Of a stretch of DNA of 64,000 nt, positions 1 to 64,000 are shown piece by piece. Where the stretch lies: positions 124,690 through 188,689 of the forward strand of contig CAJLCI010000001.1 in the NCBI GenBank assembly GCA_905205065.1, read 5' to 3'. The notes under the pieces were generated by a model. The model was not told the DNA's origin. It saw only the letters and a list, made by a program, of their open reading frames with translations, and did no database searches. Made by a program: the position numbers and the translations under genes. The stretch is from an uncultured Eubacteriales bacterium (GTDB taxonomy: Bacteria; Bacillota; Clostridia; Oscillospirales; CAG-272). Each line of letters begins with the position of its first letter. The first letter of the stretch is position 1.

Positions 1-4
1 AAGC

Positions 5-268
5 TTACTTACGGATACCGAGTCTTTCAATTATAGAACGGTAACGTTCAATATCCTCTTTCATGAGATATCCAAGAAGATTTCTGCGGTGTCCAACCAT
101 CTTAAGAAGTCCGCGACGGCTGTGATGATCCTTCTTGTTCTTCTTAAGATGCTCATTAAGACTGTTGATTCTGTACGTAAGTATTGCAATCTGAACCTCA
201 GGAGATCCGGTATCTCCTTCATGAGTTTTGTAAGCTTCGATGATACTTTGCTTTTCTTCCTTTGTCAT
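5..268 (-). CDS. rpsO: 30S ribosomal protein S15
   Basis: The 87-aa ORF matches the S15 family over its full length ([11 protein letters not shown]...[16 protein letters not shown]). Confidence 0.95.
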
Positions 269-291
269 TATGATTCACCTCTAAAATTATA

Positions 292-320
292 ATCTGCGGC
301 AGACTCAGCAAGCGGCAGAT
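292..320 (-). promoter_or_regulatory. Hairpin in the rpsO 5' leader, a possible S15 autoregulatory structure
   Basis: atctgcggc/gcggcagat forms 8 of 9 pairs and lies about 24 nt upstream of the rpsO start on the minus strand. S15 is known to autoregulate through leader structures, but this assignment is inference only. Confidence 0.3.
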
Positions 321-633
321 GAACCCCGTTTCGTTAAAAGAAACTTTTATCCGCAAGCCGTGAAAGCCGTACAAACAGATATTAGTATACCACATACTTT
401 AATTAATGTAAATAGATGTTTGCGTTATTCATATTTATTTTACATTTTTTATATCTGCAAATTCAGTAAATAAGTGTAGCCGTATTTAATTTTACCTGTC
501 TTGCAATTGCCGAAGAGCGGTTTTCCCGTCAAGCAAAGCATACAATTCTGCCGCATCCGTAAGTCATAAAATAAAATTTCATTTCCTGATCGACCTTATG
601 ATATTTACGAATCAAGGCTGTGCATCATAATAT

Positions 634-2160
634 TTATGCGGCGTTCGTCAGCGGAAATTCTCTTTTAAGGAGATTTGCCGCAGTATTTTTGTATCGGTTA
701 TAATAGCTTGTATATGATGCACCGTCAACTCCGGAATAAAAAGCGTCACGTGTCGCGGAGACAAGAGTCTCCAAATTGCAGAACACATGGGTAAAGTCAA
801 CTCCGGCAGTTTTTCCGGCAATATACCTTAGCATAGAAATAGAAGAATTATCGCGAATAGCCGTATTTTGAATATATTCGATCGCCGCGTCTTCCATACA
901 ACCCGACGAGGCAGCATTCAAAGCTTGAATTATAAGCGAAGTATTCGATGCAAGTGCATTGTCAATAGTAGTTACCAGAACCGCCGTGTGGGAAGGATCA
1001 CTTGCAGTAATTCCGACTGTATCAGCGCTGTACGCAGGCAGCGGAAGAACTCCCCATTCGGTTTCGGATGAAGCAAGCAGCTCGGCGTCACCAAGTTTTC
1101 CGACATAAAAAAGAATATTTCCGGCTCTGAAGCTCGACACGGCAGAAGCGTCAGTTCCGAAGCAGCTTTCAAATCCGCTACCACCTGAAATGGTTCTTCT
1201 GCAAAGCGAAATAACGTCAAGAATCGCATCCTGATTTTCCGAAAGCGAAGGAACAGAGCCGTAAACCGTGTCAACATAGTGAATACCGGCGCTTGCCATC
1301 ACTGCGTCGGCAACAGACGAAACAGAAAGATCAGTCATCGCACCGATCTCTGTTGCTGAATCGGTGCCGCGTGCGGCCGCGGCGGCTTGCATCAGCTCAG
1401 CAAATTTATCCCATGTCCAGTCTCCGCTGTATACAAGATTATACAGCGAACCCATTCCCAATTCTTCGGCAAGCGGACGGTTAAAAAATACGGCATAATA
1501 CTGTCTTATATCCTTAGTAGCGTCTCCGCTGACAGCATAGAGCTTGTACGCCGCTCTCATCTGAGACATCGCCTCTGTATTAAAGTAATCATACGAAAAG
1601 AAATCTGCCCCCGGAAGGCTATAAAGGTTCATCAGCAGTCCTGCATCCGCATATGTTCCGACCTCCGTTACATTTACGGAAAGCAAATCAGCATAATAAG
1701 TTCCGGAAGCTTTATTTTTCCTGACCTCTTCGAATAGCTCAGACTCGGAAGCCGATTTTTTGGATACAAGCGACGTATTGAACTTTTCCTCTATATATTT
1801 ATTTCTCGCAAGTGCGGTAGCCGAGATTTCATCCGAGCCCTCAGAAGGACACAAAATATCTTCATAATTGCAGGTAGCTATCACCGTTGCCGCGCCATCA
1901 AAATCAGCGTCGGCGATTGAATCAAGCGCTTTTGCAGAATCCTCCGCAGTACGGCTTCGCACAATATTTTCCACGTAATTCGCCGATGTCTCCTCCACGG
2001 ACGTATCGGTCACGGAATCTCTGTTATCCGTCACAGCCGGATTTTCGCTTCCAATGCCGCCGGTGCAGGAAAAAAACATTGTACAGACAGCCGCTAAAGA
2101 CAAACACAAAGATATTGCTTTTATCCTCCTGCCAAATTCTGTTTTTTCTTTAAACTTCAT
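634..2160 (-). CDS. Lipoprotein resembling a large extracellular solute-binding protein
   Basis: The signal peptide has a lipobox (LAAVCTMFFSC-TGG), followed by a Ser/Thr/Asp-rich linker and a roughly 450-aa body. The start is taken at MKFKEK, although the ORF stays open to 2199. No adjacent permease genes are present. Confidence 0.6.
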   Translation of the reverse strand: MKFKEKTEFGRRIKAISLCLSLAAVCTMFFSCTGGIGSENPAVTDNRDSVTDTSVEETSANYVENIVRSRTAEDSAKALDSIADADFDGAATVIATCNYEDILCPSEGSDEISATALARNKYIEEKFNTSLVSKKSASESELFEEVRKNKASGTYYADLLSVNVTEVGTYADAGLLMNLYSLPGADFFSYDYFNTEAMSQMRAAYKLYAVSGDATKDIRQYYAVFFNRPLAEELGMGSLYNLVYSGDWTWDKFAELMQAAAAARGTDSATEIGAMTDLSVSSVADAVMASAGIHYVDTVYGSVPSLSENQDAILDVISLCRRTISGGSGFESCFGTDASAVSSFRAGNILFYVGKLGDAELLASSETEWGVLPLPAYSADTVGITASDPSHTAVLVTTIDNALASNTSLIIQALNAASSGCMEDAAIEYIQNTAIRDNSSISMLRYIAGKTAGVDFTHVFCNLETLVSATRDAFYSGVDGASYTSYYNRYKNTAANLLKREFPLTNAA

Positions 2161-2211
2161 ATTATATAATCTGACTTTCCCTTTCATAATCAAACACATG
2201 ACTTTTCAATA

Positions 2212-2335
2212 AGGAGCATCGCTCCATCATAAGGCGGTCCGGCGGCAGATTGTACCGCCGCCGAAAAAAGTGAGACGAACCCAATGGCTGCAGAGTCAAA
2301 CGCCTGTATAGGCGAGAAACATCCCGCATTTAGGT
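2212..2335 (+). repeat. Copy R1 of the dispersed GC-rich intergenic element
   Basis: It shares an ordered set of motifs with the other copies: gtcata-like, a hairpin with an AGATTGTA loop (cggcgg/ccgccg), ccgaaaaaagtg, a hairpin cgcct-gtat-aggcg, and acatcc. Confidence 0.55.
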
Positions 2336-2388
2336 ATAGTATTGTGATATCCGATAAATCGGATGAAATCTTCCGGAAACGCCGCCGT

Positions 2389-2488
2389 CAATCGATATTC
2401 GTCAATCGATATTCGTCAATCGATGTTCATCAATCAATGTTCATCAATCAATGTTCATCAATATGTACATCAACCAATGCTCATCAAT
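2389..2488. repeat. 14-bp tandem array of about 7 units (caatcgatattcgt and variants)
   Basis: The units are contiguous head to tail with progressive divergence. The array starts about 54 bp after R1. Confidence 0.9.
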
Positions 2489-2612
2489 AAATTTAAGCAG
2501 ACCGGATTTAAATAAAAAAGTACCCGATAAATTACTCACGGTCTGCCATCCTGATACGGCAAACTATTATATACACAAATACACATACCATTTACCGTTT
2601 TAATCCGGCTGG

Positions 2613-4049
2613 CTATATCCTCCTAAATTTTGTTCCCTCTTTTGTATCCTCAAGAATAATTCCCTTTTCAAGAAGCTCTGCGCGTATGCGGTCAGCTTCG
2701 GCATAATTTTTAAGTTTTTTCGCCTCTGCACGAGCTTCTATTTTCGCCAGAATATCGGCGTCGGCATCTCCGTTCGCACCATTGCGATCCGCAAGCAGAC
2801 GCTCCGCAGCTTTTAACAAATCAAGGGAAAGCACAGAATCAAAATCTGCAAGCAGCCGAAGCTTAGACGCGGAGCTACAGCCGGATTTCACAACATCGTA
2901 AAGCGCTGTCACCGCAAGAGACGTATTCAAATCATTATCCATTGCAGCGGCAAACTCCGCGCGCAAAGTGCCGGCTTCTTCCGCATCTGAAGCATCGATC
3001 TTCTCAGGAATTACGGAACAATCCGAAAGCAGAACAGCAATACGGGAAACAAGCTTTTCATACGCTGTTGCGGCATTGTCAAGCGCATCCCACGAAAAGA
3101 CAAGCACTTTTCTGTAATGCGAGCAAAGGCAGAAAAGACGATATACCATCGGATCATATCCTTTTTCACGCAAAAGAGAAACGGTAAGAAATTCTCCACT
3201 TGATTTGCTCATTTTTCCGTCATCGTTATTCAGATGGAAAACATGAAACCAATAATTACACCATTTATGTCCGAGATAGGCCTCGCTCTGGGCAATTTCA
3301 TTCGTGTGATGGGGAAAAGCATTGTCGATCCCCCCGCAGTGAATATCCAGATATTCTCCCAGAGTCGAGATACTTATAGCGGAACACTCGATATGCCATC
3401 CCGGATAGCCAAGTCCCCACGGACTTTCCCATTTCAGCTCCTGATCCTCAAATTTTGATTTGGTAAACCAAAGCACAAAATCGCTTTTATTTCGCTTGTT
3501 GTCGTCGCGCTCTACGCCGTCGCGTACTCCCACCTCAAGATCTTCACTGTCATGCTTATTAAAGACGTAATACTCATCAAGCTTTGAAGTATCAAAATAA
3601 ATATTTCCGCCGGCCTCGTAAGCATATTCTTTTTCAATAAGCCTTCCGACCATTTTTATATAGTCGGATATACGCGAGGTTGCCGGAACCACAGTATCCG
3701 GCCACCGAATATTCAGACTGCCGCAGTCCGAGACAAATGCATCCGTATAATATTTTGCAATTTCCATAACGGTTTTATGCTCTCTCTGCGCGCCTTTAAG
3801 CATTTTGTCCTCACCCTCGTCAGCATCGCTCGAAAGATGTCCGACATCGGTGATATTCATCGTGCGCTTTACGTCAAATCCGATATAACGCAGGTATTTT
3901 TCGAGGACATCTTCCATTATATATGTTCTAAGGTTTCCTATATGAGCAAAATGGTAGACCGTCGGTCCGCATGTATACATTTTTACAATTCCCGGCTCAT
4001 GCGGAATGAATTCGTCTTTTTTTCTTGTAAGAGAATTATAAAGCTTCAT
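2613..4049 (-). CDS. cysS: Cysteine--tRNA ligase
   Basis: The 478-aa ORF carries the class I HIGH-type motif (YHFAHIGNLRTY) and KMSKS, with CysRS family architecture. Confidence 0.95.
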   Translation of the reverse strand: MKLYNSLTRKKDEFIPHEPGIVKMYTCGPTVYHFAHIGNLRTYIMEDVLEKYLRYIGFDVKRTMNITDVGHLSSDADEGEDKMLKGAQREHKTVMEIAKYYTDAFVSDCGSLNIRWPDTVVPATSRISDYIKMVGRLIEKEYAYEAGGNIYFDTSKLDEYYVFNKHDSEDLEVGVRDGVERDDNKRNKSDFVLWFTKSKFEDQELKWESPWGLGYPGWHIECSAISISTLGEYLDIHCGGIDNAFPHHTNEIAQSEAYLGHKWCNYWFHVFHLNNDDGKMSKSSGEFLTVSLLREKGYDPMVYRLFCLCSHYRKVLVFSWDALDNAATAYEKLVSRIAVLLSDCSVIPEKIDASDAEEAGTLRAEFAAAMDNDLNTSLAVTALYDVVKSGCSSASKLRLLADFDSVLSLDLLKAAERLLADRNGANGDADADILAKIEARAEAKKLKNYAEADRIRAELLEKGIILEDTKEGTKFRRI

Positions 4050-4102
4050 TGATTTTTATTTCCTTTCATTTTCCCGACAGTTCAGCGTTTTTTATTCGAG
4101 CC

Positions 4103-5011
4103 TTATTTTTCATAGTTTTTCCTATCCTTATCCACACTCGAAATTCCGGCATTTCCGGAGCAAAAGACACTTCCGTCACCGTGCTCGTATCCTATTTGCG
4201 AATCCGGAAAAATTCCGCGTTTCCTATCATCTTCTTCGTGCGAGGCTTCCTTCTTCTCGTCCGCAAAAGCGGATTCGAGCGCCGCAATGCGCTCTTTAAG
4301 CTGGGCAAGCTCCTGAGCAACCGGATCCGGTATATGCACCTGATCAAGATCCGACTCTTCAACCCTCACACTGCCGCGTTTTACAACATGAGCGGGAATT
4401 CCAACGGCGGTACTGTCCGAAGGAACCTCATGCAGAACTACCGCCCCGGCAGCTATCTTTGAATTATCGCCTATTTTAAACGGTCCGAGAACCTTCGCCC
4501 CGGCACCGACCATCACATTATTACCGAGAGTAGGATGACGCTTACCCGTATGCTTTCCTGTACCGCCGAGAGTAACCCCCTGATACAGAGTGCAGTAATC
4601 GCCAATTTCTGCAGTTTCCCCAATCACAACTCCGGATCCATGATCGATAAAAAGTCCCCTTCCTATTGTAGCTCCGGGATGTATCTCAATACCGGTAAAA
4701 TGCCGGGCAGTCTGACTTATCAGCCGTGCTGCAAATTCATGTCCTCTTTTCTGAAGCGCGTGAGCAACTCTATATGCAGCAACAGCATGAACACCCGAAT
4801 AAAGCAGAATTACTTCTGCCTTGGTTCTGGCAGCCGGATCACGCTCCATAACGGACTCAACGTCGCACTTAAGCTCACTGACGATTCCTCTCGTAAAACG
4901 GTATACTTTTTCAGCTCCTGCCGCAAATCCGCAGCTTTCACGGGATGAGCAGTCTTTGCATTTTATATATATTTTTTTTCTTTTAATATTCTCATTTTCC
5001 GGGATACTCAT
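4103..5011 (-). CDS. cysE: Serine O-acetyltransferase with N- and C-terminal extensions
   Basis: It has the ERDPAA motif and a hexapeptide-repeat core (GIEIHPGATIGRGLFIDHGSGVVIGETAEIG). The start is taken at ATG (MSIPENEN). The ORF track starts 14 codons earlier at a GTG. Confidence 0.85.
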   Translation of the reverse strand: MSIPENENIKRKKIYIKCKDCSSRESCGFAAGAEKVYRFTRGIVSELKCDVESVMERDPAARTKAEVILLYSGVHAVAAYRVAHALQKRGHEFAARLISQTARHFTGIEIHPGATIGRGLFIDHGSGVVIGETAEIGDYCTLYQGVTLGGTGKHTGKRHPTLGNNVMVGAGAKVLGPFKIGDNSKIAAGAVVLHEVPSDSTAVGIPAHVVKRGSVRVEESDLDQVHIPDPVAQELAQLKERIAALESAFADEKKEASHEEDDRKRGIFPDSQIGYEHGDGSVFCSGNAGISSVDKDRKNYEK

Positions 5012-5326
5012 AATTATGACCATACCTTTCGCACATACCGTGTCTGCAGACACAGTATGAAGGATTTTCTTTCAAATTAAGACCATACCTTAAGTACAGA
5101 CTAAAATTCCATGTCTGTATCTGATATGCCTATAACACCTATAACAGCGCAGATTATCATGACAGGCAGATACAGTTCATTTGTAGGTAAAACGGATGCC
5201 GTTTAAAGCATTTTTCTCGCCTAAATTTATATAAACAGTTTTATACACGTAAATGTATAAAATCTCCCTTATTGTATATTATATCTGTTTTCCCCTGTCT
5301 TGTAAATAGTTTTTATCAATTATTTC

Positions 5327-5355
5327 TTGACATTTTTTAATTCTTATATTATAAT
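5327..5355 (+). promoter_or_regulatory. Sigma-A-type promoter (TTGACA-17-TATAAT)
   Basis: Both hexamers are perfect and the spacer is 17 bp. The promoter sits about 275 nt upstream of the radical SAM start codon. Confidence 0.65.
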
Positions 5356-5491
5356 TAATATGAGCTGAAATATAAATTGTTCGCCAAATATATCTAATAA
5401 GTGAAATAACCTGGGCCTTGACAGGCGTTTGCCGCTACAGGCAACAGGATGCATTCACTTCTCAGACGGCGGTTTGATCCGTCGCTGAAAT

Positions 5492-5575
5492 GTCTTATGA
5501 CAGAGCTATGCTCCTTACCGAAAAAACGGTCCGGCGGATCATCCCGAAATCTACGTAGGAAATTACTCGACATCT
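5492..5575 (+). repeat. Rearranged or partial copy R0 of the dispersed GC-rich element
   Basis: It shares ggtccggcgg, ccgaaaaaa, ctacgtagg and gacatc with R1-R5, but the order differs partly. Confidence 0.4.
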
Positions 5576-5629
5576 CATGTTCTGAATCCACCCGGAAACG
5601 GTCTGTTTAAAAACCAAAGGAAAGAAAAA

Positions 5630-7177
5630 ATGCTGAAAAATCTGGGCGGACGCCCTGCGCGAATGCTGCTTGTATATCCCGATTACACAGACAGAGATGC
5701 TTCAAAACGAACAAGCGGCGGTAACTACAGTGAAGGTCTGGCATCAATTTCTGCAGTCCTAAAACAGGGAGGTCATGATGTTAAACTAATGCATCTTCTT
5801 AACCTCCACACCGAGGAAGCCTTTAAATCAAGACTCCGGGAAATGGGTGAATTTGATATTATAGGATTTTCTATCCGAACAACCGCTTTTCCCGACTGCC
5901 AGCTCTATATAAAATGGACAAAGGAAGTATATCCCGACACATTTATAATCTGCGGAAGCTACCATCCGACTCTTGTTCCCGATGAGGTTCTCGCCGTGGA
6001 CGGTGTTGACTGCGTCTGTGTCGGTGACGGAGAATATGCAGAACTTGAGCTCTGCGACAAAATGCGTGATGGAGATGACTACACCGGCGTTCAAAGTCTC
6101 TATTTTAAAATGCCGGACGGTTCATTTAAACATAATCCCATAAGACCTCTCTTCTCAGATTTGGATCAAATTCCGATTCCCGATTTTGACTTATTTGATT
6201 ATGATAACCTTGAATCCTCAAAGGTAGGTACCGCCATTGTAATTGTAAGCCGCGGGTGTTTTTACAACTGCACCTACTGCGGAAACGGAAACTTTCGCAA
6301 AGTATATCCAAACAAAAAAATTTATGCACGTTTCCGCTCTCCTGAGAATGCAATTTTATATCTGAAGACACTGCTTTCAAAGCGTCCTTATATTAAATTT
6401 ATAAACTTCAGGGACGCAATATTCAATATGTTTCCAGACTGGTTTGACACATTTATAGAGATGTATAAAAAAGAAATCGGTCTCCCCTGCACCGGTAACA
6501 TTCGTTTTGACATTCTCACTGAGGAAACTGTCAAAAAGATGAAGGATGCCGGATTTTATACCATAGATATGGGGCTTGAAAGCGGAGATCAGGAGATGCG
6601 TTTCAAATATCTGCGGCGATACCAAACAGATGAAATGATAATCAACTGTTCAAACTGGTTTCACAAATATGGCATATCACAGCTAACTTATAATATAATA
6701 GGTCTGCCGTACGAGGATATTCACAGAGCTCTCAAAACTATTAAATTGAATGCAAAAATCAAAAGCGACAGAGTTATTCCCAATATTTTTTATCCATATG
6801 AAGGAACTCCCCTTTATGAAATTTCAAAAGAAGCGGGTTTCATCCCTGAAGGAGATTTTACAAAACGGCGCGTTCCGTTAATTCAGCCGCAGTTTCCAGA
6901 AGAACAGGTTTTGTTTATAGAAGCATATTTTATGCATTTTGTGCGTCGGTACAAGCTCGCATATAAGCTTCCCGGAAAAATCGGAAAAGCCTATGAACGA
7001 TTTCTTGACTGGCGGGTTACAAATCCTCATGTTCCCTATAGATTTCTTGTGTCTCTGCATGACGGATATACAAAAGTCCGTAACTCGCTCAAGGATTTTC
7101 TAGTAAACCATCTCCCGAAGGTATACATGAAACTGCGTGTAATCAAGCACAGTAAGAGAGCAAGGATTAAAAATTAA
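5630..7177 (+). CDS. B12-binding domain radical SAM protein
   Basis: The N-terminus has a cobalamin-binding-like Rossmann region (LLVYPDY...DIIGFS...GSYHPT). The CxxxCxxC motif (CFYNCTYC) is present. Confidence 0.85.
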   Translation: MLKNLGGRPARMLLVYPDYTDRDASKRTSGGNYSEGLASISAVLKQGGHDVKLMHLLNLHTEEAFKSRLREMGEFDIIGFSIRTTAFPDCQLYIKWTKEVYPDTFIICGSYHPTLVPDEVLAVDGVDCVCVGDGEYAELELCDKMRDGDDYTGVQSLYFKMPDGSFKHNPIRPLFSDLDQIPIPDFDLFDYDNLESSKVGTAIVIVSRGCFYNCTYCGNGNFRKVYPNKKIYARFRSPENAILYLKTLLSKRPYIKFINFRDAIFNMFPDWFDTFIEMYKKEIGLPCTGNIRFDILTEETVKKMKDAGFYTIDMGLESGDQEMRFKYLRRYQTDEMIINCSNWFHKYGISQLTYNIIGLPYEDIHRALKTIKLNAKIKSDRVIPNIFYPYEGTPLYEISKEAGFIPEGDFTKRRVPLIQPQFPEEQVLFIEAYFMHFVRRYKLAYKLPGKIGKAYERFLDWRVTNPHVPYRFLVSLHDGYTKVRNSLKDFLVNHLPKVYMKLRVIKHSKRARIKN

Positions 7178-7301
7178 AAGCGAAAATCACTTTAAAATTT
7201 ATCGTTTTGATTTAAAGTAGGTATTTTTTAATCAGATATAGCGTACACTTGATACTGTATTAAAAAATTCCTTTGCATAGTCCGAAAGGAATTGATTGGA
7301 T

Positions 7302-7475
7302 ATGGCACACCAGATTGACAGAGAAAAATGCATCGCATGCGGAACCTGCGACGTTGAATGTCCGGCAGACGCAGTTATAATCAGCGAGGCAGGAAAATTC
7401 AGCATAGACGCCGACAAATGTCTCGACTGTGGAATTTGCGCTTCGGTCTGTCCGGTAGATGCAGCACATAAATAA
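7302..7475 (+). CDS. 2x[4Fe-4S] ferredoxin of 57 aa, absent from the ORF track
   Basis: Hand translation gives MAHQIDREKCIACGTCDVECPADAVIISEAGKFSIDADKCLDCGICASVCPVDAAHK*. It contains two CxxCxxCxxxCP motifs, and an AAAGGA RBS lies upstream. Confidence 0.85.
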   Translation: MAHQIDREKCIACGTCDVECPADAVIISEAGKFSIDADKCLDCGICASVCPVDAAHK

Positions 7476-7525
7476 TTTTGATTATGAATTTCCGGCAAGA
7501 TATGCCTGAAAGGAATGGTATTTAA

Positions 7526-7882
7526 ATGTCTGATAACATTAACGAAGAAATTATGAACAATTTACCAGATGAGGAGAACGCCACCGATGCGATCGGAGAG
7601 TCTGATGATATTGAGGACATCGAAGACGAAATCTACACTCTTACTGACGAGGAAGGCAACGAAGCCCGTTTTGAGCTCGCCGGTACCAGGGAGCTTAACG
7701 GAGAGACATACTACGCTTTGATTCCCATAGAAAACGACAAAGACGAATATGTAATTCTAAAATCCGAAATCAGCGAAAACAATGAAGAAATGTTAGTTAC
7801 AATCGATGACGATGATGAGTTTAACAGCATTTCCGAAATATTTGATAATGAGCTTTTCGGTGAAATTGATTACGATTTATAA
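7526..7882 (+). CDS. DUF1292-family acidic protein
   Basis: The 118-aa ORF is very acidic. The core YTLTDEEGNE..FEL......NGETYYALIP is typical of DUF1292. Confidence 0.7.
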   Translation: MSDNINEEIMNNLPDEENATDAIGESDDIEDIEDEIYTLTDEEGNEARFELAGTRELNGETYYALIPIENDKDEYVILKSEISENNEEMLVTIDDDDEFNSISEIFDNELFGEIDYDL

Positions 7883-7949
7883 TTTAGTGTTTATAACCGC
7901 CCCTGTAAAAGTTTTGCACGTAAAGTTGTTCGGCTTTAATGGCATTCGG

Positions 7950-8045
7950 TTGTAAAAACGTTCTACTGTTAAGGCGCTTTGCTGTAATTATTTTCAGCTG
8001 TTAAGGCGTTCACCCGTAAATATTTTCAGTTGTAAAAACGTATGC
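7950..8045. repeat. 16-bp-periodic array of 6 units with a YYGTAA core
   Basis: The units are ttgtaaaaacgttcta, ctgttaaggcgctttg, ctgtaattattttcag, ctgttaaggcgttcac, ccgtaaatattttcag and ttgtaaaaacgtatgc. This amounts to a 32-bp unit repeated twice and flanked by ttgtaaaaacgt. Confidence 0.8.
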
Positions 8046-8419
8046 TTTTAATAAGTTTGACTTTACAAGCGCCAGATACTGCATTTTTCAGTGTGAGTTT
8101 ATTTTCCCACTGAAACGCAAAGAAACTAATACGCCAGTAATACTCCAGGTATAATTACAATCGTTTATAAGATCCGATCCGTGTCTTGCAAACTTGTCGA
8201 AGCGTTACTTAAATTTAAATCAAATTTAATTCTTAACAAACTTTTGAGAATAATCTTCATAACTACAGCAATAATATTAATCAGAACAAGAAGGTCAGAA
8301 AGCAATCTTAGGATCAGCCCGTAATTTCAGGCTACAGAAATTCTGTGGTTTGTATATCCTGCTTCGTTCGTGATATTTCAGTTAATTAAACCCACAATTA
8401 TTAAAAGGAGTCCAATTAC

Positions 8420-8560
8420 AGTTAAGGGATACAGACCTCCCCGGCTGCCCTGAGTTTGAGCCGCTATACGCGTCTCACCACGGCATACCGGGAAGTTGGG
8501 AGTACAAATTGGCAGTGGAGGACACCTACCTTGCGAGAGCAGGGTTTTTAATTGCTGAAT
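8420..8560 (+). ncRNA. Candidate structured RNA or R-element relative upstream of the sipL-like gene
   Basis: Nested pairings cctcc..ctgcc / ggcag.ggagg enclose about 80 nt. A ccttgc-GAGA-gcaggg hairpin followed by a T-run comes next. The 3' part (ggaggacacctaccttgcgag) resembles the R2/R5 3' ends. Confidence 0.35.
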
Positions 8561-8720
8561 ACACGGCGAAGCGGGTTTTTTTATTTTCCATGAATATTTC
8601 CGAACTGTTGTGCATAATATGAAACAAGACCATTTTTTATACAGCAGCTCCGCAACTTACACAGCTTATACTCATCTGCAGTTGCTTTTAGTTATACTTA
8701 TAGTAAAAGGAGAATTCAAA

Positions 8721-10472
8721 ATGGAAACAAAAAAAACGAGCGCAGTGGTAATTCCGCAAGACAATCCTGATTCCGGAATTTCGAGTGTATTTTCCCAATC
8801 TGACAGAAGAGATTGCAGACTTGTCACCGTATGCACAGTTAAGGATGAAAAGGAAGTCAGCGCCGAGATCTCTCTGCCGGATTACTATTCAAATGCAGAA
8901 AAAATACTTTTTGCGACTGCCGCCCCGTCAATAAACGACAAATATGCAGAGGGTGATAAAATTACATACAGCGGCAGCGTTACCTTCACAGTATACTTTA
9001 TAACATCAGAAAACGAGCTAAAATGCATTAGTTTTGACGGAAGCTTTGACGGAGATCCGACAGTCTGCACGCAGGAAAAAGGCGAAGAGGACACCACATA
9101 CACAGTAAATATCTTTCCGATATGCGGTTCTGTATCATACAGGCTGATAGGCCCGAGAAGAATAAGCGCAAAATGCAGGGTAGCCTCCGATATATGCGTA
9201 ACAGCTGAAAGAATATTTGAACCCGATATTTCCGGAGAGGGTGAATATGATACAGCCGTAACGCTTCAAAGAAAAAGCGATTCAGTAAGAACAATTTCCG
9301 AAACAAGCTTTTTTGAAGAAGATCTGAGATTCAGCGATGATATTGAAATTGAAAGCTCACTTCCACCGATTGCCGATATTATTTCATGCAGTATTTCTAT
9401 AATTCCGGAGGAGTGCAAGCAAAACGATGACACAATACAACTACGCGGATCGGTTATAGCGAACTGTCTTTGCATATCGGATACCGGCGAAATCATGTCA
9501 ATTCAAAAGAAGCTACCGATAGCGGAAACATTTGACGCACCCGAAACTGCGTTGGATAGCGACGAAACAAGCTGCTGGGCTGATATTACGGTTGCCGCGG
9601 TTACAGCTGAAGCTGCAGAAAACAGCTTCGGTGAGAAAAAAATTATAGAGCTTGATTTCACATACTCCGTCGAGATATTCTGCGTAACTGAAACAAGCAC
9701 AGAGCTAACCAGAGACATATATTCTACCGAATACAAAACCGACTCAGAATACAGAAAAGTTCCTATCTGCAAATTCAGCAGAATACTGACATCAAACTTT
9801 TCAATAAACGCCAGCACTCCGTTTGAAAGCACGGCGTCCGCATCCATCCAGACATCAGAGCAAAAATCCGGAGACAACGGAGAGGAGCCGGCACTTCTAT
9901 TAACAGAAGCGCCGCGAATTCCTCATGCCCCATCGGTTCTTTATTCTAATGCCTCTATTAAAGAAATGTCATCTGCCTTCGATGAACAAAAGTGTCGGAT
10001 AACAATATCAGGTACTGCAGAAATCTACATGATTATAAACGACAACGGAAATACGCGCGGAATTTGTTTTGAAACTCCGTTTAAAAACGAACTCGACGGG
10101 TACGGAATGACAGGAAACATAATATCTTCCGCTTCCTGTGCCTGCCAGACCGTTCACGGACGTGCCGACACATCTACGGTATATGCAGACTTTGAAGTTA
10201 TATTATACGTCACGGCTTTCTCTGTATCAGACGAAGAAATAATTGATAAGGTAGCCCTTGATAAAGCATCAAAATTCGATCCGATGAGCCGTCCGCCGAT
10301 TTTGATATACTATCCTCACCGCGGAGAAAGTTTATGGGAAATAGCAAAGAAATACAGCACCACGGTAAACGCATTACGAGAGGTAAACCATATACAGGGA
10401 GATGTATCTCCGGATGACTCGGTAATGATTATCCCACGTCATTCGTCTCCGGGAAAGAATTCAAAGAAATAA
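8721..10472 (+). CDS. SipL/SpoVID-like sporulation protein (DUF3794 repeats plus a C-terminal LysM domain)
   Basis: A strong RBS (AAAGGAG) precedes METKKT. The C-terminal LysM reads YYPHRGESLWEIAKKYSTTVNALREVNHI. The architecture matches the clostridial SpoIVA-interacting protein. Confidence 0.65.
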   Translation: METKKTSAVVIPQDNPDSGISSVFSQSDRRDCRLVTVCTVKDEKEVSAEISLPDYYSNAEKILFATAAPSINDKYAEGDKITYSGSVTFTVYFITSENELKCISFDGSFDGDPTVCTQEKGEEDTTYTVNIFPICGSVSYRLIGPRRISAKCRVASDICVTAERIFEPDISGEGEYDTAVTLQRKSDSVRTISETSFFEEDLRFSDDIEIESSLPPIADIISCSISIIPEECKQNDDTIQLRGSVIANCLCISDTGEIMSIQKKLPIAETFDAPETALDSDETSCWADITVAAVTAEAAENSFGEKKIIELDFTYSVEIFCVTETSTELTRDIYSTEYKTDSEYRKVPICKFSRILTSNFSINASTPFESTASASIQTSEQKSGDNGEEPALLLTEAPRIPHAPSVLYSNASIKEMSSAFDEQKCRITISGTAEIYMIINDNGNTRGICFETPFKNELDGYGMTGNIISSASCACQTVHGRADTSTVYADFEVILYVTAFSVSDEEIIDKVALDKASKFDPMSRPPILIYYPHRGESLWEIAKKYSTTVNALREVNHIQGDVSPDDSVMIIPRHSSPGKNSKK

Positions 10473-10608
10473 AGCGGAATAACCTATGCTTAAAACTCTG
10501 ATAACAGAAATTCAATCCTGATTGAACATATTCTTAAAGCTAATAATCACAAAAAAAAATGAGGCCGGCACTGTACTCCGGCGGAAATAAAGATATTTTT
10601 TAGAACTA

Positions 10609-10646
10609 CGGTGTAGTTTCCTCACGGAACTACACCGTTTCTTTTT
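10609..10646 (+). terminator. Intrinsic terminator
   Basis: The stem cggtgtagtt/aactacaccg is followed by TTTCTTTTT. Confidence 0.7.
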
Positions 10647-10963
10647 CAATAGCAAGCGTTCTCCCCGCTTTTACTCACCTTTCACTTTTTGAATATATCT
10701 GTTGGCATGTTAGTCATTTTCTTGAGCTATTCATTGATAGCCATTACCGCATCCGATATACTATATAAACTATGTATATTTAGACCGTATTGCCTTTCTT
10801 CATTTGACCATCTAAATCTCCATTCCTGATCTTATCCCGCTTACCTTTTAAATTCTCTGCTGAGATACTTTTTCTTTCCCTCGACATTATAAAATTCCCT
10901 TATTATAGGCTTGAAACATATTTTGCTATTTTAAATATTTACTCTAATGGAATTTTATCTAAA

Positions 10964-12028
10964 TCAGATCCTTAAATCATTTTTACCATATATACGTTTA
11001 TTAAAGGCAGCTTTTATCAGATTCCATATCATACAGCTCCCAAAAGACAAAATATAAACACATACTATACGAATAATATATCTTATTCCAATATCGCTTA
11101 TGCCGAAAAGCTCCATTCGATAGTTTATCCGAGCTATCGCAAGGCAATGACACAGATAAACAAGATACGTAGCGCGATCGGCGGAGGCAATGAAGTGCGG
11201 CATATTCTTCGTATTACGAGAAATAAAATCAAAGAAATACAATGTGAATAATATAGCCCCTATACAATATACTGTATGGTAAATTTCAGCTGCTGCATAA
11301 CCTATGCGAGAAATAAAAACATAAGATAACACATCAATAATAGCAAGTACTATAAAGCCCAAAGTAACAGGCACTCCCAATCGCTTTATACGTGACATAA
11401 ATGATGTATAGTGCTTACCAACGACACAACCAAAAACAAAATAGAATAAATAAGAAGTAAACACACGATCAATATATATAAAATTCTCACATATCCCACT
11501 TACACGTAAAAGCGGAACAAGTCCGCGCCATAGGATAAGCATTAGTACAAAAGAAGCAACAAGAAGTGGAATCGTTTTAACTTTCTCTAAAAGCTTTATA
11601 AACAATGGCGCAAGAAGATAAAACTGCGTGATAATAATCACAAAATAAAATGGGCTCACAAGATCTCCAACAAGGACATAGCGGAAAAAGTCACTGAACC
11701 GGAATGGAAAATATCCTATGCTAACATAATAGCAATAATATATGAGCACCCAAAGAATATATGGTAAAATTATGCTCTTTACACGCTTACACCAAAAAGC
11801 AACTGTATCAAAAGGTTCTCTCATATTCAAAAAAAGCTTCACCCCAGATAGAAAAATAAATCCCTGAACTACAAAAGCGGAAAGTCGCCATGGTATCATT
11901 ACAGCAAAATACTGAAGAGACGAGCGTTCAAGAGTCGTGACAGGCTCGCTCGACACATGGATAAATACGACAAGCACACAGTAAAACAGATTCATATATG
12001 ATAATTCGGAAAGTCTTTTTTGTTTCAT
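10964..12028 (-). CDS. Acyltransferase family 3 membrane protein
   Basis: The 354-aa ORF is polytopic. Its N-terminus (NLFYCVLVVFIHV) is typical of the OafA/acyltransferase_3 family. Confidence 0.8.
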   Translation of the reverse strand: MKQKRLSELSYMNLFYCVLVVFIHVSSEPVTTLERSSLQYFAVMIPWRLSAFVVQGFIFLSGVKLFLNMREPFDTVAFWCKRVKSIILPYILWVLIYYCYYVSIGYFPFRFSDFFRYVLVGDLVSPFYFVIIITQFYLLAPLFIKLLEKVKTIPLLVASFVLMLILWRGLVPLLRVSGICENFIYIDRVFTSYLFYFVFGCVVGKHYTSFMSRIKRLGVPVTLGFIVLAIIDVLSYVFISRIGYAAAEIYHTVYCIGAILFTLYFFDFISRNTKNMPHFIASADRATYLVYLCHCLAIARINYRMELFGISDIGIRYIIRIVCVYILSFGSCMIWNLIKAAFNKRIYGKNDLRI

Positions 12029-12346
12029 TTGTCCACCTCTTAAAGCGTTAGGACGAAAAATGTTTTAACATCTATCATCATAACAAAAAATTTTTATTTA
12101 CACGGTATATTATTGTCTTAATATCGATATGCTCTGATTTCTTACATATTTTAGGTATATCTCTCAACTAAAAGTATGTAGTTGAACCGAAAGAAGCAAA
12201 TTACTCTCTAATCTATCCTAATTTTAGTACATACTGATCACGGCTAAACTATCACTTCTGATGCCCAATGGTCAAAGTCACCTTATGTTACTGTTCACAA
12301 CTATCCGTTATTCATGTCTACCTGTTGCCCATTGTCGTCTACTGTT

Positions 12347-13300
12347 CTATGTGGCATTTTCGATAGCTTCCAAAGCATTCATAATTCCATCTGCAACCGT
12401 CTGCATAAGCTTTCTTCGTTCAGTCGTGCTGATAAGCCTCGCAGCGTCTTCTGCATTCGTTGCAAAGCCGGTTTCAAACAGCACCGACGGAACAGACGTA
12501 TATTTAGTCACAATAAACGCCTCATCCCAACTATCCTCCCATGTATAAAGCGTTTCAAAAGGATAGGCACTTTTTACAGCGTCTATTATGGTGTCAAAGA
12601 AAATTTTAGAAACGGAAGAACTTTCATTTTCCGCGCAGTAATCAATTTCAAAACCGGAATAATCTGGATTGTTTTCCATTGCATTTACATGAATTGAGAT
12701 AAAAAAATCAACCGCGTTTATCTTTGAAAGATAATTTGCGTAAATCGTTCTCTCGTACGCACTGAAAATATTGTTATCAACACATTTATCTATATTGTAT
12801 TCAATATCGTAATAATCTGCAAACGCCGTCAGCTCAGTCAATGACGGAAAGCTCTTTCCGTCATGAAGCATAATCACATTCACACCGTACCCTTCAAGAA
12901 TACTTCGAAGCTCTTCCGCCATAGTCAGAGTTAGCTCCTTTTCGGTAAAATCTCCGATTAAATCCGAAGAACATCCTTCATCGGTAAAACCGTGTCCCGG
13001 ATCTACGATAACAGTATACACGCTGCGAACGGACGGATCATCATCTATGGATTCAGTTGAACCGACAGTCTCAAAAGCATCCGGCTTAGAAGTTGTTCTT
13101 TCATCAGTCTGAATACCCGCATTTGTCACCGCCGGCATGCTATCAGTATCTCCGGAATTCGCCTCTTCGGTCTGTGCCAATGCGGGCAAGCCATGCTGAG
13201 AAAATATCGACATAATTCTTCCTATCAAAACCGTAAACAAAGTTACTCCGGCGATAACTAAAATAGCTGCAATCAATATTATAATTATTTTTCGACTCAT
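12347..13300 (-). CDS. N-acetylmuramoyl-L-alanine amidase (Amidase_3), membrane anchored
   Basis: It has an N-terminal TM helix plus the motifs VIVDPGHGFTDEG and FISIHVNA. Confidence 0.85.
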   Translation of the reverse strand: MSRKIIIILIAAILVIAGVTLFTVLIGRIMSIFSQHGLPALAQTEEANSGDTDSMPAVTNAGIQTDERTTSKPDAFETVGSTESIDDDPSVRSVYTVIVDPGHGFTDEGCSSDLIGDFTEKELTLTMAEELRSILEGYGVNVIMLHDGKSFPSLTELTAFADYYDIEYNIDKCVDNNIFSAYERTIYANYLSKINAVDFFISIHVNAMENNPDYSGFEIDYCAENESSSVSKIFFDTIIDAVKSAYPFETLYTWEDSWDEAFIVTKYTSVPSVLFETGFATNAEDAARLISTTERRKLMQTVADGIMNALEAIENAT

Positions 13301-13314
13301 AGTCTCTCACTTAC

Positions 13315-14217
13315 TTATTTTATTTCTATGATAAACTCAGCTCTCTTGATTTCTCCGGATTTAAGATGTATCATATCGCGCTTGGTTTCCAGCTTATCGA
13401 TCACACTGTCGTACGCAGGAACACTCGTCCATGGTTCAATACACACAAAAGGCGCTTCGGTATATGGTTTATGCCAGAACCCGATATATTTCATATCCGG
13501 ATAGCTTACACACACAGATTTTCCGCCGTTTTTGCTTTTGAGTGTCACCTCGCCTGAGGTTTCCGAAAGAAAAATGGCGTCATGATCAAACATATTGTGG
13601 CGCAGCGGAATTATGTACCCGTTTTCCAAAGGAAAATCTTCATAATCAGGAAGTGTATAGCATGTTTCACTCATAGCAAGCTTTTTAACACCGTACGTAG
13701 GTTTTGAAAATTCAAGTCTGTAATCTTCAAAACAATCTCCGGAATTCAGCGGAACATTAAATCCCGGATGCCCTCCAAGTGCAAAAATTAACTCGCCATT
13801 CCCAGAATTATAGACCTCATAAACGGTCTTGAGTCTGCTGCCGTCAAGTATATAACTCACAACATAACGAAAATCAAAAGGATAGACAGCTTTTGTACTT
13901 TCATCCGAGATAAGTTCAAACGAAAGCTCACCGGCTTCCCTCTTTATAAGTGAAAACTCACTGTCACGGGCAAATCCATGCAGATTCATTTCATACGTTT
14001 TTCCGTTATACGTATATTTTCCTTCGGTAAGACGGCCGCATATCGGAAAAAGATTATACGAACGACCCGACCAGTATTCAGAATCGCCCTGCCATAAATA
14101 TTCGCATCCATCTGCTTTAGTTTTAATAGAATACAGCTCTGCACCTATGCTATTTATGACAACAGAAATTACATCGTTTTCTAATGTGTATAGTTTCAAA
14201 ATAATCAATCCTTTCAT
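13315..14217 (-). CDS. Aldose 1-epimerase family protein (LacX-like)
   Basis: The galactose mutarotase-like motifs (NLFPICGR, HGFAR, GGHPGFN) are present. The start is uncertain: ATG at 14217, or TTG at 14199, which has the better RBS spacing. Confidence 0.8.
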   Translation of the reverse strand: MKGLIILKLYTLENDVISVVINSIGAELYSIKTKADGCEYLWQGDSEYWSGRSYNLFPICGRLTEGKYTYNGKTYEMNLHGFARDSEFSLIKREAGELSFELISDESTKAVYPFDFRYVVSYILDGSRLKTVYEVYNSGNGELIFALGGHPGFNVPLNSGDCFEDYRLEFSKPTYGVKKLAMSETCYTLPDYEDFPLENGYIIPLRHNMFDHDAIFLSETSGEVTLKSKNGGKSVCVSYPDMKYIGFWHKPYTEAPFVCIEPWTSVPAYDSVIDKLETKRDMIHLKSGEIKRAEFIIEIK

Positions 14218-14608
14218 TATTTGTTTCAATATAGTAAAAACCTTAAGAAAATGTTTCGACGGATTACAACGTTCAAAACATAAAATGCGGCCGGCACCTG
14301 CAGATGTCAGCAAAGATAAATACTTCCATATTGTAAGAATTGTAAGAACATCAGAGTTTAGTTATTATAAAAGACACTTTCTGCATGCGACAAAATCTGT
14401 CATATATATTAATTAACTGTCCGTACTTTGTCAGTATATCATACTTTTTTAATATATGCAATATTTTTTGTCTTATCCCAAATGAAATTATTTAAGGTAT
14501 TTTGTTTTGATTTATCTATAATTTGGACAAATCATTCTTCAGTACGTCAGACACAGAGTTAAAGACACTCATTATAAAATATATAATGAAAAAAATTATC
14601 TTATTTGG

Positions 14609-14637
14609 TTGACAAATAAAGAAAAATATGTTAAACT
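14609..14637 (+). promoter_or_regulatory. Putative promoter of the pyr salvage operon (TTGACA-17-TAAACT)
   Basis: The hexamers were read directly and lie upstream of the PyrR attenuator. Confidence 0.5.
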
Positions 14638-14647
14638 TCTTAAAAAC

Positions 14648-14767
14648 AGAATCTTTAACTGCGGTACAGAGAGACCGATAAGATTTTACAATAAATCAGA
14701 CATGATATAAAAACGTCTGCATTCAAATTATCAAATCTTACAGTCCTCAAAGCTGTAAGATTTTTTA
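14648..14767 (+). promoter_or_regulatory. PyrR-binding attenuator (binding loop plus intrinsic terminator)
   Basis: aatctttaactgcggtACAGAGAGaccgataagatt resembles the PyrR binding-loop consensus (..CAGAGAG..). It is followed by the terminator atcttacag/ctgtaagat plus TTTTTT. Confidence 0.7.
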
Positions 14768-14870
14768 TGTCATTGCGCGTCAGAAATGAAAACTAACTAA
14801 AAAACATACAATCACAGATATGTATACCAAATCATAAAAGCAAAATTTATATGAGAGGATTCTATTTCGG

Positions 14871-15419
14871 ATGTCTGTATTAAAAGCAACCATAATGGAC
14901 GAAGGAACGCTTCACAGAACTGTTAGACGAATTTCTTATGAAATTGTAGAAAAAAACAAGGGAACCGAAAACATCTGCCTTGTCGGAATTAAACGCCGCG
15001 GGGAAGTTCTTGCGCAGATGATTGCGAAAAATATAAAACAGACAGATGGAGCGGAAGTTCCGTGCGGCTCGCTCGATATCAGCCTTTACCGTGACGATTT
15101 AAACAGTATTTCAGAAAGTGAAGCTGATACTCCCGTAATTAGAAAATCATGCCTTCCGTTTGAAATTGTAAATAAAAACGTAATTATAGTCGATGATGTA
15201 CTTTATACCGGAAGGACGGTAAGATCTGCAATAGACGCTGTTTTTACCATGGGCAGACCTAAGGCAATCCGTCTCGCAATTTTGATTGACAGGGGACACC
15301 GCGAGCTCCCGATACGGGCGGATTATATCGGAAAAAGTATACCGACATCGGCAAGCGAACGGGTTTCGGTTATGCTGCCTCCTTATGATTCCGATACGGG
15401 AGTAGTTTTATACGGATAA
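14871..15419 (+). CDS. pyrR: Bifunctional pyrimidine operon regulator / uracil phosphoribosyltransferase PyrR
   Basis: The 182-aa ORF carries the PRPP-binding motif VIIVDDVLYTGRT and is PyrR-like over its full length. Confidence 0.95.
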   Translation: MSVLKATIMDEGTLHRTVRRISYEIVEKNKGTENICLVGIKRRGEVLAQMIAKNIKQTDGAEVPCGSLDISLYRDDLNSISESEADTPVIRKSCLPFEIVNKNVIIVDDVLYTGRTVRSAIDAVFTMGRPKAIRLAILIDRGHRELPIRADYIGKSIPTSASERVSVMLPPYDSDTGVVLYG

Positions 15420-15535
15420 TAAACGTATCCGAGGTATCCAGTGCGTCAGCGGTTCGCAAACCGTCAGCGCGGTTTATAATGATATATAATACATATGTAT
15501 TCTATATAAAACATATAATTAACGGAGGATTATTT

Positions 15536-16870
15536 ATGGAAATAATCTATAAGGTAAATCAAAAACCAAAATTTGGACAGCTGATAATATTCGCTCTGCA
15601 GCAGCTGCTGGCAATTCTTGCGGCAACAATCGCCGTTCCCGCAATCGTCGGAAACGGTATGTCAACATCCGCGGCGTTGTTTGGCGCAGGTGCAGGAACG
15701 ATTATCTATCTTCTTTTCACAAAATTTAAAAGTCCGGTGTTTTTAGGTTCTTCCTTTGCGTTTTTAGGTTCTATGTTTGCCGCCTTTGCGGGTGCGGTTT
15801 CGCTTGAAGTTGGATATGCGGGACTTATTATAGGAGCAGCATTTGCAGGCATTGTATATGTGGCAATTGCCGTTGTAGTCAAATTTGTAGGTGTAAAGTG
15901 GATAGACAAGCTTATGCCTGCGGTTGTAATCGGTCCTACTGTTGCAATTATAGGACTTTCACTTGCAGGAAACGCTGTCGGAGACTCTCTCAGCGTGTCA
16001 TTGAACGCAGACGGCGTATTCGAGATGAATTTACACTCCGCGCTCTGTCTCATCTGCGCGCTTGTAACTCTGATAACCGTAATGCTCTGCTCCGTTTACG
16101 GAAAGAAAATGGTAAAACTTATACCATTCATAATAGGTATCGCGGCAGGTTATATTCTTGCGACAGTTTTTACACTGATTGGAAATGCTCAGGGCATTGA
16201 AGCAATGCAGATTATTGATTTTTCACGTTTTAAAAACATGCAGTGGTATCCTGACTTTACATTTGTTACAGCATTTAAAGGACTTAAAAGCATTACCCCG
16301 TCATATATCGGAACAGTAGCCGTCGCATATGTTCCTGTCGCATTTGTAGTTTTTGCCGAGCACATCGCAGATCATAAAAATCTCTCGTCAATTATTGAAC
16401 AAAATCTTCTTGAAGAACCCGGTCTTTCAAGAACACTCCTCGGAGACGGAGTGGGCTCCATGGTAGGAGCATTCTTCGGCGGATGTCCTAATACCACATA
16501 CGGCGAATCTGTAGGATGCGTAGCTATAACCGGAAACGCATCAGTAATAACTATTGCGGCAACAGCCATCTTGGCGATTATCGCATCATTTATCGCTCCG
16601 TTTATAACCCTTCTTGCTACAATACCGTCATGTGTCATGGGCGGTGTATGCATATCTCTGTATGGATTTATTGCAGTCAGCGGTCTTAAAATGATTCAAA
16701 AAGTCAATCTTGACGATAACCATAACCTCTTTGTAGTTTCGGTTATTCTTATTGCAGGCATCGGCGGTATGTCACTCAAATTCGGAGCTGTTACACTGAC
16801 CGAAATTGCTACAGCGTTAATACTCGGAATTGTAGTAAATCTTATTCTCTCCGGAAAAAAAGCAAACTGA
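15536..16870 (+). CDS. pyrP: Uracil permease (NCS2 family)
   Basis: The protein is polytopic with NCS2 motifs, and it lies immediately downstream of pyrR. The start is taken at MEIIYK, which has a GGAGG RBS. The ORF track starts 19 codons earlier. Confidence 0.9.
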   Translation: MEIIYKVNQKPKFGQLIIFALQQLLAILAATIAVPAIVGNGMSTSAALFGAGAGTIIYLLFTKFKSPVFLGSSFAFLGSMFAAFAGAVSLEVGYAGLIIGAAFAGIVYVAIAVVVKFVGVKWIDKLMPAVVIGPTVAIIGLSLAGNAVGDSLSVSLNADGVFEMNLHSALCLICALVTLITVMLCSVYGKKMVKLIPFIIGIAAGYILATVFTLIGNAQGIEAMQIIDFSRFKNMQWYPDFTFVTAFKGLKSITPSYIGTVAVAYVPVAFVVFAEHIADHKNLSSIIEQNLLEEPGLSRTLLGDGVGSMVGAFFGGCPNTTYGESVGCVAITGNASVITIAATAILAIIASFIAPFITLLATIPSCVMGGVCISLYGFIAVSGLKMIQKVNLDDNHNLFVVSVILIAGIGGMSLKFGAVTLTEIATALILGIVVNLILSGKKAN

Positions 16871-16984
16871 ACATAGATATAAAGGACTATAAAACCATAA
16901 AAACGAATACAATTTTCGCACTGAAAAACGGCGGGTCTGACATAAAAGACCTATAGACTATGTACAAAAGGCATGGTAATTAAT

Positions 16985-17386
16985 ATGTGGGAAGAGATGT
17001 ATGAGAAAGCAAAAGAGATTCAGGCAAGACGAAGAATATCGCCTTATATTGAAACAGGCTCCGCGGCATCCGTCATTATGACAGACAAGGGCAATATTTA
17101 TCTCGGAATCAGTATTGACACGGGTACAGTAAACGGAATATGCTCTGAATTTAATGCTATCTCCAATATGATTACATATGGAGAAAGCAGGATAGTAAAA
17201 ATGCTGACAATTCTGCGTGACGGAGCAATAAGCACTCCATGCAACTCCTGCCTGGAATTTATCATGATGCTTAACAAGGACATTCAAAACATAGAAGTCC
17301 TTACCGATTATAATCCTATAAGCACAATAAAGCTCAGCAAACTGTGTCCGGAATGGTGGCTAAGCAATTCATTTCTGAAATTTTAA
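16985..17386 (+). CDS. Cytidine deaminase-like zinc enzyme
   Basis: The CSE and PCNSC motifs occupy the positions of the CDA zinc ligands. The gene sits in a pyrimidine salvage context. Confidence 0.65.
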   Translation: MWEEMYEKAKEIQARRRISPYIETGSAASVIMTDKGNIYLGISIDTGTVNGICSEFNAISNMITYGESRIVKMLTILRDGAISTPCNSCLEFIMMLNKDIQNIEVLTDYNPISTIKLSKLCPEWWLSNSFLKF

Positions 17387-17461
17387 TTACAATATAAAAC
17401 ACCCGATAAGGAAAGCTTCCGCGTCGGGTGTATACTTTGTATAACGGGTAGAGTCATAAAA

Positions 17462-18640
17462 ATGAAAACAAATTACAAAAAGACTATGTACGCCTGCTTT
17501 ATAGGCTATATAGTACAGGCAATCGTAAATAATTTTGTTCCGCTGCTGTTCGTAACATTTCAAAACAGTTATAATATATCACTGTCACAGGTAACGTCGC
17601 TGATTACGGTTAACTTTATAATACAGCTCCTTATCGACATGCTTTCGGCTGGATTCATAGATAAAATCGGCTACCGCGCATCGGCGGTAACAGCTCATGT
17701 ATTTGCCGCGTCGGGGCTGATTTTACTCACCGTTTTACCGGAATTATTACCGGACTCATTCTCAGGCATAATAATATCTGTTGTCATCTACGCCGTCGGC
17801 GGAGGTCTGCTTGAGGTTTTAGTCAGTCCGATCATTGAAGCATGCCCGACAGATAATAAGGAAAAAGCAATGAGTCTGCTTCACTCCTTTTACTGCTGGG
17901 GACACGTGGGAGTCATTTTGATTTCAACCGTATTTTTTTATATTGTAGGTATCTCCAACTGGAGGATATTAACTCTGATATGGGCTGTCATACCAATCGC
18001 AAATATATTTTTGTTTATTAAGGCACCGATTTATACTTTAAATGAAAACGGAAACCAAGGATTGGGTCTTAAAGAGCTCTTTAAGAAAAAAATATTTTGG
18101 ATACTAATGCTAATGATGATGAGCGCAGGCGCGAGTGAACAAGCTGTAAGTCAATGGGCCTCCGCATTTGCTGAAAAAGCTCTCGGCATCAGCAAGACCG
18201 CAGGAGATCTTGCAGGACCGATGACATTCGCCATACTTATGGGAACCGCAAGACTTATCTACGGAAAATACGGAGATAAGTTTAATTTGGATCGTTTTAT
18301 GAAATACAGCTGCATACTCTGTATTATTTCTTATTCATGTATATCTCTTATTCCCGTTCCTGCAATTTCCCTGCTCGGATGCGCGATCTGCGGATTTTCA
18401 GTCGGAATACTCTGGCCCGGAACGTTCAGCAAGGCTTCCGCTGCGATTCGGGGAGGTGGCACGGCATTATTTGCAATGCTCGCACTGGCAGGTGATTTCG
18501 GCTGTTCAGCAGGACCATCGCTCGCAGGATACATTTCAAGCGGGTTCGGTGGAAATCTCAAGGCGGGAATACTTGCAGCAACAGTTTTCCCTGTAATTCT
18601 TCTGATCAGTTTGTTTGCGCTTAACAGAAGCAAAGACTGA
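17462..18640 (+). CDS. MFS transporter
   Basis: The 392-aa ORF has about 12 predicted TM segments and an MFS-like layout. Confidence 0.85.
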   Translation: MKTNYKKTMYACFIGYIVQAIVNNFVPLLFVTFQNSYNISLSQVTSLITVNFIIQLLIDMLSAGFIDKIGYRASAVTAHVFAASGLILLTVLPELLPDSFSGIIISVVIYAVGGGLLEVLVSPIIEACPTDNKEKAMSLLHSFYCWGHVGVILISTVFFYIVGISNWRILTLIWAVIPIANIFLFIKAPIYTLNENGNQGLGLKELFKKKIFWILMLMMMSAGASEQAVSQWASAFAEKALGISKTAGDLAGPMTFAILMGTARLIYGKYGDKFNLDRFMKYSCILCIISYSCISLIPVPAISLLGCAICGFSVGILWPGTFSKASAAIRGGGTALFAMLALAGDFGCSAGPSLAGYISSGFGGNLKAGILAATVFPVILLISLFALNRSKD

Positions 18641-18826
18641 AAAAATTTGCAAATCCAGCATAACGAAAACACTAACATTTTATAAATATATAATTTAGTT
18701 TGAAAAAATGTGTAGACAAACGCATTTAAAAGTGATAGTATAAATTATATAAATTTTATGTTCTGATTTACCTTCGAAAAAAATTTGATTATTATCGAAC
18801 TAACCTGAAAACCAAGGAAACGATAT

Positions 18827-19129
18827 ATGAACTCAGAAAAAACAATCTATTCCGTGCTTGCCGAAATTATTGAAAACAGGCTCGGAATATCTTTTGAAAA
18901 TATAAGCGAAAATTCAAGACTTATCGAAGATCTCGGAGCAAGCTCTATTGATATAGTCATCATGCTATCGGATGCGGAGGACAGACTCGAAATTACAATT
19001 CCGGATGATATTTTATTATCCATGAAAACTGTTGGCAGAGCAGCGGCAAAAATATCAGAAATATCCGGACTTCCAAGCGGAGTCAAAACGGTACTTACCG
19101 AGTCAGAAGATAACTCGGAAGATCAGTAA
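18827..19129 (+). CDS. Stand-alone acyl/peptidyl carrier protein-like protein
   Basis: The 100-aa ORF contains IEDLGASSIDIVIML, which resembles the phosphopantetheine attachment motif (DLGxDS[LI]). It ends in an acidic C-terminal tail. Confidence 0.55.
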   Translation: MNSEKTIYSVLAEIIENRLGISFENISENSRLIEDLGASSIDIVIMLSDAEDRLEITIPDDILLSMKTVGRAAAKISEISGLPSGVKTVLTESEDNSEDQ

Positions 19130-19307
19130 AGTATTCAAATCTCTACAACTTTTAATATCCAATTAATATAAAAAACACAATCCTTACAAAAAGCTGCAGA
19201 AAATTCAGCAACTTATATTCCCGAAAAATTCTTCGGGTATTAACAAAAATTTGTACTAAGTCTGAATAAAATAGCTTTTCAGACAGACCGGAAAGGAATA
19301 GCAATAT

Positions 19308-20462
19308 ATGAAAAAAGCAATTATGTATGGAGGAGGTAATATTGGCCGCGGCTTTATAGCGCAGCTTTTTTACCTGACCGGGTATGAAACGGTATTTATT
19401 GATGTAAATCAAAGTCTCGTTGATTCACTTAACAATACTCATGAATACCCTATATATATTACCGGAAAAAATGACTATGAAAAATTCACTGTAAAAAAAG
19501 TTCGCGCAGTAAACGGAAATGATAAAGAAGCTGTAGCCGAAGAGATAGCAACTGCGGATGTTATGGCAACGGCTGTCGGCGCAAATATTCTCAAATTTAT
19601 CGCCTCTCCTATCGCTGCCGGAATTCGCCGAAGAATGGACATCGGAGGAAGTCCTCTCAATATTATTGTGTGCGAAAATCTTATGGATGCAGATAAGTAT
19701 CTTCGTTCTCTCATTGAAGAAAAAACCGACAATGATGCAAAAGAATATCTGAAAAACAAAATCGGAATTGCAGAAGCGACTATAGGAAGAATGGCTCCGG
19801 CGGCACCTGAGAGCATTAAAGCTGCAGATCCTCTCGCGGTATGTGTGGAACCTTACTGTGAGCTTCCCGTTGACAGCTCTGCCTTTATTGGAGAAATTCC
19901 TGAGCTTTACGGCATAAAACCGTTTGCCCCGTTTGATTTCTTTATAAGACGAAAACTCTTTATGCATAATATGAGTCACGCCGTACTCTCATATCTTGCA
20001 AAGCAAAAAGGATACACATATATCTGGGAAGCCGCTGCGGATTATGAGCTCAGATATACCGCACTCGGCGCTCTCATAGAAGCCTCCGAAGCACTTTCCG
20101 CTGAATACAGCGTTCCAATAGCTGAGCTAATCTCCTTTTCATATGAGCTTCTCTCCCGTTTCGACAACAAGCTTCTCGGAGATACGGTTGACAGAGTCGG
20201 CAGAGATACCGCCCGCAAGCTTGCAAAAAACGACCGTCTTACAGGCACGGCGCTTCTGTGCTTAAAGCATGGTATCAGCCCTGAATTCATAAAAAAAGGT
20301 ATTCGTGCTGCATTTGAGTTTTCAGCGGACGGAGACACATCTTCCGAGGAAGTTTATTCATACGCAAAGGATAACGGTCTCAGGAAAGCAATCCAAAAAT
20401 ACTGCGGTCTCAGTGAAGAAGTACATGATGAAGCACAGCTGATTGATTTCATAGCAAGTTAA
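19308..20462 (+). CDS. mtlD: Mannitol-1-phosphate 5-dehydrogenase
   Basis: The N-terminus GGGNIGRGFIAQL and the overall 384-aa MtlD architecture support the call. Confidence 0.85.
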   Translation: MKKAIMYGGGNIGRGFIAQLFYLTGYETVFIDVNQSLVDSLNNTHEYPIYITGKNDYEKFTVKKVRAVNGNDKEAVAEEIATADVMATAVGANILKFIASPIAAGIRRRMDIGGSPLNIIVCENLMDADKYLRSLIEEKTDNDAKEYLKNKIGIAEATIGRMAPAAPESIKAADPLAVCVEPYCELPVDSSAFIGEIPELYGIKPFAPFDFFIRRKLFMHNMSHAVLSYLAKQKGYTYIWEAAADYELRYTALGALIEASEALSAEYSVPIAELISFSYELLSRFDNKLLGDTVDRVGRDTARKLAKNDRLTGTALLCLKHGISPEFIKKGIRAAFEFSADGDTSSEEVYSYAKDNGLRKAIQKYCGLSEEVHDEAQLIDFIAS

Positions 20463-20536
20463 TAATCTCATAGCAGATACAAAATCAATTTTAATCAAGA
20501 AAGGAAGCCGAAATAAGCATCGGCATATTAATTATT

Positions 20537-21646
20537 ATGTTTGACAACGATATATTACTCGGAGAACTCCCGGACGTTCTCAGCTTTAATGACGGAACAA
20601 AAGTAAAGACTGCTGAGGATTGGGAACGAAGAAAAGCAGAATTCTATGATATGGTAATTGACACAGAATACGGCGGAATGCCTCCGCAGCCGGAAGTTTT
20701 TAAAGTAGACAAGGTTTGCATGGGTTTCAACCGTGAATTTGATACATACCGAATTACCACGGGAACAAAGGAAAAGCAGATTACATTTTCAATGCATATT
20801 CTCTTTCCGAGAAAATCAAAGGGAGAGGATGTCCTTGAAAAGTTCCCAGTTATTCTCACCGGTGACGGCTGCTTCAGAGACTGTACTACAGACGTACAGG
20901 ATGAATGTTACAGACGCGGATATGCCATTGCAATTTTCGACAGAACAGAGCTTGCGCCCGACATGTACAATACAGACCGCACGCTCGGACTTTACAGCAT
21001 ATATCCGGATTTGCCTTTCTGTGCGATCTCCGCATGGGCGTGGGCATATCACCGCTGTGTTGACGCGTTGTATCAGATTCCGGATGCAGACACGGATCAT
21101 ATTGCAATATCGGGTCATTCAAGAGGAGGAAAAACTGTTCTTTTGGCGGGCGCTACGGACAAGAGAGTGAAATATGTAAATCCAAATTGCAGCGGAACTC
21201 ATGGCTGCGGATGTTATCGTTATATTTCACACGACGATCTCGGAAACGGCGATAAGCGAAGTGAACCGCTCTGCTATTTGTTCGGAATAGTTCCGTACTG
21301 GCTAGGACCCAAACTCAAAAATTATGTGGGACATGAGACAGATCTCCCGTATGATATGCATTTTGTGAAATCTCTGATTGCTCCAAGATATTTGCTTGAG
21401 ACAAGCGCTTATGATGATACCTGGTCTAATCCCCGCGGAAGCTATCTTACATTTCTCGAGGCCAAGAAGGTTTATAAACTTCTCGGAGCCGAAGATAATG
21501 CTGAATCATGGTACCGCACCGGAGGTCACCGTCATAAGCTGCCTGAGTTCCGTGCACTCATGGACTTTATAGACAAAAAACGCGGAATGCCGGTTGAAAA
21601 CACTGATTTCATAACAAATGAGCCATACCCCGGACTTTTCAAATAG
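20537..21646 (+). CDS. CE15-like (glucuronoyl esterase family) alpha/beta hydrolase with no signal peptide
   Basis: The GHSRGGK nucleophile motif is characteristic of bacterial CE15 enzymes. The ORF is 369 aa. Confidence 0.55.
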   Translation: MFDNDILLGELPDVLSFNDGTKVKTAEDWERRKAEFYDMVIDTEYGGMPPQPEVFKVDKVCMGFNREFDTYRITTGTKEKQITFSMHILFPRKSKGEDVLEKFPVILTGDGCFRDCTTDVQDECYRRGYAIAIFDRTELAPDMYNTDRTLGLYSIYPDLPFCAISAWAWAYHRCVDALYQIPDADTDHIAISGHSRGGKTVLLAGATDKRVKYVNPNCSGTHGCGCYRYISHDDLGNGDKRSEPLCYLFGIVPYWLGPKLKNYVGHETDLPYDMHFVKSLIAPRYLLETSAYDDTWSNPRGSYLTFLEAKKVYKLLGAEDNAESWYRTGGHRHKLPEFRALMDFIDKKRGMPVENTDFITNEPYPGLFK

Positions 21647-21750
21647 AACACGTAATCAGCGGTGGGTTATATAATACGAGATATTATAGAACAATAACAA
21701 GTGCGGAATCAAAATTTCCAATATGGATTTAAAGAAAGGAATATCAATTC

Positions 21751-22578
21751 ATGTCGGAATATTATAATAAAATTACATCTGCTGCAAAGTATATAAATGA
21801 AAAGCTTAAAAATCAGACTCCAAAAATCGGACTGATTCTTGGCTCCGGATGGGGAAGTATCATCGGAAGTGTGGAAAACAGTATAACCATTCCATATTCT
21901 GAAGTACCGGAAATGGCAGTATCAACTACTCCGGGACACGCCGGTGAATGGATTTGCGGAAATATAGGAAATAAATGTGTTATTGTAATGAACGGAAGGC
22001 TTCATCCTTACGAAGGTCACAGCCTTAAGGATGTTGTAATGCCGGTTTACATGATGAAGGAACTCGGTGTCAAAACACTGATAGTAACAAACGCAGCCGG
22101 CGCTATAAATAAAAGCTACTCAGCCGGAGATATGATGATAATTACCGATCATATAAACTTTACAGCCCATAATCCTCTCACAGGTGAAAATGATGACAAG
22201 CTCGGCACACGGTTTCCTGACATGAGCCGAGCATATGATAAGGAGCTTACTGCCGCCGCACTTCAAACTGCAGAAAAATGCGGTATTAACGTTCACGCCG
22301 GAATTTACCTCCAATCCACTGGGCCAAGCTTTGAAACACCGGCTGAAATCCGAATGTTCAGAGCCATGGGAGCGGATGCGGTAGGAATGTCAACAGTCCC
22401 TGAAGTTATAGCAGCGCGTCATGCGGGAATTGCAGTCGCCGGTATGTCGTGCATGACAAATATGGCCGCAGGTGTACTCGAACAGCCGTTATCCCACGCA
22501 GAAGTGTTAGAGACCGCCTCAAGAGTCAGAGACTCATACCGTGATTTCATGGAAGAATTTATTTCGCAGATAAACTGA
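21751..22578 (+). CDS. punA: Purine nucleoside phosphorylase (PunA type)
   Basis: It resembles PunA over the full length (GLILGSG, VTNAAG, MSTVPEV, LSHAEV). Confidence 0.92.
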   Translation: MSEYYNKITSAAKYINEKLKNQTPKIGLILGSGWGSIIGSVENSITIPYSEVPEMAVSTTPGHAGEWICGNIGNKCVIVMNGRLHPYEGHSLKDVVMPVYMMKELGVKTLIVTNAAGAINKSYSAGDMMIITDHINFTAHNPLTGENDDKLGTRFPDMSRAYDKELTAAALQTAEKCGINVHAGIYLQSTGPSFETPAEIRMFRAMGADAVGMSTVPEVIAARHAGIAVAGMSCMTNMAAGVLEQPLSHAEVLETASRVRDSYRDFMEEFISQIN

Positions 22579-22876
22579 TATCGCATGTACGGTCTAAGCC
22601 ATACAATTACTGACTATGATCATCATTTTGCGTGAACTGTATTTCTATATATAGTAATTGCATAACTTGCTTCTTGTAATTGTAAGCTAAAATATACAGT
22701 AAGATTGAAAATTGTAACTTAATATAATTATAATTATATTCCGTATCACCTCAAATTACTGTTTGTATCTTAAAAATGGATTGCCTAAAAGCCCAAAGCC
22801 GGTCAACTGTACCATCGAAACCGTGATCCTATAGAAGAGCTTACCATTATAAAGACTCCTCTATAAATGGACTTAT

Positions 22877-22993
22877 TATTAAGAGACTCTCTATTAAAAA
22901 GATTACTATTAAAAGATTTACTATTAAGAGGCTCTCTATTGAAGGGTTCTCCATTGAAAGGCTCTCCATTAAATGACTTATTAAGAGGCTCCC
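22877..22993. repeat. 15-bp tandem array of about 8 units (attaagagRctctct and variants)
   Basis: The units are contiguous. The last unit forms the 5' arm of the adjacent terminator hairpin. Confidence 0.85.
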
Positions 22994-23023
22994 CATCTGT
23001 TTAGATGGGGAGCCTCTTATTTT
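22983..23023 (+). terminator. Intrinsic terminator
   Basis: The 12-bp stem aagaggctcccc/ggggagcctctt is followed by ATTTT. Confidence 0.7.
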
Positions 23024-23084
23024 CCGAAACCGCACATACAAAATTAATTCTTCTCAATTTATCACAGTCTCTTTTTATTCAATA

Positions 23085-23212
23085 ATGGGCTTACCCCGTT
23101 ATTCAACGTGGCAAGCCCATTGTGAAGCAATACGGCGCTCAGCGGGAGATTATACGCCCTCCGAGCGTAAGATGACGTCCGCCGCCTATAGAGCGGGAGA
23201 CATCCTTTCTTA
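23085..23212 (+). repeat. Copy R3 of the dispersed GC-rich intergenic element
   Basis: A 12-bp hairpin aatgggcttacc/ggcaagcccatt comes first. It is followed by a hairpin with an AGATTATA loop, ccgccgcctatagagcgg, and gacatcc. Confidence 0.55.
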
Positions 23213-23266
23213 AGTCATATTCTCAAAAAACTTCCGACAGAAAATCCGGCATAACAAACCGTTTTT

Positions 23267-23308
23267 CAATTTATTTCTGTCAATTTATTTCTGTCAATTT
23301 ATTTCCGT
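23267..23308. repeat. 14-bp tandem array of 3 units (caatttatttctgt)
   Basis: The units are contiguous. The array begins about 55 bp after R3, the same spacing as R1 to its 14-bp array. The unit is 9/14 identical to the 2389 array unit. Confidence 0.85.
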
Positions 23309-23347
23309 CAGCTTTTGTCGACGGTCTAAAAATCCGCTGACACATTT

Positions 23348-24007
23348 CTATCCCTGTTTTTCTGCAGAAGCAAGCCATTTAATCAAGTCCGTCTTCTCAT
23401 ATGCGCTTGTCCATGCATCATGACCTACATTATCAAATATCGTAAGCTCGGCATGCCCATGCGCAGCATTCACTGTATCAACCATCAGCTTTGAATATTC
23501 AACAGGAACAATAAAATCGTCGCTTCCGTGAAATGCTCTTATCGGCATTTTAACAAGCGCAGATGCGCGCCACGTCATCCCTCCTCCGCATATCGGAGCC
23601 GCAGCGGCAAAATAATTATAGTACTCACATGCCATTTCCCATGTACCAAATCCGCCCATGGAATTTCCGGTTATAGTTATGCGGTTTTTATCAATATTCA
23701 GCTCACTTGAAACAATTTCAATTAAATTCATAAGCTGAGCGGTAACTCCGTTCCAGATTCTGTCCCACGGGCACTGCGGAGAAAGCGTAATAACGCGCAG
23801 TCCGAGATAATCCTGATCTCCACAAAAATATTTCGGAATTCCATGGGTTTTAACCATTTCAATGTTATCTCCGGACTCGCCTACTCCGTGCAGGTATACA
23901 ATAAGAGGCAAAGATTCCTTTGCCGGATGAAATCCGGATGGAGTAGTAACTATATAACTAAGCTTTGAAAAGCTGTCTTTTACAAATGAGGTTGACGTTC
24001 TGACCAT
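23348..24007 (-). CDS. Alpha/beta hydrolase (carboxylesterase/phospholipase family)
   Basis: It has LIVYLHGVGESG and the nucleophile elbow GNSMGG. The ORF is 219 aa. Confidence 0.75.
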   Translation of the reverse strand: MVRTSTSFVKDSFSKLSYIVTTPSGFHPAKESLPLIVYLHGVGESGDNIEMVKTHGIPKYFCGDQDYLGLRVITLSPQCPWDRIWNGVTAQLMNLIEIVSSELNIDKNRITITGNSMGGFGTWEMACEYYNYFAAAAPICGGGMTWRASALVKMPIRAFHGSDDFIVPVEYSKLMVDTVNAAHGHAELTIFDNVGHDAWTSAYEKTDLIKWLASAEKQG

Positions 24008-24065
24008 GATAATTTTAACCTTTCAGTATTATTTAATTTTTCTCTGTTTAATAAACAAGGGTAAA

Positions 24066-24160
24066 GATCCGTCATAAGCCGTTCCTGCAACGGATCGCGT
24101 CTGCTATCTGAAAAAGTAAGCGAAACCGCCGCTTATAGAGACAAACGCCTTTATATACGG
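24066..24160 (+). repeat. Copy R4 of the dispersed GC-rich intergenic element
   Basis: It carries ccgtcataag, ctgaaaaagtaagcg and ccgccgcttatagag. Confidence 0.45.
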
Positions 24161-24177
24161 GAAAATCTCAAAATCGG

Positions 24178-25554
24178 TTATATTATCTCAATTCCGAGCA
24201 AACCGCAAAGCATTGCAATTTCTTTAGTATTATCTCCGTATGAAATAATATAATGCTGGCACATAACCTTGTCTGTAAAGTCCTCAACATCGTCAAGAAC
24301 AATCTCAAGTCCCGGAAGCTGAGGAGCCGGCTGCGTCCAGCCTGCCTCTTCCCACTTTCTGGGCGTTACACCATGTCCCTTAACCATATGCATAACATAT
24401 TTATCACCGATCTGAGCCAAACGGCACATGGTTACCATACCAGGTTTAACTTTTGAGACATTAAGGATTCCCTCTGACAAAGCACCGAAGGCTGCCGGCA
24501 TAGCAACTACACCGCTTTCAGTAACCTCGGCAGGAACATAATCCGGAACTCCGGCAAGCACACGATCTGAGAAAAATTCATAAAATTCAAGATAAGCCGC
24601 CGCCTGTCCTGTAATATATTTAACCATAAGCTGCGTAACATTTCCGAGACAATCATTTTCCGGAATTGTACACACACCCGAAATATCGGAAAGAAGCATG
24701 AAAACCGGTGCAGGCGGAAAACCGAGAAGCTTCTTCATTCCGTCAACATCTTTAAGAGAAATTGCATCATATCCGCGCTCTTTTATAAGCTTATCTACTG
24801 CAATATAATAGCCGGCCGCTTTCATAAGTCCATCGTCTGACGGCTCAGAAAGGAAATTCCAAGCTTTTATCTCCCTTCCACCGACATTTCCGCCCTGTTT
24901 GACGGCATTTACCACCGCTCTCCTGGCATCGTCGGACACCTTTTCACTTCTTTGAAAGACCTCAAGCAACTCAAATGTTTCAATTTCAGGTCCGATTACA
25001 CGTTTTAAAGACGGACCATCCGCCTGAGTACCGTAGAGATTCATATCACGGTATCCGGCCATACCCACCCTGGCATGACGAAGCCTTCCTGCTGCAGACG
25101 CCGCGCGGCAATACGCTGCGACACGATCTACTCTTGACGGAAGTCCGATAATATCATATATGTACTTAAAATTATATCCGAGGTCACACATTGTTTTGCG
25201 AAGTGCGCTCGTTCCGGCCTGATCCGCGGTCGTAACAAGACGACCGTCTTCCATCCAGCCGCACAAGCCCCAGAGAACCATCGGCTTATATCTGTAATGC
25301 TCCGCAATTTTTATTACAGCATGCGTAGGAATCCATCCTGCAATGCACAGAACAAGACAATCAAAATCATCTTTTTTCAGTACCTCAAGAGCATGGGCAA
25401 TATCATTTTCCTCATAGTCGTCGGTTACCGGATAAACGCTTACTGCAGAAATTCCCTCTTTTTCAAGACTTTCAAAAGCGTCACTGCACTTTTTAACGAT
25501 TATATCTTTAGGAGTATTTACCTCGCCAAAGCCAACAAAACCTGCTTTTACCAT
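24178..25554 (-). CDS. L-fucose/L-arabinose isomerase family protein (COG2407-like)
   Basis: The 458-aa ORF has an N-terminal Rossmann-like region (AGFVGFGEVNTP...) and the length and layout of the fucose isomerase-related family. Confidence 0.65.
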   Translation of the reverse strand: MVKAGFVGFGEVNTPKDIIVKKCSDAFESLEKEGISAVSVYPVTDDYEENDIAHALEVLKKDDFDCLVLCIAGWIPTHAVIKIAEHYRYKPMVLWGLCGWMEDGRLVTTADQAGTSALRKTMCDLGYNFKYIYDIIGLPSRVDRVAAYCRAASAAGRLRHARVGMAGYRDMNLYGTQADGPSLKRVIGPEIETFELLEVFQRSEKVSDDARRAVVNAVKQGGNVGGREIKAWNFLSEPSDDGLMKAAGYYIAVDKLIKERGYDAISLKDVDGMKKLLGFPPAPVFMLLSDISGVCTIPENDCLGNVTQLMVKYITGQAAAYLEFYEFFSDRVLAGVPDYVPAEVTESGVVAMPAAFGALSEGILNVSKVKPGMVTMCRLAQIGDKYVMHMVKGHGVTPRKWEEAGWTQPAPQLPGLEIVLDDVEDFTDKVMCQHYIISYGDNTKEIAMLCGLLGIEII

Positions 25555-25763
25555 TTTTAATTACCATTCCTTTCGTTTAACCATACCCAAAAAGCTTTTT
25601 ACCGCCTCAGATTCCTAAAAATACCGGATATTCCTGTAGCAGGTACAGTATAGAGTTTTACACACCGCACCGAATATAATGAACCGTGCCGGCATTCTCT
25701 TTGCATCTGTTTTATTTTCACATCTGCAGCATTTCACGCTGTCTTTCGACATGTTATTCCCCG

Positions 25764-27272
25764 CTATTTCCCGGACGGATAAAGCTTCTCATCTGCTTCT
25801 ATATATCTGTGATAAGCTGCCTCTGTTTTTTCATTCTGATTTGGAACATAAACTTTATCAGTTCTGACAATTCTATCACACGCAGCCTCGACAGACTTAA
25901 AAATTCCGGCTCCCATACCCGCAAGAATCGCGGTTCCAAGACATGCAGTTTCAGTATTTTTCAGCGTTGCAAGCCGAACACCTGTAATATCTGCTTTTAT
26001 TTGACACCAGAGCGAACTTGACGCGCCTCCGCCCATAGTTCTGATTTCATCACAAGACACATCCAAATATTCAAGAGTACTACGAAGCATACAGGCAACG
26101 GATTCAAGAATTGCACGTACCATATGTCCGCGCGTATGCTCCATCGTAAGTCCGTAAAATACTCCTCTCGCATCAGGATTATATTTCGGCATCGTTGAAC
26201 CGCAAAGATACGGAATGAACACAAGTCCACTGCATCCTGGCTCTACCTTGTCAGCAAGCCTGTCAAGCTCCTTGAACGAGAAGCTTTCACAAAGCTGATT
26301 TTTAAACCATTTAAGTGCAATGCCTGCCGTCGGCGTCCATGAAAGCAAGGCATAGCTTCCGTCATAATTTATATGACACGGAATAATACTGTCCGGACTA
26401 TACGGAGGAATTTCGCTTACAGGTGCAAATACAGCCATAGTAGTCCCGGTCATCTCGCTGATTACTCCGGAACCTACAACTCCTGCACCGATCGCACCGG
26501 AAATCTGATCAAGCGCCCCGGAAACAACAGAAATACCGCAGCCACAGCTTTTACCAGCCTCTCCTCCGCCAAAAAACCAGTCCGTGTCCATTGCGCCGAC
26601 TTTCACACCTGAAGGTACAATCTCCGAAAATACTGTGATATCAAGTCCAATGTAACTGAGCATTTCCGCCCACCATTGTTTTTTACAAATATCAAAGTAA
26701 ATTGTCGAAGACTGAATTGTCGGCTCGGTTACAGTCTTTCCGGTAAGAGCCCATAAAATCCAGTCCTCAAGCAGGAAAACATGCCTTATACGATTAAATA
26801 CCGCAGGCTCGTTTCCACGTATCCACATCAGCTTACAAGCAGGCCATGTTGCTGTGATTTCCGGCTGCCCGGTAACTCGGTACACGAGTTCATGTCCAAA
26901 ATCCGCCTCAATTTTCTTTTCTTCTGCGTCCGCACGGTTATCAAGCCATACAATTGCCGGACGAAGAGGAGCAAAATTTTCATCTGTAACTATCAGAGTT
27001 TCACCCTGAGTATCTACCGAAAGTCCAGCTATAATCTCCGTCAGCTTATCTTTATCGCAGTCAGGAAATGCAATTCGAGCGGCTTCAGTAAGAGACCTTC
27101 TTACAATTGAAATATATTCAAGAGCATCAAATTCGACAAGGCTTCCCTTTGTATCGAGAGTATAATCAATCGTTGACGAAGAAACCATATTTCCGTCTGT
27201 ATCAAAAATTGCGGTTTTCAGCGACGTAGTTCCTATATCAATCCCGACCAAATATTTTTTTCTGTCTGTCAT
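25764..27272 (-). CDS. FGGY-family carbohydrate kinase
   Basis: It has LVGIDIGTTSLK and the FGGY C-terminal motifs (GGGASS..W). The start is taken at MTDRKKY, just after the upstream gene's stop. Confidence 0.85.
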   Translation of the reverse strand: MTDRKKYLVGIDIGTTSLKTAIFDTDGNMVSSSTIDYTLDTKGSLVEFDALEYISIVRRSLTEAARIAFPDCDKDKLTEIIAGLSVDTQGETLIVTDENFAPLRPAIVWLDNRADAEEKKIEADFGHELVYRVTGQPEITATWPACKLMWIRGNEPAVFNRIRHVFLLEDWILWALTGKTVTEPTIQSSTIYFDICKKQWWAEMLSYIGLDITVFSEIVPSGVKVGAMDTDWFFGGGEAGKSCGCGISVVSGALDQISGAIGAGVVGSGVISEMTGTTMAVFAPVSEIPPYSPDSIIPCHINYDGSYALLSWTPTAGIALKWFKNQLCESFSFKELDRLADKVEPGCSGLVFIPYLCGSTMPKYNPDARGVFYGLTMEHTRGHMVRAILESVACMLRSTLEYLDVSCDEIRTMGGGASSSLWCQIKADITGVRLATLKNTETACLGTAILAGMGAGIFKSVEAACDRIVRTDKVYVPNQNEKTEAAYHRYIEADEKLYPSGK

Positions 27273-27286
27273 ATACATCATATCCG

Positions 27287-27991
27287 TTACGCCTTGTGCT
27301 TCTCGTCCCATGCAGCGCGCAGAGCGTGAATCATTTCTTCAACCATTGCAGCCGGATCATCCGCGCAGAAAATACCGCTTGTACTGCCTGTCGCCTCCGC
27401 ACCGAGCATAATTGTATCATAAACATCCTGACCATTTTTTATTCCCGCTCCCTGAAGCACCATAATATCAGGATTAATTTCTCTCACGCTCTTTATCGTC
27501 TGAGTGACATAATTTTCATCGCTTGTCTTCCCTGTTCCTATAAGCTCCGTTGGCTCCGCAACGAGAAGATTCGGAGAAAGCTTTGCAATTGCCATAAGCT
27601 CATCTACCGTATCAGCGCACACAATTGTCCCAAGACCCACCTCGTCTGCACGTGCAATCGTTTTTTCAATTTCATCAAGAGTCAGCTTACATTCAGCATG
27701 ATTCAGCATTACGCCTTCCGCTCCGGCCTCTTTTACCGCCTCCGGAAGAACCGAGCCGAGTCCGCGACCGGGACGAAGATAATCCATATGCTGTGCAAAA
27801 ACATGAATACGCTCGGTATTGTCCGCAATCATCTTAATATCTGTGTAAACAGGTGTAACAAGAATATCCACATCATATTTTAAAGCGACGCGGTCAATAG
27901 CCTTAGCAAGCTCCAGCATCTTTTCTCCGTACATATAACATTTCGGACCTATCTCAAAAAACGGAGGTTTAATTTTGAATCCACTGTACAT
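27287..27991 (-). CDS. Triosephosphate isomerase family protein (short, archaeal-like type)
   Basis: The ~235-aa TIM-like protein carries LNHAE, AEPTELIGTG and GAGI. The start is taken at MYSGFK. The ORF track starts 22 codons earlier. Confidence 0.7.
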   Translation of the reverse strand: MYSGFKIKPPFFEIGPKCYMYGEKMLELAKAIDRVALKYDVDILVTPVYTDIKMIADNTERIHVFAQHMDYLRPGRGLGSVLPEAVKEAGAEGVMLNHAECKLTLDEIEKTIARADEVGLGTIVCADTVDELMAIAKLSPNLLVAEPTELIGTGKTSDENYVTQTIKSVREINPDIMVLQGAGIKNGQDVYDTIMLGAEATGSTSGIFCADDPAAMVEEMIHALRAAWDEKHKA

Positions 27992-28200
27992 ATACAAAAA
28001 CCATTCCTTTCGGATGAAATCAATTACAAGCAATATTAAATTTATACCAAACAACAATATTGTGCGGCGTAGAGCTGCAAAGCTGCCGTTACAGGCGGAA
28101 ACAAAGCTTGCTAATCTCAGTCTGTAACTTTGATATTATTATATCATAAAAAGTCTCTGAAAACAAGTAAAGTCATCAATTATAAATATATAAACATTTT

Positions 28201-29163
28201 TTACGACTTATTTAAGTTCTCAGATTCAAGCTTTTTTATCATCAGCTTTGTTTTACGGAAATGCAGAAATACGGGTAAACTGACAATGACAATGAGCAAA
28301 ATTATCGCGAGAACTATCAGAATTATATCGGCATATTTGGGAAAACTCTCTCCGAGTATTGCACTGGTTCCTCCCCTGTAAGCGTTTGAAACCGTAGCTA
28401 TACTGCTCTCTCCGCCGTACGCCTCAGCGGTACTGAGAGAATCGGAGCTTTCCCCGGTCTGCAGATCCACCTTTTCAAGCAAAAGAGATTTTCCGTAATA
28501 AAGAACAGCTCGTCCCGGTTCTGTTTCTGCTCTAATCTCAGAAGCAATAATACGAAGAGTTCCGGCGGCAGAAACAGCAGCATTTGAAAAAACACTTCCT
28601 CCGGTTATCTGTACCGTGCCTCCTGTTATCCCCGTTCCGTTTGAACTGTTTGAAACGGCAATGTCTGTATTTCCGCCTACTATACTGATAACTCCGCTGT
28701 CAAAACGAATTCCGCTGCGCCCTGCTGTAATCGAAATATCCCCGCTGCGAATTTTAATTTCTTTGTTCATAGCCGTTGAATAACTGTATATTCCATCACC
28801 GTCTGTCACTATAGTAAGCGATCCGTCCCCGGTGATTATAAAACCGCCCTGACCCGCAAGCGCGTATTCAGACGCCGAAATGTAATTTTGCCCGAAAAGC
28901 TTTACCGTTGCTCCGTCTATAAGTTTAATTCCGTATTCATCATCGGTATTGACATTTATTCCGTTGAGTTCAAGTATATTTTCGCGGTTGTTCCAGTAAT
29001 AGCCCTCTCCGCTTATGTTTTTCTGAGGTCTTGTAAGGTCGAGAGTTTCTCTGATTACTCCGGACGATACCGATTCCGCAGAAAAACAAATAGAAAATAA
29101 AACGGCGGCAACGACCGAAAATAAAAAGACGGCGGCATATTTTATGAAACGATTATTCTTCAT
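28201..29163 (-). CDS. Surface protein with beta-helix-like G/S/T/I repeats, an N-terminal signal and a C-terminal TM anchor
   Basis: A signal peptide is present. Repeated I.GG..I / ITGG motifs follow, and a hydrophobic segment (ADIILIVLAIILLIVIVSLPVFL) lies near the C-terminus. Confidence 0.5.
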   Translation of the reverse strand: MKNNRFIKYAAVFLFSVVAAVLFSICFSAESVSSGVIRETLDLTRPQKNISGEGYYWNNRENILELNGINVNTDDEYGIKLIDGATVKLFGQNYISASEYALAGQGGFIITGDGSLTIVTDGDGIYSYSTAMNKEIKIRSGDISITAGRSGIRFDSGVISIVGGNTDIAVSNSSNGTGITGGTVQITGGSVFSNAAVSAAGTLRIIASEIRAETEPGRAVLYYGKSLLLEKVDLQTGESSDSLSTAEAYGGESSIATVSNAYRGGTSAILGESFPKYADIILIVLAIILLIVIVSLPVFLHFRKTKLMIKKLESENLNKS

Positions 29164-29373
29164 ATATGTACTAACCTCTCAGTTTACATTCAATATTTAA
29201 ATCCCGTCTTAATAAGACTCCGATAAAAATCTGCAACCAGAATTACTCCTGCAAAGCAATTTTAATATATTTAAGTATATCATGCACATTAAAAAAAATC
29301 AAGAAGTTAAGATACCATTATTTAATTATAATGTAAATTTTTTAGCTGTTTCTAAATACCTCCGCTCAAAGCC

Positions 29374-29402
29374 TTGACTTTAAATAAAAAAACAAATATA
29401 AT
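29374..29402 (+). promoter_or_regulatory. Sigma-A-type promoter (TTGACT-17-TATAAT)
   Basis: The hexamers were read directly and lie upstream of the VanZ-like gene. Confidence 0.55.
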
Positions 29403-29465
29403 AATTACAATATCAGCATATATATAATGTTGGAACTAAAATATATTTTGGCACTGGAGAACTGC

Positions 29466-30005
29466 ATGAATCCGATATATAAGCATAATAAAACACCAGA
29501 CAGAAAAAACGTCGGGCTCACGGAACACAGCGGATTCAGAATAATTCTGTCGGTCCTTATCATCATCACCCTGATTTTTATCTGGACAAATTCAATTCAA
29601 AACGGTACCGAGTCAAATGCGCAAAGCGACCGTATTGTCACCCGGCTGAAGCCGATTATTGATCCGAAGAATAAAATAGATATTGACGATTTATCATTTG
29701 TGATCCGCAAAGCCGCGCATTTTTGCGAGTATTTTCTTCTCGGCGCGGAGCTTTGTCTTTTTTTCTATTCATTAAAAATAAAAGAAATTTTCGGCTCTCC
29801 GTTTCTTGTACTCATGAGCGCCGTAATCGATGAAACGATTCAGCTTTATCACGAGAGGACCTCAAGCGTCACGGATATAATTCTCGACTTTTGCGGCGGA
29901 CTATGCGGCATTTGTATAATGATTATAATAGTCATCTTGTGTACTCAATTTTCAGAAAAAAGAAAATTGCGGGTAAATTCCTCAAAATATCCTGAAAATA
30001 ATTAG
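29466..30005 (+). CDS. VanZ family membrane protein
   Basis: RKAAHFCEYFLLG and DETIQLY are VanZ-like motifs. The start is taken at MNPIYK, which has a GGAGA RBS. Confidence 0.7.
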   Translation: MNPIYKHNKTPDRKNVGLTEHSGFRIILSVLIIITLIFIWTNSIQNGTESNAQSDRIVTRLKPIIDPKNKIDIDDLSFVIRKAAHFCEYFLLGAELCLFFYSLKIKEIFGSPFLVLMSAVIDETIQLYHERTSSVTDIILDFCGGLCGICIMIIIVILCTQFSEKRKLRVNSSKYPENN

Positions 30006-30126
30006 ATTTCAGAATATTTATGTTATTTAATTTGAGCATAATAATAATAGGCTAATATAAATATTTAAGAACAATACACAGCCGATAAGTTAATTTAATA
30101 AGTTTTTGACAATATCGGAGAATGAA

Positions 30127-31140
30127 ATGAACATAAATCTTCTCAAAAATCAAATATCGAGGATCGCGGCGATAGCCTTCTCAGTTTGTATTACAGCTGT
30201 GATTATTTCAGCGGCAGACGGAGTTCCCGCAGGACAAACAGAAAAACTTATAAGAGAAGTTCCGTCAGGTTCTCCTGATATAAACGGTATAATAGAGCGG
30301 GGAGAATGGTCCGAGTCAAACAAAATTGTTATGAATGAAAATACCTGCACAGCCTCTCCCTGGAGCGGAAGTATCGAAAGCTCGGCAGACGTATATTTTC
30401 TCTGGGATGAAGACGGATTATATATTGCTGCCAAAATAACGGATTTGACAGAAGCATATTCATCTGAAAAAAGTCCGGAAAGCGTTTTGTCGGGAGATGC
30501 ACTTCAACTCGGTCTAAATCCGGGAATGTTGATTACCGGAGGTCATCCAGGAGAGTTTTTCACTTTTTCTTTACCTGCCGACGCAAAGAAAAATTCTCCG
30601 TCGCCGCTGTACATCATCAGACAAAACTACGCTGATTATAACGGAATCGGAAGCTCGGCAGGAGGAGAACTGATAGACGAAAAATGCTATAAAGCGACCG
30701 GACAAAAAGTTTCGAACGGATGGCAATTTGAGTGTTTCCTTGCATGGAATCAGGTAAACACCGTCGGAATTAACAGCCAGAATCCTATATGCGAAGCGCT
30801 GTCAGATCCCAATTTTTCATCGGCAAGCACACTGATTCCCGAAAATGGATTATCTTTTGGATTTATGCTCTGTTACCTTGACAGACCAGGCAGTTCCGGT
30901 AACTTTACTACCGGTTCAGGCCTTGGATTTAATGTTGAACATTACGGAGGAATACTGACTCTTATCGAAAACGTAATCGAATACAATGCAAAAAGTTCGC
31001 CTGCTCCGGGAACTTTTGACCTTACTATTCCAATCATCTGTATTTTCATTATATCCTCATCAGCTTCTCTTATGATTCGAAAAAAACTAAAAAATAATCA
31101 TCATTTGCCCAATTATTCATACCATAAAAGGGTAATATAA
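30127..31140 (+). CDS. Secreted, membrane-anchored carbohydrate-binding (CBM9-like) protein
   Basis: It has a signal/TM segment, the motifs DGIIERGEWSES and VYFLWDEDGLYIAAKITD, and a C-terminal TM helix. Confidence 0.5.
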   Translation: MNINLLKNQISRIAAIAFSVCITAVIISAADGVPAGQTEKLIREVPSGSPDINGIIERGEWSESNKIVMNENTCTASPWSGSIESSADVYFLWDEDGLYIAAKITDLTEAYSSEKSPESVLSGDALQLGLNPGMLITGGHPGEFFTFSLPADAKKNSPSPLYIIRQNYADYNGIGSSAGGELIDEKCYKATGQKVSNGWQFECFLAWNQVNTVGINSQNPICEALSDPNFSSASTLIPENGLSFGFMLCYLDRPGSSGNFTTGSGLGFNVEHYGGILTLIENVIEYNAKSSPAPGTFDLTIPIICIFIISSSASLMIRKKLKNNHHLPNYSYHKRVI

Positions 31141-31143
31141 TAT

Positions 31144-31186
31144 CACAGCCGGTAATTTGCATAAGTAAATTTACCGGCTGTGTTTT
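31144..31186 (+). terminator. Intrinsic terminator
   Basis: The stem cacagccggtaa.tt/aaatttaccggctgtg is followed by TTTTG. Confidence 0.7.
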
Positions 31187-31209
31187 GTAGTTTTATTCAA
31201 TAAGATGCA

Positions 31210-31318
31210 TAGCCCCGTCATAGGGTGTTTCGGTGACAGATTGTACTACCTCCGAAAAAAGTGCGCTGATCCCGCCGCCTACAGCGGCGAATGCCTCCTT
31301 TAATTTCGGAGGACATAT
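31210..31318 (+). repeat. Copy R2 of the dispersed GC-rich intergenic element
   Basis: It carries cgtcataggg, a hairpin with an AGATTGTA loop, ccgaaaaaagtg, the hairpin cgccgc-ctaca-gcggcg, and ggaggacat. Confidence 0.55.
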
Positions 31319-31367
31319 ATCATTCAATTATATAGTTGTTACACGGTCAGGAGTTATGCACAAATTT

Positions 31368-32183
31368 TCAATCTCCGCTGCAAAACCTTGAATCTCCGTA
31401 ATATATCCAATAACAATCTTCATAATCAGAATATTCTTTTGCATATGTCAAAATGGCAAAAAGCAAAATCACCCTTTGCACTCCAAACAGTTCATAAACC
31501 TTGACATTTTCACCATCAATGTTTACCTGCTTTACTAAAAATAATTTACTTTTTATAAAATTTTCCTCAAGAGCATCAGAATCGGAAATTCCACACATGG
31601 TGCACAGAGATGATAATGTAAAAGACGTCATATTATTTTTTATAACAGTCTGCAGAGCATTACGAAAATCGCGGTCAATAAGCATATTCAGAATTTCCTC
31701 CGCCCCGGCATCGGTAAGAAGACTGCTCCACCCTTTTTCAGGTCTTTTTAAAGCGATTTCTCCGATTTCGTCACGTAAATAAACTACACCGTGCGGATGG
31801 ATTACGGTGCTTCTTAATTTTTTGTTTGACTTCATTCTTTCAACATAATTATCCAGTTTTTCAATTTCTAAAAAAGGCTCATTAAAATTATCTGCACCAC
31901 CACAAGCCGAAAGTATTACTTGACATACAGAACGATAAGCGGCATCAAAAACAGCATCTGAAGATGTGGCGCTACACGGAGAGCTGCGCCTTCCGTAAAG
32001 CATATCGACAGTTACACCAAAAGTGTCGGCAATTATCGGAAGCAGCATTATATCAGGCATATTAGTATTATTTTCCCATTTAGAAACCGATTTCGCTGAA
32101 ACACCTACTATAGCTGCAAACTCCTCCTGTGTCATTGATTTTTGTTTGCGAAGCTCTGCAATTCTTTCTCCGATTGTAGCCAT
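31368..32183 (-). CDS. XRE-family HTH transcriptional regulator with a C-terminal domain of unknown function
   Basis: The N-terminal HTH_3 region reads IGERIAELRKQKSMTQEEFAAIVGVSAKSVSKWE. Confidence 0.8.
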   Translation of the reverse strand: MATIGERIAELRKQKSMTQEEFAAIVGVSAKSVSKWENNTNMPDIMLLPIIADTFGVTVDMLYGRRSSPCSATSSDAVFDAAYRSVCQVILSACGGADNFNEPFLEIEKLDNYVERMKSNKKLRSTVIHPHGVVYLRDEIGEIALKRPEKGWSSLLTDAGAEEILNMLIDRDFRNALQTVIKNNMTSFTLSSLCTMCGISDSDALEENFIKSKLFLVKQVNIDGENVKVYELFGVQRVILLFAILTYAKEYSDYEDCYWIYYGDSRFCSGD

Positions 32184-32689
32184 AAAAAACACCATTCCTT
32201 TCTTTTCATTTGCACCTGCATATACATAAGAGACATGAAAAAAGTATACTTTAAATTACAGATTACTTACTTTTCACGTTAATATTCTCGCCTTTATCTA
32301 TATAAAGGCTTCCTCTCCTTTTTCTATATTTCAGGCAACGTCTTTCAATGCATTTAAAGAATCCACTGGATATATATTCTGTGCTTAAATTCTAACAATA
32401 TTTACAGAAACAGTCTACATAGCAATAAGAGACTTTATCTCTTAAACGGATACATAAAATCCGAACCATTCATTTATCCCGACATCCATAACAAAGCGGA
32501 TAAACATTACAAAACACTTAACTTAAACATCAGATTTCGCACTATCGTCGATAATAAAGCCGTATGTATATATATCAAAGTAATTACAGTTGCATACGGA
32601 GTCAATACCGATAAGTATAATTATAATGCCGAGACAAACATTATCTGTTCTAACAGTCATAATAATTCTTTTCAATAAAAGGCATGACT

Positions 32690-32775
32690 CTGTCATTATG
32701 CATTCCTATAGTGTACTGTGCCGCCTAAAAAATAAGCGGAAGCCGCCGCCTGTAAAGGCGTAGGACATCCTTGCA
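32690..32775 (+). repeat. Copy R5 of the dispersed GC-rich intergenic element
   Basis: It carries ctgtcattatg, cctaaaaaataagcgg, the hairpin cgcct-gtaa-aggcg, and taggacatccttgcaag. Confidence 0.5.
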
Positions 32776-32840
32776 AGTTATAATATAGCTGTAAAAACAG
32801 GTGCAAATCTGAAAAAAACAGACATGCACCGTATTTTGTA

Positions 32841-33761
32841 TTATTTTGTCTCATTCTCAAGCTTTTCAAGATACCAAGCCTGAAGATTGTCGACAAGTTT
32901 CTGATCCCGGCATCCAACCGGCCTGCCGTCAAGTTCACATGCTGCCCTGACAAGTGTTGTAGTGCTTGTTATCAGTATTTCATCAGCCTCAAAAAGTTCG
33001 CTCCGAGTAATATACCGTTCTTCAGTATCAATTCCGTGCTCACTGCATAACTCAATAACATGCTTTCTCGCAATGCCCGGAAGTATATAGGAGCCAAGAG
33101 GAGCCGTTACGAGCTTTCCGTTCTTAACAATAAAGATATTTGTATGCGCTCCCTCTGTAACTGCATCTCTTAAAATTTCTCCGTTCTCGGTCACAAGCAT
33201 ATCGCGTATTTGAACCGCTTCATCACAGCCCAATGAAACTGCATGCTCCGCAGCAAGAATGTTTGGCACAAGATTAATTGTTTTGACATTACACATCTTG
33301 TAACGTATATCGTCCCATGTAACAAGCTTCATGCGCTTATCAAGATTTGTAATCTTTTTTGGCTTGACATACATAAGAAGATTAGGTTTTACATTCTCTC
33401 CGGGAAACGGATGATTCCGCGGAGCCGTCCCTCTGCTCGCCTGCCAGTATATAATAACATCTGATGTATCGTCGAGGCGTGAAATAAGATCATCAATAAT
33501 TGTCCGAAGTTCTTCTCTGCTGTACTGAAAATCAATTTTTATCAATCTGCAGCTATTATAAAAGCGATCAAAATGCTCGTCTATCAGAAACGGTTTTCCG
33601 TTATGACAAAACGCAACGTCATATACTCCGTCGCCGAAATAAACAGCCCGGTCATTAAGCGGGACTGTCATATCTTCAATAGTTGTAACTCTTCCATTAT
33701 AAAAAGCGGCGTTTTTCGTATAAATCACCAAACCTTTCTTATTATCATATGCGCATCCCAA
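32841..33761 (-). CDS. Class IV aminotransferase (D-amino-acid / branched-chain type)
   Basis: DRAVYFGDGVYD and the fold-type IV layout support the call. The ORF is 306 aa. Confidence 0.8.
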   Translation of the reverse strand: MGCAYDNKKGLVIYTKNAAFYNGRVTTIEDMTVPLNDRAVYFGDGVYDVAFCHNGKPFLIDEHFDRFYNSCRLIKIDFQYSREELRTIIDDLISRLDDTSDVIIYWQASRGTAPRNHPFPGENVKPNLLMYVKPKKITNLDKRMKLVTWDDIRYKMCNVKTINLVPNILAAEHAVSLGCDEAVQIRDMLVTENGEILRDAVTEGAHTNIFIVKNGKLVTAPLGSYILPGIARKHVIELCSEHGIDTEERYITRSELFEADEILITSTTTLVRAACELDGRPVGCRDQKLVDNLQAWYLEKLENETK

Positions 33762-33798
33762 AACTCCACATAAATATGTGCATCAAGATAAATCGAAA

Positions 33799-34833
33799 TC
33801 AGACAATTAGGTCATCCGAAAAAGATTCTCTCTTAATCCTGGCATCTCTTTCAAGCTCATCAAGCAATGAGAAAACGTTTTCCTTCGATTCAGAACGATT
33901 TATTAAATCACGAATCCTTGCAGAACCTGGAATTCCTTTTATATACCAAGAAATATGCTTTCTCGATTCACAAATACCGATATGCAGGCCCTTGTCGGCA
34001 ATAAGCATTTCAGTGTGCTTTTTTGCAAGATTTATCCTGTCATGAACTTGCGGAGCAATATAACTCCTGCCCTCAATATATGAAGTTATTTCTTCAAAAA
34101 TCCAAGGATTCCCGCATGCCCCTTGTCCAATCATAACAGCATCACAGCCTGTGTATTCAAACATCCTGCGCGCGTCTGCTCCGGAATATATTCCGCCGTT
34201 TCCGATAACCGGTACAGAAACTGCCTTTTTCACATCAGCTATTGTATTCAAATCTATAGGGGGAGCATACATCTGCTCGCGAGTACGTCCGTGAATACAA
34301 ATCGCAGATACTCCGGCCTGCTCAAGCATAACCGCAAATGAAACAGCGTTTAAAGTATCGCTATCAAAACCAGTGCGTATTTTAACGGTTACCGGTATTT
34401 CAGCTCCTACAGCGCCGACAACAGACGAAACAATTTTCTTTGCTTTTTCAGGCGACTTCATCAGAGCCGAGCCATCACCATTGCCGACTATTTTCCTTAC
34501 AGGACATCCCATATTTATATCAATGACATCAGGATGAAAATTATTGTAAAGCCATGACGCCGCTTCCGCCATAACAGAAGAATCGCTTCCGAAAATCTGA
34601 AGCGCCATGGGGCGTTCTTCGCTTCTCATTTTTGCCAACTCCGGAGTTTTGCTGTCACGATATACAATCGCCTTAGCAGAAATCATCTCAGAAACCATAT
34701 ATTCAGCACCAAAGCTCTTGCAAATCCGCCTGAAGACGCTGTCTGTAACACCCGCCATTGGAGCTAGTGCAAGACCATTTTTAAATATTATATTTCCAAT
34801 CTTCAAATGCGGCAAAAACCTCCGATAAAACAC
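33799..34833 (-). CDS. dusB: tRNA-dihydrouridine synthase
   Basis: LAPMAGVTD, DINMGCP and HGRTR are Dus family motifs. Confidence 0.9.
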   Translation of the reverse strand: MFYRRFLPHLKIGNIIFKNGLALAPMAGVTDSVFRRICKSFGAEYMVSEMISAKAIVYRDSKTPELAKMRSEERPMALQIFGSDSSVMAEAASWLYNNFHPDVIDINMGCPVRKIVGNGDGSALMKSPEKAKKIVSSVVGAVGAEIPVTVKIRTGFDSDTLNAVSFAVMLEQAGVSAICIHGRTREQMYAPPIDLNTIADVKKAVSVPVIGNGGIYSGADARRMFEYTGCDAVMIGQGACGNPWIFEEITSYIEGRSYIAPQVHDRINLAKKHTEMLIADKGLHIGICESRKHISWYIKGIPGSARIRDLINRSESKENVFSLLDELERDARIKRESFSDDLIV

Positions 34834-35205
34834 TTTACACTAAAACTATATAAATTCACACAAACCTGTATTATCATTATTATACATCACGAAGCTTACA
34901 AATGCAAGACAAAATTAATTAATTCATCTTTGATAAAGTAAATCCGCATTTTACAAATACTATAGCATAATTTTATGTTTTATGCTGCAAAATAAAAAAG
35001 TAAGCCGTTCCAATCCCGTACTTATATCTATGTACGAAAATGGAACAGCTCAGATTTTCGATCAGAAATAATTCCTGTTATAAAGCATTCCGGCAGGAAA
35101 TCACATCCCGAACGGAAAACGAAAACGGCCCCTTCACCCTACAATGATCTGGAAACGGTTTTCGTAAAGACACAAAAGAAAAACTTCGCCGAAAAATACG
35201 GACAA

Positions 35206-35808
35206 TTAATCAGCTTTTACTTCCTCAGTATTTGTTTCTTCAGTCTTTACCTCTTCAGTTTTTACTTCTTCGGTCTTTGCTTCTGCGGCATCTGCCTTTT
35301 CTGTCTTTACTTCCTCGGATTTTGCTTCCTCGGTCTTTTTTTCTTTTTTATCGGCCTTTTCAGCTTTATCCGCCGCCTTGCCGGCTTTGGCTTTCTTATT
35401 CGCTTTATCAGCTTTATCCGTTTTGGCAGCCTTATCTTCGGTCTTTTCATTCTTTTTGTCTTCAAAACCGACTAAACGTATAATCGCCATTTCGGCACCG
35501 TCTCCACGACGCGGTCCAAGCTTATAAACGCTTGTATATCCACCGTTACGATCAGCATATTCGGGTGCGATCTGATCAAACAGCTTCTTTACTACTTCTT
35601 TTTTAGTTATATATGAAAGAGCAGCACGGCGACTTGCCAATGTGTTCTTTTTGCCGAGTGTTATCATCTTCTCGGTCATGCTGCGTACTTCTTTTGCTCT
35701 ATAAACGGTAGTTTCAATCGTACCATTTTCAAGAAGATACGTAACCATCCCGCGAAGCATTGAATTGCGATGCGCGGTAGGTCTTCCGAGTTTCCTTGTA
35801 CCTGGCAT
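35206..35808 (-). CDS. rplQ: 50S ribosomal protein L17 with a Lys/Glu/Ala-rich C-terminal tail
   Basis: The L17 core spans roughly residues 1-115. It is followed by about 85 aa of KAxK / KTEEV repeats. Confidence 0.93.
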
Positions 35809-35824
35809 TATGGATTCCTCCTTT

Positions 35825-36775
35825 TTATTCCTCTTCTTTCTTTAGATCAAGACCTAAAGAATGCAGCTTAAAGATAACTTCTTCAAGCGATTTTTTTCCA
35901 AGATTTCTGACTTTAATCATATCCGCTTCAGTACGATTTGTTAAATCCTCTACCGTATCAATTCCAGCACGCTTCAGACAATTGAAGCTTCTTACGGACA
36001 TGTCAAGCTCCTCAATGGTCATCTCAAGGACTTTTTCTTTAATCGTTTCCTCACGTTCAACCATAATCTCTGCCTTCTTTGCCTCATCTGATAAATCGAC
36101 AAACAAGTTGAGATGCTCATTGAGTATCTTGGCTCCGAGCGAAATGGCTTCCTTAGCGGAAATCGTTCCGTTCGTCAAAACCTCGAGCGTGAGCTTATCG
36201 TAATCGGTATTACTTCCGACACGCGTATTTTCTATCTTATAGCTTACATTATATACCGGTGTATATATTGAATCGGTAAATATTACGCCGATTGCCGGCT
36301 GACTAAGCTGCTTATTCTTCTCCTGAGAAACATAGCCGCGGCCATGATCAAAGGTCAGCTCCATATAAAGGCGCGAACCCTCACTCAGCGTCGCAATGTG
36401 ATGCTCAGGATTCAGTATTTCAATGTCAGAATCTTGTTTAATATCTCCTGCTGTTACTTCACGCTCGCCACTGCAGTCAATTATAACTGTTTTGGGCTCG
36501 TCGGAATACAGCTTTGCCGTAATTCCTTTTACATTCAGTACAATTTCAGTGACGTCTTCCTTAACTCCCGGAATCGTGGAAATTTCATGAAGTACGCCCT
36601 CAATTTTTATACTGGTAACAGCAACGCCGGGAAGTGAGCTGAGAAGTACGCGCCTCAGAGAGTTTCCGAGAGTTGTACCATAGCCTCTTTCAAGCGGTTC
36701 AACAATAAACTTGCCGAATTTTCCATCCTCGCTCATATTTACCGTTGAAATGTTTGGCTTCTCTATTTCTATCAT
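35825..36775 (-). CDS. rpoA: DNA-directed RNA polymerase alpha subunit
   Basis: A GGAGGG RBS lies 7 nt before MIEIEKPN. The protein is RpoA-like over its full length. Confidence 0.95.
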
Positions 36776-36875
36776 TATTTTCCCTCCTGTATTATCTCTC
36801 ATTCAGAACAATTAAACTTGAGATCAGCTTGACGCGAGACAGATTCCAGACACTCGCGCAAGCATCCGGAAAATC

Positions 36876-37502
36876 TTATTTAGAATAAAGCTCGACGATG
36901 AGATGTTCTTCAAACGGAAAGTCAACGTCTTCTCTCTTGGGAAGTTCTTTAACCGTTGCCTTTACAGCCTCTCTGTCTACTTCAAGCCATTTCGGAGAGG
37001 TAGAGGAAGCGCATCTGTCAATCAGCTCTTTGATACGAACACTTTTGCGGCTGTCTTCCTTAAGTGTGATAACATCTCCAACCTTAAGAATAATCGACGG
37101 TATATTTGCCTTTTTGCCATTAAGAAGAAAATGTCCATGCAACACAAGCTGACGGCATTCGCGGCGGCTTCCTGCAAAGCCCATTCTGTAAATTACATTG
37201 TCAAAACGGCGTTCAAGAAGCGTAAGAAGATTTTCACCGGTAACGCCTTCAGCGCGGTCAGCCTTCAAAAAATAAGACTTGAACTGCTTTTCCTGAACTC
37301 CGTAATATCTTTTTGCCCTCTGCTTCTCACGAAGCTGCATGCCGTATTCTCCTTCTTTTTTTCTGGCAGCGCCATGCTGACCGGGTGCTGTAGGACGACG
37401 GTCAATTGAGCACTTACCTGTAAGGCAGCGATCGCCCTTCAGAAAGAGTTTCTTACCTTCCCTGCGGCAAAGTCTGCAAGCAGGTCCTGTATATCTTGCC
37501 AT
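36876..37502 (-). CDS. rpsD: 30S ribosomal protein S4
   Basis: [16 protein letters not shown] identifies S4 (208 aa). Confidence 0.96.
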
Positions 37503-37609
37503 TTTAGTTTTTATTCCTCCTGTTCAACAATTGTGAAACATGCGAATTTATAAATCACGTAACCGCATTCAAGCGGTCTTTCCCATCCGAAACCGAACGT
37601 AAAAAGAAA

Positions 37610-38005
37610 TTAAACGCGTCTTCTTTTAGGGGGCCTGCAGCCATTGTGCGGAATAGGTGTTACATCCTTAATCAAACTGATTTCAAGTCCCGTAGTCTGA
37701 AGCGCGCGAATCGCAGACTCGCGTCCCGATCCAGGTCCCTTCACATAAACCTCAACAGTCTTCATTCCGTGATCAATCGCTTTCTTTGCAGCCGCTTCCG
37801 ATGCGCTCTGAGCCGCAAAAGGTGTAGACTTACGTGAACCCTTAAAGCCCATTTCACCGGCAGACGCCCACGATACAGCGTTTCCGTGAATATCTGTAAT
37901 TGTAACGATTGTATTGTTGAATGTAGCACTGATATGCGCTGCGCCGCGTTCAATATTCTTTTTCTCACGGCGTTTTTTGATTACTTTTTTTGTTACCTTT
38001 GCCAT
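37610..38005 (-). CDS. rpsK: 30S ribosomal protein S11
   Basis: The 131-aa ORF matches the S11 family. Confidence 0.96.
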
Positions 38006-38023
38006 CTGTACTCATTCACTCCT

Positions 38024-38392
38024 TTACTTCTTCTTATTAGCTATCGTCTTAGCCGGACCTTTTCTTGTCCTTGCGTTTGTTTTGGTACGCTGTCCCCTTA
38101 CCGGAAGTCCCTTGCGGTGACGAATACCACGATAGCAGTTTATTTCAATCATGCGCTTGATGTCAAGTGCAATATCACGGCGAAGGTCACCCTCAACCTT
38201 ATGATTTGCCTCAATCTCTTCACGAAGCTTCGCAATCTGTTCCTCTGTAAGCTCCTGCGCGCGAGTATCGGGATTGATGCCTGTTTTTGCAAGTATCTTA
38301 TTCGATGTGCTGCGACCTATGCCGTAAATATAGGTAAGAGCAATCTCGATGCGCTTTGCATTTGGAATATCTACTCCTGCAATACGTGCCAT
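38024..38392 (-). CDS. rpsM: 30S ribosomal protein S13
   Basis: [10 protein letters not shown] identifies S13 (122 aa). Confidence 0.96.
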
Positions 38393-38426
38393 CTCTTTTT
38401 TTCACTCCTTTTAGCCCGACAGGAAA

Positions 38427-38540
38427 TCAGCCCTGTCTCTGTTTGTGTTTCGGATTTTCGCATATAACCATGATTTTACCATGGCGGCGGATAATCTTAC
38501 ACTTATCACATATTTTCTTAATGGAAGGTTTTACTTTCAT
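38427..38540 (-). CDS. rpmJ: 50S ribosomal protein L36, absent from the ORF track
   Basis: Hand translation of the minus strand gives [37 protein letters not shown]. Confidence 0.93.
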
Positions 38541-38541
38541 T

Positions 38542-38778
38542 TTAATTACCATTCCTTTCTGCCTTGGTACGCCATGTAATTCGTCCTTTGGTGAGATCAT
38601 ATACAGAGACCTCTACCGTAACCTTATCACCGGGCAGTATCCAAATATAATTCATTCTCAGCTTTCCGGAAATACGCGCGGTCACGATATGTCCGTTCGG
38701 CAGCTGAACCTTAAAGGTTGCGTTTGGCATTGCTTCGATTACAGTGCCTTCAAATTCAAGAATATCATCCTTTGCCAG
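38542..38778 (-). CDS. infA: Translation initiation factor IF-1 with a non-AUG start
   Basis: The track ORF begins at internal MPNATF. The conserved N-terminus [15 protein letters not shown] continues upstream to CTG (38778) or ATT (38781). An in-frame TAA at 38799-38797 and a GGAGGG RBS at 38790-38785 bracket the possible starts. Confidence 0.85.
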
Positions 38779-38845
38779 AATAATCCCTCCGCTTTCTTAT
38801 TCAGAATAGTTGTTTCAGTATTTTTATCTAATCCACATTCAAGCG

Positions 38846-39127
38846 TCAAAGATCGGGAACATCTGCCGCAGCCTTAACAGCCGCAGCTATAGCAGAATCT
38901 GTAAAAGCGCCCTCATAAGACGATAATCCGATCCGCCGCAGATGTCTGAACTTCTTTTTCTTCGGTTTTGAAACAGTTCTGCATCTGCCGTCGGCAATAT
39001 AGGCATATCCGTCTTCTGTGCAGCGCAATACAACATGTATTCGCCCCGAATCGCGCCCCGAAAGCGACAAAGCATAGCATCCTTTTTCAAGCTTCTGAGT
39101 CATAACCGTATTTTCATTATCTTTCAT
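38846..39127 (-). CDS. KOW domain-containing RNA-binding protein
   Basis: The 93-aa ORF sits at the conserved position between map and infA in Firmicutes. It contains GRDSGRIHVV...KPKKKKFRHL. Confidence 0.75.
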   Translation of the reverse strand: MKDNENTVMTQKLEKGCYALSLSGRDSGRIHVVLRCTEDGYAYIADGRCRTVSKPKKKKFRHLRRIGLSSYEGAFTDSAIAAAVKAAADVPDL

Positions 39128-39150
39128 ACGATACCAAAATATATGTCACA

Positions 39151-39948
39151 TCAGAGCACAACAGGATCTGCGCCGTACGGAATAAAATCCGGTACATTCA
39201 CGGCTGTGAGAATCATGATTCCCTCCTCGGTGAATGCAATCGAATGCTCGTAATGGGCAGAAAGTCCCCCGTCGGCCGTTTTAACTGTCCAGCCGTCGGA
39301 AAGTTCCTGTACCTCATATGTTCCTGTACAGACCATCGGCTCCACTGCAATTGTCATGCCTTTAAGAAGCCTCGGACCTCTTCCGGAACGTCCGTAATTC
39401 GGCACATCGGGCTGCTCGTGAAGCTCATGGCCTACGCCGTGGCCTACATATCGGCGGACAGATGAAAAACCGTTTTCAGTAACATATGAATCAACAGCGG
39501 CTCCAATATCTCCGATTCTGCCGCCGTTAATATCAGCGGCGGAAATACCGCGCCAAAATGAATTTCTTGTTACCTCTATCAGCTTTTTAGCCTTATCCGA
39601 AATCTGTCCCACCGCAAATGTACAGGCGCTGTCTCCATGAAAGCCCTTGTAAAAAGCTCCGACATCTATTTTGACAATGTCCCCCTCCTGAAGCAACCTT
39701 TGCCCCGAAGGTATTCCGTGAATTACTTCATCGTTAATACTGATACATGCGCTGCCCGGAAATCCGCCATATCCAAGAAATGAAGGCTTTGCACCATATT
39801 TCTCAATATGTCTGCGAACGACAGTATCTATATGCAGGGTAGAGACTCCCTCCCGAACAGCCTCTCCCCCCATCAGTAATGCCTCGCCGGTAATTTTGCC
39901 GGCATCCCGCATGACAGAAATCTGTTCCTTGGTTTTAAGCGTTATCAT
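39151..39948 (-). CDS. map: Type I methionine aminopeptidase
   Basis: The metal-ligand regions of the MAP family are present (D..D, H, E, E context). The ORF is 265 aa. Confidence 0.93.
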   Translation of the reverse strand: MITLKTKEQISVMRDAGKITGEALLMGGEAVREGVSTLHIDTVVRRHIEKYGAKPSFLGYGGFPGSACISINDEVIHGIPSGQRLLQEGDIVKIDVGAFYKGFHGDSACTFAVGQISDKAKKLIEVTRNSFWRGISAADINGGRIGDIGAAVDSYVTENGFSSVRRYVGHGVGHELHEQPDVPNYGRSGRGPRLLKGMTIAVEPMVCTGTYEVQELSDGWTVKTADGGLSAHYEHSIAFTEEGIMILTAVNVPDFIPYGADPVVL

Positions 39949-39977
39949 GAAATCGCTCCCTCAGAAAAAATTACCGC

Positions 39978-40610
39978 TCAGCCGTTTAAAGCTTCTAAAG
40001 TAAGCTTTGTTGTATCAGCTACCTCAACCTGCCCGATAACGGTCCTAAGCTTATTCTTTTTTTCATAGTAGTTCTTAAGCGGTTCTGTCTGCTCATGATA
40101 AACCTTAAGTCTGTCAATAACAACAGCAGGATCGTCATCCTTGCGTATTATAAGATCAGCTCCGCATTTGTCACAAATGCCCTCATGCTTCGGCTTATTC
40201 CATTCAACATGGAAAGACGCGCCGCAAACGGGACAAACTCTGCGTCCGCTCATCCTTTCTACAATATCATTGTCAGAAACCTCTATACTGATTACACGGT
40301 CAATTTCAACACCCATTTCATCAAGCGCTTCAGCCTGAACAACAGTCCGAGGAAAACCGTCTAAAATAAATCCTTTAGCACAGTCATCCTTTGCGAGTCT
40401 TTCTTTGATTATACCGATAACCACATCATCGGGAACAAGCTTGCCTGCCTCTGTATAAGACATTGCGGCCTTTCCCATCTCAGTTCCTGTCTTAATAGCT
40501 TCCCTAATAATCGCTCCTGTAGATATTGCAGGAATTCCATAAGTTTTGCTGACAATTTCAGCCTGAGTGCCTTTGCCGGCACCGGGAGCCCCTAAAAATA
40601 TTATTTTCAT
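39978..40610 (-). CDS. adk: Adenylate kinase (Zn-lid type)
   Basis: MKIIFLGAPGAGKGTQ is followed by a CPVCG...CDKCG lid. Confidence 0.95.
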   Translation of the reverse strand: MKIIFLGAPGAGKGTQAEIVSKTYGIPAISTGAIIREAIKTGTEMGKAAMSYTEAGKLVPDDVVIGIIKERLAKDDCAKGFILDGFPRTVVQAEALDEMGVEIDRVISIEVSDNDIVERMSGRRVCPVCGASFHVEWNKPKHEGICDKCGADLIIRKDDDPAVVIDRLKVYHEQTEPLKNYYEKKNKLRTVIGQVEVADTTKLTLEALNG

Positions 40611-40635
40611 AATTTTGTGCCATTCCTTACCGACA

Positions 40636-41937
40636 TTATTCAAGGAATCCCTTGTAATGTCTCATAGTCATCTGCGCCTCCAGCTCCGTTACGGTTTCAA
40701 GTGCAACACCTACTACAATCAGAAGCGAAGAACCTCCGAATGCAATGCTTCCGAGCGAGCTTCCGGTGCAGATATTGACGATAAGCGGAAATACCGCGAT
40801 AATATCAAGGAACAGAGCTCCTATAAGCGTGATTCTTCCGCGTACCTTTCTGATATACTCTACCGTAGGTCTTCCGGAACGTATTCCCTTGATCATGCCT
40901 CCGTTTTTCTGGAGATTATTTGCAATTTCAACAGGATTGAAAGAAATTTCAACATAGAAATATGCAAATGCGATAATCAATATAAACATCAGAGCCGGAT
41001 AAAACCATGATGAATATGAAAAGAACTGCAGAAATCCATGCCAGAAGGTTCCTTCTTCAGGCGTCGGGAAAAGCATCGCAATTGTCGTGGGAAGAGAAAC
41101 AATTGAGCTTGCAAAGATGATAGGCATAACTCCGGACATATTGAGTTTAATCGGAAGGAACGAGGACTGACCTCCGTACATTTTCCTACCGACAACCTTC
41201 TTGGCATACTGCACCGGAATACGCCTTTCACTGTTTGTAACAAATACAACAAATACAATTACAGCCAATGCTATAAAGATTATTGCTTCAGCGGCTACAA
41301 TATACCACGGACCGCTCATGAAGAAGGATATGAGCATAGAAACGATCGTCGGACCGCTTGATACGATATTGGCAAAAAGTATCAGTGAAATACCGTTCCC
41401 TATACCGAACTCGTTAATCCTTTCAGCAAGCCACATTACGAGAGCCGAACCGGCAGCATAGCATGCTACGATAACAAAGCCCACGAGTACATTTGCGCCT
41501 GTATTTGAAAATGAAACAATTGCGTCGTTGGCCTTCATATAAGCATAATAACCATATGCGGTTATAAGCCCAAGTCCGACTGTCGCATAACGTGTAATCG
41601 TATTTATTTTTTTTCTTCCTTCTTCGCCGTCCTTCTGCATTCTTTCAAGTGCAGGAATTGCGATAGTAAGGAGCTGCATTACAATTTGTGCAGTGATATA
41701 CGGTTGAATAGACAATGCAAACAATGTCGCACGCGAGAATGCCTCGCCTGACATAATATTCAGGTACTGGAAAAAGGATCCGTTGCTTGCAGAAAAGTTC
41801 TCCGCAAGTACATTCGCATCTACAAACGGAACAGGCATTACAGCTCCCAGTCTGTAGAGCAGAATAATCATAAGTACGAACAACATTTTTCTTCTAAGAT
41901 CCGGGATCTTGAAAGCGTTGACTATCGTCTTGAACAC
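40636..41937 (-). CDS. secY: Preprotein translocase subunit SecY
   Basis: The 433-aa ORF has 10 TM segments and matches the SecY family. Confidence 0.96.
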   Translation of the reverse strand: MFKTIVNAFKIPDLRRKMLFVLMIILLYRLGAVMPVPFVDANVLAENFSASNGSFFQYLNIMSGEAFSRATLFALSIQPYITAQIVMQLLTIAIPALERMQKDGEEGRKKINTITRYATVGLGLITAYGYYAYMKANDAIVSFSNTGANVLVGFVIVACYAAGSALVMWLAERINEFGIGNGISLILFANIVSSGPTIVSMLISFFMSGPWYIVAAEAIIFIALAVIVFVVFVTNSERRIPVQYAKKVVGRKMYGGQSSFLPIKLNMSGVMPIIFASSIVSLPTTIAMLFPTPEEGTFWHGFLQFFSYSSWFYPALMFILIIAFAYFYVEISFNPVEIANNLQKNGGMIKGIRSGRPTVEYIRKVRGRITLIGALFLDIIAVFPLIVNICTGSSLGSIAFGGSSLLIVVGVALETVTELEAQMTMRHYKGFLE

Positions 41938-41938
41938 G

Positions 41939-42379
41939 TTATACCACCTCAGCCTTTCCGCCTGCGGCCTCTATTTTTTCTTTTGCGGAGGTGCTGAAGC
42001 AGGAAGCTTTTACAGTAAGCTTCTTTGTAATTTCCCCGTTACCGAGAATCTTCAGGCCGTCAAGCGGATTAGTTATAATACGGCGAGACTTAAGTGCCGC
42101 CATATCCACAACATCACCATCTTCAAAAACATTGAGCTGCGCAACATTTGCAATTGCATAGTTCACTGCAAAACGGTTCTTGAAGCCCCTTTTCGGAAGT
42201 CTTCTGTAAAGCGGAATTTGTCCGCCTTCAAAACCAGGACGTACGCCGCCGCCCGAACGCGCATTCTGACCTTTATGACCTTTTCCAGAGGTTTTTCCGT
42301 TTCCGGAACCAGGACCTCTTCCTACGCGGAAGGAAGCTTTTACCGAGCCTTCCGCAGGTGAAAGTTCATGGAGTTTCAT
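41939..42379 (-). CDS. rplO: 50S ribosomal protein L15
   Basis: The start is taken at [12 protein letters not shown], the canonical L15 N-terminus. Confidence 0.93.
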
Positions 42380-42513
42380 CTGTATGAACATTCCTTTCTT
42401 TATCGGAGTACGAACAGTTACGTTAAGACTCATAGCAAAATTCTGCTCGTTTTTCGATGCCTGATGCCACCGAATAATCTCTCCTTATTTTTTAGAACAA
42501 GTTTCCGAATAAA

Positions 42514-42696
42514 TTACTCGGCAGCCTCTACTTTAACAAGGTGGGCTATTTTTACGATTTTGCCGTCAATAACGCTTCCTGACTCGTGAACAATACTGTC
42601 GCCAATCTTACGAAGACCGAGAGACTCAGCAGTAAGCTTTTGATTAGGCTTTGCGCCGATGAGGCTCTTTGCGAGTGTGATTTTTACCTTACTCAT
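42514..42696 (-). CDS. rpmD: 50S ribosomal protein L30
   Basis: The 60-aa ORF reads MSKVKITLAKSLIG. Confidence 0.93.
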   Translation of the reverse strand: MSKVKITLAKSLIGAKPNQKLTAESLGLRKIGDSIVHESGSVIDGKIVKIAHLVKVEAAE

Positions 42697-42708
42697 TTCG
42701 GCTCCTCC

Positions 42709-43212
42709 TTATTTCTTAAGCGATTCAACAGAGATTCCGCGGATTCTTGCGACCTCTTCAGCCGTACGCAGAGCTTTCAAACCCTCAAAAGTCGCTTTTA
42801 CAACATTTGTCGGATTGTTTGAACGGAGACACTTTGCACGGATGTTTTTGATTCCGGCCATCTCCAGAACATCACGGACTGTTCCGCCTGCAATAACTCC
42901 GGTACCTTCCGCAGCCGGCTTAAGCAAAACCTTTCCTGATCCGAATACACCAATAATTTCATGAGGTATTGTAGTACCCTTAAGAGACACTTCGATAAGA
43001 TTTTTCTTAGCATCTTCAATTCCCTTGCGAATAGCATCCGGAACCTCTGCCGCTTTGCCCAAACCGTATCCGACATGTCCGTTTTTGTCACCGACAACCA
43101 TAATAGCCGTGAAACGCTGAATACGTCCGCCCTTTACAGTTTTGGATACACGGTTGAGAGCAACAAGCTTTTCCTCAAGTTCCATCGTGGATGCATCTAT
43201 CTTTTTTATCAT
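42709..43212 (-). CDS. rpsE: 30S ribosomal protein S5
   Basis: The 167-aa ORF matches the S5 family. Confidence 0.96.
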
Positions 43213-43227
43213 TTCTGTTACCCTCCG

Positions 43228-43587
43228 TTAGAATTTGAGTCCGCCTTCACGGGCGCCTTCTGCAAGCTCTTGTACACGTCCGTGGTAAATATAACCGCCG
43301 CGATCGAATACAACTTCCTCAATACCATTCTCAATTGCACGTTTTGCAATGAGATTTCCGACCTTGCGGGCAGCCGCCTTATTTCCGCCGCTGCCTTCAA
43401 AATCCTTCTCGATGCTGTTTGCAGAAACAAGCGTCTTTCCTGCGGCATCGTCGATTATCTGAGCATAAATATTGCTATTGGAGCGGTAAACAGCAAGACG
43501 GGGACGCTCCGGCGTGCCGGAAATTTTTCCTCTGATTCTCTTGTGTCTCATGATACGTCCAATATTTTTATCTTTTTTCGTTATCAT
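43228..43587 (-). CDS. rplR: 50S ribosomal protein L18
   Basis: The 119-aa ORF matches the L18 family. Confidence 0.96.
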
Positions 43588-43607
43588 TTCCCGACCACTC
43601 CTTTCAT

Positions 43608-44147
43608 TTATTTGGCTGACTTACCGGCCTTGCGGCGGATAACTTCACCCTCATATTTAACTCCCTTGCCAAGGTATGGCTCAGGCGGACGGCATTCACG
43701 AATCTGAGCTGAGATCTGACCGACAAGCTGTTTGTCTGTTCCGCGTACGATTACCGTATTGGTGTCAGGAGTCTCAAACGTAATTCCGTCTTTCTCTTCA
43801 AACGTTATCGGATGAGAATATCCGAGATTGAGCGTCAAAGTTTTTCCGCTCTTCTGAGCTCTGTAACCAACGCCGACAATTTCCAGCTTCTTGGAATATC
43901 CCTCGGTTACACCGATAACCATATTATTGATAAGCGTCCTTGTGAGACCGTGAAGAGCGCGGTCTTCTTTTTCGTCACTCGGACGGGATACATTAATCAC
44001 ATCTCCGTCCTTTTTAATAATCATTCTTGAACTAAGAGCCTGTGTAAGAGTTCCAAGCTTGCCCTTAACAGTAACCACATTTCCGTCTGCGATACTGACA
44101 TCGGTTCCGGCAGGAATTGCAACAGGCTTTCTACCTATTCTTGACAT
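43608..44147 (-). CDS. rplF: 50S ribosomal protein L6
   Basis: MSRIGRKPV identifies L6 (179 aa). Confidence 0.96.
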
Positions 44148-44168
44148 TATACCTTCCTCCCTTACCGA

Positions 44169-44564
44169 TTACCAAACGAAAGCAAGAACTTCGCCGCCGA
44201 CGTTTTCGGAGCGGGCCTGCTTATCTGTCATTATTCCTTTAGACGTAGAAATAATAGCTACGCCGAGACCATTCATAACCTTAGGCATATCCTCGCAGCT
44301 TGAGTAAATGCGAAGTCCAGGCTTTGATACACGGCGAAGTCCCTGAATTGTCTTCTGCTTACCGTTGTATTTCAGAGTGATTCTGATAATCCCCTGTTTG
44401 CCGTCCTCAATTACCTGATAGCTTTTAATATAACCTTCCTTAACAAGAATGTCGGCGATAGATTTTTTCATATTTGACGCCGGAACATCCACTGTTTCAT
44501 GCTTTGCATTGTTAGCATTGCGGATTCTTGTAAGCATATCCGCAATTACATCTGACATTTGCAT
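44169..44564 (-). CDS. rpsH: 30S ribosomal protein S8
   Basis: [13 protein letters not shown] identifies S8 (131 aa). Confidence 0.96.
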
Positions 44565-44798
44565 TGTTTTTCCTCCTTAATGCAATGCCGGCATAGCCGG
44601 CTTAGTATCGGCGGTTAAAGCGAGACCTTCGCTCTCCTTCCGATTAAGCTTTGGAGCTTTGTCTAAAATATAGCCGATAAATATTAAGCTGTATTTTGTA
44701 CATTTTATTTCCGCCGGCGGCGGGAAAACTTTTATGTTTTCTCTGCTCCGACTCCTGACGGAATACTTTCCGTCAATCCTGCAGAGCAATTTTCACTG

Positions 44799-44840
44799 CT
44801 GAAAAATAATTATTACCAGCTGAAAAATAATTATTACCAG
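44799..44840. repeat. Perfect 21-bp tandem duplication spanning the rpsN stop codon
   Basis: ctgaaaaataattattaccag occurs twice. The second copy contains the last codons and the TAA of S14. Confidence 0.9.
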
Positions 44841-45019
44841 CTTGCCTTGCGTACACCGGGTATAGCGCCCTTGTAAGCAAGCTCACGGAAGCATATACGG
44901 CAAATACCGTATTTACGGAGATACGCGTGAGGACGGCCGCAAATCTTGCAGCGGTTGTACTCACGTGTTGAGTACTTCTGTGCTTTCTGCTGTTTCAGTA
45001 TCATCGATTTTTTTGCCAT
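44834..45019 (-). CDS. rpsN: 30S ribosomal protein S14, type Z (zinc-binding)
   Basis: The 61-aa ORF has a CKICG...CRIC motif. Confidence 0.95.
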
Positions 45020-45031
45020 CTTACGTTCTCC

Positions 45032-45574
45032 TTATTTTTCGAACGGAGCGCCCATCAGGCTGAGAAGCTCACGAGCCTCGTCGTCCGTCTGCGCCGTCGT
45101 TACAAATGCAATATTCATTCCACGGATCTTCTCAACTTTATCATACTCGATTTCGGGAAATATAAGCTGTTCCTTAAGACCGAGAGAATAATTTCCTCTG
45201 CCGTCAAAAGAGTCTTTTCCGATTCCCTTAAAATCACGTACGCGCGGGAGCGCAAAATTGAAAAGTCTGTCCATAAATTCGAACATTCTCTCTCCGCGAA
45301 GCGTAACTTTAACTCCGATTTTCATACCCTCACGAAGCTTAAAGTTTGCAACCGATTTTTTAGCCACAGTCGGAACTGCGTGCTGTCCGGTAATCGTCGT
45401 AATATCATTTATAACATTTTCGATGACCTTTGAATTATCCTTTGCGTCGCCGGTACCTACGTTTATTACAATCTTCTCAAAACGCGGAATCTGCATGGGA
45501 CTCGAATAATTATACTTTTTCATAAGCGCGGGAGCAACTTCATTCTTATACATATCTTTAAGTCTTGCTGACAT
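45032..45574 (-). CDS. rplE: 50S ribosomal protein L5
   Basis: The 180-aa ORF matches the L5 family. Confidence 0.96.
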
Positions 45575-45592
45575 AATCTGTTACCTCCCGTC

Positions 45593-45910
45593 TCAAAGCT
45601 TCGCGCCGCATTTAGCGCAAACTCTGATTTTCTTTCCGTCTTTGCCGACGCTAACCTTAGAACGGCGGCCTGCCTTGCATTCAGGGCAATAGAGAGCAAC
45701 TTTATCTGCATAAATAGCGCCCTCAACCTCAAGAATCTGCCCGGTCTCACCCTGACGGCGCGGCTTCTGGTGTTTCTTAACGATGTGTACTCCGCTTACC
45801 AGCACTTTTCTTTCGCTGGGGGAAACGCTGATAACTTTTCCGCGCTTTCCCTTATCATTGCCGGAGATAACAATGACTTCGTCATCCTTTTTTACATGAA
45901 GTGTATTCAC
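45593..45910 (-). CDS. rplX: 50S ribosomal protein L24 (four-Cys variant)
   Basis: The KOW N-terminus is present. The C-terminal half carries CPECK...CAKCG. Confidence 0.93.
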   Translation of the reverse strand: MNTLHVKKDDEVIVISGNDKGKRGKVISVSPSERKVLVSGVHIVKKHQKPRRQGETGQILEVEGAIYADKVALYCPECKAGRRSKVSVGKDGKKIRVCAKCGAKL

Positions 45911-45926
45911 TGTAACTTACCTCCGC

Positions 45927-46295
45927 TCAAAGTACTTCCGGAGCAAGTGAAAGAATTTTCAAATAATCCTTTTCACGGAGCTCTCTTGCAATCGGCCCAA
46001 AAATACGGGTTCCTCTCGGGTTTTTGTCTTCTCTGATAATAACGGCCGCGTTGTCATCAAAACGAACGCATGAACCGTCAGCTCTTTTTACGCCTTTGAC
46101 TGTACGAACTACGACTGCCTTGACAACGTCGCCTTTTTTGCACTGTCCTCCAGGCGCTGCTTTTTTTACAGTTGCTACAACGACATCACCGATTCTTGCA
46201 TAACGTCTTCCTGTTCCGCCAAGAACGCGGATACACATGATTTCCTTTGCTCCGGTGTTGTCAGCAACCTTCATATAGCTTTGCTGTTGAATCAC
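45927..46295 (-). CDS. rplN: 50S ribosomal protein L14
   Basis: [17 protein letters not shown] identifies L14 (122 aa). Confidence 0.96.
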
Positions 46296-46470
46296 TGTTT
46301 TTTTCCTCCTTATGAAGATTCAGCCGCCCGCGCATTACAGCTTACGCGGACGTATTATCACCGATATACTTTCAGCAAAAGTCAGCTGAATTACAGCCGG
46401 TGATTTATACTCCGGGATTTTCCGGAGATAAATCCGCGCCGGATTTCCAGCACAGAATTCATCCGATTAA

Positions 46471-46755
46471 TTATTTTGCCTTTTCAATAATTTCAACAAG
46501 TCTCCATCTCTTTGTCTTAGAAAGAGGACGGGTTTCCATAACCTCAACTCTATCTCCGACGGAGCACTCATTGTTTTCGTCGTGCACATGGATCTTTATG
46601 GAGTGTTTTACAACCTTGCCGTATTTAGCATGTTTTACATTATCGTCAATCGAAACCACAGCGGTCTTATCCATAGCTGTGCTTACAACATGGCCTACAC
46701 GGGTTTTTCTCAGATTGCGCACAGTTTCCTTAACTTCGTTCATTTCGTTACTCAT
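46471..46755 (-). CDS. rpsQ: 30S ribosomal protein S17
   Basis: [13 protein letters not shown] is the S17 motif. An AGGAGG RBS lies 5 nt before the ATG. Confidence 0.94.
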
Positions 46756-46773
46756 CTCTACCTCCTATGACAG

Positions 46774-46962
46774 TTACACGTTTTTCTGGCGCATGACTGT
46801 CATCACACGGGCGATATCTTTTTTTACATCATCGATCCGGTGGGGATTGTCAAGCTGATTGATTGCGTGCTGAAAACGAAGGTTAAACAGTTCTTCCTTA
46901 AGATCTCCGAGCTTTTTTGTAAGCTCTTCCGACGACATATTCTGCATTTCTTTAGCTTTCAC
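46774..46962 (-). CDS. rpmC: 50S ribosomal protein L29
   Basis: The GTG start is preceded by AAGGAGG at 8 nt, just after the rplP stop. The track ORF is 12 codons too long and would overlap rplP. Confidence 0.9.
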   Translation of the reverse strand: MKAKEMQNMSSEELTKKLGDLKEELFNLRFQHAINQLDNPHRIDDVKKDIARVMTVMRQKNV

Positions 46963-46975
46963 TGCCTGTTCCTCC

Positions 46976-47404
46976 TTACTCAGCCGTCTCAGTCTCATCG
47001 GCTCTCGCTATAAATTTGCATTTAATAGGAAGCTTGTGAGATGCAAGACGCATTGCTTCTTTAGCCGTTTCAAGCGGAACACCGCTCATCTCGAACATTA
47101 CCCGTCCCGGCTTTACAACAGATACCCAGTATTCGGGAGAACCTTTACCGGAACCCATACGAGTTTCCGCAGGCTTCTCGGTAACCGGCTTATCCGGAAA
47201 AATCTTAATCCATACCTGTCCGCCACGACGTATATAACGAGTCATCGCGATACGTGCCGCCTCGATTTGGTTGCTTGTAATCCACGCGGGTTCAACTGCT
47301 ACAAGACCGAAATCTCCGTATGTCAATGTATTTCCGCGTGTCGCCTTGCCTTTCATTCTGCCGCGGTGAACGCGTCTGTACTTAACTCTTTTAGGCATTA
47401 ACAT
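46976..47404 (-). CDS. rplP: 50S ribosomal protein L16
   Basis: [15 protein letters not shown] identifies L16. Its start overlaps the rpsC stop by 1 nt. Confidence 0.96.
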
Positions 47405-48276
47405 CAGTTTGCGCCCCCTTCTTTGTTGGATCTTCCTCCGGCGCCGCCTTTTCCTGCAAAATTACCACGGCCGCCTCCGGCACCGCCTCTTCCTGCAAAA
47501 TTACCGCGACCTCCGGCGCCGCCGCGGCCTGCAAAGTTTCCTCGGCCACCGTTGCGTCCGCCGTTGTTTCTGCGGCCTCCGCTCCGTCCGTCACGCTGAT
47601 CTGCCGGTTTGGAATCCGGGAAAGCGCGCTTTGCTTTGTTCTTTGAATCCATAAGGACTTCACCGTTGTAAATCCATACCTTTACACCGATTTTACCGTA
47701 TGTGGTGTTGGCTTCCCAGAAACCGTAATCAATGTCTGCACGAATAGTCTGCAGCGGAATAGTTCCTTCATGATAGTGCTCAGTACGTGCAATTTCAGCG
47801 CCGCCGAGACGTCCGCCGACAGATACTTTAATACCCTTGGCACCGAGCTTCATTGTTCTTCCGATAGCCGACTTCATCGCACGGCGGAAAGAAATACGTC
47901 TTTCAAGCTGACTTGCAATGCTTTCTGCGACAAGCTGAGCATTCAGATCAGGCTGACGAATCTCAACAACGTTTATTACAACCGGCTTATTAACAATTTT
48001 CTCGATAGCTACGCGAAGCTTGTCGATTTCAGAGCCGCCGCGTCCGATGACCATACCGGGCTTAGCGCAGTGAATAAACACTCTTATGCGGAGATTATCA
48101 CGCTCAATCTCAATTTTCGGAACTCCTGCGAGGAAGAGAGTTTTTTTCAGATACTCTCTGACTTTATAGTCCGAAACGAGCGTGTCGCCGAACTCCTCGT
48201 CCTTTGTGAACCATCTGGAGTCCCAGTCTTTTATAACGCCGACTCTGAGGCCGTGCGGATTAACTTTCTGACCCAT
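47404..48276 (-). CDS. rpsC: 30S ribosomal protein S3 with a C-terminal RGG-repeat extension
   Basis: The S3 core is about 215 aa. It is followed by about 70 aa of [13 protein letters not shown] x3, seen as 36-39 nt DNA repeats at 47410-47560. Confidence 0.94.
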
Positions 48277-48296
48277 TTTTCGTTTCCTCCTCCCGA

Positions 48297-48632
48297 TTAT
48301 TCTTTCTCAGCAACACAAATTGTTATATGGCTTGTTCTCTTCAAAATACGGTCTCCTCTTCCCTTTGCCCTCGGCATCATACGCTTGAGAGTAGGTCCGG
48401 GTGTTACCCAGCATTTTGAAACAACAAGATTATGAGAATCCATATCGAAATTGTGTTCTGCATTTGCGCAAGCTGACTTTAAAAGCTTAATAAGGCTTTC
48501 GCTTGCTGCCTTAGGTGTATGCTTCAGAATCGCCATTGCCGTACCCGCGTCCTTGCCGCGAATAAGGTCAAGAACAACCTTTACCTTGCGGGGCGAGATT
48601 CTGACATATTTTGTTTTAGCGTAAGCTTCCAT
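48297..48632 (-). CDS. rplV: 50S ribosomal protein L22
   Basis: The 111-aa ORF matches the L22 family. Confidence 0.96.
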
Positions 48633-48647
48633 TTATCGTACCTCCCG

Positions 48648-48929
48648 TCATTTCGCGGTATTAGAGGTTTTCGAACCGGAATGTCCGCGGAAAACTCTCG
48701 TGGGCGCGAATTCACCGAGTTTATGACCAACCATATCCTCGGTAATGTAAACCGGTACATGCTTTTTTCCGTCATGAACCGCAATCGTGTGGCCGACAAA
48801 CTCAGGGTAAATTGTGGAAGCTCTCGACCATGTTTTAAGAACCTTTTTTTCTTTAGCATCGTTCATAGCCACAATACGGCTGTAAAGCTTAGCTTCGACA
48901 AACGGTCCTTTTTTAAGGCTTCTGCTCAT
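48648..48929 (-). CDS. rpsS: 30S ribosomal protein S19
   Basis: [10 protein letters not shown] identifies S19 (93 aa). Confidence 0.96.
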
Positions 48930-48946
48930 TGTTTAATGCCTCCTCC

Positions 48947-49777
48947 TTATTTACCGTTTCTGCGTCTGACGATGAACTTATCTGTTCTCGCCTTCTTGTT
49001 ACGAGTCTTATAACCATTCGTAGGTTTACCCCAAGGTGTTACAGGCGAAGGACGTCCGATAGGAGATTTACCTTCACCGCCTCCATGAGGGTGATCACAC
49101 GGGTTCATTGCAGAACCGCGTACTGTAGGTCTGATTCCGCGGTGACGGCTCTTGCCGGCTTTACCGATTTTGACAGTGTCGTGTTCAACATTGCCGACAA
49201 CACCGATCGTTGCCTTGCAGGAAAGACTTACAAGTCTGACCTCTCCAGAAGGAAGTCTTATCTGAGCCATTCCGTTTTCCTTAGCCATAAGCTGAGCCGC
49301 AGCGCCGGCGGAGCGAACCATCTGAGCGCCTTTTCCCGGATAGAGCTCGACGCTGTTTATAATTGTACCGACCGGAATATTGGCAATCGGAAGGGTATTT
49401 CCGACCTTTATATCAGATTCGGGACCGGTGTATACTGTATCTCCGGCTGTAAGTCCTTCCGGAGCAATTATATAGCTCTTGCGGTTCTCGGCATCAGAGA
49501 GAAGCGCGATATATGCCGTACGGTTAGGATCGTATTCGATTCCGACGACAGTTGCAGCGCCTTCTGTCTTACGCTTGAAATCAATAATACGGTATTTTTT
49601 CTTGTTTCCGCCGCCGTGATGACGAACGGTAATGCGGCCATAGCTATTGCGCCCGGAGTTCTTCTTGAGAGTCTTCACAAGGCTCTTTTCGGGAGTCGAC
49701 TTGGTAATCTCTTCGAAGGACGGCACCGACATATTACGGCGGCCATTGGTAGTAGGTTTGTATTTAATTACTGCCAT
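48947..49777 (-). CDS. rplB: 50S ribosomal protein L2
   Basis: The 276-aa ORF matches the L2 family. Confidence 0.97.
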
Positions 49778-49792
49778 TTCTGCTCACCCTCC

Positions 49793-50086
49793 TCAGTTCA
49801 AGCCTTCAAAGAACTCGATCGGTTTCGAATCCTCCGTAAGAGTCACAATAGCTTTTTTCCAACCGGATTTATAACCACTGTGCACACCTACGCGTCTCGG
49901 CTGCTTTTTAACATTGATTGTATTGACGCATTTTACGTCAACTTTAAATATTGTTTCTACCGCCTGCGCAATTTCAGGCTTTGTAGCATCAGACATAACT
50001 CTGAACGCATATTTTTTGTCAGCGCCCATCGCCATGGAATCCTCTGTAATAACAGGAGCGATTATGATGTCATAAATGTTTTTCAT
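49793..50086 (-). CDS. rplW: 50S ribosomal protein L23
   Basis: The 97-aa ORF matches the L23 family. Confidence 0.95.
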   Translation of the reverse strand: MKNIYDIIIAPVITEDSMAMGADKKYAFRVMSDATKPEIAQAVETIFKVDVKCVNTINVKKQPRRVGVHSGYKSGWKKAIVTLTEDSKPIEFFEGLN

Positions 50087-50710
50087 TTATGCAAACACCT
50101 CCTCGAGCTTTTCCGCCGCTTCCTTTGCAACAACAAATGTATCGGCGTTGAGTATGTCGTATACATTGACTGTATTGTAAGGAGCTGTCTTTACGCCCTC
50201 AATATTGGCGCAGGACTTGACAACCTTATTATCGTTATCAGCAAGTACAATCAGACTCTTCTTTCCCGCACCGATTGCGGAAAGCATATTAACCATGGTT
50301 TTGGTCTTATATGAATCTGCGGTGATAGAATCAACAACGATCATATTTCCACCGGCAACCTTGTCGCTGAGCGCACTGCAAATAGCGATTTTTCTAACTT
50401 TCTTATTGACAGACATCTTGTATTTTCTGGGTTTCGGTCCAAGCGCAACCCCACCGTGTGTCCATTGAGGAGATCTTGTGGATCCCTGTCTCGCACGGCC
50501 GGTTCCTTTCTGGCGCCACGGCTTTCTGCCGCCGCCTGAAACCTCAGTACGTGTAAGGGTTGACTGTGTACCCTGTCTCTGATTTGCAAGATACGCTTTG
50601 ACCGCTGTATGAAGAACAGTGGCGTTTACCTCGGCGCCGAAAACTGCATCGGAGAGGGTAATCTCGCCTGTTTCTTTACCCGCCATATTGACTATTTTTA
50701 AAACCGGCAT
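50087..50710 (-). CDS. rplD: 50S ribosomal protein L4
   Basis: The 207-aa ORF matches the L4 family. Confidence 0.96.
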   Translation of the reverse strand: MPVLKIVNMAGKETGEITLSDAVFGAEVNATVLHTAVKAYLANQRQGTQSTLTRTEVSGGGRKPWRQKGTGRARQGSTRSPQWTHGGVALGPKPRKYKMSVNKKVRKIAICSALSDKVAGGNMIVVDSITADSYKTKTMVNMLSAIGAGKKSLIVLADNDNKVVKSCANIEGVKTAPYNTVNVYDILNADTFVVAKEAAEKLEEVFA

Positions 50711-50728
50711 GTAAATTCCTCCTTCCGA

Positions 50729-51364
50729 TTACGCATTTTTGACTGTGTCACGGATAAACACAATTCCGCCTTTAGCTCCGGGAACAGCTCCCTTAACGGC
50801 GATAAGGTTTGCATCCGCGTCAATCTTTGCAATTTCAAGATTCAATACAGTCACCTGCTCATTTCCATACTGTCCCGGCATAATCTTGTTTTTGAATATA
50901 CGGGAGGGTGTGGAAGTCGAACCCATAGAACCGGGCTGACGGTGAATAGGACCTGTACCGTGTGTCATTTTAAGTATGTGAGCGTTCCATCTTTTAACAA
51001 CGCCTGTGAATCCGCGTCCTCTTGTGATTCCGGTTACGTCGACCTTTTCACCCTCGGCAAAATCACCGGCAGTGACGGTATCGCCTACATTGAGTCCGGA
51101 ACAATCATCAAGTCTGAATTCCTTCAGGTGCTTTTTATTTGTAACTCCAGCTGCCTTAAAATGTCCCAATTCCGGCTTGGTAAGCTTACGCTCGGCAATA
51201 TCTTCAAATCCGAGCTGAACAGCTTCATAGCCGTCTTTTTCAACTGTTTTCTTCTGAGCGACAACACAAGGCCCCGCTTCAAGAACAGTTACAGGAATAA
51301 CATTTCCCGCCTCGTCAAAAATCTGGGTCATCCCCAGCTTCTTTCCAATGATACCTTTCTTCAT
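50729..51364 (-). CDS. rplC: 50S ribosomal protein L3
   Basis: GIIGKKLGMTQIF identifies L3 (211 aa). Confidence 0.96.
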   Translation of the reverse strand: MKKGIIGKKLGMTQIFDEAGNVIPVTVLEAGPCVVAQKKTVEKDGYEAVQLGFEDIAERKLTKPELGHFKAAGVTNKKHLKEFRLDDCSGLNVGDTVTAGDFAEGEKVDVTGITRGRGFTGVVKRWNAHILKMTHGTGPIHRQPGSMGSTSTPSRIFKNKIMPGQYGNEQVTVLNLEIAKIDADANLIAVKGAVPGAKGGIVFIRDTVKNA

Positions 51365-51673
51365 TAGTATCTTTTCCTTTCCAGCACTTCAACAGTGCAC
51401 ATGTTATTGGTTGACGCAACGCGTCAACATGACATACCGTAGGCTGCATAAATGCAGCGCGGCCATCGCGCCTTCGGCACCGGCTGGCCGAGGGCTTTTT
51501 GTATATAATTTTCCGTATATTTTCTATATATTTTCCATAATATCTTCCATATAGTATTTTCCTATATCCATATACTTTTATATCAATATAATTTACACAT
51601 ATAGAAATTAGAAATATATAATAAATATATAATAATGTAGAAAACCGATATACAAAGACACTTCCCGAAAAAA

Positions 51674-51988
51674 TCAGAGCTTAATCTCGATTTCAACACC
51701 GGCAGGAAGCTCAAGACTCATCATAGCCTCAACAGTCTTCTGCGAAGGCTTTATAACATCGATAAGTCTTTTGTGAGTTCTCATTTCAAACTGTTCGCGG
51801 CTGTCCTTATATTTGTGAACTGCACGGAGAATAGTTACAATCTCTTTATCCGTAGGAAGCGGAACGGGACCTGAAACCGTTGCGCCGTTGCGCTTTGCGG
51901 TCTCGACAATCTTTTCCGCAGCCATGTCGATAAGAGTATGGTCGTAACTCTTCAGTCTGATTCTGAGCTTTTCCTTAATAGCTGCCAC
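51674..51988 (-). CDS. rpsJ: 30S ribosomal protein S10
   Basis: [10 protein letters not shown] is the S10 motif. The start is taken at GTG, 8 nt after AAGGAGG. The ATG used by the track lies inside that RBS. Confidence 0.92.
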
Positions 51989-52403
51989 TTGTTTTTCCTC
52001 CTTCATAGTCTTTTATAAGGGGGAATACGCACCGAAAATCATTCTGTCAGTGTTCAGTCAGTTTCCGCCGGTATCCTGCTTTTCTTCTGCTCCATCCTCT
52101 GCTTCATCTTAAGCTGACAGACTGAAAATCAGGCATACGCTGTCAAAGGCCGATACTACCTTAATCCGATCGCCGCCGCATTGCACACCCTGCCGGGTGT
52201 TTCAAAGACCGACATTAAAAATAACGGATTCGCCGCATGCCTTACGGCAGCGACGGCGCCGTAATTTCTATCCGGAAAAACACTGTTTCGATACGATTGC
52301 CGCCCGGTTTGTAAACTCGGACATACTCTGCGAAAATTCCCTGCGCACAGCCATTTCAGCCGCCTCAGCCACCTTTCGCCTCATCGCACATCAAGCTTTT
52401 AAA

Positions 52404-52432
52404 TTATACACTAAAAAAGAGCCGAATGCAAT
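52404..52432 (-). promoter_or_regulatory. Candidate S10-operon promoter (TTGCAT-17-TATAAT on the minus strand)
   Basis: The hexamers were read on the reverse complement. This promoter would give a leader of about 400 nt before rpsJ. Confidence 0.5.
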
Positions 52433-52573
52433 AGTTTTCCAAACATTTTTTTGTTTTTTTAATTTTTTACATTTTGTTCATATTTTAACCATCAATTAAT
52501 GCTTTGGTGAAAAGTTTCAAAAAGTAATGACTTTTCAGCCTTATATTTTGTAACTTAATTCGTCAAAATACTA

Positions 52574-52610
52574 TTGACAATTTTATACATTTATGGTATT
52601 ATATTGTCAA
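52574..52610. promoter_or_regulatory. Face-to-face overlapping divergent promoters in a near-palindrome
   Basis: The plus strand reads TTGACA(52574)-17-TATTAT, pointing towards abrB. The minus strand reads TTGACA(52610)-17-TATAAA, pointing towards rpsJ. The outer arms ttgacaat/attgtcaa are inverted repeats. Confidence 0.55.
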
Positions 52611-52752
52611 GTTAAAGCAAACACTCCATAATGATGAAAATTTATACTGAAATCATACGGAGTACGCTTAAATAAATCATATCCGAATATTATATCCGGA
52701 AAATTCAGTTCAAAACTTCAAAAAAATCTAAAATTATAGGGGGATAACTCAT

Positions 52753-53004
52753 ATGAAGTCGACTGGAATTGTTAGGAAAATCGACGAGCTCGGAAGAATC
52801 GTACTGCCAATTGAAATAAGGAACACTCTTGATATTAAACCCAAAGATTCAATCGAAATATTTGTTGACGATGATAAAATCGTTCTCAAGAAATATCAGC
52901 CGTCATGCATTTTCTGCGGGAATTCCGATTATGTAACAGTATTCCGTGGAAAACTTGTATGCGCCGATTGTATTTCAGCTATCAAGCGTTCCATTGTTCA
53001 GTAA
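52753..53004 (+). CDS. abrB: AbrB-family transition-state regulator
   Basis: MKSTGIVRKIDELGRIVLPIEIRNTL forms the SpoVT/AbrB swapped-hairpin domain. A C-terminal CxxC...CxxC is present. Confidence 0.9.
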   Translation: MKSTGIVRKIDELGRIVLPIEIRNTLDIKPKDSIEIFVDDDKIVLKKYQPSCIFCGNSDYVTVFRGKLVCADCISAIKRSIVQ

Positions 53005-53083
53005 AAGCTGTCAGTTTAATTATTATTTGTAAAATTTTCTTTCAGTTATAATAATTATAATAATTCAATATGTTTCATTGGTA

Positions 53084-53120
53084 ATTCACGGCGGGATTTT
53101 TTCCCGCCGTGAATTTTTTA
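53084..53120 (+). terminator. Intrinsic terminator after abrB
   Basis: The stem aattcacggcggga/tcccgccgtgaatt is followed by TTTT. Confidence 0.8.
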
Positions 53121-53312
53121 TACAAATAATTAAATGCATCGAGGTACTTAAATCAATCAAAATATTTAAAAATAAGTCCTTTCTGTATAATTTGATTTTG
53201 ACGGTCAAAAATACTATTGCAAGCAAAAAGGTCCGATGCCTGCAAAATTCGGATTCTGTTGATTTTTACGGCAGGCACGCAAGCTTAATATAATATGAAA
53301 GGACAAAGATGT

Positions 53313-54065
53313 ATGAATTATAACGCAAAACGAGCAAGACTCAGCGGCGTTATATACATAATCCTTGCGCTAATGCTGGCGGCGATTATGTGTATAACCT
53401 TCTTTACCGCAATTTCTTCACGAAGAGAGAATACCTTGCCGGAGGATACCACCCCGACAGCGGACACATCCGACCGTACCAACGATACGCTTCCGTCTGT
53501 AATTCCGGGAACCGAAAATTCATCCATAGTTGATGCCAACCCTGTAACATCTCCGGACGACGCGGCAGTAAACGCTGAGCCGTCAGACGAAGAGACAAAA
53601 ACTCCGAGCGTAACAAAACCGACATTTTTTATGCCGTTTGACGGTATTGTAACAAAAGAATTTTCAGGAAATATTCCCGTATTTTCAATTACAATGAATG
53701 ACTACAGAGTTCACGCGGGAATAGACATTGAGGCCGCAGAGGGAAGTTATGTCAAAAGCTGCGCGAGCGGAATTATATCCAATATATATAATGATGATCT
53801 CTGCGCAACATGTATATCAATCGACCACGGAAGCGGATATGTATCATGTTATCGCGGACTCAGCGACGAGCTTCCGGAAGGAATTGTAGCCGGAGCGTCA
53901 GTCGAAGCAGGAACGGTTATAGGCACAATAGACGACGGAGCATTGTTTGAAGTTTCGCAGCCTGCCCATTTGCACTTTGAAATGACGGTAAACGGAGAAT
54001 TTGTCGATCCGCTTGAATATCTGCCATATAACGCGGAAGCAGCCGCAGCTTACTACGGAGAATAA
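53313..54065 (+). CDS. M23 family metallopeptidase, membrane anchored (SpoIIQ-like possibility)
   Basis: It has an N-terminal TM helix, the motifs HAGIDI...DHGSGY...HLHFE, and a low-complexity linker. Confidence 0.75.
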   Translation: MNYNAKRARLSGVIYIILALMLAAIMCITFFTAISSRRENTLPEDTTPTADTSDRTNDTLPSVIPGTENSSIVDANPVTSPDDAAVNAEPSDEETKTPSVTKPTFFMPFDGIVTKEFSGNIPVFSITMNDYRVHAGIDIEAAEGSYVKSCASGIISNIYNDDLCATCISIDHGSGYVSCYRGLSDELPEGIVAGASVEAGTVIGTIDDGALFEVSQPAHLHFEMTVNGEFVDPLEYLPYNAEAAAAYYGE

Positions 54066-54135
54066 TAATTACACCAATCTTTTAAATCATACAATCTCTT
54101 AAATAAATCACTTAAATCAAACAGTCAAATCAAAC

Positions 54136-54192
54136 AAAAAAACCTTTGCACGGCAAAAGTCAATTAAAATACAGCCGCGCAAAGGTTTTTTT
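54136..54192. terminator. Bidirectional intrinsic terminator between convergent genes
   Basis: The stem aaaaaaacctttgc.cgg ... ccgcgcaaaggttttttt is flanked by an A-run on one side and a T-run on the other. Confidence 0.7.
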
Positions 54193-54202
54193 ATTATGGT
54201 CA

Positions 54203-55714
54203 TCAGAACAAATCGAGAGTACAATTTCTTATGGTCTTGTATTTTTCGTATTTTTCAAGATATACTTCTTTATATTTAAAATCAGGATATGCAGGACGCT
54301 TATACTCAACAAAAATTTCCGCAGCTTCCCTCAGCGAGTTAAAGCGTCCAAGAGCACAGCCCGCCATCATCGCGCAGCCTGCCGCTCCGGCTTCATCGGC
54401 CGCAAGCGGAGCTATAGATTCAATTCCGCAAAGAGAACCGAAAATATCAGCCTTGATTCCGAGCCAAACCGAAGAAGAAGCTCCTCCACCCGTCGCCATA
54501 AGCTGTCTTACAGATATTCCCTGTTCGGAAAGCTTTTCAAGATTATACGCCATTTCAAAAGTAAGTCCCTCCATGACCGCGCGGTATATATCCGCAAGTC
54601 CTGTTTCCATTGTCATACCAATTATGCTTCCCTTAGCGTCCGGAACAATATCGGGCGTCCCGCCCGCACCGAGAAAATGGGGAACAACAAGAATATCGGA
54701 AGGCTTCTCTGGACAAAGCTCATCAAGCATACGGTAAACACTGACTCCGCGTTTCGCAGCCTCTGCTTTCATCGGCAGAGCGAAGGTATCTCGAAACCAC
54801 TTTAAAAGAACTCCTCCGGAAAAATTAAAAGCATATGTAGCATAAAGCCCACCGACAGAATGCGGAACACATACATAATTATTTGACGTAAACCCCTCCG
54901 ACTTTATAATTCTGTCAAAAACAGGCGTTATACATTCAACAGATCCGGTGCCGTCAACCGCTTGCCCCGCAGAAAGAACCCCAGCGCCTGTAGCGGCAGC
55001 AATCTGGTCCTGAGAACCAGCGACAATCTTAACAGTATCGGAAAGTCCGAGCTCCGCTGCAAGTTCTCTTCGCAGTAATCCGATTACAGTCCCGTTTGGT
55101 ACGGGATCCGGCATCTGTTCCATGCGAATCCCTGCTGCCTCCAAAAGCTCCGGTGACCACCGCAGACGCTCAACATCGAAAGCATCCGTTCTGCACGCCT
55201 GAGTATACGTCGTCGTAAATTCTCCGGACAGACGATAACAGATAAAGTCGGCCGCCTGAAGAAATCTGAACGCACTCTCACGAACCGCCGAAATATTTTC
55301 CGACATCCACATGATTTTCGGCAGTGAATACATTGGAGCCGGATTTGCACATGTAACAGAAGAAATATATTTTCGCCCCAGTTTTTCAATCAGTCTATCA
55401 TTTTCAGACACTCCACGCCTGTCGGTATACATTATCATATCGCAAAGACAGTTTCCCTCGCGGTCTACTGGCACGCACGCCTCTCCGAAAGACGTTACTG
55501 AAATTGCAGCGACATCAGATCTTTCTACCTTGCCTCCGCTGACACAGCGCGCAATAACATCCTTAGCAGCATCAAAAATAGTATCGGCATTCATATCACC
55601 GGCTCCGGCAGATGTAGGATATTCCGAATACGCAAGCGACAGCTGAACACCGTTTTCGGAAAATGCGACACATTTAATTCCGGTACTCCCTGCGTCAAGA
55701 CCTAAAAAAATCAT
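54203..55714 (-). CDS. FGGY-family carbohydrate kinase (second copy)
   Basis: LGLDAGSTGIKCV and the GGGASS motif are present. The ORF is 503 aa. Confidence 0.85.
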   Translation of the reverse strand: MIFLGLDAGSTGIKCVAFSENGVQLSLAYSEYPTSAGAGDMNADTIFDAAKDVIARCVSGGKVERSDVAAISVTSFGEACVPVDREGNCLCDMIMYTDRRGVSENDRLIEKLGRKYISSVTCANPAPMYSLPKIMWMSENISAVRESAFRFLQAADFICYRLSGEFTTTYTQACRTDAFDVERLRWSPELLEAAGIRMEQMPDPVPNGTVIGLLRRELAAELGLSDTVKIVAGSQDQIAAATGAGVLSAGQAVDGTGSVECITPVFDRIIKSEGFTSNNYVCVPHSVGGLYATYAFNFSGGVLLKWFRDTFALPMKAEAAKRGVSVYRMLDELCPEKPSDILVVPHFLGAGGTPDIVPDAKGSIIGMTMETGLADIYRAVMEGLTFEMAYNLEKLSEQGISVRQLMATGGGASSSVWLGIKADIFGSLCGIESIAPLAADEAGAAGCAMMAGCALGRFNSLREAAEIFVEYKRPAYPDFKYKEVYLEKYEKYKTIRNCTLDLF

Positions 55715-55798
55715 AACCGTTCTCCATTTCTGTTCTTAAAAGCCGGCGGCACCGGCAATTTTTTTTCACATCAAAATAAAAAATGTGTTCCTTATAAT

Positions 55799-55827
55799 AT
55801 TGACTATCTATCCTTTTAATATTATAA
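55799..55827 (+). promoter_or_regulatory. Sigma-A-type promoter (TTGACT-17-TATAAT)
   Basis: The hexamers were read directly and lie upstream of the aldolase gene. Confidence 0.55.
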
Positions 55828-55882
55828 TAATAAAAATGAAGTATGTCAACAAAATCATTTCATATCAGATAGGAGTATAAAA

Positions 55883-56878
55883 ATGTCTGTTGTATCAGAT
55901 TACAAAAAAGTTAAAGAAATATACCAAAAGGCCGCGGAAAAAGGATGGGTAATTCCCTGCATCTGTTCCGAAAATCTCACTACAACCGAAGCAATCTTTT
56001 CAGCGGCGGAGGACTTTGCCGTCTCGCACGAACTCGATTCCGTTCCGGTTACAATTGCAATGACGGTAAAATACAGCCACCGCCCGCAAGCTACATACTA
56101 TACACACAGCCGCCGCGCTGACATCGGTCTCCGCTGCTTCCGCGCGGACGCCGAAATACTTTCGGAGGTATATCCCCACGTTACGGCTATGCTTCACTTA
56201 GACCATGTTCAGCCGATTGACGACAGTGACCTGCTTAACAGCGATCTTTCGGGCTACGCTTCGATAATGTATGACGCTTCAGCCTTTCCCTTTGAGCAAA
56301 ATATAAAAATGACTTCGGATTTTGTAGATAGGATGAACGACAAAATCCTCATAGAGGGAGCATGCGACGAAATATACGACGCGGGCGGATCGACTCACAA
56401 TTCAATCACAACAGCGGAGGACGCAAAACGCTTTATAGACGAAACCCGAGTTGATTTGATTGTATGCAATCTCGGAACAGAACACCGCGCGTCAGGAAAA
56501 GATTTAAAATATTACGGAGACGCCGCACGCAAAATCCGCGACGCTATAGGAGAAAAAATAGTCCTTCACGGCACCTCATCGGTAACGGCCGATCAGATTA
56601 AAACTCTTTTTGCCGACGGCGTATGCAAGGTAAATATCTGGACAGCGGTCGAACGCGATTCTTCTCCTGTGCTTCTCCGCTGGATGGCGGAAAACGCGTC
56701 GCTTATAGGCGGAGCCGCAGCAGTAGACAAACTGATAGAGGAAGGTTATCTCGGAAACCGCTGTAAAACAGGAGAATCCGCTTCGCTGAAATACTTCACC
56801 ACCGAAGCGCGCCAGCAGATAGTCTTTGAGGAAATGAAAAAAATAGTCAGAGCGTACTTCGATCTCTGGTACGTATAA
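55883..56878 (+). CDS. Class II ketose-bisphosphate aldolase family protein (FBA/tagatose-bisphosphate type)
   Basis: LHLDH, GTEH and HGTSS are zinc- and phosphate-binding motifs of class II aldolases. Confidence 0.8.
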   Translation: MSVVSDYKKVKEIYQKAAEKGWVIPCICSENLTTTEAIFSAAEDFAVSHELDSVPVTIAMTVKYSHRPQATYYTHSRRADIGLRCFRADAEILSEVYPHVTAMLHLDHVQPIDDSDLLNSDLSGYASIMYDASAFPFEQNIKMTSDFVDRMNDKILIEGACDEIYDAGGSTHNSITTAEDAKRFIDETRVDLIVCNLGTEHRASGKDLKYYGDAARKIRDAIGEKIVLHGTSSVTADQIKTLFADGVCKVNIWTAVERDSSPVLLRWMAENASLIGGAAAVDKLIEEGYLGNRCKTGESASLKYFTTEARQQIVFEEMKKIVRAYFDLWYV

Positions 56879-56915
56879 TGCTTTATCTTTTTTTCGATTT
56901 TTTTTGACAAAATGC

Positions 56916-56944
56916 TTGACAAACCTTTAATCGTGTGATATAAT
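56916..56944 (+). promoter_or_regulatory. Consensus sigma-A promoter (TTGACA-17-TATAAT) with no downstream CDS
   Basis: Both hexamers are perfect and the spacer is 17 bp. The next plus-strand gene is 4 kb away. Confidence 0.65.
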
Positions 56945-56949
56945 TATTA

Positions 56950-57372
56950 ATAGATAGAAATATTATCCATTTAGCTTTTGCTTTTTAATTAAATACCGTC
57001 TGAACCGGCAGGACATAAAAGAACGCCGGCAGATTTGTTGGATTCCCGTCCAACATCTCCTGATATTCATGTGCCGAACACACATAAATACCCACCGGAA
57101 TCCCGGCGCCGACGTGAGATATATTATAACATACTTTATTTTATATTTCAAGAGGTTTGCCGAAAAAAACCGAATTAGAGGACAAACGGTTTTGACTCTC
57201 AACCTATGTACCGTCTTTGGTCGTTGAAGTTTTAAAGCCTTTTCCCTCATTTTCAAGTTTTTGGATTCTTAAACCTTTTTTCAAAAAGGTTTAAGCCTCC
57301 GCAGGATTATTCTTCGATTTGTATTATACAAAATCGGGGCGTTGTGTTTGTGCACATGCCCCGATTTTTTTG
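56950..57372 (+). ncRNA. Candidate non-coding transcript of about 420 nt (promoter to terminator) of unknown family
   Basis: It is bounded by the 56916 promoter and the 57333 terminator. The longest plus-strand ATG ORF is under 10 codons. Perfect local hairpins include tgttgga/tccaaca and cttaaacctttt/aaaaggtttaag. Confidence 0.45.
57333..57372 (+). terminator. Strong intrinsic terminator
   Basis: The 8-bp GC-rich stem atcggggc/gccccgat is followed by TTTTTTT. Confidence 0.8.
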
Positions 57373-57503
57373 TTTTCTCTTTTTTAAATCATTCAAAAGA
57401 AAAGGACGTGATTTATTTTGTCAGAGCCAAGCGGAAGCATCTGCCGCAGGCAGAGCTGTCTCAGTCCGGTTAAAATTGAATAGAATTGACTGTCAGTTTT
57501 GAA

Positions 57504-57538
57504 CCGGAAATTAATTTCCTTCGGAGTTAATCTTCCGG
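57504..57538 (+). repeat. Module X1 (stem ccggaa/ttccgg enclosing TTCGGAGTTAATC)
   Basis: It aligns with X2 at 58490 and shares the upstream ttttgaa. Confidence 0.7.
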
Positions 57539-57892
57539 GCAAAAAAGCCGCAGCGGAGCATGAGAGGTTCCCGCCTCCCATGTCCGAACTCGGAGTTGCC
57601 GAACCAACGCCCAAGTCACTTCTGCGGTAACTGATAGTTTAACACATTCTTTGCGTTTTGTCAACACCTTTTAACGATAACAATCTCAAGCTGTCTTAAG
57701 TTGTTTCAAGTCGTTTCAAGTCGTTTTTAATTTGGTAAAACCGGGCCAACTGAATTGTGTCGGACTTTAGTGCCGTGAAATAAAAACCAGAAGTGCGCTG
57801 TCAGCTTTAGCTTTCAGTATTTAATACGAAAAGTTTGCAGTGTAATTCAGAGCGATACAATTTGATTTAGGATAATTCAATATGTTTCAGAA

Positions 57893-58006
57893 TGATTTAA
57901 TTTGATTCAGTTTGATTCAATAGATTCGGTCTGATTCAATAGATTTAATCTGATTCAATAGATTTAGTCTGATTCAATAGATTCAGTTTGATTCAGCGTG
58001 ATTTTA
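57893..58006. repeat. 19-bp tandem array of 6 units (ctgattcaatagatttagt and variants)
   Basis: The units are contiguous head to tail and were indexed by hand. Confidence 0.9.
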
Positions 58007-58134
58007 GCTGCATGCGGCGCGAGCCGCGGCTACCAATGCAGCCGAAAGTATCACATTGCAAAGCTTGTCAGCATTGATAAAGTGTTGAGGAAAAGTGTTT
58101 TTTCCCATAGCGTGTACCACATGCTATAACACGT

Positions 58135-58160
58135 CGCGTAAAAGAAGCCGCGCAAGCGGC
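58135..58160 (+). repeat. Module Z1 (cgcgtaaaagaa plus hairpin gccgc-GCAA-gcggc)
   Basis: It aligns with Z2 at 58989. The hairpin has a GNRA loop. Confidence 0.7.
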
Positions 58161-58288
58161 GTCTGTCGCAGAAACTGTTTACCTGTTTACTCAAAAAGTT
58201 AAACGTAAAAGGTAAACGTAATTGGAAGTCTACGCGTTGCGATATTCCACAATTCCGAGTTTTACGCCTGCCGGTATTTTTCCCGGAG

Positions 58289-58323
58289 GTTGACTTATCC
58301 GGTCTGTGCCGTTGATTTGTGCC
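58289..58323 (+). repeat. Module Y1 (ttgacttatccggtctgtgccgttgatttgtgcc)
   Basis: It aligns with Y2 at 59139, 850 bp away, and more weakly with 57192-57224. Confidence 0.65.
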
Positions 58324-58489
58324 AATGTTTTTTACTGTCTGTTTATGACATCAATTTTTGATGTTGGTTTGCAGTCCGCTCTATTGGTCTCTGCCGTAAT
58401 TTCTGCATTGCGGCAGGTAACATGCGCGGCACAGCCGAATTATAATAAACATTTCTCAGGTATTTTTCTGCATAATGCTTTTTGAATCG

Positions 58490-58528
58490 CCGAGAAATGT
58501 TACTTTCTTTCGGAGTTAATCTTCTCGG
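58490..58528 (+). repeat. Module X2 (stem ccgagaa/ttctcgg enclosing TTCGGAGTTAATC)
   Basis: It aligns with X1. The stem carries an extra A on one arm, matched by an extra T on the other. Confidence 0.7.
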
Positions 58529-58847
58529 ATAAACGGAATCGCAGAGAATGCAAAAGTCAAAAAACGCACTCAAAAGCTTAAAGCTGATATAAAAGCTATG
58601 CGCCAAAAAATTAAGCTTACATCAAATTGAATGTTCGGCTTTTGTATCTCATTTATATACTTGGGGTTGTGCAAGCGGCGCTCAAGCCGCTCCTGTCTTT
58701 CGGAGCGCGCTTGCAGTCATGAATGCAAGTCATGCATGCGGAAGGTCTTCCGCCATGATACGGCGCCGGGGCGAATGTGGATTTAGGCTTAACGTTTTCA
58801 CAGCGTTAACATGTCAAACGAAATTGAAGCATCGTCGGGATACAGTT

Positions 58848-58984
58848 GAAAGACGCTGAAACGACACTGAACGCAGCTGAAGCGATGTCCGGCGCAGTGA
58901 AACATACGCCGAACGAAGTTAAAGCGGCGTTAAAGCGATGCTAAACGCAGTGAGACATTCGTCAAACGCAGTGAGACGTTCTGC
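58848..58984. repeat. Degenerate tandem array of about 21 bp (aaacgcagtgagacattcgtc and variants, about 6 units)
   Basis: The two 3' units are nearly identical. The upstream units become progressively more diverged. Confidence 0.7.
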
Positions 58985-58988
58985 ACAT

Positions 58989-59014
58989 CGTGTAAAAGAA
59001 ACCGCGCGAGCGGT
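58989..59014 (+). repeat. Module Z2 (cgtgtaaaagaa plus hairpin accgc-GCGA-gcggt)
   Basis: It aligns with Z1. The closing pair changes from G-C to A-T in a compensated way, and the GNRA loop is kept. Confidence 0.7.
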
Positions 59015-59138
59015 TACACTTCCGCAAAGTACGTCTGTTTTTAAAGCTTTAAAAGCAAAGGCCGCGCGTATTTTGTGTTGCGTTAGCCCGCAATATCAAG
59101 TTTTTTCTGTTCTGTACAGAAAATTGTTTGTCCTTGAA

Positions 59139-59172
59139 ATTAACTTATCCGGTCATGCCGTTCATTCGGCAC
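59139..59172 (+). repeat. Module Y2 (ttaacttatccggtcatgccgttcattcggcac)
   Basis: It aligns with Y1. It sits inside a 9-bp outer stem atccggtca/tgaccggat that is followed by TTTTTT. Confidence 0.65.
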
Positions 59173-59215
59173 AGTCTTCTGACTGTGTTCGTCTGGCGCG
59201 GTCTGACCGGATTTT

Positions 59216-60286
59216 TTATTCACCGCTTTCGGTTTCCGAAACATCCGTAGCTGATATATCAACAAAATCGTAAAATGCAGACATAATAGATTCCGCAAAT
59301 TTTCTTTCTGCTTCCGGAGAAAAAAGAGCTTCTTCTCTGATCTCGGAAACCGGAATATGCATTTTCAGCTCAAGATTTCCGGAGCTTTTCATTGATCTTC
59401 CGGACGGAATACATTGCAGAGGCATGCCGCAGCTTTCAAGAATCACATCGGAAACAACGGCACTCGGTATATCGTCATATTCAAGGGCAGAAGCAAGCTC
59501 AGTCATTGATACTGCGCCTTTTGTCACTCTTCCGATTCTGTCAATCTCAGCATGCAAGGACGCGGATATTTCTCCGTCCTCACATAAGATTTCAGCATGA
59601 CAGTCTCCGTCCGAGCATTTAAGCATAAGCATTACCGCAGGAACAAAAGTGTAAATAAAACGCGCAAGCTCCCAAACCGCAACACGCCCCGACATCGTAT
59701 TAATAAGCTCTACAGAAAGCCTGTAACCGAGAATTCTGACCCGTTTAATCAAAATGTCTCGCATGCAGTCAATAAAAAACGCGGCAGGAACAGCTCGCTT
59801 TTCAAGTTTTCCGTTAAATCCCTCGCTCACATCATAAAGCATTGTATTCCGTCGAGTATAATTCCATGCCGCCGCAGGCGCCTGTATGTCGTTAAGCTCT
59901 CCCTGCGAGACAACAAATTCAGTCAAACGGCTTCCCGCGCAAAGCGAAACAGATCTTGCGTACTCAAGAAGAGCGTCGCTGACATTCCTTTGCAGTATAT
60001 TTAGGAATATAAATGCAGTTCTGCGCTCCCCGTTATAATTATAGCATCCGGCAAGCGAATTACGACACATTGAATACGTATTATCAAATACAATTATGTC
60101 ATATCTTTCTATCGTATCGCATCTCATCTGCAAATAAGAATCATATCCGACTGCAGAAAGATAACGTATAAGCGGGGTTCCTTTGCGGCATCCCGGAAGC
60201 AGCTTCTTCGCTGCCGCATTTTTGTAAATCAGTCTTCCGCCGCCGTCCGCAACAATTATCGGCGTTGCTGTTAAATCCAAATTCAT
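59216..60286 (-). CDS. Hypothetical protein with a PAS-like N-terminus and an acidic C-terminal tail
   Basis: The 356-aa ORF contains PIIVADGGGRLIYKNAAAKKLL, which resembles the start of a PAS fold. The middle region faintly resembles a degenerate GHKL fold. I recognise no confident family. Confidence 0.5.
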   Translation of the reverse strand: MNLDLTATPIIVADGGGRLIYKNAAAKKLLPGCRKGTPLIRYLSAVGYDSYLQMRCDTIERYDIIVFDNTYSMCRNSLAGCYNYNGERRTAFIFLNILQRNVSDALLEYARSVSLCAGSRLTEFVVSQGELNDIQAPAAAWNYTRRNTMLYDVSEGFNGKLEKRAVPAAFFIDCMRDILIKRVRILGYRLSVELINTMSGRVAVWELARFIYTFVPAVMLMLKCSDGDCHAEILCEDGEISASLHAEIDRIGRVTKGAVSMTELASALEYDDIPSAVVSDVILESCGMPLQCIPSGRSMKSSGNLELKMHIPVSEIREEALFSPEAERKFAESIMSAFYDFVDISATDVSETESGE

Positions 60287-60430
60287 TTTTGTTTTTCTCC
60301 GTCTTTTAATTTTGTGTTAAGCAGCATAAAAAGCAACACACTTAATAAGTGGTATATACCCGATATAAGGCGTTACTGCAGCTGACGCCGACACCGCAAA
60401 AAGCGAGTGTAAGCATCACCGGTAAAGTCA

Positions 60431-60558
60431 AACATCTTTACAGCCGAACATCTTTACAGCCGAACATCTTTGCAGCTGAACATCTTTGCAGCAAAACGTC
60501 TTTACAGTCGAACACCTTTGCAGCCGAAAGTCTATACAGCCGAAAGTCTTTTCACGCA
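60431..60558. repeat. 16-bp tandem array of 8 units (aacatctttacagccg and variants)
   Basis: The units are contiguous. The reverse complement carries a CTGTAAA core every 16 bp, like the 7950 array. Confidence 0.9.
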
Positions 60559-60821
60559 CCATCTTACAAACGGCGACATTTCGCTTTTAGTATCAGTAAA
60601 ACCAGAAAAACCGCAATCTTTTGCTGTCTGATTTGCAAGATCTCTCTTTCATCGAAACTAAACCTGCATCTTAGAGCATAAAGCTTTAAAGCATTTTACC
60701 ATAAACCAGTCATTTTTTCAATAAACACAATACAATCTTTTTCAAATAGCATGAATATTTAATTCTTGATATATACAAATAAGGTTAATTGTTACAATTT
60801 TTAAAAATTTTATCTTTTCCC

Positions 60822-60850
60822 TTGTAAAACAATTGAAAATGAGTTAAAAT
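60822..60850 (+). promoter_or_regulatory. Possible gap promoter (TTGTAA-17-TAAAAT)
   Basis: The hexamers were read directly and lie about 45 nt upstream of the gap start. Confidence 0.4.
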
Positions 60851-60896
60851 ACTTGTATATGTAAATATAAATATTTAATCCTGGAGGAACTATAAT

Positions 60897-61907
60897 ATGT
60901 CAGTTAAAGTTGCCATTAACGGTTTCGGTCGTATCGGCCGCCTTGCTTTCAGACAGATGTTTGAGGCAGAAGGATATGATGTAGTCGCAATCAACGACCT
61001 TACAAGTCCGAAAATGCTCGCACATCTTCTTAAATACGATTCAACACACGGCAGATACAATAAATCTGTAGAGGCTACAGAGGATTCTATCATTGTCGCA
61101 GGTAAGGAAATTAAGATCTATGCAGAAAAGAATGCGGCAGATCTTCCCTGGGGTAAGCTCGATGTCGATGTTGTTCTTGAATGCACAGGTTTCTATACAT
61201 CAAAGGAAAAGGCTTCCGCTCACATTCAGGCTGGCGCTAAAAAAGTTGTAATTTCCGCGCCCGCGGGAAATGATCTTCCTACAATCGTTTACAATGTAAA
61301 CCAAAACACTCTTAAGGCATCGGATACTGTCATTTCAGCAGCTTCCTGTACAACAAACTGCCTCGCGCCGATGGCAAAAGCTCTCAACGATTTCGCTCCT
61401 GTACAGAGCGGTATAATGACAACGGTTCACGCTTACACAGGCGACCAGATGCCTCTTGACGGACCGCAGAGAAAAGGCGATCTCCGCCGTTCGCGCGCAG
61501 CTGCTATCAATATCGTTCCTAACTCCACAGGCGCTGCAAAGGCTATCGGTCTTGTAATTCCTGAGCTCAACGGCAAGCTTATCGGTTCGGCTCAGCGTGT
61601 TCCGACACCCACAGGTTCGACCACAATCCTCGTCGCTGTAGTAAAAGGTAAGGACATAACCGCAGACGCTATCAATGCCGCTATGAAAGCAGCAGCTACA
61701 GAATCTTTTGAATACAATGAGGATCAGATCGTTTCATCCGACATTATCGGTTCAACAGCAGGATCTATCTTCGACGCAACCCAGACCATGGTTGCAAAGA
61801 TCGACGACGACACATACCAAGTACAGGTTGTTGCATGGTATGATAACGAAAACTCATACACCAGCCAGATGGTTCGCACAATCAAATATTTCGCAGAGCT
61901 TGCATAA
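60897..61907 (+). CDS. gap: Type I glyceraldehyde-3-phosphate dehydrogenase
   Basis: INGFGRIGR and the active site SCTTNC are present. The ORF is 336 aa. Confidence 0.97.
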
Positions 61908-61925
61908 GCTCCGTCATGTCTCTTA

Positions 61926-61964
61926 CGGCAGCCGTGTGTTTTGAAAACAGCGGCTGCCTTTTTT
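61926..61964 (+). terminator. Intrinsic terminator after gap
   Basis: The stem ggcagccg/cggctgcc is followed by TTTTTTT. Confidence 0.75.
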
Positions 61965-62236
61965 GCTCCCACATCGACGGATGAAAGATAAATTCTACAC
62001 TTTTCATGCTATTTTCTATAGACTCATTTTCTGTCAATATATGTTTGATAATTTATTCATACAGAGTTTTAAAAAACGTGTTATAATAATTGAATAAGTA
62101 TATGATAATTTTCTGATTAACTACATTTTTTACGCCGCGGCTAATCTAATCACAGCTTAGCGCCTTCGTATACCGCAGTTTAGCACGAAATTCAGTCTGA
62201 AAGACGGCTTAAAAAGAAAGGTCGGTATTTAATATA

Positions 62237-63043
62237 ATGAAAACTAAATATGCATTTTTAGGGGTCGGCAATATGGCGTCGGCGATTATAAAAGGACTTA
62301 TGCTCGACGGAACAGATCCGTCCGATACTATTCTATTCGATAAGGAAAAGAGTAAAATTTCGGACTTTGCAGAAAAGGGCTTCCGTTCCGCTGAATCAGC
62401 CGAGGAAGCAATTAATTTTGCTGATTTTATCGTATTGGCAGTTCAGCCGCAAAATTTCGCTCAGCTTTTTGAAAATATACGAGGTATGAATACAGACGGA
62501 AAATGTTTTGTGTCAATAGCGGCAGGAATTTCAATAGAAAAAATTTGCAATCTGCTCGGACATGACGCGGCGGTAATACGTACAATGCCAAATGCCCCGC
62601 TTAGAATAGGCAAGGGCGTAACAGCGCTTACAAGAAACAGCCTGGTAAACGATAAAAGCTTTGCGGTAGTATGCAGGATGTTTTCTCGTATAGGTGAAAT
62701 TCTGACTCTCACAGAGGACAAAATGAACGCGGTTATAAGCGCAACGTCGAGCGCACCGGCATATGTTTATCTGTTTATCAAGTCAATTATGGACGCGGCA
62801 AAAGCAGAAGGAATTGAGCTCAGCGAGAAAGATATGAAAAACGTTATCTGCCGCATGGTTATAGGTTCTGCAGAGCTTATGATGAATTCTGATGACTCAC
62901 CGGATGCGCTGATAAAACGTGTTACAACGCCCGGAGGTACTACCGAACCCGCAGTAAAGGTTCTGAAGGAGCGCGGTATGCCCGAAATTATAGCCGAGGC
63001 AATGAGAGCGTGCGTTCAGAGAGCCGACGAACTGGGAAGATAA
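62237..63043 (+). CDS. proC: Pyrroline-5-carboxylate reductase
   Basis: FLGVGNMASAI and TTPGGTT are ProC motifs. The ORF is 268 aa. Confidence 0.92.
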   Translation: MKTKYAFLGVGNMASAIIKGLMLDGTDPSDTILFDKEKSKISDFAEKGFRSAESAEEAINFADFIVLAVQPQNFAQLFENIRGMNTDGKCFVSIAAGISIEKICNLLGHDAAVIRTMPNAPLRIGKGVTALTRNSLVNDKSFAVVCRMFSRIGEILTLTEDKMNAVISATSSAPAYVYLFIKSIMDAAKAEGIELSEKDMKNVICRMVIGSAELMMNSDDSPDALIKRVTTPGGTTEPAVKVLKERGMPEIIAEAMRACVQRADELGR

Positions 63044-63122
63044 AAACTGCATAGAAAATAATTCCGCCGAATATATATGGTATATCAACGTTACAAAAAT
63101 ACCGAAAGGAAAAAGATGTACC

Positions 63123-63710
63123 ATGATGGCAGGAGAAGAAAGATACAGGAGAATACATACAGTATTTACGGCCGCCGCCGCGCTGTTTTTTATCGCCGGA
63201 ATAATCACTGAATTTTACCTGAAAAAGACGGACATGCATGTCTCGGATTATCTCGGCAATTTCATATGGAATTTTAAGGACAGCTCCGGTTTTGAATCCT
63301 GCGCCGTATTTACCGACTTCCTTCTTGCGGTTCTGCGCGGATTATGCCGGCCGGCGCTATGCCTGATTCTTGTTTTTCTCTGCGGATTTACAGTATACGC
63401 TCCCGCGGTTGCCTTTACAGCTTCTGCATATTCGGCTTTTACGTTCGGCGCGCTTTGTACTAAACTTGCCGAAAAAGAAATCTCCTATCTGATTTTTGCC
63501 GTTATCTGTTCGTCCATACTGATAACGCTTTCAGAGCTTTGTGTATATTCCGCATATCTGGGGCGTGAGCTTGCAAGACGCTCTCCGCCGTCCGCCCGTT
63601 TGCTGACTTCCCTGCCGGAGGTAAGGGAATTATTTCGTTTAACCGGAATCGCCGCTTTTAAGCTCGCCTTTCTCATTGCCGTATATTATGCGGTAATTCC
63701 ATATTTCTGA
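63123..63710 (+). CDS. Hypothetical polytopic membrane protein
   Basis: The 195-aa ORF has 4-5 hydrophobic segments. No family was recognised with confidence, and any SpoIIM-like topology is only a guess. Confidence 0.45.
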   Translation: MMAGEERYRRIHTVFTAAAALFFIAGIITEFYLKKTDMHVSDYLGNFIWNFKDSSGFESCAVFTDFLLAVLRGLCRPALCLILVFLCGFTVYAPAVAFTASAYSAFTFGALCTKLAEKEISYLIFAVICSSILITLSELCVYSAYLGRELARRSPPSARLLTSLPEVRELFRLTGIAAFKLAFLIAVYYAVIPYF

Positions 63711-63738
63711 AAGCGCCTGAAAAGAAAGGAATTTATAA

Positions 63739-64000
63739 ATGTCAAAATATCATGACGCCATGAAAAAGCTGTTCGATACACAGCGTGAAGGCAAGGGTGT
63801 CGAAAAGGGACCGAAAGCTCCTCAGAATTTTACAGGATTCTTTAAATATTTTAAGATGCACCTAAACGATATTTTCAAGGTGAATCTTATTCTTCTGTTC
63901 GGCAATTTCCCGATTTTTTTTGCTATTTACGCGCTAACGGGAAATCTGAACCGTGTTTCAACATCGCCGATTTCACCGATATTTCCTCAACTTCACGGCG
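63739..64000 (+). CDS. Partial CDS (5' end) of a DUF624/YesL-like membrane protein
   Basis: The ATG follows AAAGGAA. The frame stays open to the window end (MSKYHDAMKKLFDTQREGKG...NLILLFGNFPIFFAIYALTG). Confidence 0.45.
   Translation, partial: MSKYHDAMKKLFDTQREGKGVEKGPKAPQNFTGFFKYFKMHLNDIFKVNLILLFGNFPIFFAIYALTGNLNRVSTSPISPIFPQLHG

Follow-up and report, generated by a model that had tools for sequence, protein, structure and literature searches.

A modular, hairpin-rich intergenic repeat of gut Clostridia that is gained and lost like a small mobile element

The intergenic DNA of gut Clostridia (Ruminococcus and Oscillospiraceae relatives) contains a genuine, previously uncatalogued multicopy repeat of 30–230 nt, which is rich in hairpins and whose gains and losses at precise sites resemble those of a small mobile element. 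The best reading of the family is a non-autonomous, modular, REP/BOX-like repeat of Oscillospirales that is co-transcribed with its neighbours, and we think it probable that the family is a mobile interspersed repeat. The window, a stretch of 64,000 nt from an uncultured Eubacteriales bacterium, holds copies (Table 1) that are mostly old, short or degenerate family members.

Identification and distribution of the repeat

A covariance model (CM) trained on eight copies of the repeat matched seven times in the window, 93 plus 27 times in other loci, and six times in the sister-species locus L012. The five main copies reported in the first-pass annotation (c1–c5) exist and are related far beyond chance (60.8–111.2 bits, E = 3e-12 to 3e-24 in the window); c6 was outside the training set. 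Both tests proposed there as possible refutations, a search for further copies and a comparison with shuffled sequence, favoured a real family, and over 130 additional copies turned up elsewhere. Two of the three weaker relatives listed were misassigned. The interval 8420–8560 is 6S RNA (RF00013, 8353–8581, 59.7 bits; gathering score 46.4), and 34992–35050 is no copy, the weak copy c7 adjoining it. The third, 5492–5575, points to a real and independent copy, c6, of which it clips just the 3′ end. A scan of the whole window at Rfam 15 gathering scores returned 6S RNA alone and no match to the repeat, and E-value scans of 22900–33000 and of the loci L001–L003 gave zero matches over any repeat copy.

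Table 1. Copies of the repeat in the window, with their parts and settings
Copy	Position	Length (nt)	Strand	CM score	Parts	Setting
c1	2205–2338	134	−	109.2 bits	TATACC 2333–2338; 5′ hairpin 2301–2314; HpB 2238–2266, loop UACAAU; HpC 2207–2232; end TTATTGAA 2205–2212	Neighbours cysS 2613–4049 and solute-binding-protein gene 634–2199 (true start about 2161)
c6	5389–5522 (CM match to 5526)	134	+ (opposite to the other six)	62.8 bits	TATATC 5389–5394; hairpins 5415–5426 and 5429–5444; HpB 5460–5490, loop UUUGAU, compensated stem; HpC 5495–5520	5′ UTR of B12-binding radical-SAM gene 5630–7177; promoter upstream (TTGACA-17-TATAAT, about 5328–5356)
Degenerate remnant	8041–8128		+	21.1 bits, E 0.004–0.011	HpB retained	
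c2	23078–23219	142	−	73 bits	Fold z = −6.3	3′ UTR of esterase gene 23348–24007; upstream of bidirectional terminator about 22985–23020
c3 (degenerate)	24048–24182	135	−	60.8 bits		Between fucose-isomerase-like gene 24178–25554 and esterase gene
c4 (best preserved)	31196–31332	137	−	111.2 bits	TATAAT 31327–31332; ATGTCC 31311–31316; extra hairpin 31294–31312; HpA 31273–31289; HpB 31228–31257; HpC 31198–31223	3′ UTR of HTH gene 31368–32195; upstream of terminator about 31146–31186
c5	32671–32782	112	−	88.8 bits	HpB partly deleted	Downstream of class-IV aminotransferase gene 32841–33761
c7 (weak, degenerate)	35053–35174		−	26.2 bits, E 2e-4		Between rplQ 35206–35808 and dusB 33799–34833

At least 53 species-level Clostridia genomes carry the repeat, often in many copies per genome, and it is also present in two predicted viral contigs. 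Acetivibrio sp. MSJd-27 is among the carriers. An exact search of GTDB representative genomes with the 3′ hairpin pattern gave at least 119 loci, with 51 genomes counted among the matches listed. The CM gave zero matches at E ≤ 1 in 79 cysS loci (1.19 Mb) of other family-level relatives. Core hairpin units number 156 in 126 loci, and every one is intergenic.

Sequence architecture and predicted fold

The sense strand of the repeat reads 5′-TATAAC...CCTTATTGAA-3′ and is the minus strand for six of the window copies and the plus strand for c6. The element had initially been read on the wrong strand, with its motifs in the reverse complement of the natural 5′ to 3′ order; on the complementary strand, the reported "gtcata" corresponds to (A)ATGAC and "(g)gacatcc" to GGATGTC. 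The ends are sharp, 5′-(TAT)AAC...CCTTATTGA(A)-3′, and the flanks are unconserved as far as TATAAC and again beyond TTATTGAA. There are no terminal inverted repeats (TIRs), the ends TATAACTTAGG... and ...CCTTATTGAA not being inverted copies of each other.

At full length (about 147 nt), copies are predicted to fold into a helix-closed four-way junction followed by a 3′ hairpin (HpC), with abundant compensatory changes. At the core is an invariant 3′ hairpin unit, AAUGA-C-GGNGC-loop-GCNCC-UUAUU. It occurs alone as the 29-nt solo hairpin TATAATGACGGGGCAAGCCCCTTATTGAA, which also proliferates and was found 16 times. The full-length module sits between TATAA and TGAC, where three hairpins, HpA (CCCGCC/GGCGG), HpB (10–16 bp, loop AUACAAUC) and HpD, form a junction closed by P1, a covarying helix. 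The complementarity of P1 switches by subfamily (GGCAAG/CTTGCC, GACAAG/CTTGTC, ACGACTG/CAGTCGT, ACGACTT/AAGTCGT and GTGAACGG/CTCGTTCAC). Internal-deletion derivatives retain both ends.

In the CM alignment 93.5% of cells are paired, and both-sided pair changes occur in 114 cells; shuffling gives 26.6, and none of 500 shuffles attains 114. An independent MAFFT alignment analysed with RNAalifold recovers HpA, HpB, HpD and HpC, with compensatory changes at 12 pairs. The early observation of conserved loops on variable but complementary stems is borne out by compensatory changes in the UACAAU-loop hairpin and the 3′ hairpin. The minimum free energy is −74 kcal/mol over 146 nt (z = −8.7). A G·U pair within HpC persists in 84 of 88 and 28 of 28 sequences, implying a form that is single-stranded and strand-specific.

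Insertion sites and gene context

Comparison of sister species gave just two clean filled/empty site pairs, from which the target and the lack of a target-site duplication (TSD) are concluded; both show precise insertion at TAT/A (the slash marks the insertion point) with no duplication. In one pair L012 is filled (1172–1329) and the window is empty at about 14706 (TTTTTAT/ATCATG); in the other the window is filled by c6 and L012 is empty at about 8650 (GAATAT/AAAAAC). The TAT that precedes the inserted segment is already present in both empty sites, and the T, A and T of the junction are conserved at 85%, 92% and 95%. Two further window copies, c1 and c4, are missing from sister species. The L012 spacer orthologous to the c1 site is 36–75 nt and element-free; c4 is absent from L219, since the site there is only 42 nt, and has an orthologue in L221 (104.5 bits). 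A 35-nt mini-version occupies the c3 site in the sister species L215. Where the window has the single copy c5, L221 has two elements in tandem, and c5 resembles a recombinant or a deletion product of such a pair. In c2, HpC is enlarged by a 28-nt insertion. Orthologues of c7 are found at rplQ–dusB (28.6 bits in L221, 41.7 bits in L219/L220), and synteny identifies the remnant at 8041–8128 as the orthologue of a better-kept copy, L012:6069–6197.

The genes adjoining the copies are functionally unrelated (Pfam annotation). Copies often coincide exactly with the TAA stop codon of the gene upstream or lie at most about 60 nt before the next start codon. TATAAC contains the stop codon of a same-strand upstream gene in 10 of 57 cases; in c3, TATAAC (24177–24182) includes the TAA of the fucose-isomerase-like gene. 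The median distance to a same-strand downstream start codon is 50 nt. Between co-directional genes, 38 copies are sense and 16 antisense; antisense copies make up about 30% of the informative ones, and every informative copy in the window and L012 is sense. The uniform plus orientation irrespective of genes, as described in the first-pass annotation, does not hold, as c6 is on the opposite strand and all seven copies follow the adjacent gene(s). An IS200/IS605-derived element would be expected to have an orientation tied to the lagging-strand template. The G-rich (leading-sequence) strand carries the top strand of six of the seven window copies, and the corresponding ratio across loci, 46 to 28, is confounded with gene orientation. 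Copies a few kilobases apart frequently point in opposite directions, which is evidence against an insertion directed strictly by replication.

Comparison with known elements

An initial description of the repeat as a REP/BOX/MITE-like structured element stands insofar as it is multicopy, strictly intergenic and sharp-ended, with covarying stems and a presence that varies between sister species; it fails for a strict MITE. MITEs have TIRs of at least 10–15 bp and a TSD of 2–10 bp (PMC11602168). The repeat resembles those such as Correia and RUP in being small, non-coding, intergenic, multicopy, insertion-polymorphic and present also in phage-like contigs, but it is not a strict MITE because it has neither TIRs nor a TSD (the latter judged at two sites).

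Like REP/BIME (REPIN) sequences, the repeat is extragenic and multicopy, with a lineage-specific sequence and stems kept by compensatory change, and it lies mostly after genes or between co-directional genes, where it is plausibly co-transcribed. Its minimal unit, a 29-nt GC-stemmed imperfect palindrome, falls within the 20–40 nt expected of a REP. One end of a tagged REP bears a GTAG or CGTC tag that is unpaired (PMC3733652); the main text of that survey does not include Bacillota, the host phylum here. The repeat has no such tag, but (A)ATGAC before the stem and TTATTGAA after it. The inverted doublets typical of REPINs are almost absent, with five opposite-strand neighbour pairs (at most 3 kb apart) among the 156 units and one tight doublet (L100, 56-nt gap). 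Most copies add the four-way-junction module of 90–120 nt, and no RAYT (TnpA_REP) flanked by copies was seen in the loci.

BOX of Streptococcus pneumoniae and the bcr1-type repeats of the Bacillus cereus group lie between the genes of Firmicutes, measure about 100–200 nt and are modular, with constant ends around a variable number of internal hairpin modules. Their RNA folds are predicted to be highly stable, and they are co-transcribed with their neighbours; to our knowledge, their mobilisation mechanism is unclear. Size, modularity, intergenic setting, stable fold and, plausibly, co-transcription are common to these and the present repeat. There is no sequence similarity, however, and the present family alone has the P1-closed junction and the solo hairpin form; bcr1 is also flanked by a TTTAT duplication, whereas the repeat has none.

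IS200/IS605 elements have subterminal hairpins and a flanking target tetranucleotide, and cause no duplication (PMC6006769). Like these and their ORF-less derivatives (PATEs), the repeat has no TIR or TSD and is inserted immediately 3′ of a short conserved TAT. It is asymmetric with a strand-specific fold, and its hairpins lie some 20 nt (left) and 8 nt (right) from the ends. The subterminal hairpins, however, are unrelated (HpA, CCGCC/GGCGG; HpC, GGGGC/GCCCC), whereas an IS200/IS605-derived element would have a similar pair bound by one TnpA, and this dissimilarity makes for a poor fit. Further differences are a target of apparently just 3–4 nt with a palindromic TATA, the frequent opposite orientation of neighbouring copies, the multiplication of a single-hairpin solo form and the lack of a TnpA or TnpB partner among the loci.

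Alternative explanations

The repeat could primarily be a functional RNA, either a set of sRNA genes or an mRNA element that acts in cis, whether as a platform for protein binding or as a signal for processing or stability, with the fold held by selection on RNA function and dispersal secondary. The strong covariation of the stems argues for this, as do the conservation of the junction sequences and the HpB loop across genera, the strand specificity conferred by the invariant G·U pair, the sense bias, the location of copies in 5′ UTRs, operon spacers and 3′ UTRs, and the retention of the rplQ–dusB orthologues in three species. We nevertheless regard it as unlikely, and an sRNA family, as had been suggested, is not favoured. 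The copies show no association with gene function, a sizeable share is antisense, many are truncated, degenerate or insertion-bearing, and sister species differ in their presence. There is no conserved upstream promoter, the flanks being random up to TATAAC, and no Rfam family matches; HpC is a poor terminator, and separate real terminators follow c2 and c4. It is improbable that the copies are guide-RNA or scaffold modules, or ribozymes, of a transposon system left as ORF-less derivatives (for example, TnpB/IscB-type omega-RNA or IS110-type bridge RNA). The complex multi-helix fold does stop a few nucleotides short of the right boundary, insertion is precise and without TSD beside a short conserved TAT as in IS200/IS605-type elements, and copies occur in predicted viral contigs. 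No TnpB, IscB or IS110 gene lies beside any copy in about 2 Mb, however, Rfam gives no match to HEARO or another transposon-associated RNA, and the 29-nt solos multiply although they have no scaffold.

Two other readings are very hard to sustain. If the repeats were copies of a small protein gene on the sense strand (35–45 codons, MSPASIGGG...VQS...NDGA..LIE), an open frame common to c1 and c4, with PYDGAM-codon differences at third positions, would be accounted for, as would the ATG-initiated frame that spans the entire element in the short forms L159, L180 and L145. The ATG has no upstream ribosome-binding site, c2, c3, c5, L001 and L002 contain in-frame stops or frameshifts, and the varying length of the HpA loop causes long forms to stop after 6–20 codons. 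The "synonymous" Gly wobble base and the second base of a codon farther downstream covary, a pattern that marks a hairpin and not a protein. As a family-wide explanation the small protein is refuted, because most members have stops or frameshifts and the variation tracks base pairing, not codons. A riboswitch or cis-regulatory leader controlling the downstream gene is similarly implausible. It would suit c6, L002 and L003, which lie in 5′ UTRs just before the start codon, but the downstream genes are unrelated (solute-binding protein, radical-SAM enzyme, esterase, ecfA2, DUF951-prfA and FAD oxidoreductase), c2 and c4 have no gene downstream, and antisense copies exist. There is also no expression platform and no matching Rfam family. 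The gene contexts contradict this reading and it was rejected.

Proposed mode of spread

The element inserts precisely at TAT/A in AT-rich intergenic DNA without target duplication, and the inserted copies are then inherited, decay, recombine or undergo internal deletion. Movement would be catalysed in trans by an enzyme that may recognise the folded top strand as single-stranded nucleic acid. The nearest model for such a mechanism would be a Y1/HUH transposase of the IS200/IS605-RAYT type, although we put forward this specific HUH-type mechanism tentatively and consider it doubtful. Neither a transposase nor an autonomous parent was found; a crude regular expression for the Y1/HUH motif gave zero matches in about 2 Mb of loci, and the sole long pair of 5′ and 3′ ends encloses ptsH–ptsI. 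After insertion the element would be transcribed together with its neighbours, and its hairpins, which are very stable, may influence mRNA processing or stability. The elaborate junction and the loop conserved across many genera exceed what REP or MITE mobility needs, which hints at a role at the RNA level.

The element and its copies in the window

The repeat is a hairpin-rich intergenic element whose commonest form is about 147 nt long. The flanks are unconserved right up to TATAAC at the 5′ end and again directly after TTATTGAA at the 3′ end. In 5′ to 3′ order the ∼147-nt form consists of TATAAC, the 5′ strand of P1 (the helix closing the junction), ATGTCC, the hairpin HpA (CCCGCC-loop-GGCGGCGGG), UUCCAU, the hairpin HpB (10–16 bp, loop AUACAAUC), the hairpin HpD, the 3′ strand of P1, (AC)GUUGAAUGAC, the hairpin HpC (GGGGC-AAG-GCCCC), and UUAUUGAA. 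Derivatives retain both ends and comprise 120-nt short forms, 63- to 88-nt internal-deletion forms, and 185- to 230-nt forms with extra hairpins. The 3′ hairpin also stands alone as a 29-nt solo unit, TATAATGACGGGGCAAGCCCCTTATTGAA, of which 16 were found, most of them in two genomes and with a single inverted doublet among them. At one locus (L100, 3078–3180), two inverted 29-nt solos surround a terminator-like hairpin of 56 nt, and no other tight doublet of the REPIN kind was seen.

The five copies listed by the first-pass annotation (c1–c5) can be aligned, with c1 and c4 being 73% identical over 101 nt. A covariance model (CM), R1, was built from an alignment (A6) of these five and three copies from other genomes; the five score 60.8–111.2 bits with it. 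R1 finds three more sites in the window, the copies c6 and c7 and a remnant, and its scan gave nothing convincing at 36–64 kb. The window copies are short or degenerate members of the family, and in parts of the window and of the sister-species loci there is approximately one copy per 5–9 kb. Two of the "weaker relatives" proposed earlier fail, and the one at 8420–8560 belongs to a 6S RNA gene, the only Rfam match above the gathering score in the whole window. No match to the element was found in the Rfam scans (whole window by gathering score, 22900–33000 and loci L001–L003 by E-value).

Copies of the element and other features of the window (strand of the copies is that of the sense reading)
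Feature	Position	Strand	R1 score (bits)	Neighbours and remarks
c1	2205-2338	-		between cysS and solute-binding-protein gene; two 5′ hairpins
c2	23078-23219	-		3′ UTR, ahead of bidirectional terminator; HpC enlarged
c3	24048-24182	-		between fucose-isomerase-like gene and esterase gene; eroded
c4	31196-31332	-		3′ UTR, ahead of bidirectional terminator; two 5′ hairpins
c5	32671-32782	-		after aminotransferase gene; part of HpB missing
c6	5389-5526	+	62.8	5′ UTR of plus-strand radical-SAM gene, behind TTGACA-17-TATAAT promoter; independent, outside training set; two 5′ hairpins, loop UUUGAU, stem fully compensated
c7	35053-35174	-	26.2	between rplQ and dusB; weak copy, eroded
Remnant of element	8041-8128	+	21.1	
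6S RNA gene (RF00013)	8353-8581	+		59.7 bits, E 2.5e-9; central region with 54-nt insertion
ORF	8610-10472			directly downstream of 6S RNA gene
Intrinsic terminators	22985-23020, 31146-31186			strong, bidirectional, between convergent genes; immediately downstream (sense) of c2 and c4
Short-tandem-repeat arrays	2388-2488, 22846-22990, 23266-23310, 57875-57995, 60431-60544			intergenic; units of 14-19 nt, 3-7 copies each
rplQ	35206-35808	-		L17 C-terminal extension of 15-nt (5-codon) tandem repeats at 35216-35368

Two of the tandem-repeat arrays, whose units contain ATTGAC(G/A), resembling a −35 box, lie 50–65 nt 5′ (sense) of c1 and c2. In the sister species (L012, L215), the orthologous spacers lack the arrays. 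The length of L17 varies as well, being 200 aa in the window, 191 aa in the sister-species locus L221, and 161 aa in L219.

Conserved fold

RNAalifold, applied to a MAFFT alignment of 28 long forms, recovered HpA, HpB, HpD, and HpC, with double changes in 12 pairs. In the CM alignment, which is fitted to the model and therefore leans towards structure, 93.5% of the cells are paired and 114 cells carry changes on both sides, compared with 26.6 ± 5.4 in shuffles; none of 500 shuffles reached the observed number, and sliding the partners by 1–3 columns reduced it to 12–29. The stem covariation reported by the first-pass annotation is confirmed. The sequence of P1 switches between subfamilies with its complementarity kept. 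Intact copies have predicted energies of −74 to −86 kcal/mol (z about −9), and the predicted fold is a junction closed by P1, followed by HpC. The outer stem of HpC has an essentially invariant G·U pair, which would be a C·A mismatch on the opposite strand, so the fold is strand-specific.

Strand and neighbouring genes

In the sense reading, 5′-TATAAC ... CCTTATTGAA-3′, c1–c5 and c7 lie on the minus strand and c6 on the plus strand, and every window copy points in the direction of its neighbouring gene or genes. The earlier claim that all copies are plus-oriented regardless of the genes is therefore wrong. Across the family, with genes called by codon score, 38 of the copies between co-directional genes have the sense and 16 the antisense orientation. 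Sense orientation is a bias, not a rule; several antisense copies are flanked by long, high-scoring ORFs, and copies a few kilobases apart frequently face opposite ways. The plus strand of the window has a negative GC skew throughout, and the top strand of six of the seven copies is on the G-rich strand. Across loci, the locally G-rich strand carries the top strand of the element in 46 of 74 cases, which at the 8-kb scale is inseparable from gene orientation. Of 57 upstream genes on the same strand, 10 have their TAA stop codon within TATAAC, the outcome expected from insertion between T and AA; examples are the fucose-isomerase-like gene of the window (24178–25554, TATAAC at 24177–24182) and ecfA1 in L001 (about 2949–2954), a locus of another genome. 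Downstream start codons on the same strand lie at a median distance of 50 nt.

Gain and loss at orthologous sites

Synteny between the window and L012 extends over 16 kb and provides two clean pairs of filled and empty sites. The L012 copy at 1172–1329 corresponds to an empty window site (about 14706) reading ...GACGTTTTTAT/ATCATGTCTG..., and c6 corresponds to an empty L012 site (about 8650) reading ...CGCCGAATAT/AAAAACAG..., where the slash marks the junction. In both, the inserted segment runs from AAC or ATC to ...TTGA and sits between TAT and A with no duplication. L012 has neither c1 nor the tandem array beside it, and c4 is present in L221 (DusB identity 94%) and absent from L219 (88%); the filled and empty sites of c1 and c4 are too diverged for the junctions to be defined. 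Where the window has c5, L221 has two tandem copies (5641–5788 and 5848–5959). c5 joins the 5′ end of the first of these to the 3′ part of the second, which suggests that it arose by recombination between tandem copies. The site of c3 in L215 holds a 35-nt mini-version, and c7, the rplQ–dusB copy, is common to the window, L221, and L219, decayed to differing degrees.

Distribution

The exact pattern AGATTGTACN5CCGAAAAAAGTG had no match in the contigs of GTDB representative genomes, so the source genome is not a GTDB representative; loci L001–L003 were recovered by degenerate patterns. A pattern for the 3′ hairpin, TGACGGNGCN{2,3}GCNCCTTATTGAA, matched at least 119 loci. Among the matches listed, contig names give at least 51 genomes, labelled Ruminococcus, Oscillospiraceae, Acutalibacteraceae, Ruminiclostridium, Eubacteriales, Acetivibrio and similar, with a maximum of 11 loci per MAG. 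R1 found 93 copies in loci L092–L191 and 27 in L192–L212. Four copies lie within 8 kb in a cultured isolate, Acetivibrio sp. MSJd-27 (NZ_JAHLPV01). High-scoring copies are also present in a MAG labelled 'uncultured Bacteroides sp.' (L003, CAZYDW010000022; L180, CAZYDW010000012), where they adjoin DUF951–prfA and an S1-domain gene, a Clostridia-like context; the label of this bin is probably wrong, or the bin contaminated.

The family is patchily distributed. Of 80 loci anchored on cysS, copies occur only in the sister species L012 (MGYG-HGUT-00386, CysS identity 92%), with six in 21 kb; the other 79 (1.19 Mb, 65–71% CysS identity) have no copy at E ≤ 1. Two IMG/VR contigs match the 3′-hairpin pattern and carry full-length copies, a possible route of horizontal spread. 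These predicted viral contigs hold three full-length copies of the ACGACTT subfamily (L211, 12466–12612; L212, 828–974 and 9190–9336), two of which share flanking sequence. JGI metagenome contigs yielded nothing beyond chance matches, those of the pattern TTTTCGGNGGNNGTACAATCTG lying in an unrelated estuarine gene. There was no blastn match among GenBank phages or PLSDB plasmids, and the core sequences of the element were not found in the literature searched.

Discussion

This interspersed repeat family of Oscillospirales is real and abundant and had not been catalogued before. A small ORF was considered because c1 and c4 have a common open sense frame (...LFS..VQS...PYDGAM.LIE) with differences at third codon positions; some short-form copies elsewhere begin this frame with ATG. 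The idea was rejected: c2, c3, c5, L001, and L002 have in-frame stops or frameshifts, and in the long forms the frame ends after a few codons because the loop of HpA varies in length. Moreover, changes at the "silent" Gly wobble base go together with changes at the middle base of a codon further downstream, just as expected for the two sides of a stem. What constrains the sequence is base pairing rather than coding. A riboswitch or leader was rejected as the neighbouring genes are unrelated. TATAAC was rejected as a −10 promoter box; neither a −35 nor a TG motif is conserved upstream of it, and the flanking sequence is random. HpC was likewise rejected as an intrinsic terminator, as its stem has only 4–5 bp, the U-tract takes part in pairing, and each of c2 and c4 is followed by a real terminator of its own.

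A non-autonomous mobile repeat fits the data better than a dedicated regulatory RNA, given the sharp ends, the precise species-specific insertions, the deletion derivatives that retain the ends, the tandem copies, the unrelated neighbouring genes, the patchy taxonomy, and the presence in phage-like contigs. The REP/BOX/MITE-like interpretation of the first-pass annotation finds support in kind; the fold and the mode of insertion are both unusual. The element is not a MITE proper because it has neither the TIR nor the TSD that define one (PMC11602168), and it differs from classical REPs in lacking their GTAG/CGTC tag and inverted-doublet habit (PMC3733652). It is like IS200/IS605 in the lack of TIR and TSD, the insertion 3′ of a short flank motif, the subterminal hairpins, and the strand-specific fold, a combination given by single-strand transposition of the IS200/IS605 type (PMC6006769). 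By analogy with this combination, we infer that a hairpin-recognising HUH-type enzyme may move the element. Against such a mechanism, the two end hairpins are unlike each other, orientation is not obviously tied to replication, and no transposase or autonomous parent was found in about 2 Mb of loci, where a regular expression for the Y1 motif had no match. When an autonomous parent was sought by pairing HMM matches of the 5′ and 3′ ends, the only long pair (L196, 1.85 kb) enclosed ptsH–ptsI; inverted pairs enclose rimO-like, epimerase, and protease genes.

Mobility alone does not account for the elaborate covarying junction and the conserved HpB loop, which leave room for a function at the RNA level or for RNA-guided mobility. 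It is conceivable, though we think it improbable, that the full-length element is a mobile structured RNA module. The P1-closed four-way junction and the conserved AUACAAUC loop would then be the active part either of an unrecognised mobility system guided or catalysed by RNA (resembling an omega-RNA, a bridge RNA, or a ribozyme) or of a widespread regulatory RNA that binds protein, and the module would have spread in gut Oscillospirales and their phages by precise insertion between TAT and A with no target duplication.

REP/BOX/MITE-type interspersed repeats have been studied extensively in Proteobacteria, pneumococci, and the Bacillus cereus group. To our knowledge, they are essentially undescribed in the uncultured Ruminococcus/Oscillospiraceae lineages, which dominate gut and rumen metagenomes. 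Precise insertion between TAT and A without TIR or TSD, together with the elaborate covarying fold, points to a single-strand-recognising mobilisation system new to Clostridia. Given its placement in UTRs and operon spacers and the stop codons that it supplies, the element probably influences how mRNAs fold, how operons are expressed, and where the assemblies of these MAGs break. It is a ready marker for strain typing and for tying phage contigs to hosts, and a covariance model of it would remove recurrent false 'novel sRNA/riboswitch' and small-ORF calls in these genomes.

Follow-up and report, generated by a model that had tools for sequence, protein, structure and literature searches.

A genus-restricted island of candidate structured RNA genes with shared apical loops in an uncultured Eubacteriales bacterium

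The window, a 64,000-nt stretch of an uncultured Eubacteriales genome, contains a block (56879–59215) that is best explained as a set of clustered non-coding RNA genes, restricted to one genus, rather than as a triplicated repeat. In the predicted folds, two otherwise dissimilar minus-strand small RNAs, R1 and R2, display an identical pair of apical loops that varies by strain and species, and a plus-strand transcript is predicted to oppose R1. We put at roughly one in two the probability that the island is a set of regulatory RNA genes built around loop–loop antisense pairing, without a toxin or rep gene.

The block contains no credible ORF, as had been claimed in a sequence-only reading of this DNA. 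At 2337 nt it is the largest gap between ORFs in the window (vs 1381 nt or less elsewhere). Its GC content (0.414; whole window, 0.422) is also above that of typical gaps, in line with the same reading: nine of the 12 other gaps range from 0.27 to 0.39, and the remaining three are at 0.418, 0.447 and 0.37. The island is carried by two species only, the source species and one sister species (L001), in syntenic positions, and lies in chromosomal synteny with the fba/gap genes. Comparison with L001 reveals a mosaic, in which blocks of 83–92% identity alternate with unalignable tandem arrays; in the flanking genes, by comparison, identity at third codon positions is 65–70%. Large parts are not conserved in L001, namely the tandem arrays, 58340–58470 and 58540–58690, and the region of the 19-nt array shows 41% identity. 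Within the conserved blocks the stems are kept, whereas loops and linkers have changed between the genomes compared. Together with conserved promoters and terminators, these features support the earlier proposal that the block is not spacer DNA but contains structured RNA genes.

The block is not a pseudogene either, as far as the sequence comparisons indicate. A six-frame Pfam scan of the island gave a best E of 0.31; with the two flanking proteins and homologues of each as queries, tblastn reached no better than E 0.2. Indels that separate the two species do not come in multiples of three, and conservation follows stems, not codons. Candidate small ORFs lack a Shine–Dalgarno sequence; from strain to strain their length changes and non-synonymous substitutions build up, and the 73-aa ORF at 57393–57614 is disrupted by 1-nt indel polymorphisms. 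The reading of the block as frameshifted remnants of a protein gene is refuted within reach of the six-frame Pfam and tblastn searches, and its probability is next to nil. With Rfam 15 at the gathering threshold, the sole match in the whole window was 6S RNA at 8353–8581, outside the island. At E ≤ 10 the island gave only chance-level miRNA/snoRNA-type matches far below threshold, and the L001 island gave one chance miRNA match at E ≤ 1. No covariance model of ROOL, GOLLD, OLE, raiA or HEARO, the large RNAs named as candidates in the earlier reading, matched the island, nor did those of C4 and known Firmicute sRNAs.

Three predicted sigma-70 promoters are conserved in both species, with intrinsic terminators at matching positions (Table 1). 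The top three promoter matches of the window (12/12, 11/12 and 10/12) are also the top three of L001, at orthologous sites. P+ likewise matches at 12/12 in L001, with a diverged spacer; P_R1 lies partly within a 52-nt run identical between both species; and P_R2 retains both hexamers in L001 while its spacer has diverged. No conserved promoter was found for the c-left domain or for anything to the right of 57700 (~1.5 kb of the island). P+ and P_R2 converge on the bidirectional terminator, where substitutions in L001 and L113 give G·U pairs on the plus strand only, thus supporting its use on that strand. The hairpin at the right end of the island lies directly against the stop codon of CDS 59216–60286 on the minus strand, and its alignment fold is −40.3 on the plus vs −33.4 on the minus strand. 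A perfect palindrome is found at 57315–57336.

Table 1. Features of the island, in window coordinates; an empty strand cell means that no strand is assigned.
Feature	Position	Strand	Description
P+	56916–56944	+	consensus sigma-70 promoter, TTGACA-17-TGnTATAAT; 12/12 match
Sense RNA no. 1, predicted	56951–57371	+	~420 nt; from P+ and the plus-strand terminator
Terminator-like hairpin	56994–57010	−	second and weaker, downstream of R1; retained in L001 with changes
R1 sRNA gene, candidate	57014–57115	−	~100 nt; four-way junction, then UUCUUUUAU
P_R1 (R1 promoter)	57123–57151	−	TTGAAA-17-TGnTATAAT; 11/12 in window and in L001
Hairpin b	57263–57300	+	18-bp arms; in the sense RNA
Bidirectional intrinsic terminator	57330–57371	both	A-tract, G+C stem 57335–57363, T7
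c-left multi-hairpin domain	57402–57541	+	most conserved block (92%); closed by 57430–57437 with 57531–57538
R2 sRNA gene, candidate	57540–57630	−	~90 nt; three-way junction, then U6
P_R2 (R2 promoter)	57636–57664	−	TTGACA-17-TGnTAAACT; 10/12 in window and in L001
Tandem repeat	57698–57726		10 nt × 2.9; copy number polymorphic among strains
Block d, structured	57745–57850	+ (tentative)	84% conserved; from comparison and folds
Tandem array	57875–57995		19 nt × 6.3; missing from L001 or unalignable there; strain-variable copy number
Y+Z copy 2	58126–58338		Z2 hairpin 58147–58160, block f 58234–58265, Y2 58289–58320
Hairpin X2	58490–58528	+	X1 paralogue; apical UUUC/GGAG stem requires plus-strand G·U pairs
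Block h, hairpin run	58693–58805	ambiguous	88.5% conserved; one G-C to A-U compensatory change
Degenerate tandem repeats	58847–58980 (array 58847–58945)		..CAGUGA(A/G)AC..; different, more regular array there in L001
Y+Z copy 3	58981–59186		Z3 minus-strand terminator 59000–59015; directly downstream of convergent CDS 59216–60286
Plus-strand terminator	59147–59218	+	long hairpin and T6; arms 59147–59160 and 59199–59212

R1 and R2 are predicted to be two compact minus-strand sRNA genes, in which a closing stem surrounds hairpins and is followed by a U-tail. R1 folds into an 8-bp closing stem with three hairpins (−46.8 kcal/mol, z −5.3, on the minus strand and −29.7 on the plus strand; alignment folds, −47.2 and −29.9, respectively), and R2 into a closing stem with two hairpins (−41.9 kcal/mol, z −3.5; alignment folds, −42.1 on the minus vs −34.9 on the plus strand), a minimum-free-energy structure that accounts for 65% of the ensemble. 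Six G·U pairs of R1 and five of R2 form on the minus strand only and would be A·C on the plus strand. The 36 core pairs of R1 are all retained across four alleles, with invariant stems; across five alleles of R2, 98.8% of cells are paired, with one compensatory and three wobble changes, and all stem substitutions in the two RNAs preserve pairing. Since only two species carry the island, the covariation statistics for R1 and R2 are weak, and the R2 score was reached by 93 of 500 shuffles. The covariance model of each RNA matches its orthologues alone and finds no further copies. Both loci have the sequence features of a generic bacterial sRNA gene: a promoter of its own, a terminator and a stable one-strand fold.

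The predicted transcript from P+ would oppose R1 and end at the bidirectional terminator. It overlaps R1 in antisense in its 5′ portion and contains hairpin b and the terminator in its 3′ portion; the whole folds at −127.5 kcal/mol (z −7.6). Both R1 and P_R1 lie inside this transcript, and 215 nt separate the R1 target from the terminator downstream. Alignment folds of 57255–57384 favour the plus strand. Hairpin b corresponds to inverted repeat I2 (89% complementary), is 92% identical to L001 and has lineage-specific insertions on its flanks.

The apical loops of R1 (loop 1, 57074–57080; loop 2, 57043–57048) and R2 (57599–57604 and 57568–57573) share their two sequences and are 25 nt apart in both RNAs, whereas no homology is detectable between R1 and R2 outside the loops and only 11 of the 25 spacer nucleotides are identical. 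At the DNA level, TTCCCG and CCGAAC(A) at 57043–57080 are repeated at 57568–57604 in the same order and with the same 25-nt spacing. The loop 6–7-mers vary among strains and species, whereas the stems are constant. For loop 1, the R1/R2 alleles among strains are UGUUCGG/GUUCGG, UUCUUGG/UUCUUGG and UCCUUUG/UCCUUUG, and in L001 UUGCGAG/UUGCUUG (5/7 positions match); loop 2 reads CGGGAA in both RNAs, and GUCCAG in both in L001. Apart from one terminator-loop inversion, these loops are the only multi-substitution patches in RNA hairpin loops over 21 kb in seven strains. The bipartite complementary motif occurs consistently at anti-R1 and anti-R2 only. Matching of the loops is not obligatory, since 6 of the 22 same-species contigs covering both genes have a mixed loop 1 (UUCUUGG in R1 and GUUCGG in R2) and L001 loop 1 matches at only 5/7 positions.

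These observations suggest a model in which the loops of R1 and R2 would act as recognition elements in antisense pairing of the loop–loop (kissing) type. At the R1 and R2 loci, the same words in the DNA would be read from opposite strands, so that the plus-strand sense RNA would carry UUCCCG...CCGAACA, complementary to R1 in cis and to R2 in trans; conversely, a plus-strand transcript from c-left across R2 would be complementary to R1. Pairing may set the fate of the plus-strand RNAs, either their stability or the choice between termination and read-through at 57330–57371, in the manner of countertranscript control in Gram-positive plasmids and of par of pAD1. Read-through would enter the downstream 1.8 kb and have no protein-coding output; no CDS is present downstream on the plus strand as a target for antisense control. 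Instead of cross-talk of R1 and R2 with the plus-strand RNAs, the identical loops could reflect a third partner that both RNAs share, or a shared protein.

The convergent promoters, shared bidirectional terminator and two opposite-strand direct repeats also recall the par architecture, raising the question of whether this is a par/Fst-like or Sib/Ibs-like type I toxin–antitoxin locus, in which R1 and R2 would be RNA antitoxins and the plus-strand RNA would encode a small toxic peptide with its initiation region between the two repeats. An AUG (57069) between the loop motifs does open a 52-codon frame, but this frame shortens to 38 codons in L115 and L116, has an unrelated C-terminus in L001 and carries many non-synonymous differences inside one species, and the only ORF between the two repeats shows no conservation at the protein level. 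It has no Shine–Dalgarno sequence and no hydrophobic stretch of transmembrane length. Six-frame Pfam at E ≤ 1 identified no toxin family, Fst, Ldr and Hok included, and the island contains no Shine–Dalgarno-preceded hydrophobic ORF. A toxin–antitoxin locus is thus highly improbable.

Further multi-hairpin domains, namely c-left with hairpin X1 (57504–57538), block d and X2, are conserved and appear to favour the plus strand. The c-left domain contains runs of 36, 19 and 27 nt identical to L001; it folds at −43.0 (z −3.6) on the plus vs −33.8 (z −2.2) on the minus strand (alignment folds, −42.6 vs −30.7), and its U·G pairs in L001 fit the plus strand only. The outer stem of X2 differs from that of X1 by changes that compensate. 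By comparison, Z2 reads as a minus-strand terminator, and the Z3 stem in L001 retains a G·U pair on the minus strand only; both would serve as minus-strand terminators. These elements bear on whether the block might instead be one structured plus-strand ncRNA of 1.8–2.3 kb, running from P+ (or ~57420) to the right-hand terminator, with R1 and R2 as embedded antisense regulators and X1/X2 and both Y+Z copies as internal modules. Such an RNA would fit the plus-strand G·U pairs required by the X hairpins and c-left, the strong plus-strand terminator at the far end and the failure to find internal conserved promoters, and the plus strand gives slightly more stable folds in most windows to the right of 57700. 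This preference consists of modest energy differences on a G+U-rich strand, and may merely reflect that richness. Moreover, a strong plus-strand terminator at 57330–57371 would interrupt the transcript, the Z2/Z3 tails, like two changes in block h, fit the minus strand better, and the arrays and the other non-conserved segments listed above would fall within it. We consider a single long ncRNA unlikely.

The sequence-only reading had described the block as three decayed direct copies of a 0.85–1.1-kb structured-RNA unit with modules Z, Y and X. Self-comparison bears out the duplication of Y+Z and the two occurrences of X, but reveals no alignable third unit of ~1 kb. Self-BLAST aligned 58130–58338 with 58984–59186 (218 columns, 61% identity, E 1e-7) and 57497–57543 with 58480–58533 (80%, E 4e-5), i.e., a Y+Z segment of ~210 nt and a hairpin X of ~40 nt. 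Module positions close to those proposed were recovered for Z2/Z3 (58130/58984, 87%), Y2/Y3 (58277/59127, 79%) and X1/X2 (57511/58500, 82%), and the embedded tandem arrays are present (57875–57995, 57698–57726, 58194–58221 and 58847–58945). The spacings of 854 and 850 nt, attributed to units 1 and 2, in fact separate units 2 and 3, Z(57013) and Z(58135) being ~1120 nt apart. A Y+Z profile HMM (nhmmer), built from four copies in two species, matched only its own four copies (E 1e-49 to 1e-61); in unit 1 (56879–58100) it found nothing at 57013 or 57192, and its best hit, elsewhere, had E 0.3. The Z, Y, X order does recur and a CUGCC..GGCAG hairpin precedes X both in the c-left region and upstream of X2, but Z1 has in common only the terminator-tail motif (on the minus strand, a stem and then UUCUUUUAY), L001 does not conserve Y1, unit 3 lacks X, and the R1 and R2 covariance models give no further copies. 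Repeated material amounts to ~260 of the 2337 nt (~11%). The best-conserved blocks and the functional-looking parts (R1, R2, the plus-strand antisense RNA, c-left and blocks d and h) mostly occur only once and are spread over both strands; these functional-looking parts do not figure among the modules of the earlier reading. The three-copy model is already largely refuted and very unlikely. Copy 2 of Y+Z matches L001 exactly over a run of 30 nt. The Y+Z duplication and the tandem arrays are best explained as secondary features of the island.

Alternatively, the block could be a DNA-level relic or element at an integration hotspot, with leftovers of integrated mobile elements (duplicated attachment-site flanks, iteron-like arrays and protein-binding palindromes) and without RNA function. 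One strain (L099) carries a prophage inserted at ~56908–56913, where the island begins on its left side; the 3′ flank of the neighbouring CDS recurs as Y+Z copy 2; the 19-nt and 10-nt arrays are copy-number polymorphic; and the palindrome at 57315–57336 is perfect. However, the island has no DNA similarity to phage records, plasmid records or viral contigs, shows synteny and purifying selection in both species that carry it, and its strand-specific G·U pairs and promoter–terminator pairs point to RNA. A relic is quite unlikely.

The island of regulatory RNA genes, which we favour, can be compared with several known systems. In sibling sRNA clusters, such as LhrC1–5 of Listeria, Qrr and the Sib RNAs of E. 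coli, nearby small RNA genes with their own promoters and terminators have short exposed motifs in common, as here; unlike in those clusters, no homology between R1 and R2 can be detected apart from the loops, and their shared motifs vary by strain rather than being the best-conserved part. In phages P1 and P7, the recognition words of the c4 antisense RNA and its ant-operon targets differ in concert, giving heteroimmunity specificity. The short words of the island and its putative targets likewise vary in concert, but it has no Rfam C4 match at E ≤ 10 and no icd/ant genes, and is not on a prophage. ROOL, GOLLD, OLE, raiA and HEARO are, like the island, long, ORF-free, G+C-normal, structured intergenic sequences in Firmicutes; by comparison, the island matches none of their covariance models and has elements on both strands, and the promoters and terminators inside it point to a number of short genes.

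Type I toxin–antitoxin systems include par of pAD1 (RNA I/RNA II, Fst) and its chromosomal homologues. In par, two promoters face each other across a bidirectional terminator common to both RNAs, and direct repeats are transcribed from opposite strands (PMC7472228). The counterparts here would be P+ and P_R2, the terminator at 57330–57371 (use of which by R2 is predicted) and the loop words TTCCCG and CCGAAC(A) at 57043–57080 and 57568–57604. The island differs in having no Fst-like or other toxin ORF, in its larger RNAs, in an extra, fully cis-antisense sRNA (R1) and in the U-tail that R2 has of its own, 170 nt before the shared terminator. For RNAIII and the repR leader of pIP501, two loop pairs must interact simultaneously, according to the passage of PMC4981023 that cites Heidrich & Brantl 2007. 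Countertranscript-driven attenuation of transcription in Inc18/pT181-type plasmids, pIP501 among them, shares with the island a convergent antisense promoter within the sense leader, a multi-hairpin antisense RNA of about 100–136 nt and an intrinsic terminator of the sense RNA downstream of the target. Unlike these plasmid systems, the island is chromosomal, without plasmid DNA similarity, a rep gene, a downstream CDS or a CopR-like repressor, and attenuation is putative here. Minus the toxin or rep gene, the architecture of the island thus appears to resemble that of par of pAD1 and of pIP501 control.

Between a class-II aldolase gene and the gene for a 356-aa protein, flanked more distantly by FGGY kinase and GAPDH genes, lies an island of 2337 nt that is ORF-free, as the sequence-only reading had claimed, and is the longest such block in the window; the runner-up spans 1381 nt. 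A stretch of 2.3 kb without genes is rarely kept in bacterial genomes. The GC content of the island (0.414) is also raised as claimed, nine of the twelve other gaps lying at 0.27-0.39 and the remaining three at 0.37, 0.418 and 0.447, and it is close to the genome average. The same reading had divided the island into three decayed tandem copies of a ~1-kb structured-RNA unit made of modules X, Y and Z. Modules Z2/Z3, Y2/Y3 and X1/X2 are present where they had been placed, and sensitive self-comparison reduces the claimed modules to two real similarities. A profile HMM of the duplicated Y+Z segment, built from four copies in two species, recovers these copies at E 1e-49 to 1e-61 and finds no match at the positions proposed for unit 1; the spacings of 854 and 850 nt, ascribed to units 1 and 2, separate units 2 and 3. 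A common fold was sought for the four Y+Z copies, and the Z hairpin alone is common to all. The block is thus ORF-free and partly repetitive but is not built of three copies; the interpretation as structured RNA genes is supported, and the triplicated unit is not.

Features of the island and its flanks (window positions; identities are to the syntenic island of the sister species)
Feature	Position	Strand	Remarks
Class-II aldolase gene	55883-56878	+
Island	56879-59215
Sigma-70 match, promoter P+	56916-56944	+	12/12
Sigma-70 match	57151-57123	-	11/12
R1	57115-57014	-	8-bp closing stem around three hairpins, then UUCUUUUAU
R1 with promoter			88% identity
Block b			87% identity
Conserved 18-bp hairpin	57263-57300
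Terminator	57330-57371
Block c-left (most conserved)	57402-57541		92% identity
Long-range closing stem	57430-57437 with 57531-57538
Hairpin	57466-57507
Self-similarity	57497-57543 and 58480-58533		80%, E 4e-5
Sigma-70 match	57664-57636	-	10/12
R2	57630-57540	-	closing stem around two hairpins, then U6
R2 with promoter			83% identity
Lineage-specific insertions/tandem arrays	57698-57726, 57875-57995, 58847-58980		copy number strain-variable too
Block d			84% identity
Self-similarity (Y+Z)	58130-58338 and 58984-59186		218 columns, 61%, E 1e-7
Block f/Y2			81% identity
Block h			88.5% identity
356-aa protein gene	59216-60286	-

Comparison with the sister-species locus (L001) reveals a mosaic of conserved blocks and lineage-specific insertions or tandem arrays. 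Identity between the two species is 65-77% at third codon positions of the four flanking genes and 41% in a 19-nt tandem array. Differences within the blocks fall mostly in hairpin loops, and the stems are retained, several of them by compensating changes, as in block h (CUUGCA/UGCAAG to CUUACA/UGUAAG), in block f (CCUCCGG/CCGG-AGG to UUUCCG/CGCGGAA) and between the outer stems of X1 and X2. Purifying selection acts on no fewer than seven distinct non-coding blocks of the island, none of which falls within a described RNA family.

Coding readings of the block were rejected. For a pseudogene, the best six-frame Pfam match of the island has an E of 0.31, and tblastn with the aldolase, the 356-aa protein and homologues of the flanking proteins returned only noise. 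For a small peptide or toxin, a scan of the island for a Shine-Dalgarno sequence plus start codon gave poor candidates only; the protein sequences of a 52-codon plus-strand frame and a 23-codon frame within R1 are not conserved, and a 73-aa ORF annotated in the public record (L119/L126) is frameshifted by strain indels. No Shine-Dalgarno sequence precedes the sole frame starting between the two repeats; two haplotypes have a truncated version of it, it shows many non-synonymous differences, and in the sister species its C-terminus is unrelated. There is no tRNA or tmRNA in the window. A scan for known large RNAs had been suggested as a check, and neither the island nor its sister-species counterpart matched Rfam at gathering thresholds or at E<=10. 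The sole Rfam match in the window is a 6S RNA (RF00013, 59.7 bits) at 8353-8581 (+), which partly accounts for 7178-8558, the ORF-free stretch second in size to the island.

In the window and in the sister species alike, the strongest sigma-70 matches are the same three orthologous sites, where both hexamers are intact and the spacers have diverged. No further promoter-like site is conserved between the two; none was found for c-left, d, f or h. Compact folds, R1 and R2, lie 3' of the two minus-strand promoters and are predicted sRNA genes. R1 folds at -46.8 kcal/mol (z -5.3; opposite strand -29.7), and R2 at -41.9 kcal/mol with a single structure making up 65% of the ensemble. The six G.U pairs of R1 and the five of R2 would each be an A.C mismatch on the plus strand, all stem substitutions among strains and in the sister species keep minus-strand pairing, and sliding-window alignment folds there are better on the minus strand by 7-17 kcal/mol. 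Covariation support from two species is formally weak. Searched over 281 kb, the R1 and R2 covariance models recover orthologues only and miss each other.

A transcript from P+ would cross R1 and its promoter and then the conserved 18-bp hairpin, continuing up to the terminator. Stem substitutions of this terminator in L001 and in strain L113 yield G.U pairs that only the plus strand would have; since the stem is preceded by an A-tract and followed by a T-tract, minus-strand termination is also possible. For block c-left the plus strand gives the better fold (-43.0, z -3.6, against -33.8 on the minus strand). In the sister species its long hairpin at 57466-57507 and the X1 hairpin require U.G pairs available on the plus strand only, and a CGG-to-CGC change strengthens the long-range closing stem. 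The X2 apical stem shows the same plus-strand-only pairing as X1. Z2 and Z3 have U-rich tails on the minus strand only, and Z3 is probably the terminator for the mRNA of the 356-aa gene, leaving it a 3' UTR of 215 nt. In addition, CAUGUGC at 57068-57074, in the 5' arm of the plus-strand copy of R1 hairpin 2, is complementary to GCACAUG at 57356-57362, in the 3' arm of the plus-strand terminator. Both arms are kept in the sister species, and the match could be an anti-terminator pairing or chance (~0.03 expected).

R1 hairpin 2 and R2 hairpin 1 share a loop word that differs from lineage to lineage. Within a same-species set of ~30 contigs retrieved via the flanking proteins (97.3-100% identity, nine island haplotypes), the R1/R2 loop pairs are UGUUCGG/GUUCGG (8 contigs), UUCUUGG/UUCUUGG (3 contigs) and UCCUUUG/UCCUUUG (5 contigs); in L001 the pair is UUGCGAG/UUGCUUG. 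A second word, CGGGAA, occurs in R1 hairpin 3 and R2 hairpin 2, and in L001 GUCCAG stands in both. In each RNA 25 nt separate the two loops, although only 11/25 positions of the spacer scaffold are identical. Gene conversion between the two loci would be one source of the shared words, yet the identity reaches 2 nt into each stem and no further; this makes conversion unlikely, and we infer common selection on the loop words as the simpler reading. The matching is not absolute, since six contigs pair R1 UUCUUGG with R2 GUUCGG, a combination best explained, from SNP patterns, by recombination between loci 500 nt apart. Across 21 kb in seven strains, clustered multi-base replacements in RNA hairpin loops occur in these two loops only, bar one terminator-loop inversion. 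No third co-varying target site was found within 21 kb in three allele backgrounds, and the bipartite motif occurs consistently at only two places, the R1 and R2 loci, in the sequence available.

Other strain-variable sites were seen outside the island. At ~53090-53105 the loop of a terminator-like hairpin is inverted between strains (GGGAAAAAATCCC vs GGGATTTTTTCCC), and at ~51600-51620, in AT-rich intergenic DNA, the window strain differs from six other strains in a 7-nt patch (AACATATAATAA vs ATTAGAAATATA). The interval between the 356-aa gene and gapA (60317-60878, including a spurious ORF at 60349-60681) holds 13-14-nt tandem repeats (..ACATCTTTGCAGC..) of strain-variable copy number and has the densest variable sites among 500-nt bins of the 21 kb compared.

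In GTDB the nearest genomes belong to uncultured Clostridia/Eubacteriales sampled from the gut, and the window is 100% identical to QALB01000004.1 (GCA_003343545.1, L119) over the 6 kb compared. In a set of 79 GTDB loci carrying a related aldolase, the island is present at the same place in L001 only, whose aldolase is 93% identical. It is absent from genomes with 80-84% identical aldolases and from a species with an 83% identical 356-aa protein, where rplS directly follows that gene. A metagenome scan with a 21-mer of c-left yielded only contigs of the same species. To date the island family is known from two species only, a narrow distribution. A mobile-element origin was rejected as well: none of 50,697 phage and 72,556 plasmid records matched, and the single IMG/VR match to exact 18-20-mers taken from R1, R2 and c-left proved to be chance. 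The 356-aa protein was considered as a partner and rejected: Pfam, NCBIfam, PADLOC and PDB sequences gave no match, and it is also kept in species lacking the island. Its relatives form just six clusters among 5.8 billion proteins, and its gene adjoins a GAPDH gene in all contigs inspected. A distant relative (L090:2159-4403, L091:1901-4403) with a 31% identical homologue of this protein has 2.2-2.5 kb with one small called ORF between a beta-galactosidase gene and GAPDH, a stretch with no sequence similarity to the island. In strain L099, a prophage with SPP1-type holin, amidase, HTH_38 and HIRAN-domain genes is integrated 30-35 nt past the aldolase stop (L099:5996-10996; window ~56908-56913, just upstream of the P+ -35 box); similarity to the window stops inside TTTTTTTTGA|CAAAAT, and one junction was recovered. 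Several independent metagenome contigs (L104, L105, L130, L131) end at ~57030-57290, within or just past R1, probably as assembly-graph bubbles from co-existing strains at the hypervariable loop and dense SNPs.

Taken together, the evidence best fits a cluster of undescribed RNA genes that is restricted to the genus and has an antisense core; the island is notable for its size, its number of independently conserved blocks and its shared strain-variable loops. Because the same DNA words stand at two loci and are read from opposite strands, the RNAs would be complementary. The P+ transcript would carry UUCCCG-N25-CCGAACA, making it complementary to R1 over its full length and to R2 at both loops, and any plus-strand transcript over R2 would likewise be complementary to R1. 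An unlikely reading, to which we would give about one chance in ten, is that of an RNA-only specificity system, in which two sibling sRNAs and their antisense partners recognize one another through two strain-diversifying 6-7-nt loop words. Such a module could be, for example, one of RNA-based immunity or exclusion or an RNA-toxin/antitoxin pair, perhaps linked to the prophage integrating at the island edge, and would possibly drive a long structured RNA downstream. Its analogues would be the determinants of plasmid incompatibility or phage heteroimmunity, from which it would differ in being chromosomal and in lacking any protein gene.

As read here, the island shares its design principle with par of pAD1, in which convergent promoters share a bidirectional terminator and direct repeats DRa/DRb are read oppositely (PMC7472228). 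Its architecture also matches countertranscript attenuation in pIP501, where sense and antisense promoters converge, the sense RNA contains an attenuator and two pairs of loops are needed (PMC4981023). Unlike both systems, the island has no toxin or rep gene, and we therefore propose, with moderate to low confidence, that control acts on the plus-strand non-coding RNAs themselves: R1/R2 pairing would set their stability or read-through at the terminator. If R1 and R2 do interact with the plus-strand RNAs in this way, the island would parallel the antisense circuits of plasmids, phages and type I toxin-antitoxin systems, but on a chromosome and with no protein involved. The proposed recognition loops, polymorphic within one gut species, would then offer a natural allelic series for the evolution of RNA-RNA specificity.

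Follow-up and report, generated by a model that had tools for sequence, protein, structure and literature searches.

What is made from an interval of about 420 nt that lies between a perfect promoter and a strong terminator in the DNA of an uncultured gut clostridium, and does its product act on anything? The interval is part of a 64,000-nt stretch of DNA that was analysed as a whole and is called the window here. An earlier note took it for a discrete structured noncoding RNA of no known family, a solitary orphan with nothing to regulate. The first half of that reading stands. The solitary orphan does not, because promoters are conserved on both strands, a convergent sRNA evolves together with the transcript, an SD sequence and a mini-ORF lie downstream, and the family is present in many copies.

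A conserved, terminated transcript predicted

The interval and its signals, termed RNA A, P_A (promoter) and T_A (terminator), are as follows.

56916-56944, plus strand: P_A, promoter of RNA A, TTGACA-17-TGaTATAAT, with a T-rich stretch 5′ of it
56951-57372, plus strand: predicted RNA A, about 420 nt; it begins at the predicted start and ends with the T-run of the terminator
57268-57295, plus strand: 12-bp hairpin, CTTAAACCTTTT / AAAAGGTTTAAG, which marks unit boundaries in tandem arrays
57333-57372, plus strand: T_A, intrinsic terminator of RNA A, a GC-rich hairpin followed by a T-run

The TTGACA-17-TATAAT promoter reported earlier is indeed present; it matches the consensus at 12 of 12 positions and also carries the TG of an extended -10 element. 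All 34 of 34 loci have a promoter scoring 10-12 of 12 just 5′ of their first A unit, a perfect one in 15 cases. The terminator has arms at 57333-57340 and 57358-57365 and a T-run that ends at 57371. It is very strong in the window, and a TGTG...CACAT-like core hairpin (with A, G or T before TGTG) followed by a T-run occurs in 30 of 32 loci. The predicted 422-nt RNA has an MFE of -126 kcal/mol compared to -86 ± 5 for shuffled sequences (z = -7.5), and units homologous to it were found in at least 40 loci. Across the family, the strong promoter is of the sigma-A type and the RNA predicted to start from it has roughly 300-420 nt. The 12-bp hairpin is less uniform, as several clades have it and others have a shorter hairpin instead.

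Judged from its sequence and that of its homologues, RNA A is a conserved, highly structured noncoding RNA, discrete, strongly promoted and terminated, and its family is uncatalogued. This reading is based on the conservation of the promoter and the terminator (34 and 30 loci), on covariation, and on the lack of an Rfam match. All of the transcripts discussed below (A, a cis-antisense RNA and B) are predicted from promoter and terminator conservation.

Comparison with known RNA families

The earlier claim that no known family is involved was borne out: the region has no credible match in Rfam 15, either at the gathering score of a family, which the covariance-model score must reach, or at E≤10. 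The families not matched include 6S, tmRNA, RNase P, SRP, riboswitches, T-box and C4 RNAs, as well as plasmid ctRNAs and the large ncRNAs (OLE/GOLLD/ROOL/HEARO). The sole Rfam match in the window is a 6S RNA at 8353-8581. Matches in the region at E≤10 are noise, such as miRNA models that reach 27 bits against gathering scores of 91. A homologous locus (L123) is likewise without an Rfam match, and ARAGORN found no tRNA or tmRNA gene in 56800-59300. Hammerhead and other small ribozymes were considered and rejected, since their core motifs are absent by eye and there is no Rfam match. Literature searches for a prior description of such an RNA pair returned only the classical plasmid systems.

Fold of the A unit

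The 5′ part of RNA A contains a pseudoknot, three hairpins and a near-invariant core.

56998-57029, plus strand: 5′ H-type pseudoknot with helices Pa (56998-57001 with 57011-57014) and Pb (57005-57009 with 57025-57029)
57036-57055, plus strand: hp2, stem TGTTGGA/TCCAACA, hypervariable loop TTCCCG (57043-57048), the first specificity loop
57069-57085, plus strand: hp3, invariant stem ATGTG/CACAT, hypervariable loop CCGAACA (57074-57080), the second specificity loop
57086-57115, plus strand: near-invariant core AAATACCCACCGGAATCCCGGCGCCGACG with hp4 (57095-57098 with 57103-57106)

The three hairpins that had been noticed earlier (hp2, hp3 and the 12-bp hairpin) are thus all present, and the covariation check proposed at that time supports the fold across homologous loci. 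In the alignment, 97.7% of cells are paired and 10 pairs show compensatory changes, while none of 500 shuffles equalled the observed value and slid controls reached at most 42%. The compensatory changes fall in hp2 (6 of 7 stem pairs), Pb (2 pairs) and hp4 (2 pairs). Pa forms 4 bp or more in 41 of 42 units, GCTC/GAGC and TATCC/GGATA being among its variants, and the linker of the pseudoknot is A-rich. The stem of hp3 is identical in all 42 units, save for one U-G pair in one of them. A YUNR U-turn-like motif opens the hp2 loop in 23 of the 42 units. G-U cells (15) and A-C cells (13) are about equally numerous in the A helices, which is the expectation if both strands must fold.

Reading frames within and after RNA A

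The longest plus-strand ATG ORFs in the interval had been given as 5-8 codons. This was wrong, as an ATG ORF of 52 aa lies at 57069-57227, and there are also a 47-aa TTG ORF at 57035-57178 on the plus strand and a 97-aa ORF at 56963-57256 on the minus strand. None of the three frames is conserved. The 52-aa frame starts within the hp3 stem and lacks an SD, and among 42 homologous units a stop codon interrupts it within 5 codons in 11 and within 16 codons in 15. The window and a homologous locus (L001) differ by indels whose lengths are not multiples of three. A protein-coding gene within A was therefore ruled out, the 52-aa frame being unconserved and without an SD, and the indels breaking the frame.

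The statement that no gene lies downstream is open to question, as an SD-like 11-mer and a 21-codon ORF follow the terminator at a position that is conserved in about 30 loci.

57401-57411, plus strand: SD-like AAAGGACGTGA, an 11-mer invariant in about 30 loci
57418-57483, plus strand: mini-ORF MSEPSGSICRRQSCLSPVKIE, TTG start, 21 codons

Across these loci the mini-ORF has 12-25 codons and begins with MSDP or MSEP. Conservation of the peptide is confined to the N-terminus and its length ranges from 12 to 25 aa; of the 5 substitutions in the clade of the window, 4 are synonymous. The peptides have no transmembrane segment and are hydrophilic and basic. Gene callers never predict this ORF, and an exact look-up of five of the peptides gave no match. 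When both strands of the islands were searched for any conserved small ORF preceded by an SD, the post-terminator mini-ORF was the only one to emerge; the remaining small-ORF clusters are by-products of the conserved RNA sequence.

An internal antisense promoter and a predicted convergent sRNA

Two transcription units on the opposite strand are predicted in the same locus, one starting inside A and the other beyond the mini-ORF.

57123-57151, minus strand: P_anti, antisense promoter inside the A unit, TTGAAA-17-TGtTATAAT
57504-57538, no strand assigned: hairpin between the mini-ORF and the 3′ end of B, conserved and covarying in an alignment of 33 loci
57541-57630, minus strand: predicted sRNA B, a three-way junction of about 90 nt, convergent with A and with its own promoter
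57546-57541, minus strand: U-run of B
57548-57553 with 57622-57627, minus strand: P1 of B
57568-57573, minus strand: P3 loop of B, CGGGAA in the RNA
57599-57604, minus strand: P2 loop of B, GUUCGG in the RNA
57636-57664, minus strand: P_B, promoter of sRNA B, TTGACA-17-TGtTAAACT

In the window, P_anti scores 11 of 12 and has the TG. Across 42 units, nothing changes in the TTG of the -35 element, in the TG or in five of the six -10 bases; at least 90% of units keep the sixth -10 base, and the 17-nt spacer is variable. A cis-antisense RNA of about 125 nt is predicted to run from this promoter, from about 57116 to about 56990, and it would span the pseudoknot, hp2, hp3 and hp4. Neither this promoter (57151-57123) nor the partner sRNA (57541-57630) had been noticed in the earlier note.

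The fold of B, with its two loops of 6-7 nt, is consistent across 52 units: pairing is retained in 97.9% of cells, and compensatory changes support 14-15 of the pairs. About 100 cells are G-U when the sequence is read in the minus-strand orientation, and only then. In the window, the MFE of B has a z of -3.0. A promoter of the form TTGAC[AT]-17-TGnTAnnnT lies 4-8 nt upstream of the aligned start in every B1-type unit, and P_B, the third conserved promoter of the locus, is convergent and lies about 500 nt downstream. The hairpin at 57504-57538 has a diverged second copy at 58500-58533. A tRNA-like reading of B was unsupported by eye and found no Rfam or ARAGORN match.

Loop matching between A and B

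The two hypervariable loops of A recur in the adjacent B gene: on the same DNA strand, the hp2 loop is identical to the P3 loop of B and the hp3 loop to its P2 loop. Since A and B are transcribed in opposite directions, this identity makes A(+) and B(-) complementary at two loops in antiparallel orientation. Most loci are MAG or metagenome contigs, in which chimeric joins across conserved cores are possible. Of the 31 adjacent A/B pairs, 12 show identity of both loops, and each of the 12 has a loop combination of its own. The same double identity occurred in 1 of 2140 unlinked pairs and in none of 20000 permutations. One loop only is shared in 9 of the 31 adjacent pairs, and about one third have no loop in common. 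Three single-base mismatches between otherwise cognate loops (n = 3) would give C-A or A-C in the A(+)/B(-) pairing. The stems that flank the matching loops differ, and simple duplication or gene conversion is therefore no explanation. On this comparative evidence, the loops of A and B changing in step is the signature of kissing-loop RNA-RNA recognition.

The module and its genomic setting

These parts form a module of about 700 nt (56976-57670), the ends of which are set by promoters. It comprises a consensus promoter, one or two A units, the terminator, the SD and ORF, and B, with P_anti in every A unit. Some modules have two tandem A units behind one promoter, and tandem B2 arrays also occur. 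The module is found in at least 40 loci of uncultured gut Clostridia, with several copies per genome; the MAGs CAOKER01 and CABUHS01 have 5-7 copies each, many of them at contig ends.

The neighbours are unrelated housekeeping genes (aldolase, FGGY kinase, GAPDH, TruB, GH2 and similar), and neither a consistent neighbouring protein family across loci nor mobility genes near the modules were found. Plasmid and phage collections searched with BLAST, and viral contigs searched in three pattern scans, gave no match to the module, and no plasmid or conjugative context with rep or tra genes downstream was seen. The module is free of polymorphism among strains of the same species, and the NCBI assembly GCA_003343545.1 matches this region at 100% identity. 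Decayed duplicates and iteron-like repeats occur in the right-hand part of the window's gene-free region. A MITE or REP-like element would be bounded by terminal inverted repeats and a target-site duplication; in a non-exhaustive search, no terminal inverted repeat was found to bracket 56879-57670, and the best long-range inverted pair had 73% identity over 22 nt. An insertion into an empty site was considered for the 2.3-kb gene-free region by comparison with two other loci (L003 and L004). In both, the genes further downstream are unrelated, which means that synteny just stops and that there is no empty site to compare.

A proposed two-loop antisense switch and its alternatives

We give a probability of about one half to the reading in which the interval is RNA A, the sense transcript of a self-contained, multi-copy antisense switch that works through two kissing loops, of the pCF10/pIP501 kind. 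B would dock on nascent or finished A via two simultaneous kissing-loop contacts, and the cis-antisense RNA, which has the same two loops, would dock on A likewise. The loop pair of each module would serve as its private address and so shield it from its paralogues. The analogy with Anti-Q/Qs of pCF10 and RNAIII of pIP501 would suggest that docking sets the balance between stopping at T_A and readthrough. Readthrough would cover the SD and mini-ORF and then run antisense across B, leading to mutual repression and switch-like behaviour. The output could be the mini-ORF peptide, translation of the mini-ORF, or the RNA levels themselves. The layout is that of counter-transcript attenuation, with a promoter for a short, predicted counter-transcript inside the leader (P_anti, 42 of 42 units) and a terminator 5′ of the SD and ORF (T_A, SD 57401, ORF 57418). 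Attenuation at T_A itself is suggested by analogy, and no conserved antiterminator competing with T_A was found in MFE folds of 7 representatives or in the inspected 3′ halves of 13 clade members. The apical stem of T_A repeats the stem motif of hp3, which is the only hint of an alternative fold.

The strong, conserved terminator and the lack of a visible antiterminator would also suit a titration pair without a cis output, in which finished, abundant A soaks up its cognate B as a sponge or decoy, or is itself destabilised by B. Whatever the free RNA really targets or partners with would then be elsewhere, such as a protein that binds the invariant core. The consensus strength of P_A implies high levels of A, tandem A units and tandem B2 arrays resemble multivalent binders, and the invariant core ACCCACCGGAAUCCCGGCRCCGAC is not explained by RNA-RNA pairing. 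However, titration leaves the invariant SD-like 11-mer and the always-open mini-ORF after T_A unexplained, as well as the conserved internal antisense promoter, and hypervariable loops of 6-7 nt cannot address conserved external targets; we consider it possible but rather improbable. The mini-ORF would have a place in a type I toxin-antitoxin-like addiction module, with the A leader and mini-ORF as toxin mRNA and B as a convergent antitoxin RNA that recognises it via dispersed direct repeats, as in par (Fst RNA I / RNA II) of pAD1. Convergent RNAs with complementarity from direct repeats on the DNA fit such a module, as do the multiple copies with diversified specificity, known from paralogous type I families, and a strong SD and tiny ORF behind a long structured 5′ region. 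The locus also supplies an RNA complementary to the would-be toxin transcript, with two loops in 12 of 31 pairs and one loop in 9 more. Yet no small hydrophobic peptide is encoded: the peptides are hydrophilic and basic, lack a transmembrane segment, and share only MSDP or MSEP in their 12-25 aa. In addition, a strong terminator stands between leader and ORF, and the complementary loops are 300-400 nt upstream of the RBS instead of over it, so that an addiction module of this type seems unlikely.

Two further readings are much less plausible. RNA A could be a ligand- or protein-sensing leader, a riboswitch-like attenuator of the mini-ORF, with the loop similarity of B incidental to regulation. 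Features of A that such a leader might show are its 5′ pseudoknot, whose linker is A-rich, single-stranded core nucleotides that never vary, and a terminator followed by an SD and ORF; some riboswitches also occur as tandem units. This is very unlikely given that there is no Rfam riboswitch or T-box match even at E≤10, that the two most exposed loops are hypervariable and co-vary with a separate gene, and that the internal antisense promoter is invariant. The locus could also be non-functional repeated DNA, either MITE-like or the decayed control region of a plasmid, ICE or prophage, with the hairpins as DNA-level features or relics. It is multi-copy, breaks assemblies and adjoins unrelated genes, and the decayed duplicates and iteron-like repeats nearby fit that picture, but three promoters and a terminator are kept across divergent species. 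The compensatory changes, the strand-specific G-U pairs in B, the twelve independent double-loop matches, the absence of polymorphism among same-species strains, and the lack of plasmid, phage or viral collection matches and of nearby mobility genes make this reading equally hard to uphold.

Relation to known antisense systems

The two-loop switch has several counterparts among RNA systems of plasmids and phages. Type I toxin-antitoxin loci are compact, self-contained units that often occur in several copies with diverse recognition specificities; in par (Fst) of pAD1, RNA I and RNA II are convergent and owe their complementarity to direct repeats on the DNA. The module shares the convergent transcription, the direct-repeat complementarity and the small, self-contained, multi-copy form, but it has no hydrophobic toxin, its complementary segments are two hairpin loops a long way upstream of the RBS, and its B and A share no terminator. 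The c4 antisense RNA of phages P1 and P7 (Rfam C4, RF01695) and the CI RNA of P4 are small RNAs that recognise two short, separated sites in a leader, and the heteroimmunity of P1 and P7 is set by few nucleotide changes in the c4 target sites. Here as well, a small structured RNA meets two short, separated sites in a leader and a small ORF follows the sites. Unlike c4 and CI RNA, B has no Rfam C4 match or prophage context, and it has its own promoter instead of being processed from the target transcript. In ColE1, RNA I and RNA II make first contact via 6-7-nt kissing loops, and these loops define incompatibility groups. As in ColE1, the module combines a long, structured sense RNA with a short antisense RNA that originates inside it (both predicted here); unlike ColE1, it is not a replicon, its sense RNA stops at a terminator instead of priming replication, and it has a second antisense partner encoded in trans.

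The closest architectures are those of pCF10 and pIP501. In prgQ/prgX of the Enterococcus faecalis plasmid pCF10 (Qs, Anti-Q, IRS1), convergent promoters overlap by 223 nt, the Qs RNA is 380 nt long, and Anti-Q enhances termination (PMC3181467). Face-to-face promoters also overlap in the module, by about 165 nt, and a predicted sense RNA of about 400 nt reaches an intrinsic terminator. In both systems, the nascent sense RNA is the target of a short counter-transcript that comes from the overlap, and control is reciprocal and switch-like (described for pCF10 in PMC3181467 and proposed here for the module). The two have no sequence or Rfam similarity. In contrast to pCF10, the module is chromosomal and multi-copy, has no PrgX-like protein and no conjugation genes downstream, carries its small ORF after the terminator rather than before it, and has an extra trans-encoded convergent sRNA (B) with the same two loops. 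In pIP501, a 136-nt RNAIII acts by attenuation (PMC4981023), and two loop pairs are needed at once according to Heidrich & Brantl 2007, as cited in PMC4981023. The module shares with the rep attenuation systems of pIP501, pT181 and pAMbeta1 (RNAIII / RNAI) an antisense promoter inside the leader, an antisense RNA of about 125-136 nt with several stem-loops (predicted here), a terminator upstream of an SD and ORF, and the YUNR U-turn-like motif that opens many hp2 loops. It differs from them in having no rep gene, origin or plasmid, no identified preemptor or antiterminator, an ORF of only 12-25 codons, and specificity loops that are also present on a separate gene (B).

Implications

Kissing-loop cis-antisense RNAs are textbook plasmid biology, and here the same logic appears on chromosomes and in many copies. 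Because the specificity loops also reside on a separately encoded partner gene, complementarity is not automatic and must be kept by selection. The twelve different double-loop combinations show that the complementarity of A and B is maintained. They make up a natural set of apparently orthogonal RNA-RNA recognition pairs on one scaffold, which could serve the study of how RNA regulators avoid cross-talk and could provide synthetic-circuit parts for Gram-positive anaerobes. Moreover, two uncatalogued structured RNA families, A and B, are added from abundant uncultured gut Clostridia, and a conserved micro-ORF is indicated that standard annotation never calls. A more speculative view, which we put forward tentatively, is that of a protein-free, RNA-only "addressable" system, in which each copy has a private two-loop code and tandem B2 arrays hold spare partners, so that the modules might act as orthogonal bistable switches or as a self/non-self or addiction network. 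If true, gut Clostridia would have on their chromosomes a noncoding counterpart to the diversified systems of toxin immunity or incompatibility.

Transcription signals and fold of RNA A

The DNA studied here carries a module made up of a predicted plus-strand RNA (RNA A, about 56951-57372), a mini-ORF and a predicted convergent minus-strand sRNA (RNA B). Conservation is unbroken from the terminator of A (T_A) to the promoter of B in about 30-35 loci, so the module is taken as 56976-57670. Its elements are as follows.

Elements of the module
56916-56921 and 56939-56944, plus strand: P_A, the promoter of A (-35 TTGACA, -10 TATAAT, 17-nt spacer, TG one base 5′ of the -10)
57151-57123, minus strand: antisense promoter inside A, 11 of 12 with TG
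57333-57340 and 57358-57365, plus strand: T_A, ATCGGGGC pairing with GCCCCGAT, inner stem extended, T-run up to 57371
57401-57411, plus strand: Shine-Dalgarno (SD) match AAAGGAnGTGA
57418-57483, plus strand: mini-ORF, MSEPSGSICRRQSCLSPVKIE
57541-57630, minus strand: RNA B, a conserved element about 170 nt past T_A
57664-57636, minus strand: promoter of B, match to TTGAC[AT]-17-TGnTAnnnT

The perfect TTGACA-17-TATAAT promoter and the GC-stem terminator with T-run described in an earlier note are both present, the promoter with a TG extension in addition, as are the three hairpins quoted there (57036-57055, 57069-57085 and 57268-57295). In promoter scoring, P_A is one of two 12/12 sites within 5 kb. 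Near-consensus promoters also lie back-to-back between divergent FGGY-kinase and aldolase genes (55800-55849), the minus-strand one (55849-55821) scoring 12/12 and the plus-strand one (55800-55828) 11/12. All such promoters and terminators were called by consensus match and gain credibility only from their conservation pattern.

The 422-nt RNA A folds at -126 kcal/mol, where dinucleotide-shuffled sequences give -86 ± 5 (z = -7.5). The note had not matched it to tmRNA, RNase P, SRP, 6S RNA or common riboswitch cores, and an Rfam search of the region at E≤10 gave no credible match. By every membership test, A and B fall outside the catalogued families. The sole Rfam match in the window is a 6S RNA outside the region (8353-8581, plus strand; RF00013, 59.7 bits, gathering score 46.4).

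The same note had found only very short ORFs in the interval, which is wrong in detail, as two plus-strand ORFs, one of 52 aa and one of 47 aa, overlap it, together with a 97-aa ORF on the minus strand; its conclusion that none is a gene holds. The 52-aa frame starts inside the stem of hairpin hp3 without an SD, and in 11 of the 42 homologous units a stop closes it inside five codons; indels in the A interval relative to the closest relative have lengths that are not multiples of three. All three ORFs were rejected as genes.

Distribution and genomic setting

RNA A lies in a 2.3-kb stretch without called genes (56879-59215), flanked by genes for a class-II aldolase and for a 356-aa protein of unknown family. 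In a related MAG (L001; aldolase 93% identical), the copy in synteny keeps the promoter, hairpin stems and terminator, while the hairpin loops and a 27-nt 5′ segment are changed. Exact-pattern scans with the most conserved core of A found further copies on other contigs of the same MAG, mostly at contig ends, as expected of a repeat that breaks assemblies. Copies also occur in other uncultured Clostridia/Eubacteriales MAGs, such as Candidatus Geddesella stercoravicola, and in human-gut metagenome contigs, and a scan with a B-derived pattern added more genomes, among them mouse and chicken gut MAGs. A single MAG can have 5-7 copies or more, and the 64-kb window has only one. Plasmid, phage and IMG/VR collections gave no match to the family, and the genes flanking the loci, which come mostly from MAG or metagenome contigs, are unrelated housekeeping genes (aldolase, FGGY kinase, GAPDH, TruB, HMGL-like enzyme, GH2, cell-wall hydrolase).

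Same-species assemblies are identical throughout the module and hence have no power as a within-species test. The window differs from same-species loci L165 and L167 at 13 positions, all in 58688-59167 and none in 56879-58687, and NCBI GCA_003343545.1 (contig QALB01000004.1) shows 100% identity across the entire region.

To the right of the module, an iteron-like tandem repeat (57875-57995; 6.3 copies of 19 nt, ATTCAATAGATTCAGTCTG) is conserved in the closest relatives only. The right half of the gene-free stretch also contains diverged internal duplications of 79-87% identity (58130-58304 with 58984-59154; 57511-57544 with 58500-58533), one of which is a second copy of the hairpin flanking the 3′ end of B, without a recognisable B; they look like a decayed second module. 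Several clades share another conserved noncoding block (…CACAATCCCGAGTT…CCGGAAGTTAGCTTATCCGG…) towards the right-hand end of their gene-free islands (window 58247-58308 and 59127-59154; L127 7498-7563; L123 about 3500-3580).

Anatomy of the A unit

Alignment A2 comprises 42 A units of about 180 nt. Each unit consists of (i) helix Pa (GUCY/RGAC), whose loop CCGGC pairs with GCCGG past an A-rich linker (helix Pb) in an H-type pseudoknot, (ii) hairpin hp2, (iii) an invariant CCUGAU, (iv) hairpin hp3 and (v) a near-invariant core, ACCCACCGGAAUCCCGGCRCCGAC, which includes hairpin hp4. These helices pair in 97.7% of alignment cells, and 10 pairs show compensatory changes, including 6 of the 7 pairs of hp2. 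Such values were reached by 0 of 500 shuffles, slid controls gave at most 42%, and RNAalifold independently recovers the same helices. In all but one of the 42 units Pa reaches 4 bp or more; its sequence variants include GCUC/GAGC, GCCC/GGGC and UAUCC/GGAUA.

All 34 loci extending far enough have a TTGACA-17/18-TGnTAWAAT promoter before their first unit (10-12 of 12; 15 perfect), and this promoter is followed by one unit or by two in tandem (L083, L113, L081, L143, L163). The predicted start of A is the unit itself in most loci, while the window's clade has about 40 nt of extra 5′ segment. In 30 of 32 loci the final unit is followed by a hairpin and T-run. The invariant hp3 stem, AUGUG/CACAU (57069-57085), reappears as the apical stem of T_A (57341-57357) in 30 of 32 loci; this repeat could reflect an alternative pairing or a common protein-binding site.

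The minus strand of every A unit carries TTGnAA-17-TGnTATAAT. Its -35 TTG, its TG and five of six -10 bases are invariant in A2, and the sixth is kept in at least 90% of units; the spacer is free to vary in sequence and fixed in length, the pattern expected of a working promoter. The predicted cis-antisense RNA would start at about 57116 and cross hp4, hp3, hp2 and the pseudoknot; a mirrored Pb helix and the GGUAUUUAAUU after it may act as a weak terminator at about 56990. In the helices of A, G-U (15 cells) and A-C (13 cells) occur equally, which fits a region obliged to fold on both strands.

Mini-ORF and RNA B

The motif AAAGGAnGTGA, with T, C or A as its central base in the loci examined, lies directly past T_A. 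The extended Firmicute SD consensus is AAAGGAGGTGA, and the motif agrees with it at 10 of 11 positions. A start codon follows after 4-8 nt and opens an ORF of 12-25 codons, depending on the locus. There is no promoter between T_A and the SD, so the mini-ORF is reachable solely through T_A readthrough. It is probably translated. In the window's clade, 4 of 5 substitutions are synonymous and fall at third codon positions. All clades have in common only the N-terminus (MSDP or MSEP), and in another clade the middle of the ORF coincides with a variable-loop hairpin; the mini-ORF could be a leader-type ORF or encode a fast-evolving peptide. The NCBI annotation of the identical genome places a 73-aa gene at 57393-57614 (minus strand), which overlaps B as well as the opposite-strand mini-ORF and is almost certainly a spurious call.

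RNA B accompanies A in nearly every locus of sufficient length, always 270-470 nt downstream and in constant relative orientation. Across 52 B units (alignment A3), its three-way junction pairs in 97.9% of cells, with compensatory changes in 14-15 pairs. Read as a minus-strand RNA, B has about 100 G-U cells that a plus-strand reading would turn into A-C mismatches, and the minus strand is therefore taken as the RNA. All units of subtype B1 have TTGAC[AT]-17-TGnTAnnnT 4-8 nt upstream and a U-rich tract past the closing helix. Subtype B2 has no promoter of its own and in some loci forms tandem arrays of three or four units. Arrays of 2-3 B2-type units lie at L123 3074-3356, L130 2944-3306, L142 4193-4418 and L150 7655-7817, with the same three-way junction and different junction sequences. 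The loops of these array units resemble hp2/hp3 loops of A units from other loci, and the arrays may be a store of additional specificities. Three loci have a B-A-B arrangement (L122 2549-3279; L127 6625-7351; L149 705-1455), in which a second B lies upstream of P_A, divergent, with loops unlike those of the adjacent A.

Complementarity of the A and B loops

The most variable positions of A are the hp2 and hp3 loops, and those of B are the loops P3 and P2. Read on the same DNA strand, the hp2 loop equals the P3 loop and the hp3 loop equals the P2 loop in the modules listed below, and modules beyond these also obey the rule.

Loops common to A and B, same-DNA-strand reading (hp2/P3 loop; hp3/P2 loop)
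Window: TTCCCG; CCGAAC(A)
L135: TTCCCG; CCAAGAA
L123: CGGCAAA; CAGACA
L125: TTGACGG; GCACAAA
L127: GTGGTA; CTCGACA
L162: GTGGTA; CTGAAGA
L154: TTGACCG; CCCTTAA
L081: TTGGAG; GACGAAA

Adjacent A/B pairs have both loops in common in 12 of 31 cases, representing 12 different combinations, and one loop in 9 of 31, compared to both loops in 1 of 2140 pairs from different loci. None of 20000 permutations reached 12 double matches (highest, 6). Because A is a plus-strand and B a minus-strand RNA, loop identity in DNA means loop complementarity in RNA: in the window, UUCCCG faces CGGGAA and CCGAAC faces GUUCGG. The loops are arranged antiparallel, with hp2 before hp3 in A and P2 before P3 in B, and the predicted cis-antisense RNA has the same two loops in the same order as B.

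The stems around matching loops are unrelated (UGUUGGA/UCCAACA and AUGAGAGG/CCUCCCAU in the window), and such stem likenesses as exist run crosswise to the loop matches, so duplication or gene conversion does not suffice to explain the matches. Non-matching modules may have their partners in copies elsewhere (the loops of the L139 B, for instance, are those of the L154 A), or may be assembly chimeras across conserved cores. At L122, L149 and L163, loops that otherwise match differ by one transition, a mismatch that would be a wobble pair in the opposite strand combination; three cases are too few to carry weight.

Proposed mechanism and related systems

On sequence comparison, the module has three conserved promoters, one conserved terminator and two covariation-supported folds, and two-loop complementarity between A and B has been kept through at least twelve sequence changes. 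We infer that B and the cis-antisense RNA would dock on A through two simultaneous kissing contacts, the loop pair serving as an address that separates paralogous modules. By analogy with pCF10 and pIP501/pT181, docking would govern how often transcription ends at T_A rather than passing it; a readthrough transcript would make the mini-ORF accessible and continue antisense across B, resulting in mutual repression.

In layout the module most resembles the prgQ/prgX region of pCF10, in which convergent promoters overlap by 223 nt, a 380-nt Qs RNA ends at terminator IRS1, and Anti-Q enhances termination to give a bistable switch (PMC3181467). It is also close to the attenuators of pIP501 and pT181, in which a 136-nt antisense RNA is produced inside the leader (PMC4981023); in pIP501, two loop pairs must interact at once, according to a 2007 study as cited in that paper. 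Plasmid, phage and toxin features seen in systems of similar design are absent from the module.

The weak point of attenuation concerns the antiterminator: none that is conserved was found against T_A in MFE folds of 7 family members and the 3′ halves of 13 clade members, and the hp3 stem repeat in T_A is the only hint. A four-way constraint with T_A would explain the invariant hp3 stem; a 5-bp exchange between hp3 and T_A is energetically unconvincing. This makes pure titration or decay a serious rival: T_A would be constitutive, with A and B doing no more than neutralising each other. The convergent direct-repeat geometry would also suit a type I toxin-antitoxin module, but the hydrophilic, poorly conserved peptide does not fit one.

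No prior description of such a module was found in the literature searched, coverage of which is incomplete. Kissing-loop antisense control is already known, and the module would be a variant of it. Novel features are its chromosomal, multi-copy setting with the mini-ORF as its only protein gene, the possible store of further specificities in B2 arrays, and a second set of the specificity loops in B, a structurally different partner with a gene of its own, which means that their complementarity must be maintained by selection.
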